From: Candidatus Parcubacteria bacterium | GTDB lineage: Bacteria > Patescibacteriota > Minisyncoccia > UBA6257 > 2-01-FULL-56-20 | Length of the DNA: 56,958 bases | Reading direction: 5' to 3' | NCBI GenBank assembly: GCA_027355945.1 | Contig: DAIEHA010000006.1 | Location: forward strand, 1 to 56,958 | Shown here: positions 1-56,958 of the stretch, in pieces | How the letters are laid out: each line of letters begins with the position of its first letter | Numbering within the stretch: position 1 is the first letter of the stretch | Position numbers and translations under genes: made by a program | The notes under the pieces: model-generated | What the model was told of the DNA's origin: nothing | The model's input: only the letters and a program-made list of their open reading frames with translations | Database searches by the model: none

Positions 1-82
1 TTGTATTCATCCGCCCAGTCAAACGTTCGAAACTTGCTGAGTAGGGCGAGCCGCTAATTCCGCCTCCATTTTTTCGATATCA

Positions 83-112
83 AAAAACAGCACCGGCGAA
101 GGTGCTGTTTTT
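83..112. terminator. Bidirectional intrinsic terminator hairpin
   Basis: AAAAACAGCACC-GGCGAA-GGTGCTGTTTTT: 12-bp stem with A/T tracts at both ends, just past the stop of the minus-strand gene at 135. Confidence 0.8.
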
Positions 113-134
113 AGTGTAAGACCTATTTTTTCAT

Positions 135-1187
135 TTAGTATCCGGCAACCACCGTGAAGGTGAATGCATTGCTCGTCATGCCGTTCGTGCGCACCTCGAT
201 CGTATGGGAGCCGAGGCTCATGGTCGAAGGTACGACGAACTGCAGCGACTGGGGCGAGGTATAGATCGTGGGAACCTGCGTGCCATCGATGACGATGATC
301 GAACCCTGATCGAAGTTGGTGCCGATGACGAACGCCCCGCTTCCCGGCGTGGGGGTCGCACCCGCGGAGGTCACTTCCGTGACGGTGGGCTGCTGCCCTT
401 GTCCGGCAACCACCGTGAAGGTGAACGCATTGCTCGTCATGCCATTCGTGCGCACCTCGATCGTATGGGAGCCGATCGAGATGGTGGAGGGCAGGAGGAA
501 CGTCATATTGCCGCTGCCGCCGACGTCATATCCGGTGGGAACGATCGTCTGGGCGGCCGCCGAGCCGGCATCGATCACGATCACCGCGTCCTGCGTCGGA
601 AGATTGGTGCCGACGAGAAATTCATTGCTTCCAGGCGTAGGGGTCGCACCCGCGGAGGTCACGTTGGTGATGACCGGCGCATCGACGGTTGCCACTGGGG
701 GCACGATCGGCGCAGGGCCAACGGGATTCACAACGATGGGAGGCGTGATAGGATTCCCGCCGGTGCATCCGAAAAGCGAATTGAGTTCTGCCCGGGTATC
801 CTTCCCCGCATAGCCGGTACCATTGCTCAATCCATTGGGAGCAAGGACGGTGCTCTGATACTTCTCCTGGAACGCAGTGACGGCCGCAGCGGTCCGGTCA
901 TCGAATGCGCCGGTGACCGTAGCCGACTCCCCATCCTTTTGGAGCGCGGTCTGGAGCGCGGTGACCGCCGATCCGCTCATGCCGATCGAAAGGTTTTCGT
1001 TGAACGTATAGCACCATGTCGTTTTCGCACCGTCCACCACCGCGAGCTGGGCCTCAAGCGATTGCAACTGCGCAGTAAGGTCGGCGATCTCCTGCTGAAG
1101 CGTAGCGACACTTTGTGTTTGGGCGAGGGATACCCCCGGAAGAACCAGCACAACGAACGCAGCGGCCGCGAATAGCGTATGTTTCAT
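135..1187 (-). CDS. Secreted peptidoglycan-binding-domain protein with two tandem IPT/TIG-like repeats
   Basis: Signal peptide MKHTLFAAAAFVVLVLPGVSLA; heptad LQQEIADLTAQLQSLEAQL; PG_binding_1-like CYTFNENLSIGMSGSAVTALQTAL...TAAAVTAFQEKY...GYAGKDTRAELN; two copies of VTSAGATPTPGS...GSHTIEVRTNGMTSNAFTFTV. ATG at 1187 preferred over TTG at 1193. Confidence 0.75.
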   Translation of the reverse strand: MKHTLFAAAAFVVLVLPGVSLAQTQSVATLQQEIADLTAQLQSLEAQLAVVDGAKTTWCYTFNENLSIGMSGSAVTALQTALQKDGESATVTGAFDDRTAAAVTAFQEKYQSTVLAPNGLSNGTGYAGKDTRAELNSLFGCTGGNPITPPIVVNPVGPAPIVPPVATVDAPVITNVTSAGATPTPGSNEFLVGTNLPTQDAVIVIDAGSAAAQTIVPTGYDVGGSGNMTFLLPSTISIGSHTIEVRTNGMTSNAFTFTVVAGQGQQPTVTEVTSAGATPTPGSGAFVIGTNFDQGSIIVIDGTQVPTIYTSPQSLQFVVPSTMSLGSHTIEVRTNGMTSNAFTFTVVAGY

Positions 1188-1341
1188 ATCCAATTTTTAT
1201 TCTTGCTCCGGACGAAGGAGCATATCTATTGGATTCATTATATCATAAATGCACGGACTGACAAAATGAGTAGTTGTGCATGAACGCCGCGTAGTGGCGT
1301 GCCATCTTAACCGCGGGAGGATAATCTAGTAAAATAAGAAA

Positions 1342-1503
1342 ATGGGAACCACAGCGGATGACGAAGATCTACCCGAGGACGAGGATGTTCGCCGTCTCAT
1401 GGAGGAGCACGATATCGATGAGGATGCCGCAGAAAAGGTGCAGGAATTGATCGACGAAGGATTTGACGAGGACGATGCGGTTGAGCTTGCCGATGATCTA
1501 TGA
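1342..1503 (+). CDS. Small, extremely acidic hypothetical protein (53 aa; not in the ORF track)
   Basis: Translated by hand: MGTTADDEDLPEDEDVRRLMEEHDIDEDAAEKVQELIDEGFDEDDAVELADDL*. A-rich 5' region; fills an otherwise empty interval. Confidence 0.7.
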   Translation: MGTTADDEDLPEDEDVRRLMEEHDIDEDAAEKVQELIDEGFDEDDAVELADDL

Positions 1504-1566
1504 GCGCGCGGGGAGGGATGGCCACGCATCCCCGCATTTTCGCGCTCCCCGCACTAAGTGAAAAAT

Positions 1567-1998
1567 ATGAAAACATCTAAAGGTACAACCCGTGTTTCCA
1601 AATATACCCCTCGCGGGTATGCACTTTCGGTGCGCCGCGCATTGGCGGGAAAGGGGCTCTTTGCAGGGGAGGATATCCCCAAGGGGATCTGCGTCATCGA
1701 ATATACCGGGAATGTGTTGATGGGGAGGGATGCGGAAGGAAAGGGCGGCAAGTATCTTTTCGAGGTCAGTGCGCGGAAGACGATCGACGGGAACGTCCGA
1801 TCGAATTCCGCCCGTTATATCAATCATTCTTGCCGACCCAATTGCGAGGCTATCGTAAGACGGGGGAGGGTGTTCATCTTCTCCCGCGCACGCATCAATG
1901 CGGGAACCGAGCTCGTCTATGATTATGGAAAGGAATATTTCGATGCATTCATAAAACCGAATGGATGCCGATGCGAGAAGCATCGCATGGGAAGCTGA
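1567..1998 (+). CDS. SET-domain protein (putative lysine methyltransferase) with post-SET cysteines
   Basis: GKGLFAGEDI, IEYTG, ARYINHSCRPNC, GTELVYDYG and CRC are the SET signature motifs. Confidence 0.92.
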   Translation: MKTSKGTTRVSKYTPRGYALSVRRALAGKGLFAGEDIPKGICVIEYTGNVLMGRDAEGKGGKYLFEVSARKTIDGNVRSNSARYINHSCRPNCEAIVRRGRVFIFSRARINAGTELVYDYGKEYFDAFIKPNGCRCEKHRMGS

Positions 1999-2004
1999 TT
2001 TTTT

Positions 2005-3225
2005 TTAAAGTCCCACTTGAGGGCTGTGCGAGGAGGGCGCGCGGCCCTTTTCATCCTTCCCCGCACCGAAGAACCGTACATAGAGATAGAGATTCGCGGC
2101 CATGACGACGCCGTAGGCGACGAAGGGGATCTCAAAGAGCGCCGCATCGAGGAGATAGCCGCTGAGACCGGTCCCTGCGGAGGATGCGACGAGGCGGGCC
2201 ACCTGATTCACCCCGAGCGCCCTCCCGAGCTCATCGTCGTCCACGCGCCGCGTGAGTTCGGCTTGCTGGATGGGAATCGCCGCCACGCGGAGCGCGGGAC
2301 CGAAAAGATAGACGAAGACCGCGAAGGGAAGGTATCTCACGAACGGGAAAAGGACGAAGAGCACCGTACCGATTCCTCGCGTGACAAGCGTGCTTTTCAG
2401 GAATCCGAGCCATCGCTCGAGGAGCGGCGCCGCAAGGAGCGCGCACGATCCTATGATGCCGCTCAGGAAGGTGTATTCCGCCATCTGTGCCTTCGGGATG
2501 TGGTAAACGATGAGGAAGAAGGGGATGAGGAACGGGACGACGAGTCCTTGGGAAAGCCCGTTCAGCATCCCTGTGGCGCTGAACTTCCCGATCGTCGCTT
2601 TTGTTTTCAGCACGCGAAGCGCACCCTTCCGTTCCACCACCTCCACGAACCAAAGGAACGGTATGCCGGCGGCTGCGATCGCCGCGGCAACAAGGAACAC
2701 GTCCGTCGTACTGAACATCTTTACGAGGAGCGCCCCGCCCGCTCCCGCCGCGCCGGCGAGGAATGTGAAGAAGGAGAAATACGAAGTCCGTTTCTCTTTG
2801 GGGACGAGGTCCGTAAGCACCGCGTTCTGCACCGGTTGCACCGCGCCGCCTACGCCGCCCCCCGCGAGCGATCCTGTCGCAGAATAGCCGCCGAGCATCG
2901 CCGCCGCCACGATCATCCATAGGTTTCCCCGTACGAGCACGAAGAGCGCGCTTATCGGCAGGAGCGCGCTTGTGAGGATGAGCGTCCACCGTTTGCCCCA
3001 CGTGTCGGTCGTAATGCCAAAGAGGAAGCTCATGAGGGCCGTTGCGAGCGTGGCAGCGACATAGATGAGTCCGATCACGGATGGACCGTAATGAAGGTCT
3101 ACGAGGATGTAGTAGGGGAACGCTACATTGATCATTCCCGCAGCGACGCTTCTCACGATCCGCGATATGCCGATGAATGCGATCCCTCGCTTCCGGAGGT
3201 GTGCGGCGATGGCGGTATCCTTCAT
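2005..3225 (-). CDS. Major facilitator superfamily transporter
   Basis: About 12 hydrophobic segments; motif A-like [10 protein letters not shown]; D-x-ELGRALG in the C-terminal half. Start at 3225 overlaps the upstream stop (ATGA). Confidence 0.85.
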
Positions 3226-6200
3226 GCGTTGTTCCGGAGCGCCGCAAGTTCTTGGAGGAGTTTCAGGAGCTCTTCGTAAAGCGATGCGAGCAGCGCCTCG
3301 GCGGCGGCGCGGGACATCGTTCCCGTGCTTCCGTTCGCGGAGGATGTTCCGGCGGAAAGGTAGTTTTGCACGCTCCACCCGGTCGTGCCGCCCGCATAGG
3401 CGACCTCATACCAGGTATAGCCATCCCCCCTTACCGGTCCCGCAATGATCGTTCCCGGCGTCTCCGGGGGTTCCGTCCCTATCTTGGAGGAATAGACGGA
3501 ATGGGAGGAGCGCACATTGAGCCAGGAGGTGGTCATCGTCGAGGTCGTGTTCGGGGTGAGCGATACCGTTCCTATCGAAGATCCTCCCGCGTCGGACGAC
3601 GAGGTATTCGTTCCCGACGAGGCCGCCGCGCCCCCATATCCCGTTCCATATCCTGCTCCATATCCCGAGGATCCATAGGAGACGCCGGAATTTCCAGAGG
3701 ATCCTCCGCCATACGATACGCCGCTCGGATAGGAAGCACCTCCGCTGTTCGAACCTGTTCCCGATGAGCCCGATCCGGACGTCGTACCACTTGTGCCGTT
3801 ATTTCCCGTATTCGTGCCCGTGTTCGTATTCGTACCCGTACCTGTACCTGTATTTGTCCCCGTACCCGTACTTGTTCCCGTTCCCGTCCCTCCGTTCGAG
3901 GTCGTGCCGGAAGATCCGGTACCAGACCCGGATCCTGTGCCCGTGTTTGTCCCTGTGCCCGTATTTGTCCCCGTACCCGTGCTTGTTCCCGTGCCCGAAG
4001 ACGTTCCCGTTCCCGTCGATGTCCCCGTTCCGGAAGATGTTCCCGTGGAGATCTGCGCCGCAAGGAATGCCGCAACGGCATTTGATTGCTGATCGGGCGA
4101 TGCCGATGTTGCGGTGACGGCAACCGTGCCTGCGGAAGCCGCTACCCCTTGGACCGTCGTGAAGTTCCCGATAATCCCGTCATCGATCACCTTCGTGAAT
4201 CCTGCTGCAGGGTTTATGGGTTCCGTGCCGTTGTTGCCCTGGAACGCGGCAAAAAGGAGATCGCCCGGAGCATGCGTGGTGACGCTTCCCGAGGTCCATG
4301 ATGCCGATGCCGTCGATTCGGTATCGGACGTCGCCGTCCCGTCGAGGGGGGCGGTCTTTGCGATCCCGGAATATTCCTGCAATGCGAGGATGTTGTATTG
4401 GTTCATGCCGGCGAACGTACAGGAGACCGCATCGGTGCCCCCTTTCACATTCGTCGCATACCAAATGTCCGTTCCAAGCCCCTTCGTGTTGTTGATGGCA
4501 TGCACCGCTTCGGTGAAGGTGTCTCCAAGGGTGTCCGTGCATCCGGTCACCTGATCCGAGGTGCCGCCGTACTCGAGTCCTACGATGATGGCATTTCCCG
4601 CGGCCACAGGATACGAAAAACTTCTTCCGATGTTCGCATACGAGGCCGCTCCCGATGCTTCCGAGGTGTTGTCCGTCGCTTGCACGAGCGTTATCGCTGC
4701 GGTGGCGGTGGACCCCGAGGGCGAGGTGCTCGTGGGTGCCGGGGCGGGCGTCGGGGAGGAAGAGGATTGCGTGGTTGCGGATACTGCTGCGGATTGCGAG
4801 GATACGTTCCCTGCGGCATCGTATGCGGCCACGCGATAGAGATACGAGGTTCCCGCGTTAAGACCGGTATCGGAATATGAGGTGTTCGCAATGGCCGCGA
4901 TCTGCGTCCCGTTGCGATAGACCTGGTATCCCTGCACGCCTACATTGTCGGTCGAAGGGTTCCATGAAAGATCGATCTGCTGCGTTCCGGCGGCGGTCGC
5001 AATAACGCCGGTCGGGACCGAGGGCGGCGTCGTATCGGGCGCCGGGGGGTTCGAGGGTGTCCCGGATCCCGCGTTCGAAGTTCCATAGCAGGAAGATGCA
5101 TCGAAGGCGAGCGCGTTGCCGCTCACGCCGTCCGGCGGGCCGTTCATGATGTTCAGATAGCAGTATTGCGCGGGGATCGCATACACGTGGCCTGACCATG
5201 CGGAAGCGTTGAATGGAGCTCCTGCGCATTGCGATGCCGATGTTGCGGGAAGGCCGTTATATTGTCCCGCCGCGTTGAGCGTGCCGCTGCACTGCCCTAT
5301 GTTGCCTCCGGAGACATCGGGGCCGATCGCGGGGAAGGGGATGGATGAGGGCCACCAGCTCGGCGCTCCGCTCAGATAGAACGATGCCGGGAGCGCGGTC
5401 GAGGCGGGGACGGAGTTCGGATAGACGGCGATGCTGCTCGGCACCTCGGAGGTGTTCATGCAGATGCTCGACCATCCTGGATCGGAGGAATTGCCGCACC
5501 AATGCGTCGCTCCGGTGCCGATATCGAAGTTCCCCCAACGGAGGAGCGTCGCTCCGGTGACCGGATCGAAGGGGATGGCGGGAGAGGCCCCTGCGTTCCC
5601 GTCCCCGACGATGTATGCCGCATCGAAATTGCCGTAATACTCCGCAGAGGACTCCGAATAATTCGTGGTGACGCCCGGGGTGCCAAGCACGTTGCCGATG
5701 AAGTTGCTGTAGCGGTTGTACCCGAGATCGGCGATGGCGATCGTTCCGGCATCCTTCGCGGTATAACTTCCGCAATTGCCGTTGGCGCATGATTCCCATC
5801 CGGTGAAGAAGTTGCGGAAGGCGGTGATCATGAGGTGGGTGCCATGGACGTCGTCCTCGTTCAGGTAGGTGCCCACATTGCCCTCGTACAGGTCGTAATC
5901 GTCGCCGTTCGAATGTTGCCAGTATGCGCCCCATACGTAATCCGAGAGGTCATATTGGTTGATGCAGAGGTTGTAGGCGGTCACGTCGCCCACGGCAGGC
6001 CCTTCGCCATTCGCAACGCATACGCGTGACTTCTGGATGATATTGTTCTGAATGAGGTTGTCCTCGCCTTGGCTGTCCTTGATGCCCCACGGATCGCAGG
6101 CATAGCCGCCCCCTTGGCACGTCATATTCTGTCCCATATCGAAGATATAGTTGTTCTGGATCGTGGCGTGCGCGGCGTCGGAAAGCCATATGCCGATCAC

Positions 6201-7205
6201 GTCCGGATGGATGATGCGGACGCCTTGGACCCAGGAGTTCCATGTGTTCGCGAATCCAATGCCATCGACGTCATTCGTCCCGGATCCATCGATCGAAAGG
6301 TTTTCGATCCCCACATTCTCCGACGGCTGGATCACCCAGGCCTGGGGCGTCTGCGCCGCGTTCCAGTTCGGATGGATGAGGCCGGGGGTTATGGTCATCG
6401 TCACCGGTCCCGTGCTGTTGCATGAGGGCGTGCAGGATACCGCCTGGACGATCTCCGATTGGAAGCGGTGCGGGCGACCGAAGCTTCCATCGGGGCCCGG
6501 ATAATCGCAGCCGGTCGATCCGTTGTACAGGTCGCTGCAGTTGAAATAGTTTCCATTGTCCACCGACGATCCGGCGCAGGGGGACCCTGAATATCCCGTG
6601 TCGCATTGGTCGAGGACGATCATGGTCGATCCCGGCACGATGACGGCCCCGGGAAGCCCGTTCGGGAAGGTGATCGAGGTTGCCCCTTTCGCGCCCCCGT
6701 TCCAGTTGTATGCCGCCGATATCCCTCCGGGGTATGTTCCATCGCTGCTCTCGAACCCTATGAGCGTGGTCCCGGCCCCTTCCTGGCAGTTCGCCGGCGA
6801 TGAGAAATCGAGGAACGTGGCGTTCGCTCCCGAACCCCGCAGTTCGACGTTGTTCGCCCCTTGGACGCAGATGCCGGTGCTCAGGTGATATGTTCCCGGA
6901 CCGAGCAGCACATAGGTATCGGCCGGAGCGTTCCTCAAGGCCGTCACTATCTGCGATGCCGTGACCGACGTGCCCGCAGCGGTCACCGTCGCACAGTACG
7001 AATTGGTGCATTGGGCCCATGAGGCGCTTGGGATCCCGCCCGTGACGCCCGCCTGGCTCCAATCGGCACCGCGGTTCGCGCTCAGGATCCCCGTCCACGG
7101 GGTCGCCGCTTCGGCCCTTGGCGTCGCGTAGAGGAATATCGCTCCGGCGATCGCCATCCCTCCCATTGCAGCAAGTCCTACCCAACGCGATTTTTTATAA
7201 TGCAT
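3222..7205 (-). CDS. Large secreted protein (1327 aa): right-handed beta-helix/pectin-lyase-like region, FN3, G/T/S-rich linker, SH3b-like domain, C-terminal amphipathic helix
   Basis: N-terminal signal/TM; beta-helix-like repeats ([35 protein letters not shown]); FN3 [11 protein letters not shown]...[23 protein letters not shown]...[26 protein letters not shown]; SH3b-like WLNVRS...[18 protein letters not shown]. Confidence 0.75.
3790..4050 (-). repeat. Low-complexity coding repeat (GT/GS/TN)n linker
   Basis: Encodes [35 protein letters not shown]...; degenerate 6-nt periodic DNA repeats. Confidence 0.85.
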
Positions 7206-7266
7206 CTTTTCATTGTACCAAATGCGCTTACTTGTCTTTTTGAATTTATTCTTTTATAATAATGTT

Positions 7267-7557
7267 ATGATATTCTGGAAAAGAAAAGAAACGCCCCCCG
7301 CGGAGGATCAACCCTCCAAAGAGCAACGCATGCAGGAACTCCGTGAGAAGATCGCTTCGCTCACCGCGGTCAGAAATGAGATCCTGACATATGCCGGGAC
7401 GCCCGATTGGGGCGGCATCACCGATAGAAACCATCTTGCGGATATTGAGAGGAGGATACGCGAGGCCGATGCGGAAATGAGGTCTCTTGAAGGGCCCGAG
7501 CGCGAAACGTCCTCCGAGTCCGAGGAAAAGGAGGAAGATAAGGAAAAAGTGGCATAA
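7267..7557 (+). CDS. Hypothetical charged coiled-coil protein
   Basis: MIFWKRKE...QRMQELREKIASL...IERRIREADAEMRSLE; TATAAT at 7255-7260 supports the 7267 start. Confidence 0.6.
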   Translation: MIFWKRKETPPAEDQPSKEQRMQELREKIASLTAVRNEILTYAGTPDWGGITDRNHLADIERRIREADAEMRSLEGPERETSSESEEKEEDKEKVA

Positions 7558-7678
7558 AGGGCATAGTTCCGTGTTGGTGTGTCCGGTTTTTTTTGAAACT
7601 CTTTTGATGCCTTTTGCGTATATATAGCGGAAAGGTCATGTTTTTCGGATAAATTCGATCGTTGTATATAAGATTCAC

Positions 7679-8512
7679 ATGAAAAAAATATCCATACCAT
7701 ATACCATTGCAGTACTTGTTTCCTTTGCGGTCTTTGCGGGTGCTACGGGCAGTGCGTTCGCGGCCGTCCGGGGTTCCGGCGGCATGTTCGGCGGGGGAGG
7801 TGGTCCCCGGGGAGGTTCCGCTCCTTACGGGATGATGCGCGGCGGCATATTCGGTACGGTGACCGCAGTGCAGGGCACCGTGATCACCATGCAGGACATC
7901 GGGCGTGACGGGTTCGGTCCTGCGGGGACATCGACCGCAACGGCGGCTGTCACGTACACTGTCGATGCGTCCAATGCCACCGTGATCAAAGGCGGCGCCT
8001 CCTCGACCCTCAGCGCGGTGATCGCGGGCGATCATATCATGGTCCGCGGTACGCTGAACGGCAGGACGGTGACGGCATCCTCCATCATCGATGGGGTCTC
8101 TCCGGGAATGCGGGGCGGCGGGCCGTTCCGCGGCGATACGTCTTCCACATCCTCCTTTTTCCAGGGGAATGGCGAACCTGTCGTCGGAGGGACGGTGACG
8201 GCGGTGAACGGGGTGATGCTCACCATCACGAATGCCGGAGGTACGGCCTATACCATCGATGCGTCGCATGCGACCGTCATGAGGGGCAATGCCACGTCGT
8301 CCGCAGCGACGATCGTCGTGAATGATAGGGTCCTCGTCCAGGGCACGGTGAACGGCACCGCGGTGACGGCGTCCACGATCATCGATCAGGGAACGGTTCC
8401 CGCTGCGGCGGCCGCCTCGGCTGCTGCGCCGCATCGAGGGTTCATGGGGAGGCTTGGAGGGTTTTTCGGCGGCATCGGTTCCTTCTTCCACCATATCTTC
8501 GGGTTCTTCTGA
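7679..8512 (+). CDS. Secreted protein with two DUF5666-like (OB-fold-like) repeats and a Gly/Phe-rich C-terminal helix
   Basis: Signal peptide; repeats GTVTAVQG...YTVDASNATV...GDHIMVRGTLNGRTVTASSIID and GTVTAVNG...YTIDASHATV...NDRVLVQGTVNGTAVTASTIID; C-terminus GFMGRLGGFFGGIGSFFHHIFGFF. Confidence 0.7.
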   Translation: MKKISIPYTIAVLVSFAVFAGATGSAFAAVRGSGGMFGGGGGPRGGSAPYGMMRGGIFGTVTAVQGTVITMQDIGRDGFGPAGTSTATAAVTYTVDASNATVIKGGASSTLSAVIAGDHIMVRGTLNGRTVTASSIIDGVSPGMRGGGPFRGDTSSTSSFFQGNGEPVVGGTVTAVNGVMLTITNAGGTAYTIDASHATVMRGNATSSAATIVVNDRVLVQGTVNGTAVTASTIIDQGTVPAAAAASAAAPHRGFMGRLGGFFGGIGSFFHHIFGFF

Positions 8513-8538
8513 TCCCATATCGGCGGTCTTTCATGAAG

Positions 8539-8570
8539 CAATGCGCGGGACCTTCTGGTCCCGCGCATTG
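8539..8570. terminator. Perfect 14-bp hairpin (terminator or processing stem)
   Basis: CAATGCGCGGGACC-TTCT-GGTCCCGCGCATTG, downstream of the 7679 gene; weak U tract. Confidence 0.55.
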
Positions 8571-8641
8571 TATTTGACGACACTCCTTGGTATAAAAAAA
8601 GAAGGACGTTTCGATCCCAAAAACCCCCGAAGGAGGGGAGT

Positions 8642-9118
8642 ATGTCGCCGACCAACCACACTCACTTCGTCGTCGCGCCTTGTCCCTATTGCAATGGCAT
8701 CATCCGTTTCAGATTCACCCCGCCCCTGATCGGCGAATATCTGGAATGGGATTGTCCGTACACAACCTGCCGGAAGCCCATCGGTATCGTTGTGCGGTTC
8801 GATGACGGTATGGCCATCGAGGCGCGCATCATCACGGCCGTACCCCGGCTTCTCGACGACAAGCGGCTCATCAAGGAATTCGCGCAACGGCTTTCCGATG
8901 CCATCACCACCAATCCTGCGTTGCGTGAGACGATCGAGAAGATGCGTGATGCGGGCATTGAACCGAGCATTCTCACCGAGGTGAAAGCCTTCCTTGAGGA
9001 GATACACCCCCTTCCCAACCCCTCCGATTCGTTCGTAAAGGGTGGCGAAGTTCTTCCCGTCACCTTCACCAAGGACGATGGGAGCTTTCTCGGCAAGCTT
9101 CATATAAAGATCTCCTGA
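8642..9118 (+). CDS. Hypothetical protein with a possible N-terminal zinc ribbon
   Basis: CPYC...CPYTTC motifs; Shine-Dalgarno-like AAGGAGG 6 nt upstream of the ATG. Confidence 0.6.
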   Translation: MSPTNHTHFVVAPCPYCNGIIRFRFTPPLIGEYLEWDCPYTTCRKPIGIVVRFDDGMAIEARIITAVPRLLDDKRLIKEFAQRLSDAITTNPALRETIEKMRDAGIEPSILTEVKAFLEEIHPLPNPSDSFVKGGEVLPVTFTKDDGSFLGKLHIKIS

Positions 9119-9195
9119 TCATCCATGGGATCGTGCACGAAACCCTCCCCATCCCCGCCGCGTTCCCCAACGCGGCTTTTTTCTATCCGTAATCC

Positions 9196-9870
9196 CTATC
9201 CCTGGGTTGGCGGGAGGCTTATCATGATCCCTCCTGATGCCGTCGTGGAAAGTTCGAAATAGGTATTGGAGGATCCTCCCGTGGTAAAGCTGAGCGGCAT
9301 CGCCGAAGGATCGACGTTGAAGATGACCTGCTGGTTCGGATACGATGACCCCGGCGCGCCGATGCATGTGCCGTTCTCCCCGAAGGTGAACGCGCTTGTG
9401 AGCGGCGGCTGAAGGTCGCCCATTTCGTTTGCGACGAGCATCAGGTTGAGAGGTACGCATTCGGCGACCGATCCCATCTGGATATTGACGTTGAGCGTGA
9501 GCTGGGACCCCGAGAGCGTTGCCCCGGTGATCGAGAGCGTGTCGTATCCCTCGGTCCAGCTTACCGGGGGCGTCGCATAGGTCGCGGAATAGGATGCGAG
9601 AAGCGTGGAGGATGCCGTCGAGCTTGCGGTGGTGGATCCGTTCCCGCCGATCCCCGTCACGCTCGAACTTGCGGTCGAACTTGCCGTCGAGCTTGCGGTA
9701 TCCGTCAGATTGTAGGCGACGGTGCCCGTGGGAAGGGGAGAGCTCACTACGTAGGTCCCTCCCGTGTTGAACACGACGATATACGCGATCGCACCAAGCA
9801 CGATCGCAGCGCCGAGCAGGACGAGCAGGAGGCGGTTAAGGGTGAGATGGGTGCGAAGCCAGTGCATCAT
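9196..9870 (-). CDS. Membrane-anchored exported protein with Ser/Thr-rich linker
   Basis: N-terminal TM LLLVLLGAAIVLGAIAYIVVF; TASSTASSTASS repeats; extended -10 TGcTATAAT upstream. Confidence 0.65.
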   Translation of the reverse strand: MMHWLRTHLTLNRLLLVLLGAAIVLGAIAYIVVFNTGGTYVVSSPLPTGTVAYNLTDTASSTASSTASSSVTGIGGNGSTTASSTASSTLLASYSATYATPPVSWTEGYDTLSITGATLSGSQLTLNVNIQMGSVAECVPLNLMLVANEMGDLQPPLTSAFTFGENGTCIGAPGSSYPNQQVIFNVDPSAMPLSFTTGGSSNTYFELSTTASGGIMISLPPTQG

Positions 9871-9932
9871 ATAAGACCATTATAGCAGATAGGCCCCGTG
9901 CGGATGGGGCGTCGATGGTCCGCGATGAGGCG

Positions 9933-10937
9933 TCACTGGTCCTCTTCCTTGCGGGCGTGGTCGGTGGCGCGCGCATCCACCTCGTAGGAGGTGTTCTGGG
10001 CCTCGAAGAAATTCACGAGTTCAAGGACGTCGGTCGCGCCGCTCATCCATTTTGCGGGGTTCTTCGCGCCGTAATGGGCGCCGATGCCAAGCTCTTCGAG
10101 GCGCCGGTCGGCGACGTATTGCACGTACTGATTCACATAATCCGCATTGAGTCCGAGGATGCCACGGGGGAAAAGGTCCTTGTTGTAATTCACCTCGAGG
10201 TCCACGCCTTGTACGACGATGTTCTTGATCTCTTCGGCGAACTCGCGCGTGAGGATCTCGGCGTTCTCTTCGAGGATGTTCTGGATGAGATTCATGCCGA
10301 ACTTGAGATGGAGCGATTCGTCCCGAAGCACCCAATTGATGAGCGATCCAAGGTTGCGAAGCTGGTTTCTTTGGCGGAACGAGAGCACCACCATGAAGCC
10401 GCTGTAGAACCAGACGCCCTCCATCACGATGTTCGTTGCGACGAGATTGCGGATGAAGTCCTTCTTGCCCTCCGAGGTCGCTACGTCGAGCGTATCCTCT
10501 GTCATGCGCTTCATATAACGGTTGATGTAATCCTCCTTCGCCCTCATTGAGGGGATGTTCGTGTGAAGGCTGAATGCTTTGTCGCGATCGATGGGGAAGG
10601 TCTCGAGCACATATTCGAAGGCGACGCAGTGGTTCGCCTCCTCCCACATCTGCTTCGCAAGGTAGAGGTGGCACTCGGGAGATTTGAGATACGGATAGAT
10701 GCCGAGCGCGATCGAGCGGTTCACGATGAGTTCTGCGGGATTGAAGAACGAGATGAGGAATTCCACCGCGTGGCGCTCGTCATCCGTCATCTTCTCCCAA
10801 TCGAAGAGATCCTCCTTGAGCGCGATCTCATGGGGGAACCAGGTGTTGCGCACCGCCTGGTTATAGAGGTCGTATGCCCATTGGTAGCGGATGGGGTGGA
10901 TGTTCATGTCCTCGGGGGACGCTTTTCCTATCAGCAT
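9933..10937 (-). CDS. nrdB: Ribonucleotide reductase small subunit R2 with class Ic signature
   Basis: FFNPAE69LIV, E99E100ANH103CVAF107, MEGVWFYSGF, RDESLH, C-terminal NFFE...Y. The ORF-track extension upstream of 10937 overlaps nrdA and is spurious. Confidence 0.93.
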   Translation of the reverse strand: MLIGKASPEDMNIHPIRYQWAYDLYNQAVRNTWFPHEIALKEDLFDWEKMTDDERHAVEFLISFFNPAELIVNRSIALGIYPYLKSPECHLYLAKQMWEEANHCVAFEYVLETFPIDRDKAFSLHTNIPSMRAKEDYINRYMKRMTEDTLDVATSEGKKDFIRNLVATNIVMEGVWFYSGFMVVLSFRQRNQLRNLGSLINWVLRDESLHLKFGMNLIQNILEENAEILTREFAEEIKNIVVQGVDLEVNYNKDLFPRGILGLNADYVNQYVQYVADRRLEELGIGAHYGAKNPAKWMSGATDVLELVNFFEAQNTSYEVDARATDHARKEEDQ

Positions 10938-11007
10938 ATCTATGGTTGTGTTCGTTTGTTGGGAATAGGGGATCTGGGGATATCGTACGAGCGGGGATCG
11001 TGCTCGA

Positions 11008-13644
11008 TCATTGGCAGCTGTCGCAGACGAGATCGGCCTGCGGGTCCGAAGGAGGCATGATACGCGATTCCCTCCGTGTTGCCGGCTGCGGTTCCGTATG
11101 GGAGGGATGCGATTCCGCGGCCTTCGTGCGGAACGCCGCCTCGCGGATCTCCACATCCGGTGTCCCCGTGAATGAGGCGACCGCGGTCGTGGCGATAGCG
11201 GTGGCGGGCGCCACGGCATTCGTTCGTGCGGGAGCCATTGTTTCCGCGGACATCTCCGCCGCGGCGTGCATCACTGCGGCAAAGCCCCGCTTGCCCATCG
11301 CCTCGGCCTTGTTCACGTGCACCGTGCTCTGCTCGGCGGTGTGGCGCGGCTTCATATGGAGGTAATAGGTCGTCTTCACGCCCTTCTCCCATGCCGACAT
11401 GTAGATATCCATGGTCTCCCCGATGTCCCTTGTCTCGAGATACATGTTCCGGGAAAGGGCCTGGTCGATCCACTTCTGGGCCCGCGCTGCGACCTCGATG
11501 AACGCGTAGGGTGACGTGCTGAACGATGTCTTATAGATATCCCGGATGTGCGGGGGTATCTCGCTGATCGCGGTAATGTCCCCTTGCTCTGCGATGATGC
11601 GGTCCTTCACTTTGTCCCATATCCCCAGGTTTTTAAGGTCGTTCGCGAGGTTATGATTGAGATCCATGTATTTTCCCGAGATCTTGTTGCGGGAGAATAC
11701 CTGCGCAAAGCGGGGGTCGATGCCCGGCGTCGTTCCCGCAACGAGGCCGATGTTCGCATTGGGCGCCACGGCCATCAATGTGGCGTTCCGCATGCCCTTT
11801 CTCACCTTTTCCCTGAGTTCGTCCCAGTGGAGTCCTTTATAATGGTGGGATTTGTCCACGGTGAGCTCCTTCCCGCGTTCCGCCTCGAGCCGTTTGATCG
11901 AATCGATGGGGACCATTCCTTTCGACCATCCCGACCCTTTGAAGTTGGGATATGCACCGCGTTCCGCCGCAAGGTTCGCGCTTTCGTCGATAGCCACATA
12001 GCTTACGAACTCGAACATGCGGTCCGCAAAATCCCATGCGTGGGGACTGTCGTAAGCCATGCCGAGCTGTTCAAGCACGTCGGCGAACCCCATCACGCCG
12101 AGGCCTATGGCCCGGTTCTCTTTATCGGCATGTTCCGCTTCGGCGATGGGGAGCTGATTGATGTCGATCAGATCGTCCAGCTGGCGCACCGCATAGCGGA
12201 TGCTTTCCTCGAGCCGTTCCCAGTCCACCTGCTTATGGTGCACATGGGCCGCAAGATTGAGGGATGCGAGATTGCAGACGGCGATATTCTCCCGGTCCTG
12301 CGGAAGGCATATCTCCGTGCAGAGGTTCGACATATGGATCGTGCCCGTGTTGTTGTTGAGCGCCCGAAGATTGATGGGGTCCTTCCAGGTGAGCCATGGG
12401 TGCGAAGTGGTCTGGAGCGCCACGAGGATCTGGCGGAACTGCTCTTCCGCCGGGACCTTCTTGAATACGCGGAGCTCGCCGCGCTCCGCTTTTTCGATGT
12501 ATTCCGCATAGCGTTTACTGAACGCTTTGCCGTAAAGTTCCACGAGGTCCGGCGTCTCCTTGGGGTCGAACATATACCAGATCCCGCCCTCCTTCACCCT
12601 GCGCATGAACTCATCGGTCATGAATACAGCGGTGTCCGCCGTGCGCATGCGCATATAGTCGTCTCCCGCATTGTGCTTCCAATCTATGAACTCCGGGAAA
12701 TCGAGATGCCAGTTCTCCATATAGAAACAGAGCGCCCCCTTCTTCTTCCCTCCGCGCTGGATCGCGCGGATGGCAGTATCGATTATTTTCGCAAACGGGG
12801 TTGGGCCGCTCGAGGGGGTGTTGTTCGAGGAGAGGGGAGAGCCCGTGGCCCGCAGCTTCGTCACCGATGCGCCTATGCCTCCGGAGGCTTTGGAGAGCAT
12901 CATGACGTCCGCGACCGATTTTGCGATGTGCGCCATATCGTCCTCGATCTGCATGAGGAAACAGTTTGAAAGCGAGGGGCGCGTGGTCCCGGCCCCGATA
13001 TTCGTCGAGCCTCCGGAAATATACTCATGGCGCGACATTTTCTCGTAAAAGCGCTTTGCCCAAAGGGAGGGATCTTTCTCGTTGAATGCGAGGCCCATTG
13101 CGACGCGCATGAAGAAATACTGGGGTGTTTCGTACGCCTCTTCGTTCTTGTCCTTGATCGCATAGCGATGGAGGAGCGTATCGAGGCCGCTGTAGAGGAA
13201 TATCTCATCTCGTGCGATATCGAGCGCGCCTGCGAGCGCTTTCAGGTCGAACGTGCCGAGCATGCGGGCATCAAGAAGGCCCTCTTCCACACCTTTTTTG
13301 ACCCAGCCCGGGAACATATCCCGATGTTTTTTACGGAGCACCTCCTCATCGTTATCGTATTCGCCGATCACGCGGCGATATACGGTCTTCAAAAGCAGCC
13401 GAACCGCCACCTTATCGTATTCGATATCCTCTTTTATATTCTGCACCGCGGCATTGATCGTTGCCCGGTCCATCTCTTCCGTGGTGATGCCATCGTAGAG
13501 GGTGAGGCGCGTTTCCGTGGCGATCTGCGTGACCATGCTGATGGGATCCTGGAGCCCTTGGCATGCGCGTTCGATCGAACGATTGATCTTGTCGGCATTG
13601 AACGGCTCCCGCGTGCCGTCCCGTTTGGTGATGGTGAGTTCCAT
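11008..13644 (-). CDS. nrdA: Ribonucleotide reductase large subunit (class I alpha) with N-terminal ATP cone
   Basis: ATP cone ITKRDGTREPFNADKI; SNCF; SNLCTEI (thiyl Cys); APNANI; KTTYYL; C-terminal CDSCQ. Confidence 0.95.
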   Translation of the reverse strand: MELTITKRDGTREPFNADKINRSIERACQGLQDPISMVTQIATETRLTLYDGITTEEMDRATINAAVQNIKEDIEYDKVAVRLLLKTVYRRVIGEYDNDEEVLRKKHRDMFPGWVKKGVEEGLLDARMLGTFDLKALAGALDIARDEIFLYSGLDTLLHRYAIKDKNEEAYETPQYFFMRVAMGLAFNEKDPSLWAKRFYEKMSRHEYISGGSTNIGAGTTRPSLSNCFLMQIEDDMAHIAKSVADVMMLSKASGGIGASVTKLRATGSPLSSNNTPSSGPTPFAKIIDTAIRAIQRGGKKKGALCFYMENWHLDFPEFIDWKHNAGDDYMRMRTADTAVFMTDEFMRRVKEGGIWYMFDPKETPDLVELYGKAFSKRYAEYIEKAERGELRVFKKVPAEEQFRQILVALQTTSHPWLTWKDPINLRALNNNTGTIHMSNLCTEICLPQDRENIAVCNLASLNLAAHVHHKQVDWERLEESIRYAVRQLDDLIDINQLPIAEAEHADKENRAIGLGVMGFADVLEQLGMAYDSPHAWDFADRMFEFVSYVAIDESANLAAERGAYPNFKGSGWSKGMVPIDSIKRLEAERGKELTVDKSHHYKGLHWDELREKVRKGMRNATLMAVAPNANIGLVAGTTPGIDPRFAQVFSRNKISGKYMDLNHNLANDLKNLGIWDKVKDRIIAEQGDITAISEIPPHIRDIYKTSFSTSPYAFIEVAARAQKWIDQALSRNMYLETRDIGETMDIYMSAWEKGVKTTYYLHMKPRHTAEQSTVHVNKAEAMGKRGFAAVMHAAAEMSAETMAPARTNAVAPATAIATTAVASFTGTPDVEIREAAFRTKAAESHPSHTEPQPATRRESRIMPPSDPQADLVCDSCQ

Positions 13645-13692
13645 GGAATGGGAAGATGGTTTTTTTGTTCGTCCGACCTATGTGGGAAAATC

Positions 13693-13701
13693 ATTGTAGC
13701 A
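13693..13701 (-). promoter_or_regulatory. Extended -10 element of the nrdA promoter
   Basis: Reverse complement reads TGcTACAAT, about 50 nt upstream of the nrdA ATG. Confidence 0.55.
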
Positions 13702-13728
13702 CCCACCCTCCTTAGATGAGGCCGTCCA

Positions 13729-13737
13729 TGTGGATAA
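13729..13737 (-). promoter_or_regulatory. Perfect DnaA box (TTATCCACA)
   Basis: Plus strand reads TGTGGATAA, just upstream of the nrdA promoter; 1-mismatch copy TGTGGATAC at 14057-14065. Confidence 0.65.
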
Positions 13738-14206
13738 TGGCTCGACAGGTTCCCCGAAATATTTTTTCGCGGTCGTCTGTTTTTGCCCCTAGGACAACGA
13801 GGTCGATAACGGAGTCGCAGCGAACGATCCTTGGAAGATATTCCTTCGTCCGTTGGTCCACATGACCTTAAAAATCGACGTCTTTTTTGTCGTCGTTTCA
13901 AAAAATAAATGACAATAGTTATAAATTATTTTGTAATATTCATTACGTGACTCTTTTTTTGATTCTTTCTTTGAAAGAACCCTTAGGAAGAAAAATCTGC
14001 CCAGTGACGGGGCTTTAGAACGATCCTGAGTAAAATTCGCAATCGTTATCCTCGTGTGTGGATACGTGGTCCTTTCGCGATCCTCATTTTTTTGGATCTA
14101 CGCCCTCTTGACGGATTTCGGAAAGATCACAAGGATGGCATGTGATGCGATGGTGCGATGTCCCTCCTTAAGCTTTTGTTTATGATGTCCATGCTACGCT
14201 TCCGGC

Positions 14207-16054
14207 ATGGAATTCGTGAAGCGGCATAGGAATAGTGCGGCAATCGGTATCGTAGTAGTCGTGTTATTTGCCGCATTCTTTCTTTTCTTCTTTCGCAGAC
14301 ATCCTACTGCGTTTGCCGGTTTGCCGGATCATGCCATCTCGCGTTTGGAGGTATTGCCGGCTGATGCTGCACGCGGCACGGAATCCGGGAGTGCCGACGA
14401 TCCTTTCAAGGGATCCGATATCCTTGGAAATGCGTCTTCCGATGAGGCAATGCCCTCTTTTGCCGTAAATGGGCTTGATGCGATTTCTCAGTTTGCCGCT
14501 TCCGATGTTTTGCCGGTCTCTCCTCATGCATCTTCGGGACCCGATTCCGGATTATCATCGATTGCCGCAGTACCTCCTCCATATCCCAATATCTCTGTAT
14601 CCGATCTTTCGGCTGGTGCATCCTCTTCTTCTCTCTTGTCCTCCTCCTCCCTTCCCGCCGAGGTTCATCTATGTCCATTCCCGTACGCATCGTCCTCGAT
14701 CCCTTCATCCTCGAGACCCGTGATCATAAATGAGGTCGCATGGATGGGTTCTCCCTCTTCTTCGTTGCGGAGCGGTCTTGTTTCCGGCAACGCGGAATGG
14801 ATCGAATTGAAGAACGTCTCAATGGGAGCCATTTCACTTGAGGGATGGAGTTTCCTCGATGCGGCAGGAAAGATGCGGATTCCTATGCCGGACGATGCCT
14901 ATCTCGATTCCGGTGGGTTCCTCCTTCTTGTACGCGGAAGCACCACCTTTCCATATTCACGCGCACGGGAGGTTCCTTATACGGGTATTTTGAGAAATTC
15001 CGGCGATGACCTTGCGCTTATGGATCCTTCCTGTGCGGCCTCCGATCGTGTCTTTGCCGGTGATGGTTGGCCTGCGGGAGATGCCGCGGCGAAGCACACG
15101 ATGGAACGTGATGCCGATGGGACATCTTGGCATACGAGCGTAGGGATCGGAGGGACGCCAGGAGGAGAGAATTCCGTTTCGATGGAGCATGTGTATTACG
15201 AGGCTGTGATCCATCTTGCTGGCTCCGGCGGTGCATCAATAGCGAGCGATCCTTCGGGAATCGCATGCAATGACGGAGTTCGATGCATCGGTTCGTATCC
15301 AGCAGGAACCAAAGTGAAACTCAAGGCGTTACCCGCCCCGGGCACCTTGTTCGGAGGATGGTCTGGTGCGTGTTTCGGCATCGGTTCATGCAGTTTTATG
15401 GTTGTGGGACCTACTGATATCACTGCCTCTTTCCACTATCCTGAATCTCCCTCTTCATCCGAAGCCGGTGATATATCCTTGCATTCTTTGTCCCATTCTT
15501 CCTCTTCTTCGGTCCCCGGCGAGGCCATCATCGCCGATCCATCGCGTTCCGCGTCCTCATCCTCATCATCGCCTTCCGGGACATTTTCAGGGCGTATTTC
15601 CATTGCTGCGGTGCAGATTGCAGGGGAAAGATCCTCGGATGATTTCGTAAAGATCTACAACGCATCAGGATCCGCCATCGATCTTGGAGGGTGGAAGTTG
15701 AAAAAGCGGTCATCCACGGGTGCAGAATACTCCCTTCGCACCTTTCCCGAAGGGACCTCCATTGCTTCCCACACCTATTTTATATGGGCCAATTCCGAGA
15801 ATGGCTTTTCTGCATCCCTTGCCGCCGATTCCTCGAGCACGGAGACGATTTCTGCTGATAACAGCATCGCCTTGCTCGATCCCGAGGGGAAGGTGGCAGA
15901 TGCTCTTGCGTGGGGTTCGGGAAAGGGACAATTCGGGGAAGGGAACCCGTTTCCTTCAAATCCGGGACCCGGTCAAGTCCTTTCCCGCATATTTTCAGAT
16001 CCGAGCGGACCGGTCGATACGGGCGATAATGCAAACGATTTCCTGCTTCATTGA
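14207..16054 (+). CDS. Membrane-anchored protein with two lamin-tail domains and an InlB B-repeat-like domain
   Basis: N-terminal TM; LTD1 VIINEVAWMG...EWIELKN...ISLEGWSF; LTD2 ISIAAVQIAG...DDFVKIYN...IDLGGWKL...DTGDNANDF; B-repeat-like SDPSGIAC...YPAGTKVKLKALPAPGTLFGGWSGAC. Confidence 0.8.
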   Translation: MEFVKRHRNSAAIGIVVVVLFAAFFLFFFRRHPTAFAGLPDHAISRLEVLPADAARGTESGSADDPFKGSDILGNASSDEAMPSFAVNGLDAISQFAASDVLPVSPHASSGPDSGLSSIAAVPPPYPNISVSDLSAGASSSSLLSSSSLPAEVHLCPFPYASSSIPSSSRPVIINEVAWMGSPSSSLRSGLVSGNAEWIELKNVSMGAISLEGWSFLDAAGKMRIPMPDDAYLDSGGFLLLVRGSTTFPYSRAREVPYTGILRNSGDDLALMDPSCAASDRVFAGDGWPAGDAAAKHTMERDADGTSWHTSVGIGGTPGGENSVSMEHVYYEAVIHLAGSGGASIASDPSGIACNDGVRCIGSYPAGTKVKLKALPAPGTLFGGWSGACFGIGSCSFMVVGPTDITASFHYPESPSSSEAGDISLHSLSHSSSSSVPGEAIIADPSRSASSSSSSPSGTFSGRISIAAVQIAGERSSDDFVKIYNASGSAIDLGGWKLKKRSSTGAEYSLRTFPEGTSIASHTYFIWANSENGFSASLAADSSSTETISADNSIALLDPEGKVADALAWGSGKGQFGEGNPFPSNPGPGQVLSRIFSDPSGPVDTGDNANDFLLH

Positions 16055-16069
16055 TATCCATCCCTACCC

Positions 16070-16519
16070 ATGAATGACGATAAACAGAATCTCCGTTTCC
16101 GTGCCGCGAACATTCTTGTTGCGGGGGTGGGGATGCTTATTGTTGCGTACGCCGCGTTTTATGCCTATCACATGCTTCTTTATCGTGCCGATGCGGCGCC
16201 AAAAAGCATAACCCTTCCTGCCGCGGATGCTGCGCCAACGTCTATGGACGGCGGTGTCGGTCTTATGGCGTCCTCATCCCACGATGCAAATGCCCCATTT
16301 CCAGCCGCTGCTCATTTGGCGGATTCCGTTTCGGAGCCGGCATCCTCCTCTGCATCCGTAGCCGCATCAATGACAGCCGTTTCTACGTCCAGATCCTTGT
16401 CCACATCCTCCTCCGAGGCGTTTTTTGATGCCGTATCGTCTTCTTTTTCGGCCTCTTCCACTTTGGCCTCTTCCACGCTCACGACCGAAGATATTTCCGC
16501 AGAACCGTATTGCCCTTGA
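16070..16519 (+). CDS. Hypothetical single-TM Ser/Ala-rich protein
   Basis: TM ILVAGVGMLIVAYAAFYAYHML followed by a Ser-rich tail; operon-like spacing after the LTD gene. Confidence 0.55.
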   Translation: MNDDKQNLRFRAANILVAGVGMLIVAYAAFYAYHMLLYRADAAPKSITLPAADAAPTSMDGGVGLMASSSHDANAPFPAAAHLADSVSEPASSSASVAASMTAVSTSRSLSTSSSEAFFDAVSSSFSASSTLASSTLTTEDISAEPYCP

Positions 16520-16587
16520 TCCGTCTCCCGTGAATTCGGCAGAACGGCGATTCTGACTTCGCGGAGGTTGGGGTATAATGAATGGCA

Positions 16588-17175
16588 ATGAGAGGAAACC
16601 ATATGGTCATTTTTATCATTGCTTTTATCATCGCGGTGGTTGGTGGATCGGTGGCATGGCACTATCTTTTAGGCGTTCCCAATCCGCCCCTTCCTTTGGC
16701 TCAAGTAGTTATCGGCGCCTCAGGATCTTCCTCTACGGCGGCTCAGGCTGCAGATTCCACGTCAACCGACGTCGTGAACCCCGTACTTCCCAAGGAAAGC
16801 CTTTCCATCGATGGGGCGACATGGACCGTGGAGATGGCGACAACCACCGTCGAGCAGGCCCGCGGCCTTTCGTATAGGACGAGCCTTGCCCCTGGAACGG
16901 GCATGCTGTTCATGTTTCCGACGCCTGGAGTGCAGAATTTCTGGATGAAAGACATGAATTTCCCTCTTGATATGATCTGGATCGCGCAAAATGGGACCGT
17001 TGCCGGATTCACCGAGAACATTCCTGCTCCTGCGCCCGGTACCGCGCTTTGGAATCTTAAGATCTACACCTCTCCCGCCGGAGTGAGTCAAGTATTGGAG
17101 GTGAACGCAGGTTCGGTCGCACGCTACCGCATAAAGACGGGGGATAACGTGACGCTCTCGCCCCTTGCGTCATGA
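16588..17175 (+). CDS. DUF192-family exported protein
   Basis: VEMATTTVEQARGLSYR, GMLFMF, FWMKDMNFPLDMIWI, VLEVNAG; N-terminal TM; TATAAT at 16574-16579. Confidence 0.88.
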   Translation: MRGNHMVIFIIAFIIAVVGGSVAWHYLLGVPNPPLPLAQVVIGASGSSSTAAQAADSTSTDVVNPVLPKESLSIDGATWTVEMATTTVEQARGLSYRTSLAPGTGMLFMFPTPGVQNFWMKDMNFPLDMIWIAQNGTVAGFTENIPAPAPGTALWNLKIYTSPAGVSQVLEVNAGSVARYRIKTGDNVTLSPLAS

Positions 17176-17245
17176 TCGAAATTGTCCCTCCTCAAGGTTT
17201 CGTCCTATAATGAATTGAAATAAAATTAACCCCATTCAAACGATC

Positions 17246-18280
17246 ATGGCAGCAACGGCACGTGTGGCGATCAACGGATTCGGACGGATAGGCCGTCTTA
17301 TCTTCAAAGAGGCATTCGAACGGCAAGGGCTTGAGGTGGTGGCCATCAACGATCTCGGGAATGTCGACAATCTTGCATATCTTCTCAAATATGATTCCGT
17401 GTACGGACGTTATGCCAAGGATGTGCGTGCCGATGCTGAACATGGAAAGCTCATCGTGGACGGCAAGGAGATCGCATTCCTTCAGGTAAAGGACCCGACC
17501 CAGCTTCCCTGGAAGGACCTCAATGTGGATATCGTGGTCGAATCCACGGGCCTTTTCGATGAATATGAGAAAGCCAAGGTGCATCTTGATGCAGGGGCGA
17601 AAAGGGTGGTCATCACCGCTCCGGCAAAGGATGCGGATGGTGCGATAGGGCAGACGGTGCTCATTGGCGTGAATGAAGAGAACCTCAAGATATGTGCGAT
17701 CAGTTCGAACGGATCTTGTACGACGAATTCCGCGTCGCCGGTGATGCAGATATTGAGCGAGAACCCGGGCATCGTAAAAGCGTCGCTTTCCACCGTGCAT
17801 GCGTACACCTCGACCCAGGCGCTCGTCGATGGGCCGATTCGCACGGGACATGATTTTCGCAAAGGGCGCGCGGCTGCGCACAACACCGTTCCGGAGACCA
17901 CGGGGGCGGCGATCAGCGTTGCGAGGGCCATCCCTTCGCTTGCGGGGAAATTCGATGGAGTATCGTTCCGTGTGCCGAATATCACAGGATCGATCTCCGA
18001 TATCACGTTCATCGCCAAGCGGCCGACCACGGTCGAGGAGATCAACCAGATCCTCACCGATGCCGCGAATTCCCCGCGCTGGCAGGGGATACTCAAAGTG
18101 ACGCGCGATCAGATCGTTTCATCGGACATCGTGGGAGAGAAATATGGTGCCACTGTGTCGCTTGACCTCACCAAGGTCATCGATGGCGATATGGTGAAGG
18201 TGTTCTCCTGGTACGACAACGAAGCAGGGTATGTTTCGACCCTGATCCAGCACGTGGAGAAGGCTGCCGCACTCATTTAA
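17246..18280 (+). CDS. gap: Type I glyceraldehyde-3-phosphate dehydrogenase
   Basis: VAINGFGRIGR, VESTG, catalytic NGSCTTN, SWYDNE. Confidence 0.97.
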   Translation: MAATARVAINGFGRIGRLIFKEAFERQGLEVVAINDLGNVDNLAYLLKYDSVYGRYAKDVRADAEHGKLIVDGKEIAFLQVKDPTQLPWKDLNVDIVVESTGLFDEYEKAKVHLDAGAKRVVITAPAKDADGAIGQTVLIGVNEENLKICAISSNGSCTTNSASPVMQILSENPGIVKASLSTVHAYTSTQALVDGPIRTGHDFRKGRAAAHNTVPETTGAAISVARAIPSLAGKFDGVSFRVPNITGSISDITFIAKRPTTVEEINQILTDAANSPRWQGILKVTRDQIVSSDIVGEKYGATVSLDLTKVIDGDMVKVFSWYDNEAGYVSTLIQHVEKAAALI

Positions 18281-18427
18281 ATAGGGCCTTTTTCGCTCCT
18301 AACCTGAATTTCGGGTTGTAGGCCTCCTTTGTAACACTTCGAGGGGGATACGCGTTCAATCTAAAGAAGATCGGTCGATCGTTGCGTCATAACGTTAAAA
18401 GATCAGAATAAACCAATAAAACACTAT

Positions 18428-19642
18428 ATGAATACACGAACATTGCAGAAAGCGCTTTGGGGCGCGCTTGCAGCAGGAACGTTCGCAGTTGCGGCGATGG
18501 CTCTCATGACCCATGCGGCGACGGTTCCCGCGGTTTCATGCTCCGGGGTTGTTTCAGGGAATCAGGTAACCTGGACCGCCACCTCGACGGGAGGTGTCGC
18601 ACCGTACGCTTACCTTTGGTCGGGAAGTGGTATTGCAACCGGGACCACCAGTACGTCCTTCACTGTGACGTATCCGGCAAATGCCATCTATTCAGCGATG
18701 GTGCAGGTGACGGACGCATCATCCTCCGTGGCGACCTCAAGCTGCGCAGCGACGATCTCGTCCTATCCGGCAATCTCCACGGGGACCCTTGCCGTCTCAT
18801 TTTCGGTCAATAACACTGCGGGAGGTTCCGCGATCCCGTCCAGCTTCACCGTGAACGTTTCCGGTGCGGGCGCGAATCCTTCTTCGTTCCCGGGAAATGC
18901 ATCCGGTACGTCGGTCGCGGTGGGCGCAAGCACGACCTATGCGATCACCGTTTCCCAGCTCTCTGGCTATTCCGCGAACATGACGGGAATCTGCACGGGT
19001 CCTCTCGCGGCCGGTGCTTCCGGCGCGTGTGCGATCACGGAGACGTACGTCCCTTCGACCGTGACGACGACCACGACCCCTCCGCTTCCGCGGGTCTATA
19101 AGCCCGAGCTTACGATCAACGGCGATGGACGGTTCCTCGTCCACGGGATGATCGTGACAAGCGTCGCTACGGGTTCTTTTGAGGGCACCGTATGGGGGAT
19201 CAACTATACCGTCAATTGGTCCGGCAGCCTTTATCCGGAATTCTATTTCCGCGATGGCAATGGTGGCAATACCGCAACGAATCCCGTGACCCAATTGCAG
19301 GTAGGCGATGAGGTGGGTGTCTCGGGCGTCGTCTCACCTTCGAATCCCTTGGTCGTGCAGGCGAACGTCGTGCGTGATTACAGCATCATGGCGCTTCGTC
19401 CCGGCAGGCGCGAAGGGCAGTTCGGAAGCCCGTTCTACAATGGCGAAGGGAACGGCGGCAGGAACTTCCTTGGTATCCCGACCGTGAGCGGCAACGCTAC
19501 CACGACGGGAACCTCTTCGATCGAAGATCTCAATGCCCGCCTTCAGCAGCTGCTCACTCAGTTCCATGATCTTCAGAACATGGTCCAGAACCACGGCAAC
19601 GGCAATGGGCATAACAACGGCAACGGACACGGCGGACGTTAA
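18428..19642 (+). CDS. Secreted modular protein (PKD-like, prealbumin-like and DUF5666-like segments, C-terminal heptad)
   Basis: Signal peptide; TGGVAPYAYLWSG...Y.AMVQVTDAS (PKD-like); LQVGDEVGVSG...VVQANVVRD; IEDLNARLQQLLTQFHDLQ; (HGNGN)-like tail. Confidence 0.65.
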   Translation: MNTRTLQKALWGALAAGTFAVAAMALMTHAATVPAVSCSGVVSGNQVTWTATSTGGVAPYAYLWSGSGIATGTTSTSFTVTYPANAIYSAMVQVTDASSSVATSSCAATISSYPAISTGTLAVSFSVNNTAGGSAIPSSFTVNVSGAGANPSSFPGNASGTSVAVGASTTYAITVSQLSGYSANMTGICTGPLAAGASGACAITETYVPSTVTTTTTPPLPRVYKPELTINGDGRFLVHGMIVTSVATGSFEGTVWGINYTVNWSGSLYPEFYFRDGNGGNTATNPVTQLQVGDEVGVSGVVSPSNPLVVQANVVRDYSIMALRPGRREGQFGSPFYNGEGNGGRNFLGIPTVSGNATTTGTSSIEDLNARLQQLLTQFHDLQNMVQNHGNGNGHNNGNGHGGR

Positions 19643-19666
19643 TTACGGCGCGTGACATGGCCTGTG

Positions 19667-19704
19667 TGCAATGCAAAAGCCCCGAAAGGGGCTTTTGCAT
19701 TGCA
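19667..19704. terminator. 17-bp perfect hairpin with GAAA loop
   Basis: TGCAATGCAAAAGCCCC-GAAA-GGGGCTTTTGCATTGCA. Confidence 0.75.
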
Positions 19705-19731
19705 TATATCGCATCAGTGCATATTTTGTGT

Positions 19732-19759
19732 ATAAATAGGGGATAAATAGGGGATAAAT
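19732..19759 (+). repeat. 11-bp tandem direct repeat (ATAAATAGGGG x2.5)
   Basis: ATAAATAGGGG ATAAATAGGGG ATAAAT read directly from the sequence. Confidence 0.85.
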
Positions 19760-19774
19760 CGGCCTCTTTATTGA

Positions 19775-19804
19775 TTGACTTTCTTTGGGGCATCCTTCTA
19801 TGAT
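19775..19804 (+). promoter_or_regulatory. Sigma70-type promoter of the 1306-aa gene
   Basis: TTGACT (19775-80), 18-nt spacer, TATGAT (19799-804). Confidence 0.5.
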
Positions 19805-19944
19805 GGACTAGTCAGGGATTGTATTGTGAAATATTTATGCCATAAGGTTTTGGGGGTCTTTGATAAAGGGGACGGGAATAAGGCCGAAACCCGTTCGCTG
19901 GATATCCAATCAACAAGGATAGATAACCATAACAAAATAACGCA

Positions 19945-22900
19945 ATGAAAAAAATCGCTTTAGTCGGTTTTGTTTTTGTTTTCTTTGCGGGGATGCACGG
20001 GATCGTCCATGCGGCGCTTGCCCCGACGCAGTGCGCCACGGTTGGCACTCCGTTCGCGACCATCACCCAACATATCACAAACGATCCTGATTCGGGTGTT
20101 CCGGGAACGTGGGCGATCGATGCGTTCACGGAGCATGTGAACGTGTGGCTCGATACTGATGGGGTGACCTATTGTGCGAGTGCCAGTACGACGGATGGGA
20201 CATTCGTCACGACGGGGCCCTCTTCCCCGGAAAAGAGTACGCCGCTCGCGGCGGGGATCACCGGTACGTTCACCGGAGGAGAGACCTACGTGATTCCTGG
20301 CACTTTCGCGCTTTCCGGGAACTACAGCACATCTTCCCCGAAATCGGTGACCCTGCCCGACAGTTCGACGGCAGGATTCTCCTGGTGGGTCAATGAGATG
20401 TTCCCTTCCATATCCACAAGCAGCGGTTCAAGCTACGTCACCACCTATTCGCTCACCTATGTGACGCCGAATGACGGTATATGGACCGATAGTTCCGGCG
20501 GCGACCATGGGGATATCGGTCCTGCGGTGAATATGAGGACGAACACGGGATATTCCACCATCCAGGAGGCGGTGGATGCGGCAGCGCCCGGCGATACCAT
20601 CGATGTCGCTTCCGGGATCTATCCGGAAACGGTGTCGATCGACAAGAGCCTCACTTTGAATGGCGCCCAGACCGGTGTTCCCGGGGCGAGCGCGAACTTC
20701 GTTCCGCGTCTCGGTCAGGAATCCGTCGTTGATGGCATGAATATCTCGACGAACGGGGTCGCGGTGAATGGATTCACTTTCATCAATCCGGGAAGCCAGA
20801 TGAGCATCAATTCATCCACCATACTTTCCGGCGTGAGCATCCAAAACAATATCTTCACCGGATATTCAAGCGTGGGCATGCCGACCGACAATGCGGGAAA
20901 CCTGCTCATTGAAGGAAACCTGTTCCATGATCCCGCCTCCAACGCCGAGCCGATGCAGATAAAGGCGGATGGAACGCTCGGGGGATGCAACGGGACCCAG
21001 GTGGTGCATAACGTCTTCATGGGAGCGTCCAATAACGGCGGTGCCGATATCAACTTCTCCTGTACGGGGAGCCATTCCTCGAACATCACCGTCTCCGGCA
21101 ATGCGGACAACGGAAACACGAACGAGAGCAGTTTCGCGGCGTTCTCCGGGATTACGGATGGCATTACGGTCACCGATAATCATGCGACCGGCATAAGTGG
21201 GTCCGCGCTCTTTTTCTGGGGCGATGTTTCGGGCACCGCTGCCGTCACGGGGAACGTCATCACCGGAGGACAGGGCAGCGGGGTGAGCATCCATGGCAAT
21301 GACGCGTATGGTACGCCGGATGCCCCCAATTCAGGGACTTTCACGATCACCGGCAACGATCTTTCCGGCAATTTGCGAGGTGTATACCTTGGTGATGACG
21401 GTGGCGCGTTCACGTCGTCCGCCATGATCGATCTTTCCGGCAACGATCTTTCCGGGGAAGGTAGCGCAGGCGTAGAGAACTCTTCGAAAGTGATCACTGC
21501 TGCGAACGTGAATGCTTCCGGGAACTGGTGGGGAGCCTCCACTGGACCTTTGGATGCCGTTTCGGGCGATGGAAGCATCCCCGATATGAACGCAAGCGGG
21601 ACCGGATCGCCGGTCATCGGCGCAGTGAAGTATTCCGGATGGTGCACGAACTCCTATTGTGATATGACGCCTCCCTCGCTCGTATACAACGCGCCGACGG
21701 CGATCGTCATGGTAAGTTCCACACTTTCCGTTTCGGTGACTGCGCGCGACGGGCAGACCGGGATCTCGAGCGTCTTCGTTGATGCGTATGACGCGAGCGG
21801 CACCTATCTCGGGTCCTGCGGGTCTGGTGCCTCCGCTCTTCACGGAGCGTCGAGCTACACCTATGACTGCAATCTGGATGTCTCCTCATACCCTGACGGC
21901 ATGTATGCATTGCGCGCGAACGCGGAGGACATTGCGGGTAATACGACGACCGTGCCGATGGCGTTTGCCGTGAGCCATGAGGCCGTGATCATTCCTCCTC
22001 CCGTGCTTGCATGGCCGGTGAATGGGGATATCACGCCTACCAACGTGTTCACGTTCCGGTGGAATCCCACCACAAGCCCCATTCCGGGCCCCATGTCGTA
22101 CGAATTCCATTCGACCATGAATCCCGCAGAAACGAACGGCGTGCTTACGACCGGACTTTGGAATTCTGGAAAGCTCTCCACCACATCCATTCTTTCGAGC
22201 GGCGCACCGAACGGGATATGGTACTGGCAAGTGCGCGCCATCGATCCGGCAGGCAACGAGAGTCCCTGGAGTGACGTATGGAACGTCAGGCTCAATACCG
22301 TTCCTCCGCCGGCGATCGCGGCATGTCCCGCAGGAACGAAACAGGTATTCGTGGAATCCGACACGGTCGATTCGAAGGACCCTGCTCCCACCGTGGGCTC
22401 GACGACGCTTGCCGACGGACAGACATATCTTCTCGTGGCGTCGGGTACCTGGCAGAATGGCAGCATCAATGCAGCCGATGCCGCATATGCGAGCGTGGAC
22501 GATTGGAGCACGTACATGCAGGGATATTCCATAGGAGCCGCACAACTTGGATCCGGGGAATTCCAGCTCCAGGTCGGCGGTTCGTTCGTTGATTGGGGGG
22601 CGTATCAGCCGAGCCATCAGTATTCCTATCTCTATACCGCCACGGGCCAGCCACTGAGCCTCATGGTATTCGATGGGAATTCCTCGACCTCTCTCCCGAC
22701 GCCGAATCCTTCCTGGTACGGCGATAATGTGGGAAGCCTTGCGGTCAATGTATATGCGTGCCAGGCACCGGTCTTCGTAACGACCGAAACCGCAACGGGC
22801 ATAGGCCAGACGGACGCCACCTTGAACGCAATGAACGGTGATTATGGCGCGACGGGGCATTCATTCTGGGTCTCCACATCGACGTTCAGCACCGCAAGCC

Positions 22901-23865
22901 CCGTCATACCCGCAGGCGTCTATTCGACCCCTGATTTTGGCGCGATCGCATCGGATACGCCATTCTCCGCCACGCTTTCGTCTCTTGCGACGAGCGCGTA
23001 CGTATACGGGCAGAAGCTCGGCGTCATGCCCGGCGTGCAGCCCGGAACCACGTATTATTACGTGGCGTGGTCGTTTGTGAACGGTACGTGGCATCCGGGA
23101 GCAATGCGGTCACTTACGACCGCCGCGCTCGGCAGCAACGATACCCTCGCCGCGCTCGGCGTATCGGCAGGGGTGCTTTCACCTGCGTTCGATCCCGGGA
23201 CTGCGTCGTATGAGGATGTGCTTCCCTACAATACGACGATGGTACCCCAGGTGCAGGCCACATCCTCGGATCCGAATGCGACCGTGAGCATCGTGCAAGC
23301 CACAAGCACGGGAGGGACCGCGATCGTGACGGTGACGGCGCAGAACGGGTTCTCCATAGCGACCTATACCGTCTCGTTCTCTGTCGCAGCGCCGACCGTC
23401 AGCATGCTCACGGTCAAGGTGATCGTGAATAACGGTTCCGAAGGGACTGCGATTCCATCCGATTTCATGGTGAAGGTATTCGGAAGGGACGTAAGTTCCT
23501 CGACCTTCCCCGGAAGCGCCGATGGGGTCACGGTCACGCTCGAGCCCGATACGAATTTCGGGGTGAATGTGATCGAATCCCATGACCACTATACCCAGGG
23601 ATTCAGCGGGGACTGCCACGATGAAAGCGGTCTTCCTCCGGGAAATTCCGCGACGTGTACGATCACTGAGACGTACAATTCCGACGAGCCTTCCCTCGTC
23701 GTGATCGTCGGCGGGGGATCGTTAGGGAACCATGGGGGAGTCGTCCTTGGCGCGAATATCAGCGGCAATGCCGCACTTGAGGAGCAGGTCCATGCGCTTC
23801 AAGAGGAACTCATTGCGCTCCTCGAGCAATATCTTACGTTCCTCCATTCACCGGGAAGCCATTAA
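19945..23865 (+). CDS. Large secreted surface protein (1306 aa): beta-helix region, Ig/FN3-like domains, cadherin-like beta-sandwich, prealbumin-like domain, C-terminal heptad
   Basis: Signal peptide MKKIALV...VHA; YSTIQEAVDAAAPGDTIDVASGIYPETVSIDKSLTLNGAQ (pectin-lyase-fold start); YALRANAEDIAGN; WYWQVRAIDPAGNESPWS; SNDTLAALGVSAGVLSPAFDPGTASY (cadherin-like). Confidence 0.75.
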   Translation: MKKIALVGFVFVFFAGMHGIVHAALAPTQCATVGTPFATITQHITNDPDSGVPGTWAIDAFTEHVNVWLDTDGVTYCASASTTDGTFVTTGPSSPEKSTPLAAGITGTFTGGETYVIPGTFALSGNYSTSSPKSVTLPDSSTAGFSWWVNEMFPSISTSSGSSYVTTYSLTYVTPNDGIWTDSSGGDHGDIGPAVNMRTNTGYSTIQEAVDAAAPGDTIDVASGIYPETVSIDKSLTLNGAQTGVPGASANFVPRLGQESVVDGMNISTNGVAVNGFTFINPGSQMSINSSTILSGVSIQNNIFTGYSSVGMPTDNAGNLLIEGNLFHDPASNAEPMQIKADGTLGGCNGTQVVHNVFMGASNNGGADINFSCTGSHSSNITVSGNADNGNTNESSFAAFSGITDGITVTDNHATGISGSALFFWGDVSGTAAVTGNVITGGQGSGVSIHGNDAYGTPDAPNSGTFTITGNDLSGNLRGVYLGDDGGAFTSSAMIDLSGNDLSGEGSAGVENSSKVITAANVNASGNWWGASTGPLDAVSGDGSIPDMNASGTGSPVIGAVKYSGWCTNSYCDMTPPSLVYNAPTAIVMVSSTLSVSVTARDGQTGISSVFVDAYDASGTYLGSCGSGASALHGASSYTYDCNLDVSSYPDGMYALRANAEDIAGNTTTVPMAFAVSHEAVIIPPPVLAWPVNGDITPTNVFTFRWNPTTSPIPGPMSYEFHSTMNPAETNGVLTTGLWNSGKLSTTSILSSGAPNGIWYWQVRAIDPAGNESPWSDVWNVRLNTVPPPAIAACPAGTKQVFVESDTVDSKDPAPTVGSTTLADGQTYLLVASGTWQNGSINAADAAYASVDDWSTYMQGYSIGAAQLGSGEFQLQVGGSFVDWGAYQPSHQYSYLYTATGQPLSLMVFDGNSSTSLPTPNPSWYGDNVGSLAVNVYACQAPVFVTTETATGIGQTDATLNAMNGDYGATGHSFWVSTSTFSTASPVIPAGVYSTPDFGAIASDTPFSATLSSLATSAYVYGQKLGVMPGVQPGTTYYYVAWSFVNGTWHPGAMRSLTTAALGSNDTLAALGVSAGVLSPAFDPGTASYEDVLPYNTTMVPQVQATSSDPNATVSIVQATSTGGTAIVTVTAQNGFSIATYTVSFSVAAPTVSMLTVKVIVNNGSEGTAIPSDFMVKVFGRDVSSSTFPGSADGVTVTLEPDTNFGVNVIESHDHYTQGFSGDCHDESGLPPGNSATCTITETYNSDEPSLVVIVGGGSLGNHGGVVLGANISGNAALEEQVHALQEELIALLEQYLTFLHSPGSH

Positions 23866-23886
23866 GCGTTCCTTCCGGGATGCTTG

Positions 23887-23918
23887 CGATGCGCGCATCA
23901 CATGTGATGCGCGCATCG
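23887..23918. repeat. Perfect 32-bp nested palindrome between convergent genes
   Basis: CGATGCGCGCATCACATGTGATGCGCGCATCG; each arm contains the self-palindrome GATGCGCGCATC. Confidence 0.9.
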
Positions 23919-23947
23919 TTGTGTTATCCGCTGCCGTTCCCGGGGCG

Positions 23948-24409
23948 TCAATCGGTACGTTTGCGGTGGAATGAGATATGGAGGAAATTATCAAAGCCAA
24001 GATAGGTCCCTGCGTTCGCAAGGAAGAGGATAAGCAGGCAGATGGTCACGATCAATTCGTCGTTGATGAATTGCGCCACGCTGAGCGTCGCATAGTTGAT
24101 GCCGGGAAGGAAGCTGAGGAGCGTGACGCCGACGCCTACGGCCGATGCGAGCCTGACGGCGAGGCCTAGGATGAGGCAGGCACCGATCACAAGGAAGGAC
24201 CATTGCGCGAAAGGCTGGACCCATCCCCCCGAAACGGTCGCCGAGAGCCACGAATAGAGGTTATTGAATGATTGCGCCCGCAATCCTTTGCCAAGCACGG
24301 GGTCGAAGAGCACTGCGAACCCGAAGTAGAAAAAATTGAGCCCGATTGCGATACGGAGGAGGAATATCGCCATGCGGAGCGAATGGGGGATCTTGGAAGG
24401 GGCTGCCAT
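23948..24409 (-). CDS. DoxX/DoxD-like membrane protein
   Basis: LLRIAIGLNFFYFG...LVIGACLILGLAVRLAS...; four TM segments; GTYLGFD near the C-terminus. Confidence 0.75.
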   Translation of the reverse strand: MAAPSKIPHSLRMAIFLLRIAIGLNFFYFGFAVLFDPVLGKGLRAQSFNNLYSWLSATVSGGWVQPFAQWSFLVIGACLILGLAVRLASAVGVGVTLLSFLPGINYATLSVAQFINDELIVTICLLILFLANAGTYLGFDNFLHISFHRKRTD

Positions 24410-24430
24410 GATATCTGTTATAATTTATTC

Positions 24431-25000
24431 ATGATAGAGGACCGCAGGATGCATCGGCTCGGCCATCGCGCGTTCGTGCTGTTCCTTTCGCGGCGGATCA
24501 AATTCGCCGTATTCCTGTTCCTTCTCACGGCTGCGATATGGTTCGCCTCGGCACAATGGCTTTCCGGAATCTCTGCGCTCTGGGGAAACTATGCCGTACA
24601 GGTCTTCTTCCTTATCAGTATAGCGTATCTCCTCTTCATCCTGCTACGTACCTATATGGAATACCGGGCGTACACCTATTCATTCCTGCGGAACGCGTTC
24701 GTGGTGACGCGGGGCTACATTACCCGGACCGAGACCGCGACGCTCTACCACCAGATCCAGAATGTGAACATCGAACGCAGCATGACCGATCGCATGACCG
24801 GAGTGAGCAGTATCGTCATCTTTCTCGCGGGCGGGCAGTATGATTCCCCGCACAACAAGATCGTTCTTCCTGCCGTGGGAGCCCGGACGGCGCGGCTGGT
24901 CCAGAAGGAACTGCTTTTGAGGGCGCGAAGGCATGCCATGGGCGCCACGGAGGATGCAGGTGCCTACGAACCGAGGCGCCGGCGCGGTATTGCCTCATAG
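24431..25000 (+). CDS. Bacterial PH-domain (bPH_2, YdbS-like) membrane protein
   Basis: Two TMs, then Y.YSFLRNAFVVTRGYITRTETATLYHQIQNVNIERSMTDRMTGVSSIVI; start set by TGtTATAAT at 24416-24424. Confidence 0.8.
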   Translation: MIEDRRMHRLGHRAFVLFLSRRIKFAVFLFLLTAAIWFASAQWLSGISALWGNYAVQVFFLISIAYLLFILLRTYMEYRAYTYSFLRNAFVVTRGYITRTETATLYHQIQNVNIERSMTDRMTGVSSIVIFLAGGQYDSPHNKIVLPAVGARTARLVQKELLLRARRHAMGATEDAGAYEPRRRRGIAS

Positions 25001-25026
25001 CGCTCGCGCCGTATACAATACTCTTC

Positions 25027-25584
25027 ATGAACACCTCCTCTATCGCATTGCTTCTTCAGGTCGCCGCATCGCTTCTTTCGGGCGTGCAGCATGATCCTTC
25101 GATCCCGCGCTCTGCTGCGGTCCAGGCGGTGGCCATTGCTGGAAGGGCCGTCCAGGTCGCCGCGCAGGCTGAGGCGAATATAGGATTCAATGTCCCGCCG
25201 AACACCGGCATCTGGCCGACGGTCGGCGATCTCATGCAATCGGCGTATCGCACGGGGAATGGGACCTACGTACCCCAAGGCCAAGGGGTCGTCCTCGATC
25301 AATCGACCATATCGTTCGGTGATCTGAACGGCGACGGGTTCGATGATGCGGCTGCCCTCGTTGACGTCGGAAAGGGGAAGGCTGCACGGACGGAACTCGC
25401 GGTATTCCTCAATCAGGACAATGTCATGTTCAATATCGCCGATCTTCCTCTCGGCGTCTCCACCACCGTGTATTCGCACGAGATCATGGGCGGGGTGCTT
25501 GAGATGGATATGCGGACGGACGGAGGCCCGCGCGCCACTTCCACTTATGAGCTTGTGGGGGAGCGCATCATGAACGTGCGCTGA
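25027..25584 (+). CDS. Hypothetical exported protein with one FG-GAP/EF-hand-like Ca-binding motif
   Basis: FGDLNGDGFDDAAALV; hydrophobic N-terminus. Confidence 0.6.
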   Translation: MNTSSIALLLQVAASLLSGVQHDPSIPRSAAVQAVAIAGRAVQVAAQAEANIGFNVPPNTGIWPTVGDLMQSAYRTGNGTYVPQGQGVVLDQSTISFGDLNGDGFDDAAALVDVGKGKAARTELAVFLNQDNVMFNIADLPLGVSTTVYSHEIMGGVLEMDMRTDGGPRATSTYELVGERIMNVR

Positions 25585-25588
25585 CGCG

Positions 25589-26947
25589 TCAATTCGGAAA
25601 ATCGAAGCGAATGAGCTTCCCTCCCTGATCGATGAGATACAGGGAATTCCGCGAGGAGTCGTAGAAGGGGTCTGTCTCCGCGGCGAGCGCGGATATCTCC
25701 GTGAAATTCCGCACCGAAAGGTCTGCGAGATCGAGGAAATTGACGTGCGTGGGATAGACGACGAAAAGGTGGCTGTTATCGCGGTACCAGCCGAGGGAAC
25801 GCACCGAGCCCATGTCGGGAAGATTGAAACGATAGTATCCTCCCTGATCTGCGGGGAGGGTGAGCGAGAAGATCTCGATGCTCCGTCCCTCGAGGGCCGC
25901 CACGGTCGATCCGTCATCCGTGGGATAGAAGGATTTCACATCGTCCGCCATCTTGGTGAGCGTCTCGGAGGGGATATCGTACCGGTACAAGCTTCCATTG
26001 GAATCAAGGATCCCGATGAGCGTGCTCCGTATCCATTTGAGCGAGGTCACCGTTCCTGGGATGGAGAGCGACGAGTCGATCGTATCGCCGGAAAAAGGAT
26101 CGTAGATCATGATCTGCGAGGTATCCGATGCGGTCTCATATTGGGCCCACGCGAGCCACGATGATGATATTGCGAGAGGGGCTTCGAGGGATTCCCCGAC
26201 TGGCGCCGTCGCAAATGCCGTCATGGTGTTGTGCGCCCCCCCTCCGGCGAGGTCGATGGCATAGAACTTCCGCGGCGTCTTCACGAAGATGCTTGCATCG
26301 TCATACGGATTCGCAATGACGGCGGAAACGCTGTTCCTTGCCACTCCGGCGGACGCAAAGAGGGCAGAAAGGTTCGTGCTCGTCCCGTTGAGGAGGTCGT
26401 ATGCGGAATAGGTCCCTTGGGCCGATCGCGTGACGATGGTGGCGAAATCGCTTCCGTGACTTATGATCGTGCCGCGCGCAAGGGTCGTCGTCGCCCGGGC
26501 GATCGTTCCATCGGAGGATCCCGTCACCACATTCCCGCCTGCTTCGAAGAAATCCTTCACATTGGCCGCAGGAGAGGCGCTCGATGCGTTCGAGGGAATG
26601 AGCACGGCATACTTCATTTCCGTGACGAGCGTGGGGGCCACCGTGGCGTTCTCCGTCCATGCGTCGTACCCCGGAGCCTTGAGGGAAAGGACGTATCTCT
26701 TGGGAAAGAGATTCGAGATGAGCGTACCGTGGCTCAGGAACCCACTCGCGTTTTGGATGGATTTTCCGTTCAGGGTTATCTCGGCGTTTTCCGGATAGGA
26801 TTCCACATAGATCGCGCCCACCTTTTCCGTTTTAAAGGTCCCGAGATCGAAGCGCCATCCCTGGGCATAGAACGCGATCCCGGTGCCCATCACCAAAAAA
26901 AGGGCGAACAGCCCATAGAAGAGGATCCTTCGTTTACGGAGGGTCAT
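25589..26947 (-). CDS. PEGA-domain membrane-anchored protein
   Basis: TM, then GAIYVESYPENAEITLNGK...ISNLFPKRYVLSLKAPGYDAW; possible beta-propeller C-terminal part. Confidence 0.8.
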   Translation of the reverse strand: MTLRKRRILFYGLFALFLVMGTGIAFYAQGWRFDLGTFKTEKVGAIYVESYPENAEITLNGKSIQNASGFLSHGTLISNLFPKRYVLSLKAPGYDAWTENATVAPTLVTEMKYAVLIPSNASSASPAANVKDFFEAGGNVVTGSSDGTIARATTTLARGTIISHGSDFATIVTRSAQGTYSAYDLLNGTSTNLSALFASAGVARNSVSAVIANPYDDASIFVKTPRKFYAIDLAGGGAHNTMTAFATAPVGESLEAPLAISSSWLAWAQYETASDTSQIMIYDPFSGDTIDSSLSIPGTVTSLKWIRSTLIGILDSNGSLYRYDIPSETLTKMADDVKSFYPTDDGSTVAALEGRSIEIFSLTLPADQGGYYRFNLPDMGSVRSLGWYRDNSHLFVVYPTHVNFLDLADLSVRNFTEISALAAETDPFYDSSRNSLYLIDQGGKLIRFDFPN

Positions 26948-27067
26948 ATAGTATCCATTGTAGGTTCCATCCCTCAAATAATCCAGACATCGCTCCGCCG
27001 GTCCTCTTAAACGGTATTCTCATATCGCCCGATGTAGTAAACCCGATCAGGCTTTTGTATAATGAGA

Positions 27068-27191
27068 TGGGTCCAGCCTTAGATCTCGGATCAAACATTA
27101 CTAAAAGGGAGGACGAGAGCACCTGCTGTCTGTGGACTGCAGGCTGAGTCCACCCACCTGGCTTTACGCCAGAGATCTTCGGTTGGACCTA
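27068..27191 (+). ncRNA. ssrS: Putative compact 6S (SsrS)-like RNA
   Basis: TATAAT at 27058-63; ends pair (TGGGTCCAGC 27068-77 with GTTGGACCTA 27182-91; AGATCTC 27081-87 with GAGATCT 27172-78); A-rich bubble AAACATTACTAAAA then GGGAG; ACCCACCTG on the 3' side; downstream hairpin with T tract. Confidence 0.5.
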
Positions 27192-27270
27192 CAAAATGCC
27201 CATTGGGCTTTTGCGAAACGCCCCGCGTATGCGGAGCGTTTTAGCTTTTGGGGAGGATCGCCGGTTCGTC

Positions 27271-27300
27271 TTGACCATCCCGTCCTTTTCGGTATATAAT
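27271..27300 (+). promoter_or_regulatory. Sigma70 promoter of rpsP, leaderless geometry
   Basis: TTGACC, 18 nt, TATAAT, 7 nt, ATG at 27308. Confidence 0.7.
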
Positions 27301-27307
27301 GACCCTC

Positions 27308-27631
27308 ATGTTGGCTATCAAGTTACAACGCATCGGGAAAAAGCATCAGCCGAGCTATCGCCTCGTGGTCGCGGAGCGCCGTTCAAAGATGGCGGCCCCT
27401 CCCGTGGAAGACCTCGGTTCTTACAATTCATTCACAAAGAAAGCGACCTTCAAAAAGGACCGCGCAGAATACTGGCTGAAGATAGGCGCCCAGCCGACGG
27501 TCACTGCGCACAATCTTCTTGTGAAGGAGGGCATGGTTTCTTCCGCGAAGAAGTCCGTGAAGATGCCGAAGCCCGTTGCAAAGCAGGTGCAAAAAGAGGA
27601 AGCCGCGGCGCCCGCTGAAGCGACGGCCTAG
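27308..27631 (+). CDS. rpsP: 30S ribosomal protein S16
   Basis: MLAIKLQRIGKKHQPSYRLVVAERRS...VEDLGSYN...YWLKIGAQPT; K/A/E-rich tail. Confidence 0.95.
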   Translation: MLAIKLQRIGKKHQPSYRLVVAERRSKMAAPPVEDLGSYNSFTKKATFKKDRAEYWLKIGAQPTVTAHNLLVKEGMVSSAKKSVKMPKPVAKQVQKEEAAAPAEATA

Positions 27632-27722
27632 TCCCCGAAGGGAGTTTTCGTTTACACTGAAAAAAGAGAAGGACCGCAGCGAAAGGTCGAGAGCATTTTC
27701 CATATCCCGACAATCACCCGCA

Positions 27723-28031
27723 ATGACGAACGCGATTCCCGCAGACCAGGAATTTTTGGAATATCTCATCAAGTCCCTCGTGGACCATCCGGAGGATGTG
27801 AAGGTCGACCGGAAGGTCGATGAAATGGGCGTGTTGCTCACTCTCCATGTGAATCCTATGGATATGGGCCAGGTGGTCGGCCGCCAGGGCGCGACCGCAA
27901 AGTCCATTCGTTCCCTCCTTAAGATCGTAGGCGTGAAGAATAACGCCCGCGTGAATCTCAAGATCGAAGAGCCCGAAGGAGGCATGCGCCAGCCGAGGGC
28001 AGACGGTCCCGACAAGCCGCTCGATTATTGA
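27723..28031 (+). CDS. khpA: KH-domain RNA-binding protein (KhpA family)
   Basis: EFLEYLIKSLVDHPEDV...DMGQVVGRQGATAKSIRSLL; usual position after rpsP. Confidence 0.9.
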   Translation: MTNAIPADQEFLEYLIKSLVDHPEDVKVDRKVDEMGVLLTLHVNPMDMGQVVGRQGATAKSIRSLLKIVGVKNNARVNLKIEEPEGGMRQPRADGPDKPLDY

Positions 28032-28076
28032 ATCATCAGATCCCGAGCATGGAACGAGGCCGTGTATCCGCCTCGC

Positions 28077-28102
28077 ATAAAAGGCCTTTACAGGCCTTTT
28101 AT
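28077..28102. terminator. Bidirectional terminator
   Basis: ATAAAAGGCCT-TTAC-AGGCCTTTTAT. Confidence 0.75.
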
Positions 28103-28146
28103 GATGCTTGCAAAAGCGTCGTCCCGCAATTATCATTACTATCGTT

Positions 28147-28710
28147 ATGACACTTTCATATACCGATCTTACAAAAGGGGTGCTCTTCATCATGGATGGT
28201 TCCCCGTACGAAGTGGTCGATATGCACTTCCTCCGCATGCAGCAGCGCAAGGCGGTCGTGCAGACCCGCATCCGTAATCTCATCACCGGCAAACTCCTTG
28301 ACCGCAATTTTCAGGCGAGCGATTCCTTCGAAGAGGCGGAGGTCGAGCGCAAGACCGCGAATTTCATCTATGAATCCAAGGGGGAGTATTGGTTCCATGA
28401 GGAGGGCAATCCCAAGAACCGATTTTCGCTGAAAAGCGAGATCATGGGAGAACAGGGCCGTTTCCTCAAGCCGAACACCAAAGTGACGACGATCGTGTTC
28501 CAGGGAAAGGTGATCCAGGTGGAGATCCCCGTCAAAATGGAGTTCAAAGTGACCGAGGCCCCTCCCGCTATCAAAGGGAATACCGCCCAGGGCGGCAGCA
28601 AACAGGTCACGATCGAAGGGGGAGCGAAGATCAACGTCCCGCTTTTCGTGAACGAAGACGACCTTATCCGCATCAACACCCAGACAGGCGAATACGTCGA
28701 ACGCGTATAG
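28147..28710 (+). CDS. efp: Elongation factor P
   Basis: 187 aa; GSPYEVV...RNLITG; TEAPPAIKGNTAQGGSKQVTIEGGAKINVPLFVNEDDLIRINTQTGEYVERV. Confidence 0.95.
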   Translation: MTLSYTDLTKGVLFIMDGSPYEVVDMHFLRMQQRKAVVQTRIRNLITGKLLDRNFQASDSFEEAEVERKTANFIYESKGEYWFHEEGNPKNRFSLKSEIMGEQGRFLKPNTKVTTIVFQGKVIQVEIPVKMEFKVTEAPPAIKGNTAQGGSKQVTIEGGAKINVPLFVNEDDLIRINTQTGEYVERV

Positions 28711-28773
28711 GATCCGTTGCGCACGCACTTGCACGGGGCGTCCGCTTAGGGTGGAAGCCCCGTTTTCATTCCA

Positions 28774-29898
28774 ATGACCAGTATCATGCCGTCGAAATCC
28801 AGCACTGTGTTCGTGGGGATGTCGGGCGGGGTCGATAGCTCCGTTGCGGCATTGCTCCTTAAGAAGCGCGGACACCGCGTAGTGGGCATCTTCATGCGCA
28901 GCTATAATATCGATGGCTGCGCCGAACGTGATGCGGAGGATGCCCGCCGCGTGGCGGAACGGATTGGCATCCCGTTCTATGTATGGGATTTCGAGGAGGA
29001 ATACATGCAGCGCGTCGTACAGTATATGATCGAAGGATATCGGACAGGGATCACCCCGAATCCCGATGTGATGTGCAACCGTGAGATAAAGTTCGGCCTT
29101 TTCCTCGAAAAGGCCCTTGCCATGGGGGCAGATTACGTGGCGACCGGCCACTATGTCACGCTGCGGAACATGGGCGCTGGGGCAAAGGCCCGTTTGGCGC
29201 TCTTTGCCGCGGAGGATACGAACAAAGACCAGTCATATTTCCTCTGGACCCTCACCCAGGCCCAGCTTGCACGCAGTCTTTTCCCCATAGGGAGCCATAA
29301 GAAACCGGAGGTGAGGGAGATCGCGCGGCGGGCCGGCCTGCCCACTGCGGAAAAAAAGGATTCGCAGGGGATCTGTTTCCTTGGCCAGGTTTCGATAAGC
29401 GATTTCCTGAGGAATTATATTCCCGAGCAGCGCGGCGCGATCCTTACGACGCGCGGGGAGAGGATAGGCGAACATAAAGGGGCCTTTTTCTATACGATCG
29501 GGCAGCGCCATCTTGATGCCGATTTCACGTTTCCCAAGACAGGAGCGACGGGAATCCCGGCGGCCCGCAAGCCGTTCTATGTCGCCGCAAAGGATGTTGC
29601 CGCGAACACCATCATCGTTGCGGAGGGAGGGGACGATCCCGCGCTTTTCCGCACGGAGGTCCGGCTTGTCCAAGTTAATTTCATCGGCGGCAAGGAATAC
29701 GAAGGACGCGTCATGGCGAGGGTGCGCTACCGGCAGCCTCTTGCGGAGGCGATGCTGAGGAGCATTGGTGAGGGGTGCCACCTCCTTTCTTTCGCATCGC
29801 CGCAGAAGTTCGTGGCGGAAGGTCAATCGGCGGTGTTCTACGGACCGAAGGGCGAGATGCTGGGAGGCGGGGTGATCGCGGCCGCTGCGGCGCTGTGA
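28774..29898 (+). CDS. mnmA: tRNA 2-thiouridine(34) synthase
   Basis: GMSGGVDS, TPNPDVMCNREIKFG, ATGHY, KDQSYFL, KKDSQGICF, YTIGQR, GQSAVFY. Confidence 0.97.
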   Translation: MTSIMPSKSSTVFVGMSGGVDSSVAALLLKKRGHRVVGIFMRSYNIDGCAERDAEDARRVAERIGIPFYVWDFEEEYMQRVVQYMIEGYRTGITPNPDVMCNREIKFGLFLEKALAMGADYVATGHYVTLRNMGAGAKARLALFAAEDTNKDQSYFLWTLTQAQLARSLFPIGSHKKPEVREIARRAGLPTAEKKDSQGICFLGQVSISDFLRNYIPEQRGAILTTRGERIGEHKGAFFYTIGQRHLDADFTFPKTGATGIPAARKPFYVAAKDVAANTIIVAEGGDDPALFRTEVRLVQVNFIGGKEYEGRVMARVRYRQPLAEAMLRSIGEGCHLLSFASPQKFVAEGQSAVFYGPKGEMLGGGVIAAAAAL

Positions 29899-29910
29899 TA
29901 TCATGAGTGT

Positions 29911-30537
29911 ATGAAGAAGAAGGATGAGCTCCAATCGATCGCTCGATTCATCTATGAGGCGGGTATCCTTGCCAACACCCCGCGTTCGGGGTTCTGGTTC
30001 CTTGGCACGGGCAAGCAATCGGTCGCCGAGCACCTTCTGCGCACCACGTACATCGCCTATGCCCTTTGCCACCTTACGCCTGAGGCGGAACGCTCGAAGG
30101 TGATCCTTATGAGCATCTTCCATGATTTCGCAGAGGGAAGGACCTCCGACCTGAATTACGTCCATCAGCGATACGGGCGCCTTGCGGAGTCCGAGGCATT
30201 CAAGGACATCGCTGCCGAGGTCCCGTTCGGGAAGGAGATGGCTGAGTTCTATACGGAAGAGCAGGCGAAGAAGACGCTCGAGGCGCGGCTTGTGAAGGAT
30301 GCCGATCAGCTTGAATGGCTTGCGACCCTGCGCGAAGAGGAACTCAAAGGGAACGCCAAAGCAAAGGCCTGGCAGAAGAGCGCCTTCAAGCGCCTGAAGA
30401 CGCCCCAGGGGCAGGCGGTAGGGAAATATCTTCTTGCGACGCACTCGGATTCTTGGTGGTTCGATTCGGAGGATAAATGGTTCGTTTCCCGCGATCCTAA
30501 GTTCATAAAGAAGAAAAAATCCTCAAAAGGCCGTTGA
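29911..30537 (+). CDS. HD-domain hydrolase (YfbR/HDDC2-like)
   Basis: QSVAEH, SIFHDFAEGRTSD, VKDADQLE. Confidence 0.88.
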   Translation: MKKKDELQSIARFIYEAGILANTPRSGFWFLGTGKQSVAEHLLRTTYIAYALCHLTPEAERSKVILMSIFHDFAEGRTSDLNYVHQRYGRLAESEAFKDIAAEVPFGKEMAEFYTEEQAKKTLEARLVKDADQLEWLATLREEELKGNAKAKAWQKSAFKRLKTPQGQAVGKYLLATHSDSWWFDSEDKWFVSRDPKFIKKKKSSKGR

Positions 30538-30548
30538 AACGGCCTTTT
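30525..30548. terminator. Bidirectional terminator
   Basis: AAAAGGCCGTT-GA-AACGGCCTTTT overlapping the HD gene stop. Confidence 0.7.
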
Positions 30549-30584
30549 TGATTCCGCCATATTTATATGCTACTATGGCGCTAT

Positions 30585-31811
30585 ATGCGCCAATCCCAGC
30601 TGTTCACAAAGACGCAAAAAACCGCGCCGAAGGACGAGGTTGCGCAGAACGCCCAGCTTCTTACGCGCGGCGGGTTCATCTATAAGAATTCCGCCGGGGT
30701 CTATTCCTTCCTTCCTCTTGGATGGCGCGTGATCCGGAACATCTCCCGCATCGCCTGCGAGGAAATGGATGCGATCGGCGGGCAAGAGATGCTCATGTCC
30801 GCGCTTCACGACAAACACTATCTCCAGACGACAGGGCGCTGGGACGTGGATGTGGTCTATAAGGTCATCTCCGGCAGCGACAAAGAACCGGCGTTCAATA
30901 TCAGCTGGACGCACGAGGAGATCCTCGCCGAGATCGCGGCGCGATACGTGAATTCCTATAAGGACCTTCCGTTTGCCGCATATCAGATCCAGACGAAGTT
31001 CCGCCATGAACCCCGTGCAAAATCGGGCCTTCTCCGAGGACGGGAATTCCTCATGAAGGATCTCTACAGCTTCCACGTCTCCGAAGAGGACCTTTTCCGT
31101 TATTATGCCCGCGTTGCGGATGCCTATGCGAACGTCTTTGCGCGGTGCGGCCTTAAGGCATACTACACGCTTGCGGCGGGCGGCGATTTCACTGTGAGCA
31201 ATACGCATGAGTTCCAGGTGGAATCGTCCGTCGGCGAAGATACGGTGTATGTGTGCGGGAAATGCGAATATGCCGAGAACAATGAGATATCCGAGCTGCG
31301 CGAAGGGAGCGCATGCCCGAAATGCGGCGGTGCGGTACGCGAGATAAAGGCGATCGAAGTGGGGAACATCTTCCCGCTCGGTACGAAATACTCGAAGGCC
31401 TTCGGCCTTGCGTTCACCGACGAAAAGGGTGAAAGGAAGGACGTGGTGATGGGATCGTACGGCATCGGCATCTCCCGCGTCATGGGAACGATCGCCGAAA
31501 TCTATCATGACGAAAAGGGGATCGTCTGGCCTGATGCGATCGCACCGTTCACCGTCCATCTTCTCGCTCTGAACGGCGCGAACGGGGACGCCATCTATGA
31601 TGCTTTACAAAAGGCGGGGGTCACCGTACTCTATGACGATAGGGAAGCGACTCCAGGTGAGAAGTTCGCCGATGCCGACCTCATAGGGATCCCGTGGCGT
31701 TTCGTCGTAAGTCCGAAGGTCGGCGAAGGAAATGTGGAGCTCAAGCGCCGCACGGAAAAGGAGTCGCGCATCCTCGGCATGGAAGAGGCCCTCGCAGCCG
31801 TTAAAAAATAA
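30585..31811 (+). CDS. proS: Prolyl-tRNA synthetase, short bacterial type without INS editing domain
   Basis: 408 aa; LLTRGGFI, QIQTKFRHEPRAKSGLLRGREFLMKDLYSF, IEVGNIFPLGTKYS, MGSYGIGISR, GEKFADADLIGIP. Confidence 0.95.
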   Translation: MRQSQLFTKTQKTAPKDEVAQNAQLLTRGGFIYKNSAGVYSFLPLGWRVIRNISRIACEEMDAIGGQEMLMSALHDKHYLQTTGRWDVDVVYKVISGSDKEPAFNISWTHEEILAEIAARYVNSYKDLPFAAYQIQTKFRHEPRAKSGLLRGREFLMKDLYSFHVSEEDLFRYYARVADAYANVFARCGLKAYYTLAAGGDFTVSNTHEFQVESSVGEDTVYVCGKCEYAENNEISELREGSACPKCGGAVREIKAIEVGNIFPLGTKYSKAFGLAFTDEKGERKDVVMGSYGIGISRVMGTIAEIYHDEKGIVWPDAIAPFTVHLLALNGANGDAIYDALQKAGVTVLYDDREATPGEKFADADLIGIPWRFVVSPKVGEGNVELKRRTEKESRILGMEEALAAVKK

Positions 31812-31820
31812 TTCATTCCC

Positions 31821-32864
31821 ATGGCATTATTCGACAACGTGTTCAAAGATATCGGTATCGATCTTGGTACGGCGAATTCCCTCATTTATATAAAAGGACG
31901 CGGGATCGTGGTGAACGAACCGTCCGTTGCGGCGATAAACACCAAGACGAACCATGTCCTCGCGGTGGGCGAGGAGGCGAAGAAGATGCTCGGCCGGGTA
32001 CCGCCCCACATCAGCGTCATTCGTCCGCTCGTGAACGGGGTGATCTCCGATTTCGAAATGACCGAGGAGATGCTTCGCCATCTGCTCAACCGCCCGAAGG
32101 CGCATCCCGTCATGTCCTACCGCCGCGCGCTTCTCGCCATTCCGAACAATCTCACCGAGGTTGAGCGGAAGTCGGTGGAGGATGCCGCGTTGAACGCCGG
32201 CTGCGCGAAGGTGTATCTTGTGGAATCGCCGATCGCCGCCGCGCTTGGCGCAGGCCTTCCCATCACCGTTCCCGAAGCGAGCCTTATCATCGATATCGGC
32301 GGAGGTACGACGGATATCGCGGTGATCTCCATGGGAGGGATCGTGGTATCGCGGACCCTCAAGATCGCGGGCGATCGCTTCAATGAGGAGATCATCCACT
32401 TCGTGCGCGAGGAGTTCCATCTTGCCATCGGGGAACCCACCGCAGAGTATGCAAAGATCGCCGTGGGGTCCGCGGTGCCGCTCGATGAGCGCATCGAGGT
32501 GCCGATCCGCGGCCGTGACTTCGAGACGGGCCTTCCCCGGGAGATTGCCATGAAGAACAACCATGTGCGCATGGCGCTTTCGAAGTCGTTGCGTACCATC
32601 ATCGATTCGGTCCATGAGGTGATCGAGGATACGCCGCCGGAGCTTGCGGGCGACGTGCTTCGCCAGGGCATCGTGATGTGCGGGGGCGGCGCGCTCCTGC
32701 GCGGTCTCGACCAGCTCATCGAAAAGGAGACTGGCGTGAAGGTTGCCGTGGCCGATGATCCACTCACCTGCGTGGTGCGCGGCCTCGGACAGATGGTGGA
32801 TAATTTCGAGACCCACCGTGAACTTCTCGACAATCCTCTGAAGCCCCTTTCGATCAATCTTTAA
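31821..32864 (+). CDS. mreB: Rod shape-determining protein MreB
   Basis: IGIDLGTAN, EPSVAA, RPLVNGVISDF, IDIGGGTTD, AGDRFNE, GGGALLRG. Confidence 0.96.
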   Translation: MALFDNVFKDIGIDLGTANSLIYIKGRGIVVNEPSVAAINTKTNHVLAVGEEAKKMLGRVPPHISVIRPLVNGVISDFEMTEEMLRHLLNRPKAHPVMSYRRALLAIPNNLTEVERKSVEDAALNAGCAKVYLVESPIAAALGAGLPITVPEASLIIDIGGGTTDIAVISMGGIVVSRTLKIAGDRFNEEIIHFVREEFHLAIGEPTAEYAKIAVGSAVPLDERIEVPIRGRDFETGLPREIAMKNNHVRMALSKSLRTIIDSVHEVIEDTPPELAGDVLRQGIVMCGGGALLRGLDQLIEKETGVKVAVADDPLTCVVRGLGQMVDNFETHRELLDNPLKPLSINL

Positions 32865-32880
32865 TCCAACTGAGAACGCG

Positions 32881-33585
32881 ATGATGCCCGAACGGAAGCC
32901 AAACCTTGCACTTCTCGGCGTCCTTGCGTGTGTGTTGCTCGTCCTCGTGATCTTCCAGCCTTCCTATGGCTGGCGTTTGCGCGCATTCCTTATGCCTTCG
33001 GACATCGCAGCCGGCGCGGGCTCTCAGGCGAGCGGCAGCGCGATGGGCGTCCTCATGGCTCAGAACGACCAGCTGAAAGCGCAGCTTGCCGAGTTGCAAG
33101 GCATCGCCGCGGAATTGCCCACATCTTCCCCGAATTACCTTCGCGCCATGGTGTATTCGCGCTATCCGTTGAACTTCAAGAACGAGCTTTTCGTGGATGC
33201 GGGCATGGACGACGGCGTGGCGACCGGAAGCGCGGTCGTCTATGAAGGACTCCTTGTCGGAAGGGTGATCCAGGCATGGCCGCATTATGCCGCCGTCGAA
33301 ACCGTGTTCGATAACAATTTCCGGCTTCCGGTGCGTATCGGGAAGGGAGGTTATGACGGGCTCCTTACCGGAGGGTCCTATCCCTTTGTGGCCTCGATCG
33401 CGAAGAATTCCCCTGTGGCTCCCGGGGACGTCGTGATGAGCGCGGCGCCGGGGGTTCCCTACGCCGTCCCCGTGGGTATCGTGCAGGCGACAAGCACGTC
33501 GCCCGACAATCTTTTCGAACAGGCGACCATCGTATTCCCTTATGATATCAACCAGGTCCAAACGGTACTGATCGCACGTCCATGA
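32881..33585 (+). CDS. mreC: Rod shape-determining protein MreC
   Basis: TM and coiled coil (QNDQLKAQL); VDAGMDDGVATGSAVV...GLLVGRV; position after mreB. Confidence 0.88.
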   Translation: MMPERKPNLALLGVLACVLLVLVIFQPSYGWRLRAFLMPSDIAAGAGSQASGSAMGVLMAQNDQLKAQLAELQGIAAELPTSSPNYLRAMVYSRYPLNFKNELFVDAGMDDGVATGSAVVYEGLLVGRVIQAWPHYAAVETVFDNNFRLPVRIGKGGYDGLLTGGSYPFVASIAKNSPVAPGDVVMSAAPGVPYAVPVGIVQATSTSPDNLFEQATIVFPYDINQVQTVLIARP

Positions 33586-34016
33586 GCTTCCGATCCCTGA
33601 TCGCCCTCCTTCTCATTTTCATCGCCGCAAGCCTTCAATTCCTTCTTGGGTCCGCAGGGATGTTCACGGATCTCATGCTTTCCGCGCTCATTGCGTTCGC
33701 GTTCCTCTTCGAGTGGCCCGAACTCTCGATCTACGTCCTCGTTGCCGTGTTCATGATCGATTGGCAGCCGGCGCTCACGCCGACGCTCGTCGTGTTCGCC
33801 GCGATCCCGTTCGCCGCCTACGCGTTCCGGAAGTTATTTGCATGGGCTCCCTGGGCGGGGATCCCCCTTATGACGATCCTCGGATTCGTGGCGTTCTATC
33901 TCGCGATCGCTCCCGGAATGTTCGCGAACGCGGCGCCTTCGATCGTCCTCGATATCCTGGGAGCCCTTATTTTCGGGGAGGTAACGTTTGCCGTCCTTAT
34001 GCGGGCGGAGCGATGA
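33582..34016 (+). CDS. mreD: MreD-like membrane protein
   Basis: Very hydrophobic 144 aa protein lying between mreC and the PBP2 gene. Confidence 0.65.
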   Translation: MSFRSLIALLLIFIAASLQFLLGSAGMFTDLMLSALIAFAFLFEWPELSIYVLVAVFMIDWQPALTPTLVVFAAIPFAAYAFRKLFAWAPWAGIPLMTILGFVAFYLAIAPGMFANAAPSIVLDILGALIFGEVTFAVLMRAER

Positions 34017-34043
34017 CCCTGCGTTTGTGATATACTCTGCGCA

Positions 34044-36023
34044 ATGAAGCGCCGCCAGGATATTCCGTTCGAAGATTCCTTGAACGACGATTGGAGCCGC
34101 GACCTCAATATGGTCGAGGTCCCTTTGGGTAACCGGTCCCTCCTTGTGCTCGGTATCGTGGTGCTTTGCGCCGTCTTTGCGGTCGTGGTGCGGATAGGGT
34201 ATCTGAATCTTTTCAGCGGATCCTATTATGCGGCGCGCTCCGCGGATAATGCATCGCAGTCGACGCAGGCCTCCGCTCCGAGGGGCATCATCTATGATGC
34301 GGAAGGGAATCCCATCGCGGAGAATAGGACGGTGTTCACCGCGGAGCTCGATTCCGCGAGATTCATCCGCGCGGATGCCGTCCTGCAAAGTTCGACCCTT
34401 TCCGCGGCATACTCCCTCCTCGGTATCCCGACGTCCACGTTCTGGTCGCTCCTCGCCTCGAGCTCCGCGCAGGATTTTGCGACGCCCGTGGTGCTTTCCG
34501 AGGGCCTCAACCAAAGCGAGCTCGTGAATCTTCAGGCGCTCGCGCTTCCGACGATCAAGATCGTGAGCAACTTCCAGCGCGTCTATCTCAACGGGCCGGT
34601 CTTTTCTTCGGTTGTGGGATATATCGGCCGGGTGACCCAGGCAGATCTCACTGCAGACCCGAGCCTTACCGCTGATGGATTCATAGGGAAGACGGGGATC
34701 GAGGCGCAGTACGATACCATGCTCCAAGGAAAGCCCGGCGTGAACATCACGTTCACGGATGCTCAGGGGCATGTGCTCGGGGAAAAGGAGCAATCCGCGC
34801 CTGTCGTAGGTGATTCCGTCCACCTCACGATCGATGGAGCGCTTCAAACGGAGCTGTACGACGCCATCCAGAACGAGCTTGCCATCCTTGGACGGCAGAT
34901 AGGATTGGGGCTTGCGATCGATCCGAGGACGGGTGCCGTGCTTGCGCTCGTGAATGTTCCCGGCTACGACAACAATGCGTTCGCCCAGCCGTCCCCGACG
35001 AGCTCCGCGGAGATCACGGGATTCCTCACCTCGCCGCTCAAGCCCATGTTCGATCGCATCGTTTCCGGGAATTACAACCCTGGTTCCACGATCAAACCGC
35101 TTGATGGCGTTGCGATCATGAAGGAAGGGGTTGTATCGCCTACGAGGCAGATATTCTCGCCGGGGTACCTCATGGTGCCGAACCCGTACGATCCCTCCAA
35201 TCCGACGAAGTACCTCGATTGGCAATACCAGGGGAGCGTCGACCTTGTATCGGCGCTTGCGCAGTCATCCGACGTCTATTTCTATATCACCGTGGGAGGG
35301 TCGCCGGCGGTGACGACCCCGCCCATCAACGACGCGAGCGATTACGGCGTTGGCGGTCTCGGCGTGAGCAAGCTCTTCGACTGGTGGAAGACGTTCGGTC
35401 TGGGCGTACGGACGGGCATCGACCTGCCCGGAGAGGCGTCCGGTTTCCTTCCTACGCCTCAATGGAAGGAGCAGACGACCGGCACCCGGTGGCTTCTCGG
35501 CGATACCTACAACGTCGCGATCGGACAGGGATCGCTCACCGTCACCCCGCTGCAGCTTCTGAGCTACATCGATGCCATTGCGAACGGCGGCACCCTTTGG
35601 CGTCCGTTCGTCAATGCAAGCTCGACCTCCCATGTGAATGACGATCTCACGTCGCTTGCGCCCTATATCCGGGAGGTGCAGCAGGGGATGCTTGCAGGGG
35701 TCAATTCCCCGAGGGGGACGTCCCATATGCTTTCCGACCTTCCCATCCAGGCATGCGCGAAGACGGGAAGCGCCCAGGTGAAGAACAATTCCGAGGAGAA
35801 CGCGCTCTTCGTGGGGTATCTTCCCTGCAACCCGAGCGTACCCGACGACGGATCCCCGCGGATCGCACTCCTCATCCTCATCGAGAATTCGAAACAGGGG
35901 AGCTTGAACGCGGTGCCTATCGCCAATCAGGTCTTTAATTGGTATTATGATAACCGTATAAAGGCACAGGGAGCGAACGCATCCTCGTCGCTTCCGTTCC
36001 CATCCTCCACTGCGACCCAATGA
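34044..36023 (+). CDS. mrdA: Penicillin-binding protein 2 (class B transpeptidase)
   Basis: APRGIIYD, GKTGIEAQYD, PGSTIKP (SxxK), SSDV, AKTGSAQ. Confidence 0.92.
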   Translation: MKRRQDIPFEDSLNDDWSRDLNMVEVPLGNRSLLVLGIVVLCAVFAVVVRIGYLNLFSGSYYAARSADNASQSTQASAPRGIIYDAEGNPIAENRTVFTAELDSARFIRADAVLQSSTLSAAYSLLGIPTSTFWSLLASSSAQDFATPVVLSEGLNQSELVNLQALALPTIKIVSNFQRVYLNGPVFSSVVGYIGRVTQADLTADPSLTADGFIGKTGIEAQYDTMLQGKPGVNITFTDAQGHVLGEKEQSAPVVGDSVHLTIDGALQTELYDAIQNELAILGRQIGLGLAIDPRTGAVLALVNVPGYDNNAFAQPSPTSSAEITGFLTSPLKPMFDRIVSGNYNPGSTIKPLDGVAIMKEGVVSPTRQIFSPGYLMVPNPYDPSNPTKYLDWQYQGSVDLVSALAQSSDVYFYITVGGSPAVTTPPINDASDYGVGGLGVSKLFDWWKTFGLGVRTGIDLPGEASGFLPTPQWKEQTTGTRWLLGDTYNVAIGQGSLTVTPLQLLSYIDAIANGGTLWRPFVNASSTSHVNDDLTSLAPYIREVQQGMLAGVNSPRGTSHMLSDLPIQACAKTGSAQVKNNSEENALFVGYLPCNPSVPDDGSPRIALLILIENSKQGSLNAVPIANQVFNWYYDNRIKAQGANASSSLPFPSSTATQ

Positions 36024-37006
36024 GCGAACTTCGTCAGGATATCGTATCGGGCGACTGGGTGCTTCTCGCGCCCGGACGCGCTGCACGGCCCCGGTTCATG
36101 GACCAGAAGAAAGGGCCACGAAAATCGCTTCCCAAGAGCGAATGTCCTTTTGAGGACCTTTCCTTGGCAAGTCCCGCGATGCCGCTCTATCAGCATCCTG
36201 CCGGGAAGGATTGGAGGATCGCGGTCATCCGCAACAAATATCCTGCCGTCGAAGAGAACGGCGTCCCATCGCACACGTTTGCGCGCGGCATCTATCCTGT
36301 CCGCACGGGAGTGGGCACGCATAATCTCCTCATCACAAGGGCCCACACCCTCCATTTCACGGAACTGCCGGCGGAGGATGCGGCGGCGCTCTTCGCCGTA
36401 TTGCAGCGCTTTCATAGGATCGCGGCACAGGATGATCGCGTCCGCTATATCGCGTCCTTCTACAATTATGGTCCTTCTGCGGGCGCCTCGGTCTGGCATC
36501 CGCATTATCAGATGCTCGCGCTCCCTGTGATCCCTGAACATGTGGCGCGTTCGCTCAAGGGGAGCGAACGCTATTTCAAATCGCACGGACGCTGCGTGCG
36601 CTGCGATATCATTCGTGCCGAACGGAGCGCCCGCGCACGCATCATCGTGGAGAATTCCCACGCGATCGCGATGGCTCCCTATGCGTCCAAAAAACCGTTC
36701 GAGATGAGCATCCTTCCCAAGCGCCATACCCCCTCGCTGCGCGATACCCCTCCCGCAGCGCTTCGGGGGATCGCGCTCCTCGCACAGGAGGCCGCAAAGG
36801 CCATGAAACGCCGTTTGGGCGATCCGGATTTCAATTTCTTCATCCACGACGCTCCGCTCGGATCGGGAGATTATCGCCATCATCATTGGCATATTGAGAT
36901 GGTCCCAAGGGTCACCACCGAGGCGGGATTCGAACTTTCGACGAGCATCATCATCAACGTGATCGATCCCGATAATGCGGCGGCGATCCTCCGCGGAGAG
37001 AAATAA
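36020..37006 (+). CDS. galT: Galactose-1-phosphate uridylyltransferase (GalT/HIT-like) family protein
   Basis: MSELRQDIVSGDWVLLAPGRAARP, NKYPA, AGASVWHPHYQ (HxHxQ), HWHIE. Confidence 0.82.
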   Translation: MSELRQDIVSGDWVLLAPGRAARPRFMDQKKGPRKSLPKSECPFEDLSLASPAMPLYQHPAGKDWRIAVIRNKYPAVEENGVPSHTFARGIYPVRTGVGTHNLLITRAHTLHFTELPAEDAAALFAVLQRFHRIAAQDDRVRYIASFYNYGPSAGASVWHPHYQMLALPVIPEHVARSLKGSERYFKSHGRCVRCDIIRAERSARARIIVENSHAIAMAPYASKKPFEMSILPKRHTPSLRDTPPAALRGIALLAQEAAKAMKRRLGDPDFNFFIHDAPLGSGDYRHHHWHIEMVPRVTTEAGFELSTSIIINVIDPDNAAAILRGEK

Positions 37007-37008
37007 CG

Positions 37009-37371
37009 ATGACCATGGAAGAAACGATCGTACGGCATAATGGGGTCATTGCAATGGGCGCGGCGGCCATCGCGTTTATCGTCGGGGGATTCGGATGGGC
37101 GCTCGTTGCGCTCGGAGCGTTTTCCCTGGGTCTTTCGGGGAGGCCGGTCATCCTCCATTTCAACGACCTTTCGGGTATCACGAGGATCGGTACGGCGGCG
37201 GACCTCCTTACTGCCGGCGTGTTCGCATTCGTTGCCGCAGCGGCCGGGATCGCTATCGCATTCGAGCTCGACCGCAGAGACCGTATTCTCGGCAAATTGG
37301 CTGCCGCAACCGTCCTTGCCGCGGCGGTCTTGCTTTTTATCGCGTGTGCGGCTATAATAAACGTCAATTGA
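37009..37371 (+). CDS. Hypothetical membrane protein (3 TM)
   Basis: Hydrophobic segments around ILHFNDLSGI; tight operon spacing. Confidence 0.6.
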   Translation: MTMEETIVRHNGVIAMGAAAIAFIVGGFGWALVALGAFSLGLSGRPVILHFNDLSGITRIGTAADLLTAGVFAFVAAAAGIAIAFELDRRDRILGKLAAATVLAAAVLLFIACAAIINVN

Positions 37372-37381
37372 AACCAAAGCT

Positions 37382-37696
37382 ATGGCCAAGGATTTTGCAA
37401 TCATAAAGACCGGAGGTAAACAGTACAAGGTTTCCGCCGGAGATAAGCTCAGGGTGGAGAAGGTCGCCGGAGAAGAGGGCGGTACCGTCATCTTCCAGGA
37501 GGTGCTTCTCCGTTCCGAAGGAGGGACGGTACAGGTGGGCGCTCCGGTTGTTGCCGGTGCAAAGACGGAGGCGAAGGTCCTTCGCAATGCAAGGGATAAG
37601 AAGAAGATCATATTCAAGTACCATCCAAAGACCCGCAGCCGCCGCAAGAAAGGGCATCGTCAGGAATTCACGGAAGTGGAGATCGTATCGATATGA
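37382..37696 (+). CDS. rplU: 50S ribosomal protein L21
   Basis: FAIIKTGGKQYKVSAGD...KKGHRQEFTEVEI. Confidence 0.97.
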   Translation: MAKDFAIIKTGGKQYKVSAGDKLRVEKVAGEEGGTVIFQEVLLRSEGGTVQVGAPVVAGAKTEAKVLRNARDKKKIIFKYHPKTRSRRKKGHRQEFTEVEIVSI

Positions 37697-37698
37697 TG

Positions 37699-37724
37699 CA
37701 AAAGGCCCCGAAAGGGGCCTTTTG
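37699..37724. terminator. Bidirectional terminator
   Basis: CAAAAGGCCCC-GAAA-GGGGCCTTTTG between convergent genes. Confidence 0.85.
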
Positions 37725-37749
37725 ATTTTCCGCAGCTCTTTGAGGGGGG

Positions 37750-39312
37750 TCAGTTCACGGAGAAGATGTCCTCTTGGGGGGTGTGCTCGGGGATGGTTCC
37801 CGTCGCATTGGGTCCCGCCGGCACTATATAGTGGATGTTCCCCGCCGAGGCATCGGCCGCGGTGAAGGAGTGCGTGATGAACATCACGGTCTCTGCGGGG
37901 ACCGGAATGCCTCGCGCGGGAACCCCGCCCGCATTCACGATCACGTACTTCGGCGTAGCGATGGGAAGTGCATTCATTGCATCGCCGACCGTCACGTAAT
38001 CCGCATTGAACGCGCCCGGTACGTTGGGATTGCGAGCCCATGTGATGAAATATTCCGTATAGCCCCCGATCGCAACAAATGCGAGGAAGAGCGCCGCGAT
38101 CGTCTTTGCGATCGAGGGATTCCATTCAAGCTTCCTCGTCATCAGGCGATACGCCCAGATGCCTCCGATCGCGGTGAAGATGAGCGCGGGTGCGAGGGCG
38201 AGGATCGATCTCAGCGCATGAGGGATCCCCTCATCGGATGCTGCTGCGGGCAGGATCCCGAATGCGAACCATGCAAATGTGAGAAGAAGCGCAAATGGAG
38301 GGAATATATCATCGGAATCTTGCATCGTACGTTCTGTGGGATCCTTCTTGTGCCGGGAGCGCCAGTGCTTCCAAAGGGATGTCCCGGAAACCGCGATCCC
38401 GAGCAGGAACAGGATCCCGACGGGCCAGAAGAGCTCCGGAGCCCCGCTCACATTCTGCCGCCAGTTATAATCCCCCCGCACGTTGAACATCAGAAGTTCC
38501 TTTCCTACGTTCACCCCAAAGTCGTGGATAGGATTTGTCCCTGTGGTGACCGCGATTTCCGCGGTGCGTCCGAAGAAGCTTCCGGGATGGCTTACGAAGT
38601 ACCATCCGATAGGAAGGGAAACGATGACCGCGACCGCGATGAAAAGGGCGGTCTTCTTCCAGAATCCCGGTGTGGTGCGGAAAAAGGGGATGAAAAGAAG
38701 GAAGAGGATCGGCGTGTCCCGGTATGCGATGTAGGTATAGAATCCTGTGGCATATACCGCTCCCGCGAGCGCGGCATACCACCATCCCGTCGTTTTGTCG
38801 TCCGCCTCATCCATACCGCCCCCTTTCCTTCGTCTGGCCCGGAATGCTTTAAGGAGAAGCCAAAGCGCCCAAATGAGGAAGAGGGGAGCGAGGATCGCAC
38901 GGAATCCGATGCGGGAAAATATGATGCCCCAGAAGCTCGTCGCGAGGAGGAACGCCGCAAGCAGTCCGGTGGCATCGCCAAGAAGCTCTCCTACGAGAAG
39001 ATAGAATCCCCAGACGGTGGCCACGCCCGCGAACGCGGCAGGCACGCGGACGATCCATGGCTGGGTCTTGTCCGCTACGGGGGCTATTTTGATGACGACC
39101 GCAAGGATATTCACATAGAGACCCTCGCGGCCGTTATCCTCGACATAGAAAGGCTGAAAATGCCCCGTTTCTGCGACTTCCGTCGCGTTGTTGCCATCCA
39201 TCGCTTCGTCCGGATAGAGCCCTGCCGGGATCGTCGTCAAATGGTAGAAGCGGAGGAAGGCTGCTATAATGAGGATACCTACAAGGAGCGACCAGCGAAG
39301 GGATCGTTGCAT
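37750..39312 (-). CDS. GT-C fold membrane glycosyltransferase (ArnT/PMT-like, GT39/GT83)
   Basis: LRFYHL...GLYPDEA (DE motif in first external loop), WIVRVPAAFAG, SRIGFR, more than 10 TMs; start set by TGaTATACT at 39320-39328. Confidence 0.85.
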   Translation of the reverse strand: MQRSLRWSLLVGILIIAAFLRFYHLTTIPAGLYPDEAMDGNNATEVAETGHFQPFYVEDNGREGLYVNILAVVIKIAPVADKTQPWIVRVPAAFAGVATVWGFYLLVGELLGDATGLLAAFLLATSFWGIIFSRIGFRAILAPLFLIWALWLLLKAFRARRRKGGGMDEADDKTTGWWYAALAGAVYATGFYTYIAYRDTPILFLLFIPFFRTTPGFWKKTALFIAVAVIVSLPIGWYFVSHPGSFFGRTAEIAVTTGTNPIHDFGVNVGKELLMFNVRGDYNWRQNVSGAPELFWPVGILFLLGIAVSGTSLWKHWRSRHKKDPTERTMQDSDDIFPPFALLLTFAWFAFGILPAAASDEGIPHALRSILALAPALIFTAIGGIWAYRLMTRKLEWNPSIAKTIAALFLAFVAIGGYTEYFITWARNPNVPGAFNADYVTVGDAMNALPIATPKYVIVNAGGVPARGIPVPAETVMFITHSFTAADASAGNIHYIVPAGPNATGTIPEHTPQEDIFSVN

Positions 39313-39360
39313 ATATTCCAGTATATCAAATCGAAGCGATAAAAATTCCAACTTCCATCA

Positions 39361-39810
39361 ATGGACCAGGCATCACCCCAATCCGCATCGTTCGAACAAG
39401 GACTTGAGACCGATATCGCTGCGCTTGCGGCCGGGATCAAAGACCGGAAGGAGCGCATCACCATAAAGGATTACAACGAGCGCGAGCTCGTGAAGGAGGC
39501 GATCAGGGCCTTTCCCAGTTTCGAACATGCGCCTCGGGCATCCTCAGCGGCGGCACCTGCACCGAGCGCGCCTGCACCCGCACCCGCGGCATCATCGGCG
39601 AGCACGAGTCCTTTGCCGGAATATGCGCAAAACGCACCTCCGGAGGTGAAGCTTGAGATAGAATACCTTCTCGATGTGGCGCTGCGTCATGGTATCGGGA
39701 AAGCGCTCGCAGAGTCGGAAAAATCGCCTTACTTCGTCCAGGATGCGTTCCATGATGCACTCACCGGGCGTCTTTATCCGGAACTTCAGAGGCGCGGGAT
39801 CGTAAAATAG
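39361..39810 (+). CDS. Hypothetical protein upstream of the VirD4-like ATPase
   Basis: Gene-like codon usage; P/A/S linker; C-terminal helical region ending FHDALTGRLYPELQRRGIVK. Confidence 0.6.
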   Translation: MDQASPQSASFEQGLETDIAALAAGIKDRKERITIKDYNERELVKEAIRAFPSFEHAPRASSAAAPAPSAPAPAPAASSASTSPLPEYAQNAPPEVKLEIEYLLDVALRHGIGKALAESEKSPYFVQDAFHDALTGRLYPELQRRGIVK

Positions 39811-39859
39811 GGCACGCGCGTCCGGTTTCCGGGATGCGGCCTGTGCTACAATGAATGCA

Positions 39860-42253
39860 ATGGCAGATTTTTGGATACTTCTTGCGATCGTGCTCGGCGC
39901 CGCCGCGGGGGTCGCTGCGTTTTTCATCGTGCGTGCCGTAGCGAGGCGGAAGATCTTCGATTCGCTCCAGACGTCGCTTTTCCTCGTACGGATCCCCAAG
40001 GCATTCCCCACCGATAATGCCACCTCGTCGGAAGGGGACGATTTCAAGACGGAGCTCGCCCATTTCGAACAGCTCCTTGGTTCGCTTGCCGCGATCAGGC
40101 GACCGTTCACGTTCGAGGTTGCCGTGCCGCACGTCGGCGAAGAGATCCATTTCTATCTCGGCGTGCCAAAGCTTTCCTCCGAAATCGCAGCGAAGCAGGT
40201 CCAAGGATTCTGGAATGGCGCGAGCGTGGAGCTCGTAGGGGACGATTTCAACATCTTCAACGTCCATGGGACGACGGTGGCGGCCTATGTCACCGAAAAG
40301 GAGAATTTCGCCCTTCCCGTGAGGACCTATGCCGAACTTGGACTTGATTCCTTCGAATCGATCGTGGGTTCATTCTCGAAGATCGCGGAGATCGGCGAAG
40401 GGGCTTCGCTCCAGGTCATCCTTCGTCCCGCGTTCCCGAGCGCGAAGAAGACCATCCAGGGTTACATAGAGCTTTTGAAGCGGGGCGAGAAGCTCGAGAA
40501 GATATTCAAAGCAGGATTCATCAGCGGTCTTGAGGATGCGATAAAGCTCCTGAATCCCGATTCCAAAAAGGAAGAGGAGAAGAAGGAGCGGGAGAAGGTG
40601 ATCGATGATGAGGCCGTGAAGGCACTCACCGCAAAGACCACAAAGCCTCTTTTCGACGTGAACGTGCGCATCGTGGCGAGCGCAGCATCGAAGTTCCAGG
40701 CGGACGACATCCTTGAGGGCCTTGCCGCGGGTTTCAGCCAGTTCGCAAGCCCCATGCGCAACGAGTTCAAGATCGTGAAACCCAGGAATCCGCGGTCGCT
40801 CGTCGAGAAATTCATCTATCGGGAATTCGACGCTTCCCATGCGATGACCCTTTCCGCCGAGGAGATCGCGAGCTTCTATCATTTCCCGATCGCATCCACA
40901 GAGACCCCTCGGGTGAAGTGGCTCAAGGCAAAAGAGGCTCCGCCCCCGGATAACATGCCGAAGGAGGGGTTATGCCTCGGGGACAGCGTGTTCCGCGGAC
41001 AGACGCGCCCCGTCTATCTCACCGATGAGGATCGGCGGCGCCATATCTACGTGGTGGGACAGACCGGGACCGGAAAATCGACGCTTCTCAACAACCTCAT
41101 CATCGAGGATATTGCGCGCGGAAGGGGCATCGCGGTGATCGACCCTCACGGCGAGCTTGTTGAAAAGGCGCTCGCGTTCGTTCCGAAGGAACGGCTCGAC
41201 GATGTGATCTATTTCGACCCCGGCGACCTTTCACGGCCGATCGGGCTCAATATGCTCGATCACGATCCCGCGAAGCCCGAGGAGCGTACGTTCATCGTGA
41301 ACGAAATGCAGAGCATCTTCGATAAGCTCTTCGACCAGGAATCGATGGGGCCGATGTTCCAGCAGTACATGCGGAACGCACTCCTTCTTCTCATGGAGGA
41401 TATGCCGAACGAACCGGCGACGCTCGTCGAGGTGCCGCGCATCTTCACTGACAGCGCATACCGCAATAGGAAGCTCGCGCGGATCTCAAACCCGGTCGTC
41501 ATCGATTTCTGGGAAAAGGAGGCGGTGAAGGCCGGAGGGGAGGCGTCGCTCGCGAATATGACGCCCTACATCACCTCAAAATTCGGAGGATTCATCACGA
41601 ACGATTATATGCGGCCCATCATCGGGCAATCGAAGTCGGCGTTCAATTTCCGGGAGGTGATGGATTCCGGGAAGATCCTCCTCGTCAATCTTTCCAAGGG
41701 AAGGATAGGGGATATCAACGCGAGCCTCCTTGGCATGGTGTTCACCGGGAAGATCCTCATGGCAGCGCTCTCGCGCGCCGGGAGCGATGATGCTTCCCGC
41801 CGCGATTTCAATCTCTATATCGACGAGTTCCAGAACTTCACGACCGATTCCATCGCAACGATCCTCAGCGAGGCGCGGAAATACCATCTTTCGCTCACAA
41901 TGGCCCATCAGTTCGTCGGCCAGCTCACCGATGCCATCAAGGCTGCGGTCTTCGGTAACGTGGGATCGGAGCTCGTGATGCGTGTGGGTATGGAGGATGC
42001 GGAATTCCTCGCGAAGCAGTTCATGCCGACGTTCAACGAGAGCGATCTCATCAACATCGATAACTTCAATGCCTATGCGAAGATCCTCGTGAACGGCCAG
42101 ACCTCGAGGCCTTTCAACCTGCGGATCGGCACGCAATCGTGGGCGCCCGGGAACGCGGACCTCGTGGGGAAGCTCAAAGAATATTCCCGGTTGAAATATG
42201 GGGTGGAACGTGCCGCGATCGAAGACGAAATCTATCGCCGCTTGCGGGAATAG
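39860..42253 (+). CDS. VirD4/TraD/TrwB-like (HerA-FtsK superfamily) ATPase
   Basis: N-terminal TM; RRRHIYVVGQTGTGKST (Walker A), AVIDPHGE, LYIDEFQNF (Walker B), LSEARKY, AHQF, AVFGNVGS. Confidence 0.88.
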   Translation: MADFWILLAIVLGAAAGVAAFFIVRAVARRKIFDSLQTSLFLVRIPKAFPTDNATSSEGDDFKTELAHFEQLLGSLAAIRRPFTFEVAVPHVGEEIHFYLGVPKLSSEIAAKQVQGFWNGASVELVGDDFNIFNVHGTTVAAYVTEKENFALPVRTYAELGLDSFESIVGSFSKIAEIGEGASLQVILRPAFPSAKKTIQGYIELLKRGEKLEKIFKAGFISGLEDAIKLLNPDSKKEEEKKEREKVIDDEAVKALTAKTTKPLFDVNVRIVASAASKFQADDILEGLAAGFSQFASPMRNEFKIVKPRNPRSLVEKFIYREFDASHAMTLSAEEIASFYHFPIASTETPRVKWLKAKEAPPPDNMPKEGLCLGDSVFRGQTRPVYLTDEDRRRHIYVVGQTGTGKSTLLNNLIIEDIARGRGIAVIDPHGELVEKALAFVPKERLDDVIYFDPGDLSRPIGLNMLDHDPAKPEERTFIVNEMQSIFDKLFDQESMGPMFQQYMRNALLLLMEDMPNEPATLVEVPRIFTDSAYRNRKLARISNPVVIDFWEKEAVKAGGEASLANMTPYITSKFGGFITNDYMRPIIGQSKSAFNFREVMDSGKILLVNLSKGRIGDINASLLGMVFTGKILMAALSRAGSDDASRRDFNLYIDEFQNFTTDSIATILSEARKYHLSLTMAHQFVGQLTDAIKAAVFGNVGSELVMRVGMEDAEFLAKQFMPTFNESDLINIDNFNAYAKILVNGQTSRPFNLRIGTQSWAPGNADLVGKLKEYSRLKYGVERAAIEDEIYRRLRE

Positions 42254-42284
42254 CGATCGGCATCCTTGCGTGTCGTTCCATGCC

Positions 42285-42316
42285 CGCGGGTCCCTTCGAG
42301 GGTCCCGCGTTTTTTT
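42285..42316 (+). terminator. Intrinsic terminator
   Basis: CGCGGG-T-CCC...GGG-T-CCCGCG stem followed by T7. Confidence 0.7.
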
Positions 42317-42413
42317 ATGATGCATCATGGCATCGTGGCGACGGTCCTTCTCTCCTATCGCACATGGCACCGCATAGTTGGCCGCGGTCCCCGCATCTGG
42401 TAAAATGGAATGC

Positions 42414-43598
42414 ATGATCACCTATCTTCGCAATGTATCGCCATCCGTGCTTGACGGGACGGCGCTTCTTCGCCTTGATTTCAACACGAAAGACGATTGG
42501 CGCATGCGTGCCGTCATCCCTACCGTGAAATTCCTGCTGGATGCGGGCGTCACGATCGTCGTCGTGAGCCATCGGGGCCGTCCCTCGGGGGGTTCGCTCG
42601 TGAATGGCGTCCCCACGGGCTTCCCTTCCGATCTCCATCTCCGGAAGGATGCCGCGAAGCTCTCTGCGCTGATCGGCCGCCGCGTCGCGTTCATCGACCA
42701 TTTCCGCTTTCCTGAAATAAAGGAACGCGTGGCTGCCTCGCCGCACGGGTCCGTGTTCCTTCTCGACAACCTTCGCTTCATGCCGGGCGAGGAGAGGAAC
42801 GACCCGAAGTTTGCGCGGCAACTCGCCTCGCTTGCCGATTTCTACGTGAACGATGCGTTTGCGGTCTCGCATCGGGCGAACGCATCGGTGGTTGCAGTGA
42901 CCGATCTCCTGCCGAGCTACGGCGGTCTTGAGCTCCAGGATGAGATCGAAGGGCTTTCGCGTGCGATCATGGCCCCTGTCCATCCGGTGGTGCTCATTCT
43001 CGGGGGAGCGAAGGCATCCGACAAACTTGGGGTCGTACGCCGTTTTCGTTCCCGTGCGGATACGTTCCTCCTCGGCGGCGGTTCTGCGAACAGCATCCTT
43101 GCGCTTCGCGGCATCGATGTGAAGGAGTCCCTTCGCGAAACCGATCCGAAGGTCCTCGCCGCGCTCAAACCCCTTGCGCGGAATCCCAAAGTCGTGCTTC
43201 CCGCGGATCTCGTATGGGGACGGGGCAAGGACGCCGGGAAGATCCTCGATCTCGGACCCCGGACGCAGAAGCTTTTCGCAGCGCGGATCGCCGCAGCGCG
43301 GACGATCGTATGGAGCGGTCCGCTCGGATTCATAGAACGCGCGCCGTATGCGAATGCAAGCATCGCGGTTGCGCGCGCGATCGGAAGGAACAAGAAGGCG
43401 TTCTCGCTCACCGGCGGCGGAGAGACGGTGATGTTCCTGAAGAAGTACGGGCTCGATAAGGGATTCAGCTTCATTTCGACAGGCGGCGGCGCGATGCTCG
43501 ATTTCCTCGCGGGAGAGAAGCTTCCCGGCATTGTCGCGCTTGGGAAACAGCGGATGCGCCCGCGCACGAAAAAAAGGAACGCACGATCCGTCGCATGA
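42414..43598 (+). CDS. pgk: Phosphoglycerate kinase
   Basis: RLDFN, SHRGRP, NLRF, YVNDAFAVSHRANAS, GGAKASDK, ISTGGGA; start set by TGgTAAAAT. Confidence 0.93.
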   Translation: MITYLRNVSPSVLDGTALLRLDFNTKDDWRMRAVIPTVKFLLDAGVTIVVVSHRGRPSGGSLVNGVPTGFPSDLHLRKDAAKLSALIGRRVAFIDHFRFPEIKERVAASPHGSVFLLDNLRFMPGEERNDPKFARQLASLADFYVNDAFAVSHRANASVVAVTDLLPSYGGLELQDEIEGLSRAIMAPVHPVVLILGGAKASDKLGVVRRFRSRADTFLLGGGSANSILALRGIDVKESLRETDPKVLAALKPLARNPKVVLPADLVWGRGKDAGKILDLGPRTQKLFAARIAAARTIVWSGPLGFIERAPYANASIAVARAIGRNKKAFSLTGGGETVMFLKKYGLDKGFSFISTGGGAMLDFLAGEKLPGIVALGKQRMRPRTKKRNARSVA

Positions 43599-44569
43599 CC
43601 TACGACGTGTATTTCCATAACGACTTCGATGGCCGTGCGAGCGCAGCCGTGATGCTCGCATTTCTGAGAAGCCGCGGAGACGATATCATGCACTTCGTCC
43701 CGGTGAATTTCGATCTTACGAAGCAATGGCTTGATGAGAGGTTCTTCGTGAAGCATGCGCTGTTCAAGGGTCCCCGCAACCCCGCCATCGTCCTCGACTT
43801 TCCCTACCATCCGGGAGCCGCGATCTGGTTCGACCATCATCCGACGACGTTCAAAAAGGAAGCATGGAAGAAGATGTTCCGTAAGGACAGATTCCATCGT
43901 CTCGATCCCGAATATCTTTCGAATTGCCATCTCACGTATACGGCCCTCAAAGAGAATTTCGGATGGAGGCCACCCGCACATTTCAGGGACCTCGTGAAAT
44001 GGCTCGACGTGATCGATGGCGCGCGCTTTGCGTCCGCAGCGCAGACGATCATGCTCAAGGAGCCTGCGCTCCAGGTCATGGCATATGTGGATGGGACCGA
44101 GGACGACCGTCCCGCGACGGAAGCATTCGTAACACTGCTTGCCGAGGAGCCGCTTGATGAGATCGCGAAGATGCCCGCAGTGAGGAGAATGGCGAAAATC
44201 GCGCAAAAGGAGAATCTGAAGGGACTCGCATATTACCGGAAGCACCTGAAGACCATGGGTGATGTGACGCTCATCGACCTTACTGCCACCACGATCTCCT
44301 CGCTCCGCTTCGCGCCTTACTATCTCCATCCCACGGTGCTCTACGGGGTGAGGATCACGAAGAAAGGAAGGTTCTATCACATGGGGGTCGGGGCGAATCC
44401 GTGGATCAAGGGAGCCGCACGGAAGAAGCATGCAGACGTCCATATCGGCGAACTTATGAGGAAGTTTGGCGGAGGGGGGCATAAGAATGCGGGCGCATGC
44501 GAGATCTCCTCAAAAAAGGACGCCCTTGCGGCGGCCGTTTCCCTCATTCCCGTACTCAACGGAGAATGA
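43595..44569 (+). CDS. DHH/DHHA1 phosphoesterase family protein
   Basis: YFHNDFDG, VLDF, WFDHH, GGGGHKNAG. Confidence 0.88.
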   Translation: MTYDVYFHNDFDGRASAAVMLAFLRSRGDDIMHFVPVNFDLTKQWLDERFFVKHALFKGPRNPAIVLDFPYHPGAAIWFDHHPTTFKKEAWKKMFRKDRFHRLDPEYLSNCHLTYTALKENFGWRPPAHFRDLVKWLDVIDGARFASAAQTIMLKEPALQVMAYVDGTEDDRPATEAFVTLLAEEPLDEIAKMPAVRRMAKIAQKENLKGLAYYRKHLKTMGDVTLIDLTATTISSLRFAPYYLHPTVLYGVRITKKGRFYHMGVGANPWIKGAARKKHADVHIGELMRKFGGGGHKNAGACEISSKKDALAAAVSLIPVLNGE

Positions 44570-44579
44570 TCGCACTACG

Positions 44580-45221
44580 ATGAAATCCACAAAAAGGAAA
44601 TATTATGCATATTTTGTGCCGGGCGAAGGTGCTGCGGTACGGCAGGGGGTGACGTCCGAATGGAAGGTGTGCGAGTCCATCGTTTCCGGGGTCACTGGTG
44701 CGCGGTATAAATCCTTCGAGGACCGTGCTCGCGCGGAACAATGGCTTGCCGGGGGCGCGATGTACGAATCCCGTCCTTCCATCGTTCGTCGCCGTGCCAC
44801 GCTCGATCCGGGCATCTATTTTGACGCAGGTACGGGAAGGGGGGAGGGGGTTGAGGTGAGCGTCACGGATGAGAGGGGGAACGACCTTCTCCATAGGGCG
44901 GTCCCGGTGGGCGCCTTGAACCGTTTCGGCAAGCATCGCATCGATGATGAGGCGGCGACGAACAATTACGGCGAACTTCTCGCGCTCCGCTTTGCGCTTG
45001 AGATCGCCATGGAAACGGGTATCGCGAAGATCTTCGGGGACAGCAAGCTCGTGATCGATTACTGGTCCCGGCGCAAGATCAAACGCAAAGAGGTCGCGGC
45101 AGAGACCGTTGCCCTTGCGGACGAGGTCGCCGCACTTCGCGCACGCTTCGAAGAGGGGGGTGGCACCGTGACGCGCATTTCCGGCGATGATAATCCCGCA
45201 GACCTCGGATTCCATAGATGA
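44580..45221 (+). CDS. rnhA: Ribonuclease HI with N-terminal hybrid-binding (caulimovirus viroplasmin-like) domain
   Basis: KYYAY...SEWKVCESIVSG...YKSFEDRARAEQWL; YFDAG, TNNYGEL, GDSKLV, NPAD. Confidence 0.85.
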   Translation: MKSTKRKYYAYFVPGEGAAVRQGVTSEWKVCESIVSGVTGARYKSFEDRARAEQWLAGGAMYESRPSIVRRRATLDPGIYFDAGTGRGEGVEVSVTDERGNDLLHRAVPVGALNRFGKHRIDDEAATNNYGELLALRFALEIAMETGIAKIFGDSKLVIDYWSRRKIKRKEVAAETVALADEVAALRARFEEGGGTVTRISGDDNPADLGFHR

Positions 45222-45296
45222 GCGATAACGAGCGATAAAAAAAGCCGGCACGGCGTGCATCGCACGCGGCCGGCTGTGGGGATTTCCGACGGAGGA

Positions 45297-45578
45297 TCAC
45301 CTGGTGAAGAGTTCGTACCAGGGTCCGAATTCCACGACAGCAGCAAGGCGAATCACCATGCCGATGCTCGGATTCCCGAATCCCTGTTCGAAACGTTGAA
45401 GTTCATTCACGCCCCAGACCGCCTGTTTTGCGCAATCCGCCTGGGTCATTTTCTTTTTGAGGCGCGCTTCGGTGACGTTCTGTCCCGCCCGCGCGAGCGA
45501 TCCTTGTGGCGGCTTCTTGACTGGCGGATGCTTTTCAGGCGCTTCCGGTCTTCCTTCAGGTGCTTCGATGTGGGTCAA
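45297..45578 (-). CDS. XRE-family helix-turn-helix protein
   Basis: GQNVTEARLKKKMTQADCA...LQRFEQGFGNPSIGMVIRLAAVVE; TTG start with GAGGAGG upstream. Confidence 0.72.
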   Translation of the reverse strand: MTHIEAPEGRPEAPEKHPPVKKPPQGSLARAGQNVTEARLKKKMTQADCAKQAVWGVNELQRFEQGFGNPSIGMVIRLAAVVEFGPWYELFTR

Positions 45579-45665
45579 CTTCTTCTTTCCTCCTCGGTGG
45601 GATATGAACCGTTTACAATAATACGAAACCGTGCCGGCAAGTCAATGGATTTTCCTCCCAAAATG

Positions 45666-45674
45666 TGATATAAT
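45666..45674 (+). promoter_or_regulatory. Extended -10 promoter of rnpB
   Basis: TGaTATAAT, 6 nt before the P1 helix. Confidence 0.7.
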
Positions 45675-45680
45675 ACTGTT

Positions 45681-46143
45681 GTGGGGCGGAACGGACGATC
45701 GCTCTCCGATTTGTATCGTGCGGCGCATGTCGCTGCGCGACGGGACGGGGAGAGGAAAATCCGGACACCCTCTTCGCTCCGGTGCCGCATTCGTGCGGAA
45801 CCGGAATCCGCTACGGCGGAACGCGCTACCGGCGCGGCGGAGACAAAAAGGTACCCGGCGAAACGCCGGGCGTCCGCAAGGATAGAGGTGCGAGCAGTGA
45901 CGTTCCGAGGCGAAAGCCGAGGAAGGACCCCATCCCGACGTAGAAGGTCCAATTCCGCTATAGGGATGATAAGGCGGAAGTGAAACGGCAAAATCCTTAC
46001 CGGGTGCAAGGTCGTGCCTCATCGATCCTTAACGGATCGATGAGGAGTGCCGCAAGAACCCGCGAGCAATCAAGGGTCCAGATGAATGATCGTCCCCGCG
46101 CGTCCGCGCGCGGCGACAGAATCCGGTTTATAGTCCGCCCTGC
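45681..46143 (+). ncRNA. rnpB: RNase P RNA (about 460 nt, expanded)
   Basis: GAGGAAAATCCGGAC (P4 5' strand), GTGAAACGG, AGATGAATGATCG, ACAGAATCCGGTTTA (P4 3' strand); P1 GGGCGGA/TCCGCCC; P2 GGACGATC/GATCGTCC. Confidence 0.93.
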
Positions 46144-46260
46144 AGTCGAAAACCCGCTCGAAATGGCGGGTTTTCGGCACCGACGTCCTTGAGAGAGATA
46201 TCTTTCCCGATAAAAATCCCGCGTGAAGCGGGATTTTCATACAACGGCATATGTCGAGTA

Positions 46261-46788
46261 TCAGTGACCGTTCACCGCGCCATATCCTGCCGGCGTTGCG
46301 AGCGCATTCCATATATGGCCTATTCCGATGTTCGGATCGGATCCCTGATCCATGATCACCTCATAATTTCCCCAGACCGAATATCCTCCAGGAAGCCAGT
46401 ACGGACTATTGCTCTCCTCTGAACCGACCCAGATTATTTTGTAGTGCCAACTTTCGCCACTTCCTCCGGGGAAACGGCCGTTCGCCTCATTGGAATCCCA
46501 CGCGCCAAGACAGTAGGTGGGATTATCGTATCCATGCGCATTGCATGCATCCCACTGCGCATTCCACTTCATGACGAGCTGATCGTGTGCGTACACACCA
46601 TAGGTTGCCTCGCAGCTTGCCGCAGTGCTTCCGGGGTAGCTTTCACACCAGGAAAGATATGTGCCGTTGAATATACGGGCGCCGTAATTATAACCATAGG
46701 CATTGAATCCGCCCGCCGCAAGCGCGGGAATCACCGACATCCCTGCGATCGCAAGCGTCATCACGGTACCTACAAATATTTTTTTCAT
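46261..46788 (-). CDS. Secreted Trp/Tyr/Gly-rich hypothetical protein
   Basis: Signal peptide MKKIFVGTVMTLAIAGMSVIPALA; four Cys; aromatic-rich body. Confidence 0.75.
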   Translation of the reverse strand: MKKIFVGTVMTLAIAGMSVIPALAAGGFNAYGYNYGARIFNGTYLSWCESYPGSTAASCEATYGVYAHDQLVMKWNAQWDACNAHGYDNPTYCLGAWDSNEANGRFPGGSGESWHYKIIWVGSEESNSPYWLPGGYSVWGNYEVIMDQGSDPNIGIGHIWNALATPAGYGAVNGH

Positions 46789-46960
46789 TGTTATTTTGGG
46801 TTATTTCTCCGTTTCGGCCTTTCTTAAGTGATATACCCTTTCTGGCATTCTTGTCAAAATTATCGAAAAATAGGCCTATATATCCCTATTCCAGCACGGT
46901 TCCCTTTTTGCGTTGCCCGATAGCAATGGAAAAGCCCCGTGCGGGTGCAGGGGGTTTTGA

Positions 46961-47185
46961 TCATAGATGCCCATCGAAATGGAGGCCCTCGAGCATCTCT
47001 TTCCGGTTCATCTCGAGAAAGTATGCCGATTCGGTGGCGATGAGCATGATCCGTTCCGCAGATTCGAAGACCAACTTTCCCGGAACGGTGTGTGCGTGCT
47101 TCGATGCATCGATGAGCGTCCGGCTGATCGCCTCTATCGCGTTAAGCCGTTCCTTCTTGTTCCATTCCGTACTTGGATTTTTCAT
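46961..47185 (-). CDS. Small hypothetical protein (74 aa)
   Basis: AAAGGAG upstream of the ATG; extended -10 TGgTAGATT further upstream; fills the intergenic space. Confidence 0.5.
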   Translation of the reverse strand: MKNPSTEWNKKERLNAIEAISRTLIDASKHAHTVPGKLVFESAERIMLIATESAYFLEMNRKEMLEGLHFDGHL

Positions 47186-47328
47186 GACCCGCTCCTTTCC
47201 GGCGGTTCCCGGTTTTCAGGCGAAGGACGTTCTTAGGGAAATCTACCATGCGCGCGGAAACAGGGTCAATCAGACCCTTATCCATACGTGCACAGTGCGG
47301 CAAAATTTCCCGGTGATATAATAGAGCC

Positions 47329-48495
47329 ATGGAGAAGAACGATAAAAAAATGATGGCGGTGGTGCGCGGTGCGGGGATCGCAGCGGTGTTCGTTGTTGCC
47401 GCGTCCTTTGCGGTGCCGACGGTCCGTGCGGCGTATTTCGGTACGGGGAGGAACGTCACCCTCGATGCCCCGGCGGTGGTCGATCAGAACGTCTATGCGG
47501 CGGGCACCGACGTCTCGGTGTCGGCCCCGGTAACGGGGGATGTGTTTGCGGCGGGCGATGTCGTCTATATCTCAAGCAGGGTAACGGGCGATATCATGGC
47601 ACTTGGCAGTACGGTGATGATCCAAGGTGCGGAGGCGCAGGACGTCCGTGTGGCCGCGGCAAATCTTACCGTCGGCGGCGCGTTCAGCGGGGAACTCCTT
47701 GCCGCCGGCGCATCGGTGACGGTCACTCCGGGTACCACGATCGCGAAGGATTCCTATATTGCCGCGAGCGATCTTTCGTTCGACGGTGATGCATCGGGCA
47801 CTTTGTATGTGATGGGCGGCACCGTATATTTTGACGGCACGACCCGGGGGAATCTCGTGATCAAGAATGCAAAGGAGGTTACGATAGGTCCCGATGCGAT
47901 GATCGGCGGGAATCTCGAATATACCGCCCCGCGCGCCGCCTCGATCGCGCAACGCGCCCGTATCGGAGGGACTACGCTGTTCCATCAGGCGCAGACACGC
48001 GATGCGCACAATGCATGGGCGCCTTTCCTCGCGATCCTCACGCTTTGGTGGCTCGTGAAACTCGCCATCATCCTCGCGGGCGCCTATCTTCTCTGGTATG
48101 CGTTCAAGAAGGATGTGACATCCATCGCGTCCCGTGTCGTGAATGGATTCTGGAAGGAGCTCCTTCGCGGGTTCCTCGTCGCGGTCGCGCTCCCCATCGC
48201 CTCGGTGATCGCCATCTTCACCGTCATTGGCGCATTGCCTGGCGTCGTGGCGCTCTTTGCCTATGCGGCGGTCATGATAGCCGCGGTGCCTATGGCCGGG
48301 ATCGTGAGCGCCACCATCATCTGGTCGCGGCGCAAGGAGGCCCTTCGCTGGTATCATATCCTTCTCGGTACCATTGCCCTTCCTATCGTGGCACTCGTGC
48401 CGTTCGTCGGATGGATCGTGGCATGCGCGGTCTATCTCGCATCCTTCGGCGCCCTTACGCTATTCCTCTCGGAGAGGATCATGAAACGATCATAG
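47329..48495 (+). CDS. Exported beta-solenoid (polymer-forming/bactofilin-like repeat) protein with C-terminal multi-TM domain
   Basis: Repeats NVYAAG.DV.V...V.GDVFAAG, GDIMALG, GELLAAG; about five C-terminal TMs. Confidence 0.7.
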   Translation: MEKNDKKMMAVVRGAGIAAVFVVAASFAVPTVRAAYFGTGRNVTLDAPAVVDQNVYAAGTDVSVSAPVTGDVFAAGDVVYISSRVTGDIMALGSTVMIQGAEAQDVRVAAANLTVGGAFSGELLAAGASVTVTPGTTIAKDSYIAASDLSFDGDASGTLYVMGGTVYFDGTTRGNLVIKNAKEVTIGPDAMIGGNLEYTAPRAASIAQRARIGGTTLFHQAQTRDAHNAWAPFLAILTLWWLVKLAIILAGAYLLWYAFKKDVTSIASRVVNGFWKELLRGFLVAVALPIASVIAIFTVIGALPGVVALFAYAAVMIAAVPMAGIVSATIIWSRRKEALRWYHILLGTIALPIVALVPFVGWIVACAVYLASFGALTLFLSERIMKRS

Positions 48496-48571
48496 GGGAT
48501 GATGAACCTCGGCGGCCGCGCGACCGCCCCCTCGGAGATCGTTCGTAAATAAAAAAAACCTTCATAGAGCA

Positions 48572-49147
48572 ATGGACCAGCTTCATATCGACAAAGAGAG
48601 GACCGCGCTTGTGGTCATAGATCTGCAGAAGGGCATCACCAGGATGCCGGCAGCTCCGCATGCCGCGGCAGACGTCATCGCAAATGCATCGTCGATCGCA
48701 AACGCATTCCGGGCCGCAGGCATGCCGGTGTTCCTTGTGCACGTCACCCCTTCCGCGGACGGGAAGGACGGTCTCCGTCCCGCGATCGACGCAGAATCCA
48801 TGAACTTCTCCCGTGCCGCCGATTGGGCCGAATTTGTGCCGGAAATGGGTCCGAAGGAGGGAGATTTTGTCATCACGAAGCGGCAATGGGGTGCATTCTA
48901 TGGCACCGAGCTCGATCTCCAGCTCCGCAGGCGGGGCATACGGACGATCGTGCTGTGCGGCATATCGACGAACATCGGCGTGGAAAGCACCGCGCGATTC
49001 GCGTATGAATATGGGTACGATCAGATCTTCGTCGAGGATGCCTCCTCGGCTCGGTCCGAGGAGGAGCATCTGCATGCGATGAAGGGCATCTTCACCCACC
49101 TGGGTCGCGTGCGCTCCACGAAGGATATACTTGCGGCATTCGGCTGA
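48572..49147 (+). CDS. Isochorismatase-family hydrolase (YecD-like)
   Basis: TALVVIDLQKGI, KRQWGAFYGTELDLQLRRRGI, GISTNIGVESTAR. Confidence 0.9.
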   Translation: MDQLHIDKERTALVVIDLQKGITRMPAAPHAAADVIANASSIANAFRAAGMPVFLVHVTPSADGKDGLRPAIDAESMNFSRAADWAEFVPEMGPKEGDFVITKRQWGAFYGTELDLQLRRRGIRTIVLCGISTNIGVESTARFAYEYGYDQIFVEDASSARSEEEHLHAMKGIFTHLGRVRSTKDILAAFG

Positions 49148-49180
49148 TACCCATCATCAATCCTCACCTCTTCCAATATC

Positions 49181-51748
49181 ATGTCCGATGCCCCGGAAGT
49201 CACGTGTGAAGCCCTTGCCGTTCTCGATGGCGAGGGCATATTCCGTTCCCTCGGCACGGGCGCGAACGGGCTTTCTCCCGCGGAAGCTGCCGTGCGCCTC
49301 CGCAATTACGGTCCGAATGAATTTGCTGAACGCAAGAAGATAGGACCCTTCCTCATATTCCTTTCCAAATTCAGGAATCCTCTCCAGATCCTTCTCATCG
49401 TTGCGGCGCTCATCACATTCTCGCTTGGATCGCATATCGAGGCCATCATCATTCTTGCGATCGTCTTCGGCAGCGCATTCATCGATTTCCTGAATACCTA
49501 CCGTTCCGCGCAGGCAGCGGAGGCGCTTCGCGAACAGGTGAAGATCACCGCGGCAGTGATGCGAGGAGGCGAACTCAAGGAGCGTGCGATGCAGGACGTG
49601 GTTCCCGGGGACGTCTTCAGCCTTGAGGCGGGGGACCTCGTCCCTGCGGATGGGATCCTTTTCCAGGCCAAGGACCTTTTCCTCAACGAGAGCATGCTTA
49701 CCGGGGAATCCGCCCCCGTCGAGAAGTTCGCGGAACCTCTCCGCGGTGCGGCGGCAAAGGACGGAGGCGTTCGCGCGGTGTTCCTCGGTACGAGCGTGGT
49801 GAGCGGCAAGGGCATGGCCGTTGCGGCCGCTACCGGTGCGCGCACCAAGGTGGGCGCGATCGCCGGACGCCTCGTGAAGCCCGATGAGCCGACCGAGTTC
49901 GAAAGGAACCTGAAGGATTTCAGCATGTTCATCTTCAGGACCACGATCATGCTCGTGCTCGCGGTCATCCTCCTCGATTACATCTTCCTCCGCAATGATC
50001 CGCTTCAGATATTCCTTTTCGCCGTCGCGATCGCGGTCGGGATCACCCCCGAGCTCCTCCCGCTCATCGTGACGAGCAACCTTGCGAAGGGCGCCATCCG
50101 CATGGCGGAAGGAGGCGTCATCGTGAAACGTCTCGGAGCCATTCATAATTTCGGAAGCGTCGATGTGCTCTGCACCGACAAGACGGGTACGCTCACCGAG
50201 GATAGGATCTCGCTCGTGAAATGCCTCGATCCCTTCGGCAAGGACAGCGAGGATACCCTTTTCTGGGGATATGTGAGCAGCACGAATCTTACCGGCGTGC
50301 GCGGCGTGCTTGATCGCGCCATCGAAGAGTTCAAAGGAGCGGCGGCGGAAGCGAAGGATGCGGCTTCCTGGAAGAAACTCGATGAGGTGCCGTTCGATGC
50401 GGAACGGCGCATCGAATCGGTGGTGGTGGGGAAAGGAACCAAGGCGGTCCTTATCGCAAAAGGGGCTCCCGAGGGGATATTGAAAGCAGCCTCCCATTAC
50501 GGCACCCCCGAGCATGCGAAACGGCTTGTTGCGGCGAGCCGCACGAAGATCGTCGCGGCATACGATGCGCTTTCGGCGGAAGGGTTTCGCGTGCTTGCCG
50601 TGGGCGTGCGGGACGTACCCCACAAGGGGTCGTACGGCAAAGAGGATGAGCATGATCTTGCGTTCCTTGGATTCCTTGCATTCCTCGATCCTCCGAAGAA
50701 GACGGTGAAGGAGACGCTCGAGCGCATGGCGGCCCATAACGTGGACATCAAGATCATCACCGGGGACAATTTCCTCGTCACGAAGCATATCGCCGAGGAG
50801 ATCGGGCTTGTGGTGCGGGACCCTCTCACCGGCGATGACCTCGCTGCGCTCGATGAACATCATCTCGCGAAGCGCGTCGAGACGACGAATGTGTTCACTC
50901 GCGTCAATCCCGAGCAGAAGGAGCTCATCCTCCGCGCCCTTCGCACGAATGGCCATGTCGTCGCCTATATGGGCGACGGCGTGAACGACGTCCTTTCCCT
51001 CAAAGAGGCCGATGTGAGCATCTCGGTGAACAACGCCGTCGATATCGCGAAGGAGACCGCCGACATCATCCTTCTTAAAAAAGGGCTCGGCGAGATCATT
51101 GATGGCATCGTAGAAGGGAGGAAAACCTTCGCAAACACCTTCAAATACCTCATGATGGCGCTTTCGTCGAACTTCGGCAACATGTTCAGCATGCCGATCG
51201 CCTCCCTTTTTCTGCCGTTTCTTCCCATGACCGCACCGCAGATTCTCCTCAATAACTTCCTTTACGACGCATCGCAGCTCGCGATCCCGTTCGATAACGT
51301 CGATCCGGATTTTCTTGCGCGCCCAAAGCGCTTTGATATCGTTTTCATGAAGAAGTTCATGTTGATATTCGGACCCCTCTCATCCGTCTTCGATTTTCTC
51401 ACCTTTGCGGGAATGCTGCTCGTATTCCGCTTCTCCGGAGGGGCGTTCCAGACAGGGTGGTTCCTTGAATCCATCGCGACGCAGACGCTCGTCGTGAACA
51501 TCGTGAGGAGCAGGTTCAATTTCTGGGCCAATGGAGGACCGAGCAAGGCCCTTCTTGGAGCGTCGTTCGGTGCTGTGGTGGTCGCATGGCTCATCGCCTT
51601 TTCGCCGCTCGGACCGGCGTTTGGATTTTCCCGGCTTGGCATCCCCGTGCTCGGGCTCATTCTCGTCATTGTGGCCGTATATCTCGTCACCGTCGAGATC
51701 GCAAAGAAGTACTTCTATCGCCGGTATGGCGGATTGATCGAAAAGTGA
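49181..51748 (+). CDS. mgtA: Mg2+-translocating P-type ATPase (P3B)
   Basis: LTGES, GITPELLP, DKTGTLT, MGDGVND, SSNFGNMFS, QILLNNFLYD. Confidence 0.92.
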   Translation: MSDAPEVTCEALAVLDGEGIFRSLGTGANGLSPAEAAVRLRNYGPNEFAERKKIGPFLIFLSKFRNPLQILLIVAALITFSLGSHIEAIIILAIVFGSAFIDFLNTYRSAQAAEALREQVKITAAVMRGGELKERAMQDVVPGDVFSLEAGDLVPADGILFQAKDLFLNESMLTGESAPVEKFAEPLRGAAAKDGGVRAVFLGTSVVSGKGMAVAAATGARTKVGAIAGRLVKPDEPTEFERNLKDFSMFIFRTTIMLVLAVILLDYIFLRNDPLQIFLFAVAIAVGITPELLPLIVTSNLAKGAIRMAEGGVIVKRLGAIHNFGSVDVLCTDKTGTLTEDRISLVKCLDPFGKDSEDTLFWGYVSSTNLTGVRGVLDRAIEEFKGAAAEAKDAASWKKLDEVPFDAERRIESVVVGKGTKAVLIAKGAPEGILKAASHYGTPEHAKRLVAASRTKIVAAYDALSAEGFRVLAVGVRDVPHKGSYGKEDEHDLAFLGFLAFLDPPKKTVKETLERMAAHNVDIKIITGDNFLVTKHIAEEIGLVVRDPLTGDDLAALDEHHLAKRVETTNVFTRVNPEQKELILRALRTNGHVVAYMGDGVNDVLSLKEADVSISVNNAVDIAKETADIILLKKGLGEIIDGIVEGRKTFANTFKYLMMALSSNFGNMFSMPIASLFLPFLPMTAPQILLNNFLYDASQLAIPFDNVDPDFLARPKRFDIVFMKKFMLIFGPLSSVFDFLTFAGMLLVFRFSGGAFQTGWFLESIATQTLVVNIVRSRFNFWANGGPSKALLGASFGAVVVAWLIAFSPLGPAFGFSRLGIPVLGLILVIVAVYLVTVEIAKKYFYRRYGGLIEK

Positions 51749-51761
51749 CCTTGCGGGATCG

Positions 51762-52655
51762 TCAACGATTGATGAACCATATCCCGCCGAGTACGAGCGC
51801 GAGCGATGCGATCTTGAGGAATAGCGTGTTCCGCGAAAGGTCTTCGCGAAGGATCTTGGGCAGCCAGAGCGAGATAGCGGTTCCATAGAGGAACACGAAA
51901 AGGGGAATAAGCCCTCCCATCGCCGATACGAGAGATACCGGACCGAGCGCGATGGCGTAGAACCAGAATATCTGTCCCAGGAAATAGACCACCTCGTTCG
52001 CGCCGACCATGGCCCAGGTTCCTGCGCGCAGTGCGCCGAATTGCGCGACGCTGCGGCGGTACGATGCGGCGAAAAGGATGAACGCACCCGTAGCGATGCC
52101 GAGGAGGGTATAGGCGGCCGTGTCCCAGAATCCCCGATCCATCGCCACCGATTTGAAGAGCACGGCGGGAACCGCCCAGAGCACGCTCGTGAGCGCCACC
52201 CATGAGAGCGATCTTCTCGGACGGAACATCCCTGCATCGATCCTTTCCACGGCGAGAAGGAAGCTTCCTGCGAGGATGAGGATGAATGCAGCGATTTGAC
52301 GCAGATCGAGCGCTTCATGGAGGAAGAGGTAGGAGAATGCCAGTACGATCACCGGCACAAGCTGGAAGAACGGCATGATCCTCGATGCATCATCATAGGA
52401 AAGGGCTTTATAGTAGGGGACGAGCGCGATCTCGTCCATGATGCCTATCGCGATCAGCACGGCGATCTGTCCCCCGGGAAGCGTGCCGAACCCTCGTACG
52501 GTGAATATGGCGGCGGCGCCTGCGAGCACGATGAACCCCCCGAACGCGGTCAAAAAAACGGGGTCTTTGACCCTTTTGTCGATGAGGAACTTATCGATGA
52601 TGGTCGATGCGCCGAAAAGCGCCGGGGAAACGAGTGCGAATACCAGCCAAGGCAT
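51762..52655 (-). CDS. EamA/DMT-family transporter
   Basis: Two repeats of five TMs; YKALSYDDASRIMP; AIALGPVSLVSAM. Confidence 0.85.
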   Translation of the reverse strand: MPWLVFALVSPALFGASTIIDKFLIDKRVKDPVFLTAFGGFIVLAGAAAIFTVRGFGTLPGGQIAVLIAIGIMDEIALVPYYKALSYDDASRIMPFFQLVPVIVLAFSYLFLHEALDLRQIAAFILILAGSFLLAVERIDAGMFRPRRSLSWVALTSVLWAVPAVLFKSVAMDRGFWDTAAYTLLGIATGAFILFAASYRRSVAQFGALRAGTWAMVGANEVVYFLGQIFWFYAIALGPVSLVSAMGGLIPLFVFLYGTAISLWLPKILREDLSRNTLFLKIASLALVLGGIWFINR

Positions 52656-52667
52656 GGGCGGGAGCCG

Positions 52668-53165
52668 TTATGCGCTGGCGTGCCGCGCCTCCTCTTCCTT
52701 CTTCCGCTCGATGCGTTCCGCGATGCTCACCGTTCTCAGGAAGTAAAGGATCACCGCGAGAATGACCGTTGCGGTACCTGCGAACCATGGGAGTCCTATG
52801 CCGACAAGCGTTCCGATCGCCGCCGCGGACCATATGAGGGCGGCCGTCGTCACGCCGCGCGGATGGTCGTTCATTTTCATGATGATCCCGGCACCGAGGA
52901 ATCCCACGCCGACCACGATGTTCGCGATCACGGTAAGGAATCCGCTGTTTCGTGCGATGACGTCCGCAAGGTTGCCCGTTCCCGCGGAGACGATGTAGGG
53001 GAGCGAGAGGCCGATCATGGCGAAGATGGCTGCGCCGGACGTCACGAGGCTCAAGGTGCGGATGCCCGCCTCCTCTTTGCCGACAAGCTCGCGTTCGAGC
53101 CCAAGGATCGCCCCGAGGATGAGCGCGATGAGGAACCGTCCAAGCATTTGTTCAAACGTCAACAT
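52668..53165 (-). CDS. mgtC: MgtC/SapB-family protein (short, TM domain only)
   Basis: LGAILGLERE...AGIRT; IANIVVGVGFLGAGII; GVTTAALIWSAAAIG; 165 aa from ATG 53165. Confidence 0.9.
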   Translation of the reverse strand: MLTFEQMLGRFLIALILGAILGLERELVGKEEAGIRTLSLVTSGAAIFAMIGLSLPYIVSAGTGNLADVIARNSGFLTVIANIVVGVGFLGAGIIMKMNDHPRGVTTAALIWSAAAIGTLVGIGLPWFAGTATVILAVILYFLRTVSIAERIERKKEEEARHASA

Positions 53166-53189
53166 TGTATTAATATTACCATAACATAT

Positions 53190-54587
53190 ATGGATACGAG
53201 AACGAACATTGCGGATATCGTCGGAAAGGAGGGCCAGGATGTGACCGTCTTCGGATGGGTTCATGCTCGCAGGGACCACGGTAAGCTTATTTTCATCGAT
53301 CTGCGCGATCGGAGCGGCCTCGTGCAGGTGGTGTTCGGTCCCAAGATAGCCGGGGCATCGGATCTCCGTCTTGAGTATGTCGTGAAGGTGACGGGTACGG
53401 TGAACCGGCGTCCGGAGAATATGGTGAACGACAAGATCCCGACGGGTCATCATGAGATCTTTGCGAGCGGCCTTGAGGTTCTCAATGCCTCGAAGGAGAT
53501 GCCGATCCCGGTGGATACCGATGGGTACGATATCCATGAGGAGCGGCGCCTCAAATACCGCTATCTCGATCTTCGGCGGGAGCGTCTTGCGAAGAACCTC
53601 GCATTCCGCCATGCGACGATCGCGTTCATCCGCAATTTCCTCAACGCGCGGGGATTCTACGAGGTGGAGACGCCGAACCTCACCCGCAGCACGCCGGAGG
53701 GTGCGCGTGACTATCTCGTTCCTTCCCGCATCCAACGGGGCAATTTCTACGCACTCCCGCAATCGCCTCAGCAGTACAAACAGCTGCTTATGGTGGCGGG
53801 TGTCGAGAAATATTTCCAGATCGCGCGATGTTTCCGCGATGAGGATACGCGGGGCGACCGTCAGCCGGAATTCACCCAGCTCGACATGGAGATGAGTTTC
53901 GTGGAAGAGGAGGACATCCTGCGCTTGAACGAGGAGCTCCTCATCGCGCTCGTAAAGGCGGTCGCACCGGAGAAGAAGATCCAGGAGGTCCCGTTCCCGC
54001 GCCTTACCTACAAGGAGGCGATGGAGACGCATGGTACCGATCGGCCCGACCTTCGCACCGATAAGAACGATCCGAACCTCCTTGCGTTCTGCTGGGTGAT
54101 CGATTTCCCGTTCTTCGAGAAGACCGACGCAGGCGGGTGGACCTTCACGCACAATCCGTTCTCCGCGCCGAAGCCGGAGTTCATGAACGACCTCCTCGCG
54201 AAGCAGAATGTGGGGGATATCCTCACCACGCAATACGATGTCGCGATGAACGGGCTTGAGATCGGCGGCGGGAGCATCCGCAACCATCGGCCGGAGGCGC
54301 TGGAAGCGGTGTTCGAGGTCATGGGCTTCGAAAAGGAGCGCATCCATAGGAATTTCGGTCATATGCTCGAGGCCCTCGGATATGGTGCGCCGCCTCATGG
54401 CGGTATCGCATGGGGACTCGATCGGCTCATCTCGCTCCTCCGCGCAGAGCCCAACATCAGGGAGGTGATCGCGTTTCCGAAGACGGGCGACGGCCGCGAT
54501 CCGATGATGGGATCGCCCGCAGAGGTGGACGAGGCGCAGTTGAAGGAACTGGGGATCGTGGTTGCAAAGACGGAACAAAAAAAATAA
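53190..54587 (+). CDS. aspS: Aspartyl-tRNA synthetase, short form without GAD insertion
   Basis: 465 aa; RRDHG.LIFIDLRD, RLKYRYLDLR, LPQSPQ, CFRDED.RGDRQPEFTQLD, EIGGGSIR, PPHGGIAWGLDR. Confidence 0.95.
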   Translation: MDTRTNIADIVGKEGQDVTVFGWVHARRDHGKLIFIDLRDRSGLVQVVFGPKIAGASDLRLEYVVKVTGTVNRRPENMVNDKIPTGHHEIFASGLEVLNASKEMPIPVDTDGYDIHEERRLKYRYLDLRRERLAKNLAFRHATIAFIRNFLNARGFYEVETPNLTRSTPEGARDYLVPSRIQRGNFYALPQSPQQYKQLLMVAGVEKYFQIARCFRDEDTRGDRQPEFTQLDMEMSFVEEEDILRLNEELLIALVKAVAPEKKIQEVPFPRLTYKEAMETHGTDRPDLRTDKNDPNLLAFCWVIDFPFFEKTDAGGWTFTHNPFSAPKPEFMNDLLAKQNVGDILTTQYDVAMNGLEIGGGSIRNHRPEALEAVFEVMGFEKERIHRNFGHMLEALGYGAPPHGGIAWGLDRLISLLRAEPNIREVIAFPKTGDGRDPMMGSPAEVDEAQLKELGIVVAKTEQKK

Positions 54588-54604
54588 AACAAATCATATC
54601 TATC

Positions 54605-55099
54605 ATGGAACGATCGCTCGTATTGCTCAAACCCGATGCATTGGATCGCGGGATCGTAGGGGAGATAATCCACCGTTTTGAAAGGACCGGCATCAAGATC
54701 GTCGGCATGAAAATGGTGCTGGCTTCTGCGGAGACCGCGCGAAAGCACTATACCGAGGACCTTGCTGAGCGGCGCGGAGAGGCGGTGCGCAATCTCATGA
54801 TCGAGATGATTTCATCAGGCCCGATCGTCGCGCTCGCGCTCGAAGGCGTGGAGGTGGTGGAGGTGGTCCGTAAGATGGTTGGTGCAACGGAGCCGAAGTC
54901 CGCCGCTCCCGGAACGATCCGTGGCGATTTCGCGCATGTGTCCTTCAAGCATGCGGATGAGCACAAGATGGGGGTTTTCAACCTCATCCACGCATCCGGA
55001 TCAAAGGAGGAGGGAGAGCAGGAGATCGCCGTCTGGTTCACGCCCGGGGAACTCGTCACTCACGCTCCTTCGTATACCCATATCACCCTTAAACAATAG
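54605..55099 (+). CDS. ndk: Nucleoside diphosphate kinase
   Basis: ERSLVLLKPDA..RGIVGEII.RFE, PGTIRGDF, NLIHAS. Confidence 0.95.
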   Translation: MERSLVLLKPDALDRGIVGEIIHRFERTGIKIVGMKMVLASAETARKHYTEDLAERRGEAVRNLMIEMISSGPIVALALEGVEVVEVVRKMVGATEPKSAAPGTIRGDFAHVSFKHADEHKMGVFNLIHASGSKEEGEQEIAVWFTPGELVTHAPSYTHITLKQ

Positions 55100-55104
55100 T
55101 TCCA

Positions 55105-55569
55105 ATGAGGGAAACCACCATCTGTTTCATCGTGAAGGACGGAAAGGTCCTTCTCGGGATGAAGAAACGGGGTTTCGGCTCGAGAAAATGGAACGGTTTC
55201 GGCGGCAAACTTGCAGAAGGCGAGGACCCGCGCGCGGGAACGGTCAGGGAGATTGCCGAAGAGGCGGGTATCGCCGTAGATCCCCTCGGCCTTCGCGATG
55301 CGGGATCCCTCGTATTCACGTTCAAGGACAATCCTTCGTGGGACAATCATTGCCATGTGTTTATGGCCGATGCGTGGACAGGGGAACCGAAAGAAACGGA
55401 CGAAATGCGCCCTATGTGGCATTCCATCCATGAACTCCCCTTTGAAACCATGTGGATCGATGACCCGCACTGGGTGCCGCTCGTGCTGGCGGGGAAGCGC
55501 GTCGAGGGTCGCTTCTTCTTCGATGAATCCGGCGATGAACTTATCAATTTCGCTGTTTCGATGAAGTGA
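55105..55569 (+). CDS. NUDIX hydrolase (8-oxo-dGTPase, MutT/NUDT1-like)
   Basis: LLGMKKRGFG..KWNGFGGK; Nudix box GTVREIAEEAGI; ETDEMRPMW; MWIDD. Confidence 0.9.
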   Translation: MRETTICFIVKDGKVLLGMKKRGFGSRKWNGFGGKLAEGEDPRAGTVREIAEEAGIAVDPLGLRDAGSLVFTFKDNPSWDNHCHVFMADAWTGEPKETDEMRPMWHSIHELPFETMWIDDPHWVPLVLAGKRVEGRFFFDESGDELINFAVSMK

Positions 55570-55578
55570 GCCGGTAAG

Positions 55579-55614
55579 GATGCATGAGGCCCCTCCAAAG
55601 GGGCCTCATGCATC
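55579..55614. terminator. Perfect 16-bp hairpin between convergent genes
   Basis: GATGCATGAGGCCCCT-CCAA-AGGGGCCTCATGCATC; no U tract. Confidence 0.6.
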
Positions 55615-55623
55615 GCAGCGGCG

Positions 55624-56355
55624 TCATGTGGCCGCTTCCTTTTCGAATGTTTTCGCGATCGGGTCGAAATCGCCCTCCAATATCTTCTCGATATTGTGCC
55701 ATTTCTTGCCTATCCGATGATCCGTGATGCGATCGTCCGGGAAGTTGTACGTACGGATCTTTTCCGAACGATCCCCTGAACCTATCTGTTCGCGGCGCAT
55801 ATCGGTGATACTTCCGGTTGCCCTCAATTGCTCGATCTCATAGAGTTTCGCGCGGAGGACGTCCATCGCCTTTTCACGGTTCGCATACTGGGAACGTTCC
55901 TCCCGGGAGGCCACGACAATGCCGGTCGGCTTGTGAAGGATGCGTACCGCGGTCTCCACCTTGTTCACGTTCTGCCCTCCCGGGCCGCCGGCGCGGGAGA
56001 AGGTGACCTCGAGATCGCCGTCCGCAATGCGCACCTCCCTTGCCTCCACGATCGGAAGGATCGCAACCGATGCGGTCGAGGTGTGTACCCGGCCGGATTT
56101 TTCCGTTACAGGAATTCGTTGGACGCGATGCACGCCGGATTCGTTCCGGAACGCATCATAACACCCTTCCCCCCTTACCTCTGCAACGAGGTGCTTGTAG
56201 CCCTGGCCGTTATCATTTGCATCGAGTATGGAAAAGCTCCAGCCGCGTTTTGCGGAATACCGCTGATACATGCGCGCAAGATCGCCCACAAAAATGGACG
56301 CTTCGTCGCCTCCTGCGCCCGCGCGTATTTCCATGATGATCTTATTGGTGGTCAT
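55624..56355 (-). CDS. prfA: Peptide chain release factor 1, N-terminally shortened (243 aa)
   Basis: [25 protein letters not shown] (PxT = RF1), [22 protein letters not shown]. Confidence 0.9.
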
Positions 56356-56451
56356 AGACTGGACTATCCTAGCATATCGCAATGATTATGAAAAATTTGA
56401 ACACATGGGGGGGTCCTGAGCCTATGTGTGGAGTGGAAATAGTCGAACGAT

Positions 56452-56499
56452 AAAAAAAGGACCTTCTTCGCGCCGCGATTGCGGGCAATGAAGGTCCTT
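56452..56499 (-). terminator. Terminator of the partial gene upstream of prfA
   Basis: AAGGACCTTC...GAAGGTCCTT stem followed by a T run on the minus strand. Confidence 0.6.
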
Positions 56500-56513
56500 G
56501 GATAAATCTGTTG

Positions 56514-56958
56514 TCAATGAGCGTCTTTGTCCGGCGGGGGAAGTGCCGGTCCGGTTGCGGCCGCGCTTGCGCTCGCGCCGGAGTCGGACTTCGAGTTGCT
56601 GACGCTCGAGCTTGAACTCGAGCTCTTGCTCTGGCTCTGGCTTGCGCTTGAGCTCGAACTCGAGGCATTGCCGCCATCGGCCTTTGCGGTCACGTTGCCG
56701 GCGTTCGAAACGCTTGCACCCCCTCCCTGCTGGGAAACGTTGATGCCGGCGACGTTCTGATAGGCCATGCCCATCGAGAACCCCGTAGCATCGACCATGT
56801 GATCTAAAAGCTGCCACAGGTGGTCGTGCTTCAGATAGCCGGCCCTCATGTTCGTGAGGTTGGCATCCGCCGCCATCGCGTTTTTCCGCAATGGCAGAAG
56901 ACCTTCCTCCGTGGTTGCCTTCGCTTCCGTGAGTCTCGCATTCGCCCTGATCGCTTCG
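56514..56958 (-). CDS. 3' part of a hypothetical protein with Ser-rich tail (starts outside the window)
   Basis: Frame stays open to the window edge (EAIRANARLTEAKATTEEGLLPLRKN...); Ser-rich C-terminus. Confidence 0.6.
   Translation of the reverse strand, partial: EAIRANARLTEAKATTEEGLLPLRKNAMAADANLTNMRAGYLKHDHLWQLLDHMVDATGFSMGMAYQNVAGINVSQQGGGASVSNAGNVTAKADGGNASSSSSSASQSQSKSSSSSSSVSNSKSDSGASASAAATGPALPPPDKDAH

Follow-up and report, generated by a model that had tools for sequence, protein, structure and literature searches.

How is translation started at genes whose start codons are preceded, at a distance of a few bases, by what looks like a promoter? This question is raised by a contig of 56,958 nucleotides (hereafter the window), which is identical to contig JAKBDY010000004.1 of GCA_021834065.1, a Parcubacteria MAG from mine drainage. 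The host is an ultrasmall Patescibacteria/CPR bacterium with a genome of 57 % GC and code 11. Its placement within the Patescibacteria/Parcubacteria is indicated by the closest relatives of ProRS: the best matches are to an unclassified MAG with no label other than 'bacterium' (WH2.bin17, 82 %), then to a Paceibacterota MAG (72 %) and to one of Candidatus Wolfebacteria (70 %); lower matches are mostly labelled Patescibacteria or CPR. A preliminary description of the window had listed 17 ATGs with a -10 box 6-8 nt upstream and had read them as leaderless starts. Such a box, without a ribosome-binding site, precedes about one in three genes, among them ribosomal protein and tRNA synthetase genes, and the AUG is most likely the very 5' end of the mRNAs of these genes.

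Spacing of -10 boxes and start codons

All 17 motifs, spacers and ATGs were present as listed (Table 1), and the observation of a -10 box before the ATG is real. Based on the 50 public gene calls for the contig, with every in-frame ATG close to a 5' end admitted as a start, an unbiased scan recovered exactly the same set: TANNNT preceded an in-frame ATG with a spacer of 6, 7 or 8 nt in 6, 8 and 3 genes, respectively, compared with a mean of 1.4 genes for each spacer from 9 to 39 (binomial P = 3e-7 for the 6-8 peak, 50 genes). Not a single out-of-frame ATG in the same zones of these 50 genes had TANNNT at spacer 6-8. Overall, the arrangement is found in 17-20 of the 50 genes, and it persists in 8 of 50 when the public start calls are taken strictly (P = 0.004). 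Sixteen genes have an upstream neighbour in divergent orientation, and 9 of these carry it. The start codon is ATG in 49 of 50 genes and in all 17 candidate leaderless genes. The extended -10 motif TGNTANNNT occurs at 43 sites in the window, both strands combined. At 12 of these an ATG lies 6-8 nt after TGnTAnnnT, whereas 200 dinucleotide shuffles gave 1.9 ± 1.5 such cases, with a maximum of 10.

A composition artefact, created by AT-rich intergenic DNA and the freedom of ATG choice, would be in line with two results: plain TANNNT-N6-8-ATG was weakly enriched over the whole window (46 versus 35), and a generic -35/-10 scan yielded no excess of sites over shuffles (8 versus 9.2). The weakness of the whole-window enrichment indicates, in turn, a gene-start-specific signal. 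Chance is further opposed by the restriction of the peak to spacers 6-8 and in-frame ATGs, by the excess of the extended version and by the conservation of the box position in orthologues from genomes of 29-64 % GC. Already contradicted by the shuffles, the in-frame spacer peak and the rpsP orthologues, this explanation is scarcely credible.

Nine of the 17 proposed starts disagree with the public gene calls, which would suit a reading that accepts the promoters but assumes leaders of 1-5 nt, or start codons other than some of those selected here. A second in-frame ATG 6-9 nt upstream of 16588, 39860 and 42414 points in the same direction. However, the N-termini of rpsP, proS and aspS are set by homology, and the alternative ATGs further upstream (27299, 39851 and 42405) share bases with the -10 box itself and would fall outside the transcript. 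Among the nine disagreeing starts, homology backs only those of rpsP (27308) and the PBP2 gene (34044); the others are 7205, 7267, 16588, 24431 and 53165, together with 9-nt shifts at 39860 and 42414. The earlier claim that the geometry corrects many start calls is upheld by homology for rpsP, proS (30585), aspS (53190) and the PBP2 gene only.

Table 1. Candidate leaderless sites and the rnpB control in the window.
Element (5' to 3')	Position	Strand	Gene and remarks
TGgTACAAT, 6 nt, ATG 7205	7203..7220	-	1327-aa fn3/SH3 surface protein; divergent from 7267 across 61 bp
TATAAT, 6 nt, ATG 7267	7255..7269	+	96-aa protein; -35 TTGTCT at 17 bp; public start 7330
TGcTATAAT, 8 nt, ATG 9870	9868..9887	-	224-aa membrane protein; public call same
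TGcTACGCT, 6 nt, ATG 14207	14192..14209	+	lamin-tail-domain protein; public call same
TATAAT, 8 nt, ATG 16588	16574..16590	+	DUF192 protein; public start 16603
TGtTATAAT, 6 nt, ATG 24431	24416..24433	+	bPH_2 protein; 21 bp from divergent DoxX start 24409
-35 TTGCCT, 18 bp, TACAAT, 7 nt, ATG 25027	24990..25029	+	-35 within upstream coding sequence
-35 TTGACC, 18 bp, TATAAT, 7 nt, ATG 27308	27271..27310	+	rpsP (ribosomal protein S16, MLAIKLQRIG)
TGaTATCAT, 6 nt, ATG 29911	29896..29913	+	HD-domain hydrolase
-35 TTGATT, 17 bp, TGcTACTAT, 8 nt, ATG 30585	30548..30587	+	proS
TGaTATACT, 7 nt, ATG 34044	34028..34046	+	PBP2/mrdA gene
TGaTATACT, 7 nt, ATG 39312	39310..39328	-	PMT_2 glycosyltransferase; public call same
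TGcTACAAT, 7 nt, ATG 39860	39844..39862	+	HerA/T4SS-coupling-like ATPase; public ATG 39851 overlaps -10 box
-35 TTGGCC, 17 bp, TGgTAAAAT, 7 nt, ATG 42414	42378..42416	+	pgk; public ATG 42405 overlaps -10 box
TGaTATAAT, 6 nt, ATG 47329	47314..47331	+	bactofilin-like protein; public call same
TGgTAATAT, 7 nt, ATG 53165	53163..53181	-	mgtC; divergent intergenic region just 24 bp
TACCAT, 7 nt, ATG 53190	53177..53192	+	aspS (465 aa); -10 overlaps mgtC -10 on opposite strand
-35 TTGCAA, 17 bp, TATCAT, 10 nt, ATG 28147	28108..28149	+	efp; absent from preliminary list
TACAAT, 9 nt, ATG 26947	26945..26962	-	PEGA-domain protein, divergent from rpsP; absent from preliminary list
TGcTAGGAT, 10 nt, ATG 56355	56353..56374	-	short prfA; absent from preliminary list
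rnpB promoter TGaTATAAT	45666..45674	+	non-coding internal control for motif and -10-to-RNA-5'-end distance
RNase P RNA gene (rnpB), 465 nt	45682..46146	+	bacterial class A; Rfam RF00010

Promoter character and conservation of the boxes

The composition of the sites supports an assignment of the boxes to sigma-70-type promoters, either with an extended -10 (TGnTAnnnT) or with -35 plus -10. TGn is present in 12 of the 17 sites, and these have weak -35 elements; the other 5 sites lack TGn, and in 3 of them the -35 agrees at 4 or more of its 6 positions, compared with 12 % of all TANNNT in the window. TGn and -35 trade off, and the boxes behave as promoters. The rpsP promoter is the best promoter match of the whole window, and the TG of the extended -10 before the HD-domain gene is contributed by the TGA stop codon of mnmA. 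Motifs of the TGaTATAAT type also lie 23-49 nt upstream of genes that clearly have leaders (L21, GAPDH, RNR large-subunit and the gene at 1187). A non-coding control is provided by rnpB, which is a real gene despite a score of 79.6 bits, below the RF00010 gathering score of 100 (E = 1.7e-22, full model covered). The TGaTATAAT described upstream of it is indeed there, but the spacing from the end of the box (45674) to the model start is 7 nt and not 6.

Start codons of divergent genes are spaced 21, 24, 48 and 61 bp, and in the 47-nt gap between the HD-domain gene and proS a terminator-like hairpin 3' of the former overlaps the proS -35 region, so that a leader would hardly fit in. Against the leaderless reading, no reduction of structure was seen in the 5' 40 nt of its candidate genes in comparison with other genes.

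In orthologues of rpsP, TANNNT was found at exactly spacer 7 in 49 of 69 distinct upstream regions, with the TTGACC -35 visible in most of them, a variable spacer sequence and a pyrimidine at -1 in 61 of 70. For proS, the box lies at spacer 6-9 in 46 of 80 Patescibacteria loci, versus about 12 for each other bin of four spacers, and for efp at spacer 9-10 in 20 of 31 orthologues, most with the TTGCAA -35. At the PBP2/mrdA gene, the closest relative (L005) retains TGgTATACT, 7 nt and ATG. In contrast, orthologues of the operon-internal KH (n = 52) and mreB (n = 49) genes showed no box and no peak. The -35, the -10 and their spacing are thus kept while the spacer sequence drifts, and the pattern extends beyond a single genome, through the related Patescibacteria loci sampled, and so more widely than the preliminary description had suggested.

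These data also bear on the idea that TANNNT is a non-SD translational signal within longer 5' UTRs, i.e. an AT-rich motif bound by the ribosome, as in GeneMarkS-2 group B. Genomes of this group have a non-SD motif near the start (PMC6028130), and both the absence of SD sequences and the A-rich upstream regions of the other genes would fit. The group B motif precedes all genes, however, whereas the box is missing before KH and mreB. Moreover, it is paired with TGn or with a -35 at 17-18 bp, it stands before the non-coding rnpB, and the divergent pairs 21-24 bp apart offer little space for a longer UTR, except if transcription began within the adjacent gene. We therefore consider a translational signal highly improbable.

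Probable leaderless initiation and the lack of Shine-Dalgarno sequences

The reading that we favour, with a probability of about 0.8, is that sigma-70-type promoters are placed so that transcription starts at the A of the ATG, or only very few bases away from it, and gives rise to leaderless mRNAs. RNA polymerase would be positioned there according to the general rule that transcription starts about 7 bp downstream of the -10, where starts are centred across 49 bacteria (PMC12641261). The resulting mRNAs would have neither a 5' UTR nor a Shine-Dalgarno (SD) sequence, and the ribosome and the initiator tRNA would bind directly to the 5'-terminal AUG. Leaderless genes are marked by a Pribnow box at 6-8 nt, a signature documented in Actinobacteria and Deinococcus (PMC6028130) as the preliminary description had stated. 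The leaderless interpretation is borne out by the enrichment at in-frame starts, the promoter-like boxes, the absence of SD sequences, the contrast between unit-first and internal genes, and the conservation in orthologues. The arrangement would be the commonest one for transcription-unit-first genes in this genome. The housekeeping genes rpsP, proS, aspS, pgk and the PBP2 gene would belong to it, and efp comes close. Metatranscriptomes of the same study and one from the habitat of a relative (four RNA runs) yielded no usable reads of this organism or the relative and no transcripts covering any of the starts.

In experimental work, a leaderless mRNA has its primary 5' end at the first base of the start codon, i.e. 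a 5' UTR of 0 nt, or of 0-5 nt in mycobacterial studies, and begins with AUG (or GUG) without an SD sequence. A 5' UTR of 0 nt is indistinguishable by sequence from one of 1-3 nt, and spacers of 7-8 could yield leaders of 1-2 nt. These spacers are longer than the canonical 6 nt, as are those of 9-10 at efp, prfA and the PEGA gene, and they speak for the nearly leaderless variant mentioned above; the conserved 10-nt spacing of efp implies a short leader, probably of 3-4 nt. At rpsP, on the other hand, the spacer is 7 and a pyrimidine stands at -1, so that a start on the A at +1 would agree with the tendency of transcription to begin on a purine that follows a pyrimidine. Short leaders or wrongly chosen starts are, in our view, an unlikely explanation.

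As described for the candidate leaderless genes, no SD-like motif lies within usable distance of any of the 17 starts. Scoring SD-like 4-mers at spacer 4-12, we found such motifs at background level, in 5 of 50 genes versus 12.5 % of random positions (E. coli control: 36 of 55), and in related loci in 9 % of 352 genes versus 9.1 % at random. Leadered genes also lack SD sequences, a point that the preliminary description had understated; the remaining genes have A-rich, G-poor leaders or an ATGA overlap with the upstream stop codon. Strong GGAGG-type SDs occur at a few genes (8642, 45578 and 47185), so an anti-SD may still exist. No rRNA gene was found in the window or in the 168 further loci examined. 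According to Tsurumaki et al. (2022; PMC9297842), CCTCCT is found at the 16S 3' end in just 48 % of Parcubacteria, about half being without an anti-SD motif, and the authors think that some of these bacteria form no SD helix.

Comparison with known systems

The closest counterpart is GeneMarkS-2 group C (leaderless-rich genomes of Actinobacteria such as Mycobacterium tuberculosis and Streptomyces, and of Deinococcus-Thermus such as D. deserti), where the same TANNNT lies 6-8 nt before operon-first starts. This concerns a quarter to half or more of the transcription units, including those of housekeeping genes (PMC6028130). The window shares with this group a box at unit-first starts that is a promoter and not a ribosome-binding site. 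It differs in its other genes: leadered and internal genes of group C likely use ribosome-binding sites, with SD-type models (PMC6028130; bioRxiv 10.1101/2022.07.25.500264), whereas here SD motifs are at background and leaders are A-rich and G-poor. Group C members belong to other phyla, and the literature that we found does not name Patescibacteria for the leaderless geometry; here the known geometry occurs in a further lineage, combined with a lack of SD on the remaining genes. Mycoplasma genomes are reduced, like the Parcubacteria genome studied here. In code-4 group C genomes (four Mycoplasma examples), 30-60 % of the transcripts are predicted to be leaderless (bioRxiv 10.1101/2022.07.25.500264), but these genomes have a low GC content, in contrast to 57 % GC and code 11 here, and an RBS model for the other genes.

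Group B (mostly the FCB group including Bacteroidota) shares the absence of SD enrichment and the AT-/A-rich sequence before starts. Its motif, found before all genes, does not act as a promoter, and leaderless genes play no prominent part there; the box in the window, by contrast, is a promoter and stands at unit starts only. The study by Tsurumaki et al. (2022) concerns the same lineage but covers rRNA and ribosomal proteins only and leaves leaderless mRNAs unmentioned; the lack of SD sequences upstream of the genes here would be the mRNA-side counterpart of the anti-SD loss in Parcubacteria (PMC9297842).

We see an even chance that Parcubacteria, and perhaps much of Patescibacteria, form an essentially SD-free lineage, in which leaderless initiation is the default for unit-first genes including core translation genes and the other genes rely on SD-independent A-rich leaders or on termination-reinitiation coupling. 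If so, the anti-SD loss reported for their reduced ribosomes would have its functional counterpart in this mode of initiation. Haloarchaeal leadered mRNAs largely lack SD sequences as well, which is the same combination as here. In Haloferax volcanii and Halobacterium salinarum, the majority of mRNAs (>60 %) are leaderless (cited in PMC6028130). Haloarchaea differ in their archaeal transcription and initiation machinery and in a promoter box about 26 nt upstream instead of a -10. SD-free Parcubacteria would resemble them more than any studied bacterium.

-10 boxes at the gene starts of the window

A preliminary description had placed a TANNNT -10 box 6-8 nt before the ATG of 17 genes without a Shine-Dalgarno (SD) sequence, and all 17 motifs, spacers (the nucleotides between box and ATG) and start codons are present in the window exactly where it put them. 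To guard against circularity, we used the 50 public gene calls of the contig as test set and considered as candidate starts all in-frame ATGs from the upstream stop codon to 25 codons beyond the public start, which amounts to about two per gene. A TANNNT box was found at spacer 6 in six genes, at spacer 7 in eight and at spacer 8 in three, compared with a mean of 1.4 genes per spacer for the background at spacers 9-39 (binomial P = 3e-7). The proposed enrichment near starts was confirmed in that the scan recovered the same 17 genes and no others. Out-of-frame ATGs in the same zones gave no single case of TANNNT at spacer 6-8. Taking the public starts strictly, the geometry was observed in 8/50 genes (P = 0.004); for 9 of the 17 genes the public call differs from the promoter-consistent start, the ATG at spacer 6-8.

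The extended -10 pattern TGNTANNNT occurs 43 times on both strands of the window. It is followed by an ATG at 6-8 nt in 12 cases, compared with 1.9 in 200 dinucleotide shuffles, none of which reached 12. The unconditioned pattern TANNNT-N6-8-ATG was only weakly enriched over the whole window (46 vs 35), which is no surprise with such a loose pattern, and the signal is visible only after conditioning on gene starts or on the TGn extension.

Four lines of evidence identify the boxes as promoters. A TGn extension together with a poor -35 element was found in 12 of the 17 boxes, and three of the five boxes lacking TGn have a -35 element with at least 4/6 matches at 17-18 bp, compared with 12% of all TANNNT in the window. 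Such a trade-off between TGn and -35 is classical for sigma-70 promoters. A TGaTATAAT box also ends 7 nt 5' of the Rfam start of the non-coding rnpB (RF00010, full model coverage, E = 1.7e-22), and the same motif lies 23-49 nt 5' of clearly leadered genes, namely those for L21, GAPDH, the large subunit of ribonucleotide reductase and the gene at 1187. Divergent start codons are separated by 21, 24, 48 and 61 bp, gaps so short that little room is left for a leader between them. At mgtC/aspS, the -10 boxes of the two genes, one on each strand, overlap. In the 47-nt gap between the HD-domain hydrolase gene (ATG at 29911) and proS, a terminator-like hairpin overlaps the -35 element of proS, and the TG of the extended -10 of the hydrolase gene is supplied by the TGA stop codon of mnmA. 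A generic sigma-70 scan of the window returned 8 sites with 9.2 expected, a count that is not discriminating; in four of the eight matches, the -10 box is followed by a gene start at 7-10 nt.

Two of the divergent pairs are particularly compact: mgtC/aspS with a gap of 24 bp (53166-53189) and doxX/bPH_2 with one of 21 bp (24410-24430). The overlapping boxes of the former pair form a minimal bidirectional promoter.

Source organism and conservation in related loci

The window has a GC content of 57.5% and is found unchanged within contig JAKBDY010000004.1 of the MAG GCA_021834065.1; the DNA runs containing it originate from a metagenome of mine drainage. The best matches to its ProRS are in the unclassified MAG WH2.bin17 (labelled only 'bacterium'; 82% identity), a Paceibacterota MAG (72%) and Candidatus Wolfebacteria (70%), and most of the remaining 77 best matches carry the label Patescibacteria or CPR. 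The gene content, which includes mreBCD together with the gene for PBP2, compact housekeeping genes, giant surface proteins and a protein with a lamin-tail domain, is in line with these relatives. Judged by this gene content and the ProRS relatives, the source organism is a Parcubacteria-type CPR bacterium.

For rpsP, we collected 69 distinct upstream regions of metagenome orthologues with 63-87% protein identity. TANNNT stands at exactly spacer 7 in 49/69 of them, mostly as TATAAT or TATACT with a TTGACC -35 element at 17-18 bp; the intervening sequence varies. A pyrimidine directly precedes the ATG in 61/70. The start codon of proS is fixed by the N-terminus MRQSxLFT, and a box at spacer 6-9 was present in 46 of 80 Patescibacteria loci (29-64% GC), compared with about 12 in any other bin of four spacers. 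The efp orthologues carry the -10 box at spacer 9-10 in 20/31 cases (spacer 10 in 13/31), most with a TTGCAA -35 element. Such a spacing implies that a leader of about 3-4 nt is conserved, and the fixed 3-nt offset of efp (10 nt) relative to rpsP (7 nt) suggests that this leader is deliberate. In the closest relative, TGgTATACT is retained 7 nt before the ATG of the PBP2 gene, which favours 34044 as the start codon rather than the publicly called 34110.

Operon-internal genes showed no such box peak in the two cases analyzed, KH, which follows rpsP (n = 52), and mreB, which follows proS (n = 49); the KH orthologues have a conserved A-rich leader in place of the box. Among the other genes of related loci, with starts taken as the crude first ATG, TANNNT at spacer 6-9 was counted 85 times vs about 35 in flanking bins (352 genes) and 23 times vs about 7 in a second set (129 genes), a 2.4- to 3-fold excess. 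The pattern reaches well beyond the present genome, into the sampled related Patescibacteria loci.

Shine-Dalgarno usage, leaders and individual genes

SD-like sequences were defined as GGAG, GAGG or AGGA at spacer 4-12. They occur at no more than background level in the window, with 5/50 genes for promoter-consistent and 8/50 for public starts vs 12.5% of random window positions. The same analysis of 50 kb of E. coli as a control gave 36/55. The two sets of related loci showed no excess either (9% vs 9.1% random for 352 genes, 5% vs 8.3% for 129 genes), and the lack of SD is thereby seen over a total of about 480 genes from related Patescibacteria loci. Strong GGAGG-type sites are found at a few genes (8642, 45578, 47185). 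The 20 nt before non-leaderless starts contain 36% A and 16% G, compared with 21% A and 29% G in the window, and four gene pairs have ATGA overlaps. ATG serves as start codon in 49/50 genes, a share that seems unusual for a genome of 57% GC. Leaderless candidates and the other genes do not differ in the folding energy of their first 40 nt (-4.4 vs -4.7 kcal/mol, P = 0.57), and gene interiors are more structured (-8.5 kcal/mol) than either class.

The ribonucleotide reductase operon offers the best internal case in which this type of promoter is combined with a 5' UTR (see table). In the leader of the gene at 1187, an 8-codon ORF, ATGCTCCTTCGTCCGGAGCAAGAATAA, begins 13 nt after the TGaTATAAT and could be a small upstream ORF.

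Coordinates of features in and around the gene starts of the window
Feature	Position	Strand	Description
Upstream region of the gene at 1187	1200-1245	-	consensus TGaTATAAT 49 nt upstream of the gene
Ribonucleotide reductase operon	13645-13701	-	TGcTACAAT 48 nt before ATG; A-rich, SD-less leader
ORF, 149 aa	16070-16519	+	no NCBIfam match
ORF, 96 aa	16312-16602	-	the publicly called one of the two competing ORFs
efp promoter	28108-28149	+	TTGCAA, 17 bp, TATCAT, 10 nt to ATG
GC-rich hairpin and T run, GGGGCgtccgcttagggtggaaGCCCCgtttt	28740-28776	+	ends 7 nt before mnmA ATG
RNase P RNA (rnpB)	45682-46146	+	465 nt vs 367-position model; RF00010
aspS	53190-54587	+	465 aa vs ~590 in the bacterial model; matches in two stretches
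Release factor gene (RF1)	55624-56355	-	243 aa; aligns to 104-341/347 of RF1 model; PVT and GGQ motifs

Several genes deserve a closer description. The mechanical ORF of aspS (52296-54587, 763 aa) is about 300 codons too long and runs across mgtC on the other strand; given the match in two stretches and the shorter length of the protein, an internal segment appears to be absent. Going by its alignment, the release factor lacks the whole N-terminal domain 1. A programmed frameshift or a frameshifted prfB was rejected, as the gene is an RF1 without domain 1 and the upstream ORF an unrelated Ser-rich sequence. With 79.6 bits, rnpB remains below the gathering score of 100 and would be missed by default Rfam annotation; its extra length suggests lineage-specific insertions. 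Upstream of mnmA, neither a promoter nor an SD is visible, and one possibility is expression by read-through from efp. The lamin-tail-domain gene is separated from the DUF192 gene by 533 bp (16055-16587), and this gap holds two competing ORFs.

Translation initiation and comparison with known systems

The distance of about 7 bp between -10 box and transcription start holds in 49 bacteria (PMC12641261). In the mechanism we propose, the sigma-70 holoenzyme would start transcription about 7 bp 3' of the -10 box, which here is the A of the ATG, and the 5'-terminal AUG would then be decoded without pairing of SD and anti-SD. Leadered and internal genes would make use of A-rich leaders free of structure, or would be coupled to the stop codon upstream. 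Where transcription starts and by which route the ribosome initiates is what we infer from sequence; sequence and comparative data support the leaderless interpretation. The mine-drainage study also includes three metatranscriptomes, which contained no transcripts of this genome, only conserved cores of RNase P from other organisms, and a peat metatranscriptome yielded one 247-nt contig inside the coding region of a relative, uninformative on starts. Neither the window nor any related locus examined contains rRNA genes. For Bacteroidota, an SD system that is present but goes unused has been reported.

Patescibacteria account for a large part of bacterial diversity; nearly all are uncultured, and their ribosomes are reduced. 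We found no study of their translation initiation in the literature searched, and in about half of Parcubacteria the anti-SD is reported to be missing (PMC9297842). If true, a dominant leaderless mode together with SD-free leaders would account for start-codon recognition by such ribosomes, and gene-start annotation would improve in tens of thousands of CPR MAGs. For the few CPR that can be cultured, a practical rule for building expression constructs would follow: an ATG at 6-8 nt from the -10 box of the promoter, and no ribosome-binding site. The finding would also touch on the question of whether leaderless initiation is ancestral or returns when genomes become smaller. Leaderless genes in another phylum would be no great surprise to the specialist; their occurrence together with a lack of SD, in a lineage whose ribosomes are reduced, speaks to an open question.

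GeneMarkS-2 group C is defined by a Pribnow box 6-8 nt before the start. Such genomes are reported to be common among Actinobacteria and Deinococcus-Thermus but uncommon among Proteobacteria and Firmicutes, and 25-50% of their operons are leaderless (PMC6028130); for code-4 group C genomes, 30-60% leaderless was reported (bioRxiv 10.1101/2022.07.25.500264). Our literature search retrieved no paper linking leaderless mRNAs with CPR, Patescibacteria, Parcubacteria or Saccharibacteria. A transcription-start data set for the Saccharibacterium Nanosynbacter lyticus is cited in PMC12641261, and leaderless genes may already have been noted in these starts or in automatic GeneMarkS-2 classifications. 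In group C genomes of Actinobacteria and Deinococcus, leadered genes likely use a ribosome-binding site described by SD-type models (PMC6028130; bioRxiv 10.1101/2022.07.25.500264), whereas here SD is at background. This absence of SD on the other genes is the one real difference from group C. In the study of Tsurumaki et al. (2022), just 48% of Parcubacteria had the anti-SD motif, and no conclusion was drawn as to the consequence (PMC9297842); the leaderless and SD-free pattern described here may plausibly be the mRNA-side counterpart of this anti-SD loss.

What the first reader, a model, noticed from the sequence alone, without database searches (positions are those of the whole stretch)
9933..10937. 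Class Ic (Mn/Fe, tyrosyl-radical-free) ribonucleotide reductase R2
Seen: the first metal ligand is Glu (FFNPAE69) rather than Asp, and the radical-Tyr position four residues after the first His is Phe (E100-x-x-H103-x-x-x-F107; codon TTC at 10619-10617). The spacing 69/100/103/107 matches Chlamydia trachomatis E89/E120/H123/F127. Established: these two substitutions define class Ic R2, which uses a Mn(IV)/Fe(III) cofactor that tolerates peroxide and lacks the NO-sensitive tyrosyl radical. Inference: this organism makes dNTPs aerobically and under oxidative or nitrosative stress, rather than depending only on scavenged nucleotides or anaerobic NrdD.
Basis: partly seen in the sequence, partly recalled or inferred. 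Interest (0 to 1): 0.68.

Follow-up and report, generated by a model that had tools for sequence, protein, structure and literature searches.

The report
Phe-type (class Ic-like) ribonucleotide reductase R2
This is the small subunit of an oxygen-dependent ribonucleotide reductase from a Parcubacteria-type (CPR) bacterium; it has phenylalanine where most such enzymes keep their radical tyrosine, a known enzyme type (class Ic) that is universal in the sampled relatives of this ultra-small bacterium.

Summary
Window 9933-10937 (-) encodes a 334-aa R2 (NrdB) with E69, E100, H103 and F107 (TTC, 10617-10619). These align residue for residue with Chlamydia trachomatis R2c E89/E120/H123/F127. The other ligands (E173, E207, H210) and the radical-path residues W33 and Y318 are also present. 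The best solved-structure matches are the two known Phe-type R2c proteins, C. trachomatis (257 bits) and Saccharopolyspora erythraea (247 bits); the next hit scores 140 bits. R2lox models fall below their cut-offs. A complete nrdA lies 70 nt upstream on the same strand. The same signature and the same nrdA-nrdB order occur in all 80 related species genomes examined (nearly all labelled Patescibacteria or Paceibacterota) and in 120/120 close homologues.

Caveats:
- Identity to C. trachomatis R2c is only 38%.
- In a rough NJ tree the clade never forms an exclusive clade with the characterised R2c proteins.
- The C. trachomatis relay residue Y222 is replaced by W202.
- Metal content cannot be read from sequence.
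- The stress-tolerance and "not scavenging / not NrdD" inferences were not tested.

Verdict: a new lineage of a known kind, a sound annotation of modest interest.

The parts
9933..10937 (-). nrdB: class I RNR small subunit (R2), 334 aa, Glu/Phe (class Ic-type) signature
   Evidence: ORF and translation. PF00268 at 258 bits, NCBIfam NF007186 at 364 bits against a cut-off of 237. Best PDB hits are Ct R2c 1SYY (1.9e-75) and S. erythraea R2 6Y2N (2.2e-72). Foldseek top hits are the same proteins.
10731..10733 (-). E69 (GAA): first carboxylate ligand, Glu instead of Asp (= Ct E89)
   Evidence: invariant in 120 homologues and 80 loci
10629..10640 (-). E100-x-x-H103: first ExxH metal motif (= Ct E120/H123)
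10617..10619 (-). F107 (TTC): redox-inert Phe at the radical-tyrosine position (= Ct F127; E. coli Y122 by established alignment)
   Evidence: invariant in 120 homologues and 80 loci
10419..10421 (-). E173: bridging carboxylate ligand (= Ct E193)
10308..10319 (-). E207-x-x-H210: second ExxH metal motif (= Ct E227/H230)
10839..10841 (-). W33: electron/radical-relay Trp (= Ct W51, E. coli W48)
   Evidence: role from PMC4118035
10332..10334 (-). W202: occupies the position of Ct Y222 (activation-specific electron relay); Trp in this clade
   Evidence: invariant W in 80 loci; role of Y222 from PMC4118035
9984..9986 (-). Y318: C-terminal radical-transfer Tyr (= Ct Y338, E. coli Y356), in the invariant motif NFFEAQNTSYEVD
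10938..11007 (-). 70-nt nrdA-nrdB intergenic spacer (operon junction)
   Evidence: the median spacer in related loci is about 48 nt
11008..13644 (-). nrdA: class I RNR large subunit, 878 aa (ATP cone + all-alpha + barrel)
   Evidence: PF03477, PF00317 and PF02867; NCBIfam NF005101 at 1243 bits against a cut-off of 988. Best PDB hit is P. aeruginosa NrdA 5IM3 at 647 bits. It lies upstream on the same strand in 80/80 related loci.
13387..13635 (-). single N-terminal ATP cone of NrdA (aa 4-86), with the motif TKRDGTREPFNADKI
   Evidence: sequence. A regulatory function is inferred, not tested.
12274..12327 (-). NrdA active-site N440/C442/E444 (thiyl-radical Cys loop) and C457
   Evidence: coordinates; C228 (12961-12963) is the partner redox Cys
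11362..11367 (-). NrdA Y760-Y761: radical-transfer tyrosine pair (= E. coli Y730/Y731)
11014..11025 (-). NrdA C-terminal C874-x-x-C877 redox shuttle pair
   Evidence: the ...CDSCQ end is conserved in related loci

Best explanation
Window 9933-13644 (minus strand) is an nrdA-nrdB operon for a class I (O2-dependent) ribonucleotide reductase of a Parcubacteria/Paceibacteria-type CPR bacterium from a mine-drainage metagenome.

Shown:
- The beta subunit keeps a full dinuclear metal site (E69, E100, H103, E173, E207, H210) and the radical-transfer residues (W33, Y318).
- It has Phe at the site where class Ia/Ib enzymes hold the tyrosyl radical.

Inferred: it cannot store its oxidant on that tyrosine and must use a metal-centred oxidant. 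By analogy with C. trachomatis and S. erythraea R2c, the most likely mechanism is as follows.
1. A Mn(II)/Fe(II) site, with Mn in site 1 next to F107, reacts with O2 or H2O2 to give Mn(IV)/Fe(IV).
2. This is reduced by one electron through W202 and W33 to the active Mn(IV)/Fe(III) state.
3. During turnover that state reversibly oxidises C442 of NrdA over the path W33 - Y318 - Y761/Y760 - C442.
4. NrdA is re-reduced through C228/C457 and the C-terminal C874xxC877 pair.
5. The dNDP products are phosphorylated by the Ndk that is also encoded in the window.
For: - Residue mapping to Ct R2c with a constant offset.
- The best solved-structure matches by sequence and by fold are Ct R2c and S. erythraea R2. 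They score 257 and 247 bits; the next hit, C. botulinum R2, scores 140 bits, E. coli R2 about 72 bits and R2lox about 57 bits.
- S. erythraea R2 also shows E and F in the alignment (protein identity from PMC7467353).
- NCBIfam RNR-beta equivalogs pass their cut-offs and all R2lox models fail theirs.
- NrdA is complete, with all catalytic, radical-path and shuttle residues.
- The nrdA-nrdB order holds in 80/80 related loci and the signature W-E-E-H-F-E-W-E-H-Y holds in 80/80 loci and 120/120 homologues.
- R2 is 81% identical on average across these loci, against 57% for neighbouring GAPDH and 36% for DUF192. This indicates strong purifying selection on a working enzyme in a conserved chromosomal neighbourhood.
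- Literature gives the definition of class Ic (Phe for the radical Tyr, retained C-terminal Tyr, Mn/Fe) and its chemistry (PMC3824934, PMC8463856, PMC4118035).
- Ndk is encoded at about 54410-55099.
Against: - No metal or radical data can come from sequence.
- Identity to the characterised R2c proteins is only 36-38%.
- In 200 NJ bootstraps the Parcubacteria clade never formed an exclusive clade with Ct/Se R2c. D/Y proteins are interspersed among E/F ones, so the E/F state is evolutionarily labile and cofactor transfer by homology is weaker than the PDB ranking suggests.
- Ct Y222, described as conserved among R2c, is Trp here.
- The tail after Y318-E-V-D is short, variable and Lys/Glu-rich, unlike the Ct tail.
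- No transcript evidence was found: three small metatranscriptomes from the same study held nothing.
- The AF2 model is only moderate, with a mean pLDDT of 68.
Confidence: 0.75

Rival explanations
1. It is a functional RNR beta subunit with a metal-centred oxidant, but of different metal composition: for example a class Id-like Mn2(IV/III) centre, or a high-valent di-iron centre, rather than Mn/Fe.
For: The Phe requires a non-tyrosyl oxidant but does not specify the metals. The clade is deep-branching: 38% identity to Ct R2c and never an exclusive clade with it in the NJ bootstraps. The R2c scaffold is known to mismetallate (PMC8463856).
Against: Class Id beta is a very distant hit (6CWP, 2.3e-11) compared with R2c at 1e-75. 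From my own knowledge, class Id proteins keep the Tyr and pair with short NrdA proteins, whereas this NrdA is a long protein with an ATP cone related to P. aeruginosa NrdA. Both characterised E/F R2 proteins use Mn/Fe (PMC4118035, and my own knowledge for S. erythraea).
Confidence: 0.14
2. The oxidant is stored on another amino acid: a radical on W202 or another Tyr/Trp, or a modified residue as in the metal-free class Ie.
For: An invariant Trp (W202) sits at the position of the redox-active Ct Y222.
Against: All six metal ligands are intact, unlike class Ie (my own knowledge). Position 202 is Y, W or F in many D/Y and E/F relatives alike, so it is not a clade-specific innovation. No NrdI-like gene is adjacent.
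Confidence: 0.05
3. [quoted passage not shown]
For: R2lox proteins also carry Glu/Phe-type sites and Mn/Fe. The NCBIfam R2lox models give weak hits.
Against: Every R2lox model is far below its cut-off (best 86 bits against 194), whereas the RNR-beta model scores 364 against 237. The PDB R2lox hit is only 1.6e-14. The C-terminal Tyr and its conserved motif are retained, whereas R2lox lacks them (PMC3824934). The gene lies directly downstream of nrdA in 80/80 loci.
Confidence: 0.01
4. It is a catalytically silent beta-prime partner, like yeast Rnr4 or the apicomplexan R2_e2, that needs a second Tyr-bearing R2 encoded elsewhere.
For: Phe at the radical site is also seen in some non-canonical eukaryotic R2 copies (PMC3824934).
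Against: Those proteins have lost metal ligands and/or the C-terminal Tyr (PMC3824934). Here all are invariant. It is the only R2 in the window and the only one beside nrdA in all 80 loci.
Confidence: 0.02

Closest known systems
Chlamydia trachomatis class Ic R2 (R2c; PDB 1SYY, 4D8F, 4M1I)
   Same: The ligand set is the same (E/ExxH/E/ExxH). Phe sits at the radical-Tyr position, with W51 = W33 and Y338 = Y318, and the NFFE...Y C-terminal motif is shared. The query aligns over residues 12-321 with only a 2-residue gap. It is the top hit by sequence (257 bits) and by fold.
   Different: Identity is only 38%. Ct Y222 is W202 here. The tail after the C-terminal Tyr is variable and Lys/Glu-rich. 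The cognate NrdA has one ATP cone and 878 aa; from my own knowledge, Ct R1 has about 1047 aa and three cones, and the NCBIfam PRK12365 model is below its cut-off. The two never form an exclusive clade in the NJ bootstraps.
Saccharopolyspora erythraea R2c (PDB 6Y2N) and its Bradyrhizobium/Tardiphaga relatives (cluster of P0132)
   Same: E/F signature, 247 bits, same length class.
   Different: Identity is 36%. This group is 61% identical to Ct R2c and clusters with it, and with a D/Y gammaproteobacterial protein (P0134), rather than with the Parcubacteria clade.
Pseudomonas aeruginosa class Ia NrdA (PDB 5IM3), for the large subunit
   Same: It is by far the best solved relative of the NrdA: 647 bits against 403 for the next. 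The alignment covers query residues 3-795.
   Different: The P. aeruginosa protein has an extra N-terminal ATP cone, so the query aligns from its residue 148. From my own knowledge, its partner NrdB is a Tyr-radical di-iron protein.
[quoted passage not shown] PDB 7QBK)
   Same: Ferritin-like fold and a Glu-rich site without a radical Tyr.
   Different: The similarity is very weak (1.6e-14) and the models are below cut-off. The query keeps the C-terminal Tyr and is in an operon with nrdA.

Membership tests
Class Ic RNR beta (R2c) | Ribonucleotide reductase small-subunit (ferritin-like) fold | tested here: met
   PF00268 at 9.7e-77 over the full model. The AF2 model matches R2 structures with TM about 0.73.
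Class Ic RNR beta (R2c) | Intact dinuclear site with Glu, not Asp, as the first carboxylate ligand (E / ExxH / E / ExxH) | tested here: met
   E69, E100, H103, E173, E207 and H210 align to Ct E89, E120, H123, E193, E227 and H230.
Class Ic RNR beta (R2c) | Redox-inert residue (Phe; also Leu/Ile/Val) in place of the radical-harbouring Tyr | tested here: met
   F107 = Ct F127. It is invariant in 120 homologues and 80 loci. Definition from PMC3824934.
Class Ic RNR beta (R2c) | Retained radical-transfer residues: the Trp near site 1 and the C-terminal Tyr (absent in R2lox) | tested here: met
   W33 = Ct W51 and Y318 = Ct Y338; criterion from PMC3824934 and PMC4118035.
Class Ic RNR beta (R2c) | Cognate NrdA with catalytic Cys, Tyr-Tyr pair and C-terminal Cys pair, encoded with it | tested here: met
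   NrdA at 11008-13644 has C228, N440/C442/E444, C457, Y760/Y761 and C874xxC877. It is adjacent in 80/80 loci.
Class Ic RNR beta (R2c) | Accessory, not defining: the activation-relay Tyr (Ct Y222), reported as conserved among R2c | tested here: not met
   The position is W202, invariant in the clade. Among E/F cluster representatives the position is Y (11), W (7), F (4), L (1) or Q (1), so it is not universal in Phe-type R2. Trp is also redox-active.
Class Ic RNR beta (R2c) | Groups phylogenetically with biochemically characterised R2c | tested here: inconclusive
   Ct and Se R2c are the nearest PDB proteins and the smallest distances outside the family. However, the NJ bootstrap never joins them in an exclusive clade, and D/Y proteins are interspersed. 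R2c was also polyphyletic in Lundin et al. 2010, as cited in PMC3824934. No ML tree could be run.
Class Ic RNR beta (R2c) | Active Mn(IV)/Fe(III) cofactor; no tyrosyl radical; highest activity with Mn+Fe | not testable with these tools
   This needs reconstitution, an activity assay, EPR/Mossbauer spectroscopy and metal analysis.
R2lox | Matches curated R2lox models; lacks the C-terminal Tyr and R1-binding tail; not linked to nrdA | tested here: not met
   The best R2lox model scores 86 bits against a cut-off of 194. Y318 is present. nrdA is adjacent.
Class Ia/Ib R2 (tyrosyl radical) | Tyr at the radical position, with Asp as the first ligand | tested here: not met
   The query has F107 and E69. 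The class Ia and Ib NCBIfam models are far below their cut-offs.
Class Id R2 (Mn2) | Sequence relationship to the F. johnsoniae-type NrdB, with Tyr retained | tested here: not met
   6CWP is hit only at 2.3e-11, and the query has Phe instead of Tyr.

The most novel reading that the evidence does not exclude
The Paceibacteria/Parcubacteria NrdB clade could be an independent, deep-branching origin of the tyrosine-free R2 state rather than an offshoot of the chlamydial/actinobacterial R2c. Its own solutions would be Trp instead of Tyr in the activation relay and a non-canonical variable C-terminal tail. It might also have a different cofactor or assembly route, for example H2O2-driven assembly that lets nominally fermentative, ultra-small symbionts make dNTPs at trace oxidant levels.
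Probability: 0.15. Interest if true: 0.55.

Novelty: new member of a known kind. Interest (0 to 1): 0.3.

Why it matters
CPR/Patescibacteria are usually described as reduced, largely fermentative symbionts. A strongly conserved class I RNR whose cofactor needs O2 or H2O2 was found in every related genome examined. At least 575 matching stretches occur in species-representative genomes, and all of the best 80 are E/F-type. This implies that the lineage makes its own deoxyribonucleotides and regularly sees oxidants. It also adds a large, environmentally widespread, non-pathogen and non-extremophile group to the tyrosine-free R2 proteins. That weakens the idea that class Ic is mainly an adaptation of pathogens and extremophiles to host NO or hostile niches (PMC4118035). 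For enzymologists, a 38%-identical R2c with Trp at the Y222 position is a useful natural variant for dissecting cofactor activation. None of this changes the known categories of RNR.

Tried and rejected
- Rfam scan of the whole window: no family reached its threshold, so there is no known riboswitch or leader at nrdA.
- Sigma-70 promoter and terminator scan of 9700-14200: no promoter, and terminator-like sites only at chance level. A TGcTACAAT extended -10-like motif lies 57 nt upstream of nrdA. The exact pattern recurs in only 6/69 related upstream regions against about 3.5% in shuffles, so it is not convincing.
- NrdR and a second RNR: tblastn with an NrdR from a related locus, and with R1 and R2, found only the ATP cone of NrdA and the genes themselves.
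- Expression: three metatranscriptomes from the same study hold no words or contigs of the operon. They are small and so uninformative.
- Structure prediction from a shallow alignment (30 sequences, about 80% identical) gave only pLDDT 68. It was used only for fold ranking, not for site geometry.
- NJ phylogeny with Kimura distances and 200 bootstraps resolves the clade itself (100%) but not its deeper placement. No ML software was available.
- The apparent sister sequence P0157 (E/F) is not next to an R1. Its neighbour, a DUF7487 protein, shows no similarity to NrdA, so it gave no functional anchor.
- Literature searches for class Ic or RNR together with Parcubacteria, Patescibacteria or CPR found no open paper describing this. 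RNRdb itself could not be consulted.
- Class 'O' minimal RNRs with Phe/Leu ferritin partners (PMC9531940) were considered and rejected. The alpha subunit here is a full-length class I NrdA with an ATP cone, and the beta subunit has a normal C-terminus.

Full report
**Observation.** The minus-strand ORF at window 9933-10937 translates to a 334-residue protein.
- E69: GAA, 10731-10733, in FFNPAE.
- E100: GAG, 10638-10640.
- H103: CAC, 10629-10631.
- F107: TTC, 10617-10619.

HMMER alignment to the C. trachomatis R2 structure 1SYY runs from query residue 12 to 321 with a single 2-residue gap. This gives a constant +20 offset, so the residues correspond as follows:
- E69/E100/H103/F107 = Ct E89/E120/H123/F127.
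- E173 = E193, E207 = E227, H210 = H230.
- W33 = W51 and Y318 = Y338.

The start codon at 10937 is supported by a conserved N-terminus (MLIGKASPED...) in homologues.

**What the gene is.**
- Pfam assigns the whole protein to Ribonuc_red_sm (PF00268, 258 bits).
- NCBIfam RNR-beta equivalogs pass their curated cut-offs (NF007186: 364 bits against 237). Every R2lox, class Ia and class Ib model falls far below its own cut-off.
- Against all PDB sequences the top hits are the three C. trachomatis R2c sequence entries (about 257 bits) and 6Y2N (247 bits). 6Y2N is the Saccharopolyspora erythraea R2 (PMC7467353), and its alignment also shows Glu and Phe at the two diagnostic positions.
- The next hit, C. 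botulinum R2 (6ZJK, a D/Y protein), drops to 140 bits. E. coli R2 scores about 72 bits and an R2lox about 57 bits.
- An AlphaFold2 model was only moderate (pLDDT 68). A Foldseek search with it ranks the same proteins first.

**The partner subunit.** Seventy nucleotides upstream on the same strand lies an 878-aa NrdA at 11008-13644. It has an ATP cone, the all-alpha domain and the barrel domain, and scores 1243 bits on NF005101. It carries every residue needed for catalysis:
- C228 and C457.
- N440/C442/E444.
- The Y760-Y761 radical-transfer pair.
- A C-terminal C874-x-x-C877 shuttle pair.

Its closest solved relative is P. aeruginosa NrdA (5IM3, 647 bits). The window contains no NrdR and no second RNR, and no Rfam element. 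It does contain a nucleoside-diphosphate kinase (about 54410-55099), the enzyme that turns RNR products into dNTPs.

**Organism and distribution.** The window carries GAPDH, MreB/MreC/PBP2, tRNA synthetases, EF-P, L21, RF and very large surface proteins without known domains. The sequence is held by DNA runs labelled mine-drainage metagenome.

Close homologues of the R2 (79-94% identical) are labelled Parcubacteria, Paceibacterota, Kaiserbacteria or Patescibacteria where a name exists.

The best 80 loci nearly all carry Patescibacteria-type labels as deposited; four carry other labels (one Nitrospira, two Gammaproteobacteria, one Peribacteria). In all 80:
- nrdA lies upstream on the same strand.
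- The R2 signature is W33-E69-E100-H103-F107-E173-W202-E207-H210-Y318.

The same is true of the 120 best database homologues for the nine positions tested there; W202 was not scored in that set.

R2 averages 81% identity and R1 about 70% across these loci. The neighbouring GAPDH (present in 26 loci) averages 57% and DUF192 (50 loci) averages 36%. So the operon sits in a partly conserved chromosomal neighbourhood and is under strong purifying selection. This argues for a working, vertically inherited enzyme rather than a recent mobile acquisition.

**Relationship to characterised class Ic.** Identity to Ct R2c is 38% and to Se R2c 36%. In a library of 50%-identity cluster representatives, the family is covered by two full-length representatives (76% and 55% identical), followed by a drop below 40%.

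Among the 150 best representatives the pair at positions 69/107 is distributed as follows:

| Pair at positions 69/107 | Representatives |
|---|---|
| E/F | 34 |
| D/Y | 47 |
| E/V, E/L or E/I | 11 |
| E/Y | 7 |

The Phe-type state is therefore common and is interleaved with Tyr-type proteins.

An NJ tree with 200 bootstraps gives these results:
- The Parcubacteria clade is recovered in 100% of replicates, and in 97.5% with its 55%-identical relative P0122. P0122 sits in an nrdR-nrdA-nrdB locus.
- The clade never forms an exclusive clade with Ct/Se R2c.
- Its usual neighbour is another E/F protein (P0157, 85% of replicates).
- A D/Y gammaproteobacterial protein (P0134) nests beside Se R2c and its Bradyrhizobium relatives.

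NJ at these distances is not reliable for deep nodes, so phylogenetic membership is inconclusive. The result agrees with an earlier report that R2c is polyphyletic (Lundin et al. 2010, as discussed in PMC3824934).

There is one residue-level difference. Ct Y222 mediates reduction of the Mn(IV)/Fe(IV) intermediate and is described as conserved among R2c (PMC4118035). Here it is an invariant Trp, W202. Other E/F representatives have Y, W, F, L or Q at that position. Also, the tail after the invariant NFFEAQNTSYEVD motif is short, variable and Lys/Glu-rich.

**Mechanism.** Shown: there is a complete class I alpha/beta pair, and the beta subunit has an intact dinuclear site and radical-transfer path but no oxidisable residue at the radical-Tyr position.

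It follows from established RNR chemistry (PMC8463856) that the oxidant must be held elsewhere. In both characterised E/F proteins it is the metal cluster itself.

Inferred by analogy:
1. A Mn(II)/Fe(II) centre, with Mn in site 1 next to F107, is activated by O2 or by two H2O2.
2. It is reduced through W202 and W33 to Mn(IV)/Fe(III).
3. It then reversibly oxidises C442 of NrdA over the path W33 - Y318 - Y761/Y760 - C442.

I put about 0.75 on this reading. About 0.14 goes to a metal-centred oxidant of different composition, and the rest to an amino-acid radical elsewhere, a silent beta-prime subunit, or R2lox.

Dependence on O2 or H2O2 for cofactor assembly is sound (PMC9816063, PMC8463856). 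The claim about tolerance of oxidative or nitrosative stress rests on a hypothesis made for Chlamydia. The review that states it also notes that no R2c has been shown to bind Mn/Fe in vivo (PMC4118035). The window contains no oxidative-stress genes that could support it. Whether the organism also has NrdD or NrdJ, or relies on salvage, cannot be decided from 57 kb. No transcripts of the operon were found in the three small metatranscriptomes available.

**Novelty.** Class Ic R2 has been known since 2004. This is a new, large and environmentally widespread lineage of that kind. Searches of the open literature found no paper linking class Ic RNR with Parcubacteria, Patescibacteria or CPR. RNRdb could not be consulted and probably already lists such sequences. 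The finding is a correct and useful annotation with a modest ecological implication, not a new kind of system.

Noticed in passing
window 9936-9983 (R2 residues 319-334): The R2 tail after the radical-transfer Tyr is invariant only for E-V-D. It then becomes a short, variable Lys/Glu-rich stretch with no conserved terminal hydrophobic residue, unlike the R1-binding C-termini of E. coli, human or Ct R2. The R1-binding determinant of this clade may lie in NFFEAQNTSYEVD itself.
   Followed up: partly
window 11026-11280 (NrdA residues about 789-873): NrdA has a roughly 85-residue Ala/Thr/Pro-rich, low-complexity linker between the barrel and the terminal CDSCQ. In related loci the linker varies in length (about 46-200 residues) and in sequence, while the ...P-x-DP...C-x-x-C-Q end is kept.
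   Followed up: partly
cluster representatives P0134, P0132; Ct and Se R2c: A D/Y (tyrosyl-type) gammaproteobacterial R2 nests next to the S. erythraea/Bradyrhizobium E/F proteins in the NJ tree. E/Y, E/V, E/L and E/I forms also occur among near relatives. The Glu/Phe state therefore looks evolutionarily labile rather than a single origin.
   Followed up: partly
L081 5001-7724 (also L082): An E/F-type R2 homologue (P0157, 329 aa) is the usual NJ neighbour of the Parcubacteria clade. It is not beside any nrdA. It follows a ribosomal-protein cluster and precedes a 568-aa DUF7487 protein with Cys-rich and endonuclease-like motifs and no similarity to NrdA.
   Followed up: partly
window 54410-55099 (+), 55105-55569 (+), 29911-30537 (+): Three other genes of deoxynucleotide metabolism are present: a nucleoside-diphosphate kinase (NDK domain from residue 67 of the ORF, so the true start is probably later), a NUDIX hydrolase, and an HD-domain YfbR-like 5'-deoxynucleotidase.
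   Followed up: no
window 16582-17175 (+) and 17246-18280 (+): DUF192 and GAPDH genes lie near nrdAB here, in 50 and 26 of the 80 related loci respectively. This is a partly conserved neighbourhood across Paceibacteria.
   Followed up: partly
window 3222-7205 (-), 19945-23865 (+), 14207-16054 (+): There are very large predicted surface or secreted proteins. One has 1327 aa with a long Gly/Thr/Ser/Asn repeat region. One has 1306 aa with no Pfam hit. One has 615 aa with two lamin-tail domains and an InlB B-repeat-like domain.
   Followed up: no
window 39851-42253 (+): An 800-aa VirD4/TraG/TrwB-like coupling ATPase (type IV secretion or DNA transfer) has no other obvious T4SS genes identified beside it.
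   Followed up: no
window 52296-54587 (+): A class II (Asp/Lys/Asn-type) tRNA synthetase ORF of 763 aa has its OB and catalytic domains only from residue 316. Either it has a roughly 300-aa N-terminal extension or the TTG start is miscalled.
   Followed up: no
window 13693-13701 (-) and 13645-13960: A TGcTACAAT extended -10-like motif lies 57 nt upstream of nrdA, below an AT-rich stretch. The tool's promoter scan found nothing, and the exact pattern recurs in only 6/69 related upstream regions.
   Followed up: partly
window 9988-13980, DNA run X1: The source metagenome contains several co-occurring relatives of this operon: contigs at 90-99% identity with many synonymous-looking differences. 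One variant contig skips 98 nt (13772-13871) of the nrdA upstream region.
   Followed up: no

What the first reader, a model, noticed from the sequence alone, without database searches (positions are those of the whole stretch)
45771..45849. RNase P RNA carries a ~79-nt multi-hairpin insertion between P5 and P7
Seen: helices can be assigned as P5 CACCC/GGGTG, P7 GGTA/TACC, P8 CCCGGC/GCCGGG and P9 TCC-GCAA-GGA. Between the P5 and P7 5' strands lies a domain closed by TCTTCGC/GCGGAGA and holding three hairpins (TCCGGT..GCCGCA-TTCG-TGCGG..ACCGGA; CCGC-TACG-GCGG; CGCGC-TACC-GGCGCG). The loops of the putative P13 (CATCCC) and P14 (GGGATG) are also complementary. Established: type A RNAs have only the short P6 strand here and type B RNAs have a single P5.1 hairpin. 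Inference: an atypical architecture; the extra domain might stabilise the RNA or compensate for a missing or divergent RnpA.
Basis: partly seen in the sequence, partly recalled or inferred. Interest (0 to 1): 0.58.

Follow-up and report, generated by a model that had tools for sequence, protein, structure and literature searches.

The report
RNase P RNA with branched arm
The tRNA-trimming ribozyme (RNase P RNA) of this ultra-small Parcubacteria (CPR) bacterium carries a real three-hairpin arm that is an overgrown form of a hairpin most of its relatives have at the same spot, a spot the papers I could search assign only to Bacillus-type RNase P; it is most likely an outer structural strut, not a stand-in for a lost protein.

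Summary
Window 45682-46146 (+) is a 465-nt RNase P RNA. It scores 79.6 bits against RF00010, below Rfam's cut-off of 100, so routine annotation misses it. Positions 45771-45843 fold into a four-way junction of a 7-bp closing stem and three GC-rich hairpins, followed by an A-rich linker (45844-45849). Infernal's placement of the insert inside P8 is an alignment artefact.

The domain is not a free-standing novelty. About 95% of 121 Parcubacteria-type RNase P RNAs, and roughly 40% of a phylum-wide Patescibacteria sample, have a hairpin at this position. Its length ranges from 0 to about 130 nt. The branched form occurs only in this genome and one sister species.

These RNAs lack the type A P6/P16/P17 pseudoknot and do not match the type B model. 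They are a type-A-like core with a P5.1-like arm.

The missing-RnpA idea fails. rnpA is absent together with its neighbours dnaA, rpmH and yidC, which points to an assembly gap.

Earlier reports of this scan described CPR RNase P RNAs swollen by mobile hairpins on other DNA. No second copy of this domain exists here.

This is a new variant of a known kind, of moderate interest.

The parts
45682..46146 (+). RNase P RNA gene (rnpB), 465 nt, type-A-like core
   Evidence: RF00010 79.6 bits, E 3.5e-24, full model 1-367. A 100-pair model is 94.8% paired over 21 relatives, with 60 pairs showing double changes and 0/500 shuffles reaching this.
45766..45770 (+). P5 5' strand (pairs with 46002-46006)
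   Evidence: C-G to U-A double change in 9 of 21 relatives; 95% of cells paired.
45771..45777 (+). 5' strand of the closing stem of the P5.1-like domain (pairs with 45837-45843)
   Evidence: RNAalifold predicts this helix unaided in 15 genus RNAs, with 5 of 7 pairs showing double changes. 6 of 7 pairs show double changes.
45778..45805 (+). Hairpin A of the domain: 11 bp with one G.A mismatch and a UUCG loop
   Evidence: MFE fold. All pairs are kept in G004 and the mismatch is swapped to A.G.
45807..45820 (+). Hairpin B: 5 bp with a UACG loop
   Evidence: MFE fold. U-A to C-G compensatory change in G004.
45822..45836 (+). Hairpin C: 5-6 bp with a 3-5 nt loop
   Evidence: MFE fold. Two wobble-type changes in G004 keep the pairing.
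45837..45843 (+). 3' strand of the closing stem of the domain
   Evidence: As for 45771-45777.
45844..45849 (+). A-rich single-stranded linker J5.1/7, conserved as an A-rich strand in relatives
   Evidence: Alignments.
45850..45853 (+). P7 5' strand (pairs with 45998-46001)
   Evidence: 100% paired in 21 relatives, with 3 of 4 pairs showing double changes.
45854..45883 (+). P8 (45854-45870) and P9 (45872-45883, GNRA loop)
   Evidence: Covariation.
45903..45979 (+). Three hairpins of the specificity domain: P12 (45903-45924), hairpin 2 (45925-45950) and hairpin 3 (45953-45979). Loops pair 45933-45936 with 45963-45966, extended here to 45931-45936 with 45963-45968.
   Evidence: Stems 100% and 99% paired with double changes. 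Loop-loop core paired in 28 of 28, with a C-G to U-A switch in 3.
46010..46051 (+). P15 plus one continuous 12-bp hairpin with a 5-nt loop in place of P16/P17. There is no strand that could form P6 and no GGU in the L15 internal loop.
   Evidence: Sequence and folds. Covariation of P15 and of the base of the hairpin.
46058..46113 (+). P18 (46058-46077), P2 3' strand (46088-46095) and a P19 hairpin (46096-46113)
   Evidence: helices 19, 2 and 20 all show double changes.
45757..45764 (+). P4 5' strand with a bulged U (pseudoknot with 46123-46129)
   Evidence: 100% paired. G-C to A-U switch in 7 of 21 relatives.
45664..45674 (+). Possible extended -10 promoter element about 8 nt upstream of the RNA (inferred)
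   Evidence: Read from the sequence. The consensus scan did not flag it because there is no -35 match.
46149..46177 (+). GC-rich hairpin followed by a run of four T, a possible terminator (inferred)
   Evidence: Read from the sequence. Not flagged because the T run is shorter than its rule requires.

Best explanation
Positions 45771-45843 are a lineage-specific, branched enlargement of a P5.1-like peripheral hairpin. This hairpin starts directly after the P5 5' strand and is followed by an A-rich linker to P7. It is a standing feature of Parcubacteria-type RNase P RNAs. In this genome and one sister species, its tip has grown into a four-way junction with three short GC-rich hairpins capped by very stable loops, possibly by local duplication of a hairpin. 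These RNAs have lost the P6 pseudoknot and P16/P17, which brace the catalytic domain in type A RNAs. The base of the arm and its A-rich linker therefore most likely act as an outer structural strut of the catalytic domain, in the way P5.1 does in type B (inferred). The branched tip probably adds only folding stability, or is a nearly neutral expansion segment (inferred). Shown: the fold, its position, its conservation as a hairpin, its size plasticity, and the absence of P6. Inferred: the architectural role and the near-neutrality of the tip.
For: Fold and significance. Pair-preserving changes in G004. Register of P5 and P7. A hairpin sits at the same site in about 110 of 119 Parcubacteria-type RNAs. 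Its primary sequence is not conserved, yet the folds are much more stable than shuffles (median z -3.0). RNAalifold finds the closing helix unaided, with double changes in 5 of 7 pairs. Size runs from 0 nt (G013 and L070, otherwise normal RNAs; G013 has rnpA) to about 130 nt. The branched form occurs in only 2 of 23 genus genomes and in none of 400 other genomes of the order. There is no P6 partner, because P15/16 is a plain hairpin. PMC5066622 names P6 as the hallmark of the type A catalytic domain and the L5.1-L15.1 contact as a key strut of type B. Phylum-level sequences that lack the hairpin carry the canonical type A J5/7 strand instead.
Against: G013 and L070 have neither the hairpin nor P6, so the arm is not indispensable. 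No docking partner was identified. G000 has no P15.1-like hairpin. All three loops of its domain are of UNCG type or similar, whereas about half of its congeners have GNRA loops that could dock. Only one comparator sequence exists for the branched part, so its covariation statistics are weak (237 of 500 shuffles reach the observed values). No expression or probing data exist.
Confidence: 0.7

Rival explanations
1. The branched domain is a specific functional module. It would be a docking platform for another part of the RNA, analogous to L5.1-L15.1 in type B, or a binding site for a protein. On this reading it was gained in the G000/G004 lineage for a purpose.
For: All nine substitutions between G000 and G004 preserve the fold, including an isosteric swap of the purine-purine mismatch. 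This suggests purifying selection on structure. Five congeners have a hairpin at the P15.1 position, so a B-like strut pair can arise in this genus.
Against: G000 itself has no P15.1-like hairpin. The loops of the domain are UNCG-like tetraloops, which are not typical docking loops. The nearest relative with a complete sequence, G002, manages with a single hairpin. There is no correlated change elsewhere in the RNA.
Confidence: 0.15
2. The domain consists of one or more inserted mobile hairpin elements (REP- or MITE-like). Earlier reports of this scan described such elements inside other CPR RNase P RNAs.
For: Earlier scan notes on other genomes. The site is a solvent-exposed hairpin tip whose size varies widely among relatives.
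Against: blastn-short of the domain and of each hairpin against the whole G000 assembly finds no second copy; the best hit is 18 nt with E 0.15. There is no homologue in 401 genomes of the order or 23 of the genus other than the orthologous site in G004. The one 44-nt hit, in G012, lies inside a protein-coding frame. There are no terminal repeats or target duplications.
Confidence: 0.06
3. The extra domain compensates for a lost or divergent RnpA protein.
For: PF00825 is not found in G000 or G004, the only two genomes with the branched domain.
Against: In G000, dnaA, rpmH and yidC are missing as well. In G004, rpmH and yidC are missing as well. All four flank rnpA in G002 and are essential genes. 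G000 is 92% complete and G004 75%. rnpA is present in 34 of 41 relatives irrespective of hairpin size.
Confidence: 0.03
4. The segment is a mis-registered standard helix, for example an insertion inside P8 as in the Infernal alignment, or the region is not an RNase P RNA at all.
For: cmscan aligns P7 to part of hairpin A and puts an 82-nt insert in the P8 loop.
Against: P7 as the four bases directly 5' of P8 is 100% paired, with double changes in 3 of 4 pairs. P8 and P9 follow immediately, as in every relative. G013, which lacks the arm, fixes the register. The RF00010 E-value is 3.5e-24 over the full model.
Confidence: 0.02

Closest known systems
P5.1 of bacterial type B RNase P RNA (Bacillus subtilis, Geobacillus stearothermophilus; Rfam RF00011)
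   Same: It is a hairpin inserted between the 5' strands of P5 and P7, in an RNA that lacks P6/P16/P17. In type B it is an architectural strut of the catalytic domain (PMC5066622).
   Different: RF00011 gives no match at E <= 10. G000 has no P15.1 partner, P15.2 or P10.1. The rest of the RNA (P18, P8/P9, P4 region) is type-A-like. Here the arm is branched rather than a single hairpin. Origin is probably convergent, because about 60% of a Patescibacteria sample keep the canonical type A strand.
Bacterial type A RNase P RNA (E. coli M1 RNA; Rfam RF00010)
   Same: This is the best-matching family (79.6 bits, full-length). P1-P5, P7-P12, P15, P18 and the conserved P4 sequences are present and covary.
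   Different: The score is below the gathering score of 100. The P6 pseudoknot and P16/P17 are absent. There is no GGU in L15. Extra P5.1-like and P19 elements are present.
Diverged RNase P RNAs of CPR bacteria (Lui, Nielsen and Arkin 2021, PMC8172020)
   Same: That paper reports that CPR RNase P RNAs fall below Rfam thresholds, have long helix extensions, often lack P13, P14, P16 and P17, and lack the CCA-binding motif in two thirds of cases. All of this applies here.
   Different: The paper does not mention a hairpin between P5 and P7 (0 occurrences of 'P5.1') or a branched domain there.
Type C RNase P RNA (Thermomicrobium, Sphaerobacter; PMC7191817, PMC2858038)
   Same: It is a mosaic of type A and type B features that arose by convergence.
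   Different: According to those papers, type C keeps P6/P16/P17 and has P10.1 and P15.1 but no P5.1. That is the opposite combination.
Mobile palindromic hairpins inside CPR RNase P RNA genes
   Same: They are extra hairpins at outward-facing helices of a CPR RNase P RNA.
   Different: No second copy of this domain or its hairpins exists in the genome or in relatives.

Membership tests
Bacterial RNase P RNA, type A (RF00010) | Covariance-model score at or above the curated gathering score (100 bits) | tested here: not met
   79.6 bits, E 3.5e-24, full-length match. 13 of 41 relatives exceed the cut-off.
Bacterial RNase P RNA, type A (RF00010) | Universal catalytic core: P1-P4 with the P4 pseudoknot and bulged U, P5, P7-P11, P15, and the conserved J18/2 and P4 sequences | tested here: met
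   alignment. In one search all these helices are 78-100% paired in 21 relatives with double changes, and P4 shows a G-C to A-U switch in 7.
Bacterial RNase P RNA, type A (RF00010) | P6 pseudoknot with P16/P17, the hallmark of the type A catalytic domain (PMC5066622) | tested here: not met
   46017-46045 is one uninterrupted 12-bp hairpin with a 5-nt loop. The J5.1/7 strand is A-rich and has no complement there.
Bacterial RNase P RNA, type A (RF00010) | P13 and P14 placed 3' of the GUGAAA (CR-III) element | tested here: not met
   Both extra hairpins (45925-45979) precede the GUGAAAC element at 45980. The RF00010 consensus places P13 and P14 after it.
Bacterial RNase P RNA, type B (RF00011) | Match to the type B covariance model | tested here: not met
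   No match at E <= 10 in the whole genome. The control detects B. subtilis and L. lactis.
Bacterial RNase P RNA, type B (RF00011) | P5.1 hairpin between P5 and P7 | tested here: met
   Met by position only. Homology with type B P5.1 was not shown.
Bacterial RNase P RNA, type B (RF00011) | P15.1 hairpin and the L5.1-L15.1 contact; P10.1 | tested here: not met
   G000 has no hairpin between the P15 3' strand and P18 (46052-46057) and none between P10 and P11. Five congeners do have a hairpin at the P15.1 position. The tertiary contact itself cannot be tested with these tools.
Dispersed mobile hairpin (REP/MITE-like) insertion | Several related copies at unrelated loci in the genome or in relatives | tested here: not met
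   The single G012 hit is a chance match inside a coding frame.
RnpA-less RNase P | Absence of rnpA while its conserved neighbours rpmH and yidC are present | tested here: not met
   rnpA, rpmH, yidC and dnaA are all unfound in G000. rpmH and yidC are also unfound in G004. This is an assembly gap.

The most novel reading that the evidence does not exclude
Parcubacteria-type RNase P RNAs, and those of some Elusimicrobia, form a distinct and so far uncatalogued architectural class. The class has a type-A-like core with a P5.1-like arm but usually no P15.1 partner. It has no P6/P16/P17. Three hairpins sit between CR-II and a contiguous, type-B-like CR-III, and two of them are joined by a conserved loop-loop pairing. 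This would be a third independent route, after types B and C, to bracing the ribozyme. The branched four-way-junction arm of this genome would be its most elaborate known form.
Probability: 0.4. Interest if true: 0.6.

Novelty: new variant of a known kind. Interest (0 to 1): 0.45.

Why it matters
RNase P RNA is a textbook case of how an ancient ribozyme keeps one catalytic core while swapping its peripheral braces. Types A, B and C have served as the bacterial catalogue for 25 years. A huge, uncultured part of the bacterial tree routinely places a hairpin at the type B P5.1 position of an otherwise type-A-like RNA that has lost P6. This gives another natural experiment in convergent RNA architecture. 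It also gives a set of natural size variants, from 0 to about 130 nt and from single to branched, for testing what such struts contribute. Practically, these RNAs fall below the Rfam threshold and Infernal mis-registers the insert. A dedicated covariance model would therefore improve the annotation and completeness checks of CPR genomes.

Tried and rejected
1. I scanned the JGI metagenome contigs with a 20-nt P8/P9 pattern to find more species with the branched domain. All 18 hits were chance matches in GC-rich coding DNA and none was an RNase P RNA. That scan is spent.

2. G010 looked like a third member of the G000/G004/G002 subgroup, but its rnpB 5' half is replaced by a scaffold gap of N.

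3. I did not build a covariance model of the P4-to-P9 region. The MAFFT seed alignment A1 put the variable hairpin out of register, and no group of sequences shares one geometry. I used RNAalifold on genus sequences and a projected full-length model instead.

4. Mobile-element origin was rejected.

5. RnpA loss was rejected.

6. The type B model gave no hit.

7. Loop C of the domain has the same four bases as the P7 3' strand and could compete for P7. This is not conserved in G004 and was dismissed as coincidence.

8. Two literature searches for RNase P RNA together with Patescibacteria or Parcubacteria found nothing beyond PMC8172020. The RNase P Database itself could not be consulted.

9. 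The promoter/terminator scan did not flag the promoter-like and terminator-like elements that I read by eye.

Full report
**What is there.** Rfam finds nothing in the window at curated thresholds. With E-value thresholds, window 45682-46146 (+) matches bacterial RNase P class A (RF00010) over the full model. The score is 79.6 bits and the E-value 3.5e-24, against a gathering score of 100. It is the only such locus in the 735-kb, 27-contig, 92%-complete genome. A scan of genome contigs with a conserved motif of this RNA returned records named Wolfe-, Lipton-, Jorgensen-, Kaiser-, Nomura- and Moranbacteria and similar. The organism is therefore a Parcubacteria/Paceibacteria-type CPR bacterium.

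**The observation.**
- A 7-bp closing stem pairs 45771-45777 with 45837-45843.
- It holds three hairpins at 45778-45805, 45807-45820 and 45822-45836, with 0-1 nt between helices.
- A six-base A-rich tail follows.
- The MFE is -45.4 kcal/mol, against -29.5 +/- 2.8 for dinucleotide shuffles (z -5.67, 0 of 200).

The same domain exists in one other species of the genus, G004, at 89% identity. Of the nine differences, six fall in five base pairs and all preserve pairing. One is a U-A to C-G double change and four are wobble-type changes. Two more differences swap the single G.A mismatch of hairpin A to A.G, and one lies in the linker. With only two sequences the shuffle statistic is uninformative. 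Sliding the partners drops pairing from 100% to 50% or less.

**Register.** cmscan placed P7 inside hairpin A and called the rest an 82-nt insert in the P8 loop.
- In 28 RNAs of the order, the four bases directly 5' of P8 covary with the four bases after the conserved CR-III-like element. The pairs seen include GGUA/UACC, AGUA/UACU, CGUA/UACG, UGUA/UACA and CAUA/UAUG.
- The P5 strands covary C-G to U-A.
- I projected a full 100-pair model from G000 (P1-P5, the closing stem of the arm, P7-P12, two further hairpins, P15, P16 base, P18, P19, the P4 pseudoknot and a loop-loop pairing) onto a MAFFT alignment of 21 relatives. It is 94.8% paired, and 60 pairs show double changes. None of 500 shuffles reaches this, and slid controls give 45% or less.

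**What the domain is.** It is not a new insertion. It is the largest and only three-hairpin version of a hairpin that nearly all relatives carry at this place.
- In the 38 order-level RNAs, the sequence after P5 forms one hairpin followed by an A-rich linker and then P7-P8-P9.
- RNAalifold on 15 genus sequences predicts the closing helix unaided, with double changes in five of seven pairs in 4-9 sequences each.
- In 121 Parcubacteria-type RNAs, the distance from P4 to CR-II is 73-292 nt, typically about 90. G000 and G004, at 149, are among the ten longest.
- About 110 of 119 linkers fold with at least 4 bp. Several of the nine failures are cutting errors of my script. The median z is -3.0 against shuffles, although the sequences are not alignable.
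- Only a handful of linkers are branched or tandem.
- The arm can vanish. G013 and L070 have a six-base linker in an otherwise normal RNA, and G013 has rnpA.
- In a phylum-wide sample, roughly 40% of RNAs have a hairpin here: 22-24 of 57 by eye and 17 of 38 classifiable by script. The others carry the canonical type A strand that holds the 5' half of P6.

**Architecture.** The arm occupies the position of P5.1. The papers I could read assign P5.1 to type B only (PMC7191817, PMC2858038). PMC5066622 names the P6 pseudoknot as the hallmark of the type A catalytic domain and the L5.1-L15.1 contact as that of type B.
- Here P15 is followed by a single uninterrupted 12-bp hairpin (46017-46045), and nothing can pair with the A-rich linker. 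P6/P16/P17 are therefore absent.
- The type B model finds nothing at E <= 10.
- G000 has no hairpin at the P15.1 position, although five congeners do.
- In the specificity domain, three hairpins lie between CR-II and a contiguous CR-III-like element. The RF00010 consensus has P13 and P14 after that element.
- The loops of the second and third hairpins pair.

**RnpA.** PF00825 is not found in G000, but neither are dnaA, yidC or rpmH. In G002 these lie together as dnaA, rpmH, rnpA, yidC and a jag-like gene. The other genus genomes without an rnpA hit (G004, G015, G020) also lack yidC and rpmH. The origin-proximal cluster is therefore unassembled, not lost. 34 of 41 relatives have rnpA over the cut-off regardless of arm size.

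**Mobile-element test.** Earlier reports of this scan describe CPR RNase P RNAs enlarged by mobile palindromic hairpins on other DNA. The look-ups returned nothing on a P5.1-like arm. I tested the mobile-hairpin idea here.
- No second copy of the domain, of any of its hairpins, of the P3 extension or of P19 exists in the assembly.
- None exists in 401 genomes of the order or 23 of the genus, apart from the orthologous site in G004.
- The one 44-nt hit, in G012, is inside a coding frame.
- Hairpin B resembles the inner part of hairpin A, with the same stem core and the same seven bases at the 3' end. Local duplication is therefore a plausible origin (inference).

**Mechanism.** The fold, the site, the conservation as a hairpin, the plasticity and the loss of P6 are shown. 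The rest is inferred. The base of the arm with its A-rich linker probably serves as a peripheral brace of the catalytic domain in place of P6/P16/P17, as P5.1 does in type B. The branched tip, capped by UNCG-type loops that stabilise rather than dock, is probably a near-neutral or merely stabilising expansion. The complete absence of the arm in G013 shows that it is not essential.

**Literature.** The only paper I found on CPR RNase P RNA is Lui et al. 2021 (PMC8172020). It reports sub-threshold scores, extended or missing helices (P13, P14, P16, P17) and a missing CCA-binding motif. It does not mention a P5.1-like element. Further searches found nothing. The RNase P Database could not be consulted, so prior cataloguing cannot be excluded.

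**Verdict.** This is a new variant of a known kind: RNase P RNA with a convergent, type-B-like arm, here in an unusually branched form. Interest is moderate.

Noticed in passing
window 45925-45950 (hairpin 2 loop; alignment A3 columns 28-31): All 28 relatives hold a self-complementary tetramer at the same loop position: AGCU in 18, ACGU in 7 and CGCG in 3. In some it extends to 8-nt palindromes. I found no partner in cis. It could be a homodimer kissing site or a mini-stem with a tetraloop. It remains unexplained.
   Followed up: partly
window 45931-45936 with 45963-45968: There is a loop-loop pairing between the two hairpins that follow P12. Its 4-bp core is conserved in 28 of 28 relatives, with a C-G to U-A switch in three lineages. 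It is extended to 6 bp in this genome.
   Followed up: yes
window 46013-46016 and 46046-46048 (L15 internal loop); whole genome G000: The L15 loop has no GGU or UGG motif for the tRNA 3'-CCA. At most 8 of the 46 tRNA genes found by ARAGORN show CCA at their 3' end. This fits the report in PMC8172020 that most CPR RNase P RNAs lack the motif.
   Followed up: partly
relatives G003, G014, G016, G020, G021 (alignment A5 columns 419-444): Five species of the genus have an extra hairpin, mostly with a GNRA loop, between the P15 3' strand and P18. This is the position of type B P15.1. G000 lacks it.
   Followed up: no
loci L120, L125, L139, L144: RNase P RNAs in records named Elusimicrobia or Endomicrobia share the CR-III-like motif and the hairpin between P5 and P7. 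The architecture is therefore not confined to CPR bacteria.
   Followed up: no
G000 whole assembly; G004, G015, G020: The dnaA-rpmH-rnpA-yidC origin cluster is missing from four of 23 assemblies of this genus. This may be a recurrent binning or assembly blind spot.
   Followed up: partly
L188 408-512 (G010 contig 6): The rnpB gene of G010 is interrupted by a scaffold gap of about 100 N that removes its 5' half. This is why it scored only 49 bits.
   Followed up: yes
window 45903-45924 (P12): P12 contains a tandem G.A/A.G mismatch between two Watson-Crick segments and is capped by a GAAA loop. Four congeners have an extra hairpin inserted in P12 (columns 229-250).
   Followed up: no

Follow-up and report, generated by a model that had tools for sequence, protein, structure and literature searches.

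Loss of the N-terminal domain 1 from release factor 1 in a Candidatus Parcubacteria bacterium and its relatives in the CPR

Our analysis of a 56,958-nt stretch of DNA from Candidatus Parcubacteria bacterium (the window) identified a prfA gene coding for a release factor 1 (RF1) of 243 aa from which the whole N-terminal domain 1 is missing. The loss of this domain is real, widespread and conserved, and it is not an artefact. The protein is a natural variant of RF1, whose lack of the N-terminal domain is shared by hundreds of relatives in the CPR, and CPR cells with such an RF1 seem to end translation with a minimal factor. Judged from its residues, nothing is missing from the module that reads stop codons and brings about hydrolysis, and selection on it is strong. 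We consider it likely that this gene is the housekeeping prfA, that stepwise erosion of the 5'-end has cut its product down to domains 2-4, and that termination proceeds without RF3. Domain 1 normally couples RF1 to RF3, the GTPase that recycles it. To our knowledge, the RF1s and RF2s characterised to date possess this domain, which is the only part of these proteins known to contact RF3 and the L11 stalk.

The prfA locus and the identity of its product

The gene, the parts of its product and the flanking elements are located in the window as follows.

55624..56355, minus strand: prfA coding sequence for a 243-aa RF1 without domain 1 (ATG at 56353-56355, TGA stop at 55624-55626)
56065..56349, minus strand: C-terminal half of PCRF (Pfam PF03462), residues 3-97, comprising codon-recognition domain 2 and the first strand of domain 4
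56302..56313, minus strand: GGDE, the tip of helix alpha-5; G15 and E18 correspond to G116 and E119 of T. thermophilus (alignment to 4v4r_AY)
56104..56112, minus strand: PVT tripeptide 'anticodon', residues 82-84 (DNA read directly, cctgtaacg)
55714..56037, minus strand: RF-1 (GGQ) domain 3, residues 107-214 (Pfam PF00472)
55972..55980, minus strand: GGQ catalytic motif, residues 126-128 (DNA read directly, ggagggcag; invariant)
55738..55770, minus strand: switch-loop region and start of domain 4, residues 196-206 (alignment to T. thermophilus RF1; invariant columns)
56452..56499, minus strand: intrinsic terminator of the unrelated preceding gene, with a 10-bp outer stem, an inner stem and U7
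56514..56958, minus strand: 3'-end of the unrelated preceding gene (276 aa in full, Ser-rich tail; no Pfam family)
55580..55615, strand not assigned: perfect 16-bp hairpin GATGCATGAGGCCCCT-CCAA-AGGGGCCTCATGCATC between prfA and the convergent NUDIX gene, likely a bidirectional terminator

The open reading frame (55624..56382, minus strand) would yield 252 aa if read from a TTG; the conserved ATG at 56355, which the window gene has in common with its relative L001 (MSTNK...), yields 243 aa. An AGGA located 11 nt 5' of this ATG is only a weak Shine-Dalgarno candidate, and a promoter scan found no sigma-70-like promoter in the 158-nt spacer (56356-56513) between prfA and the preceding gene. A first-pass annotation of this DNA had placed about 160 nt with a terminator and the end of an unrelated gene upstream of prfA. 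This agrees with the length of the spacer, with the 276-aa gene and with the hairpin between the two genes, which has a folding energy of -30.3 kcal/mol (z -6.18) that was equalled by 0 of 200 shuffled sequences. No homologue of the 276-aa gene was found beside prfA in the other loci compared.

The protein carries the PCRF and RF-1 domains and scores higher as RF1 than as RF2. Only positions 99-194 of the 194 positions of the PCRF profile were matched (E 7e-41), the RF-1 profile was matched at positions 4-116 of 116 (E 5e-38), and the helical N-terminal domain of about 100 residues is missing, 5 residues preceding the first strand. Alignments to RF1 chains in the PDB start at residue 85 of T. 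maritima, 106 of T. thermophilus and 111 of E. coli, and the NCBIfam prfA model TIGR00019 was aligned at positions 112-348 of 361, the start in the RF1 equivalog models lying at 104-112. The earlier statements that the entire domain 1 is missing and that the protein begins about 110 residues into an ordinary RF1 were thus borne out, and the PVT, GGQ and C-terminal motifs described as intact are all present in sequence and alignment. The curated whole-protein cut-offs of the equivalog models were not reached (341.2 against 423.25 for TIGR00019 and 348.1 against 400 for NF001859), a shortfall that matches the missing domain 1.

All decoding and catalytic positions checked against T. thermophilus RF1 are kept, namely G15/E18, Q79, PVT 82-84, H91/T92, GGQ 126-128 and the switch loop. 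The checked positions are invariant over 50 sequences in which truncated and full-length RF1s are mixed (alignment A1), including the GGDE tip of helix alpha-5 and both P82 and T84 of PVT. For the helix-5 tip G/E, Q181 and H193/T194 (T. thermophilus numbering) we assume the roles known from RF1-ribosome structures; those of the UAA/UAG-reading residues were reportedly worked out by Laurberg et al. in 2008. The tip of helix alpha-5 with G15 and E18 presumably reads U1 of the stop codon. An AlphaFold model of the 243-aa protein reached a pLDDT of 84.9. Its best Foldseek matches are ribosome-bound open forms of RF1 (7m5d_A with TMq 0.83 and rmsd 3.0 Å over 240 columns), and the compact RF1 crystal forms fit the model less well.

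Other members of the release factor family were rejected as identities. RF2 (prfB) would require SPF instead of PVT, and the prfB model TIGR00020 gave 221 against a cut-off of 370, compared to the higher 341-348 bits of the prfA models. For PrfH the score was 77 against 166.65 (TIGR03072), the PVT is kept, and the gene immediately upstream is not rtcB but codes, depending on the locus, for the 276-aa protein, an aldolase or RpmE. For ArfB it was 54 against 100 (NF006718) with only residues 105-140 matched, and full domains 2 and 4 are present.

Distribution and graded shortening of the N-terminus

An identical protein is encoded on 6 contigs from at least 5 assemblies, which rules out the mis-assembly that the first-pass annotation had considered as a source of the missing 5'-end. 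Three copies compared as DNA (L081-L083) differ from the window by 0-1 nt, and 4 of the 5 loci shown include upstream sequence, either with the whole 276-aa gene (GCA_021834065.1, ERZ27236853, ERZ27236866) or with its end (GCA_021834505.1). The best 120 homologues are all 235-254 aa long and 80-93% identical, some being encoded on contigs of 0.5-0.9 Mb, and in 116 of them 4-6 residues precede the IxEIRAG of the first strand. Those that bear a name are called either 'PCRF domain-containing protein' (Paceibacterota/Minisyncoccia) or, by JGI, 'peptide chain release factor 1'. Altogether more than 230 short homologues were found, which fall into two families.

Nine GTDB species representatives with a truncated RF1 of 65-85% identity (L001-L009) were compared at the 5'-end of the gene. 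An in-frame stop lies 2-25 codons 5' of the ATG in 8 of them; in the ninth, L004, the frame is open for 77 codons upstream of the ATG through junk-like sequence. A tblastn search with 60 domain-1 queries through all frames of the window and the flanks (about 10 kb) of the nine relatives detected no remnant of a domain-1 coding region, every match having an E of at least 0.15, which supports the earlier claim that the missing part does not reside in another frame. The prfA genes of the window and of L001 differ with a dN/dS of 0.104/1.64, i.e. about 0.06. The notion of a mis-assembled, wrongly started or decaying gene draws on nothing but the unusual length of prfA, and recurrence in independent assemblies, more than 230 short homologues in two families, upstream in-frame stops, the low dN/dS and the confidently predicted fold leave it with a practically negligible probability.

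Several entries among the homologues are of a different kind. In P0121 and P0123, 477-481-aa 'RF1' proteins from the 50%-identity library, about 120 residues are exactly duplicated internally; these are most likely assembly artefacts, which appear at the top of the match list because each matches twice. P0141, P0197 and P0212 are not short RF1s either, since their 5'-cut open reading frames run into PrmC or ABC genes, and they were set aside as assembly or gene-calling artefacts.

The lengths of RF1 in the CPR, a survey of which had been proposed in the first-pass annotation, form a graded series with about 112, 78, 66, 52, 31, 24 and 5 residues before the core:

Non-CPR RF1: 109-121 residues before the core, PCRF profile start 2
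Some CPR RF1: 94-107 residues
Most Paceibacteria RF1: 74-84 residues, PCRF profile start 36-37
P0308 group: about 66 residues, PCRF profile start 41
L047: 52 residues, PCRF profile start 69
P0135: 31 residues, PCRF profile start 72
L019 and L010: 24-27 residues, PCRF profile start 96-100
Window clade: 3-8 residues, PCRF profile start 99

This series indicates that the erosion runs from the 5'-end. In a neighbour-joining tree (numpy distance routine, 200 bootstraps) rooted with non-CPR RF1s, the window clade is nested within CPR RF1 and is monophyletic in 190 of 200 bootstraps (95%). A second large family, Portnoybacteria where named and referred to here as Portnoy-type, comprises RF1s of 231-246 aa that are 56% identical to the window protein and stands apart from the window clade in 167 of 200 bootstraps; relatives 77-79% identical to these short RF1s keep about 66 N-terminal residues. 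L019, with its 24 residues, is nested among forms with 77-83 residues in 199 of 200 bootstraps. Assuming that domain 1 was never regained, its complete loss therefore took at least two events, one in the window clade and the other in the Portnoy-type clade, and under the same assumption the sequences point to a strong reduction on several further occasions. Stepwise erosion of the 5'-end thus ran repeatedly in the class Paceibacteria.

Two further features of these proteins were noted. The C-terminal tail after the G(D/N)(L/F)(D/E) anchor measures 12-19 aa in truncated RF1s compared to 23-33 aa in non-CPR RF1s, and the C-terminal helix may have been lost together with domain 1. In the window the tail comprises the 16 C-terminal residues (55624-55671), and the conserved ...DQ.E.L..L helix is missing in the truncated forms. 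The cores of the window, L001-L080 and P-series proteins were compared for net charge over their first 225 residues: all CPR RF1s lie at about +5.6 to +9.4 and full-length non-CPR RF1s at about -1.1; the CPR core is hence about 7 charges more basic, whatever the length of the N-terminus. This could be a compensation for weaker stalk contact or a mere lineage-wide effect of composition.

Orthology to prfA and termination without domain 1

More than 50 loci, among them those of cyanobacteria, of ordinary Paceibacteria and of truncated forms, have rpmE (L31) as the immediate upstream neighbour of prfA in the same orientation. The shorter domain 1 is, the closer rpmE lies to the RF1 core, with distances of about 450-590 nt in full-length forms, 230-390 nt in forms with about 78 N-terminal residues, 106-181 nt in intermediates and 0-143 nt in truncated forms. 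The order rpmE-prfA is kept in the truncated relatives L004, L009 and L149-L155. In the window copy rpmE is not adjacent to prfA, a local rearrangement also seen in L081 and in L002/L003/L005; positional orthology is therefore established in the relatives and only inferred by descent for the window gene. In the Portnoy-type loci L149 (10001), L150 (10001-10004), L151 and L152 the stop codon of rpmE overlaps or adjoins the start codon of prfA (ATGA), an arrangement that suggests translational coupling of L31 and RF1.

The 23 Pfam-supported genes of the window end with TGA in 12, TAA in 7 and TAG in 4 cases. The standard code is hence in use and a reader of UAG is needed. A tblastn search with the RF1 core as query detected no second release factor gene in the 57-kb window, in 80 genome loci of 20 kb or in the loci added later. 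No conserved partner gene was found; the neighbours of prfA vary and include an unknown protein, a class II aldolase, rpmE and a lytic transglycosylase. SecA and SmpB, possible neighbours of prfB, are absent from all loci examined. Another observation concerns the Portnoy-type locus L149, in which yceG instead of rplA-rplK lies upstream of rplL and rplJ (4362-6469), so that the usual L11-L1-L10-L12 cluster is broken. An approximate E. coli L11 sequence used as tblastn query against the loci matched only one non-CPR locus.

On these grounds the window gene is most likely the housekeeping prfA orthologue rather than an extra paralogue, because it is nested in CPR RF1, its relatives occupy the rpmE slot, its dN/dS is about 0.06 and UAG is in use. 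The first-pass annotation had left two options, a natural minimal class I release factor or a specialised paralogue. The former is well supported by the conserved domain 2-4 module, the rpmE-adjacent relatives and the clades in which all members are truncated. A specialised protein beside a full-length prfA, acting in ribosome rescue or in a restricted set of terminations, would have precedents in the short relatives PrfH and ArfB, both specialists, and would fit the scores under the curated RF1 cut-offs. We nevertheless regard it as quite improbable. The checked decoding residues are conserved, unlike in PrfH or ArfB, and the scores for these two families lie well under their cut-offs (77 versus 166.65 and 54 versus 100). 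A conserved partner is lacking, the short gene sits in the ancestral rpmE-prfA slot in relatives and is nested among graded intermediates, purifying selection is strong, the genomes are reduced (about 0.8 Mb), and a second release factor is absent from the 57 kb studied here and from 35 CPR loci. Still less probable is a split gene whose separate domain-1 polypeptide joins the core in trans. Domain 1 is described as a flexible, loosely attached module in PMC1586002, which would suit such an arrangement, but neither the window nor the flanks of nine truncated genes (about 10 kb) contain any domain-1-like sequence, the gradual shortening (about 78, 66, 52, 31, 24, then 5 residues) resembles erosion instead of fission, and the C-terminal tail has been shortened too.

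For the housekeeping minimal RF1 the following course of termination can be proposed. In sequence and model, all checked elements that serve entry into the A site, reading of UAA and UAG, the switch from the closed to the open form and placement of GGQ in the peptidyl-transferase centre are kept. As all checked decoding elements are retained, the factor would be expected to release peptides at UAG and UAA like any RF1. Since no domain 1 is available for the L11 stalk or RF3, it would have to dissociate from the ribosome unaided by RF3, on its own or in the course of recycling by RRF and EF-G, and the missing stalk contact could by itself make dissociation faster. The lineage probably lacks RF3, which may have been lost or have become irrelevant in Paceibacteria; domain 1 would then have had no selective value and may have drifted and been trimmed by shifts of the start codon.

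Studies in E. coli bear on this proposal. As summarised in PMC1586002 (citing Mora et al. 2003), no domain of the release factors is less conserved than domain 1; factors deprived of it still show codon-specific release in vitro, E. coli RF1 truncated in this way functions in vivo, and stimulation of RF3 requires domain 1. According to the same source, prfC is not essential and small genomes lack it. Without RF3, E. coli RF1 is slow to leave the ribosome while RF2 exit is spontaneous, and L11 is in the RF1 binding site (PMC5995542); in PMC3988563, RF1 dissociation is reported to be about 500-fold faster with RF3-GTP. Older work quoted in PMC1586002, in a review comment by Tate, found E. coli RF1 to be inactive on ribosomes lacking L11, and the stalk contact may therefore matter more than 'dispensability' suggests. 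It can be speculated that the unusually basic domain 2-4 core offsets the lost stalk contact and preserves on-rate and affinity. Many bacteria lacking RF3, such as Mollicutes, keep domain 1, so the loss of RF3 alone does not force the loss of this domain.

In the supplementary gene table of a Nealsonbacteria-like genome of the Paceibacteria, the rows listed include prfB (969 nt), a prfA fragment and prmC; K02837 (prfC) is not among these rows, which is weak evidence. Our search found no literature linking prfC with CPR. Domain 1 could also have been lost with RF3 still present, the latter acting on RF2 only or without contact to domain 1, and the truncation having another cause, for instance an altered L11/L7-L12 stalk, a quicker turnover or a general shortening of proteins in the CPR. 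CPR proteins are indeed generally shorter (PMC9297842), a broader change in how RF1 interacts with the ribosome is hinted at by the basic core common to all CPR RF1s, and rplJ-rplL of L149 is not preceded by rplK-rplA. We nonetheless judge this to be unlikely, because stimulating RF3 is what domain 1 is best documented to do, and neither a paper linking prfC to CPR nor, as weak evidence, K02837 in the rows listed of the one Paceibacteria annotation table was found. Somewhat less doubtful, though still tentative, is an extension of RF3-free termination to the Paceibacteria as a whole, in which RF3 would be gone, domain 1 of RF1 and perhaps of RF2 would decay in parallel, and the basic core, possibly with an altered L11/L7-L12 stalk, would take over. 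If true, one of the largest radiations of bacteria would naturally terminate translation in a cycle that depends on neither RF3 nor the stalk.

Comparison with known factors and further observations

Domains 2-4 of the window protein are 43-47% identical to those of canonical RF1 (TIGR00019 / PRK00591; 4V63, 7M5D, 1RQ0). Both have the PxT, GGQ, helix-5 tip and switch loop in common, the predicted fold corresponds to the open ribosome-bound form, and the rpmE-prfA order is shared with relatives of the window protein. In contrast, canonical RF1 possesses a domain 1 of roughly 105 residues, a longer C-terminal tail (23-33 versus 12-19 aa) and a core that is about 7 charges less basic. RF1s with a short domain 1, such as that of T. 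maritima (342 aa) and those of most Paceibacteria (312-344 aa), have about 78-85 residues before the core with a PCRF start of about 36 and thus retain a helical N-terminal domain, whereas the window protein retains 5 residues.

PrfH or RF-H (TIGR03072; 7SA4, 9MOR) is likewise a natural class I release factor homologue without domain 1 that has kept GGQ. It differs in its altered 'anticodon' motif and decoding surface, while the window protein has the canonical PVT and the other checked residues. PrfH always follows rtcB and acts in rescue or repair; no rtcB is found near the prfA of the window. The GGQ domain is also common to ArfB, ICT1 and mtRF-R, the alignment being limited to residues about 102-140. 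These factors are devoid of domains 2 and 4 and end in a basic tail, whereas the window protein has a codon-reading domain. The basic tail of ArfB-type factors probes the empty mRNA channel.

The nearest functional analogue would be the laboratory RF1-deltaD1 of E. coli. The engineered domain-1 deletions of E. coli RF1 and RF2 (Mora, Zavialov, Ehrenberg & Buckingham 2003, via PMC1586002) have the same architecture of domains 2-4. In the account given in PMC1586002, these constructs perform codon-specific release in vitro, RF1-deltaD1 is active in vivo, and stimulation of RF3 is lost. They are artificial and reside in a cell with RF3, whereas the form described here, known from sequence, has been naturally fixed in whole clades; it additionally has a short C-terminal tail and a basic core, which may be compensatory.

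We found no description of a natural RF1 without domain 1 in the literature, from CPR or elsewhere, although individual short RF1s, labelled RF1 or PCRF, can be found in public databases from about 2016 onwards. As a conserved RF1 of this kind occurs naturally in a large group, it offers a test of what domain 1 does. An evolved and presumably optimised minimal RF1 would be better suited than laboratory deletions for biochemistry and cryo-EM. Furthermore, the graded series and the independent losses can be compared against changes in prfC, prfB, rplK and rRNA.

The truncation also has consequences for annotation. Homologues such as P0012, P0077, P0106, P0119, P0330 and P0353 bear the NCBI name 'PCRF domain-containing protein' because they score under the TIGR00019 and NF001859 cut-offs. 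For the same reason, marker pipelines using TIGR00019, which we believe to be part of the GTDB bac120 set, would count RF1 as missing. This would slightly bias completeness estimates and marker trees of the CPR.

A scan of IMG/VR yielded only phage release factor genes with an identity of 50% or less. Among these, L090, L091, L093, L094, L098, L100, L105, L111, L114, L118 and L095 contain short RF1-like frames of about 196-235 aa, mostly with PPTE or PDTE replacing PxT, with GGQ present and domain 1 seemingly missing; the frames were cut at all three stops, and those of recoded phages may thus look too short. Elsewhere in the window, two proteins about 1300 aa long, of which one has a single fn3 match and the other no Pfam match, and a Lamin-tail-domain protein (3222-7205, minus strand; 19945-23865, plus strand; 14207-16054, plus strand) look like typical large CPR surface proteins. 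The longest open reading frames of the small and large subunits of ribonucleotide reductase (9933-11219 and 11008-13644, minus strand) overlap by about 210 nt. The Pfam match of the small subunit begins at residue 105, and its real start therefore probably lies downstream of the listed one.
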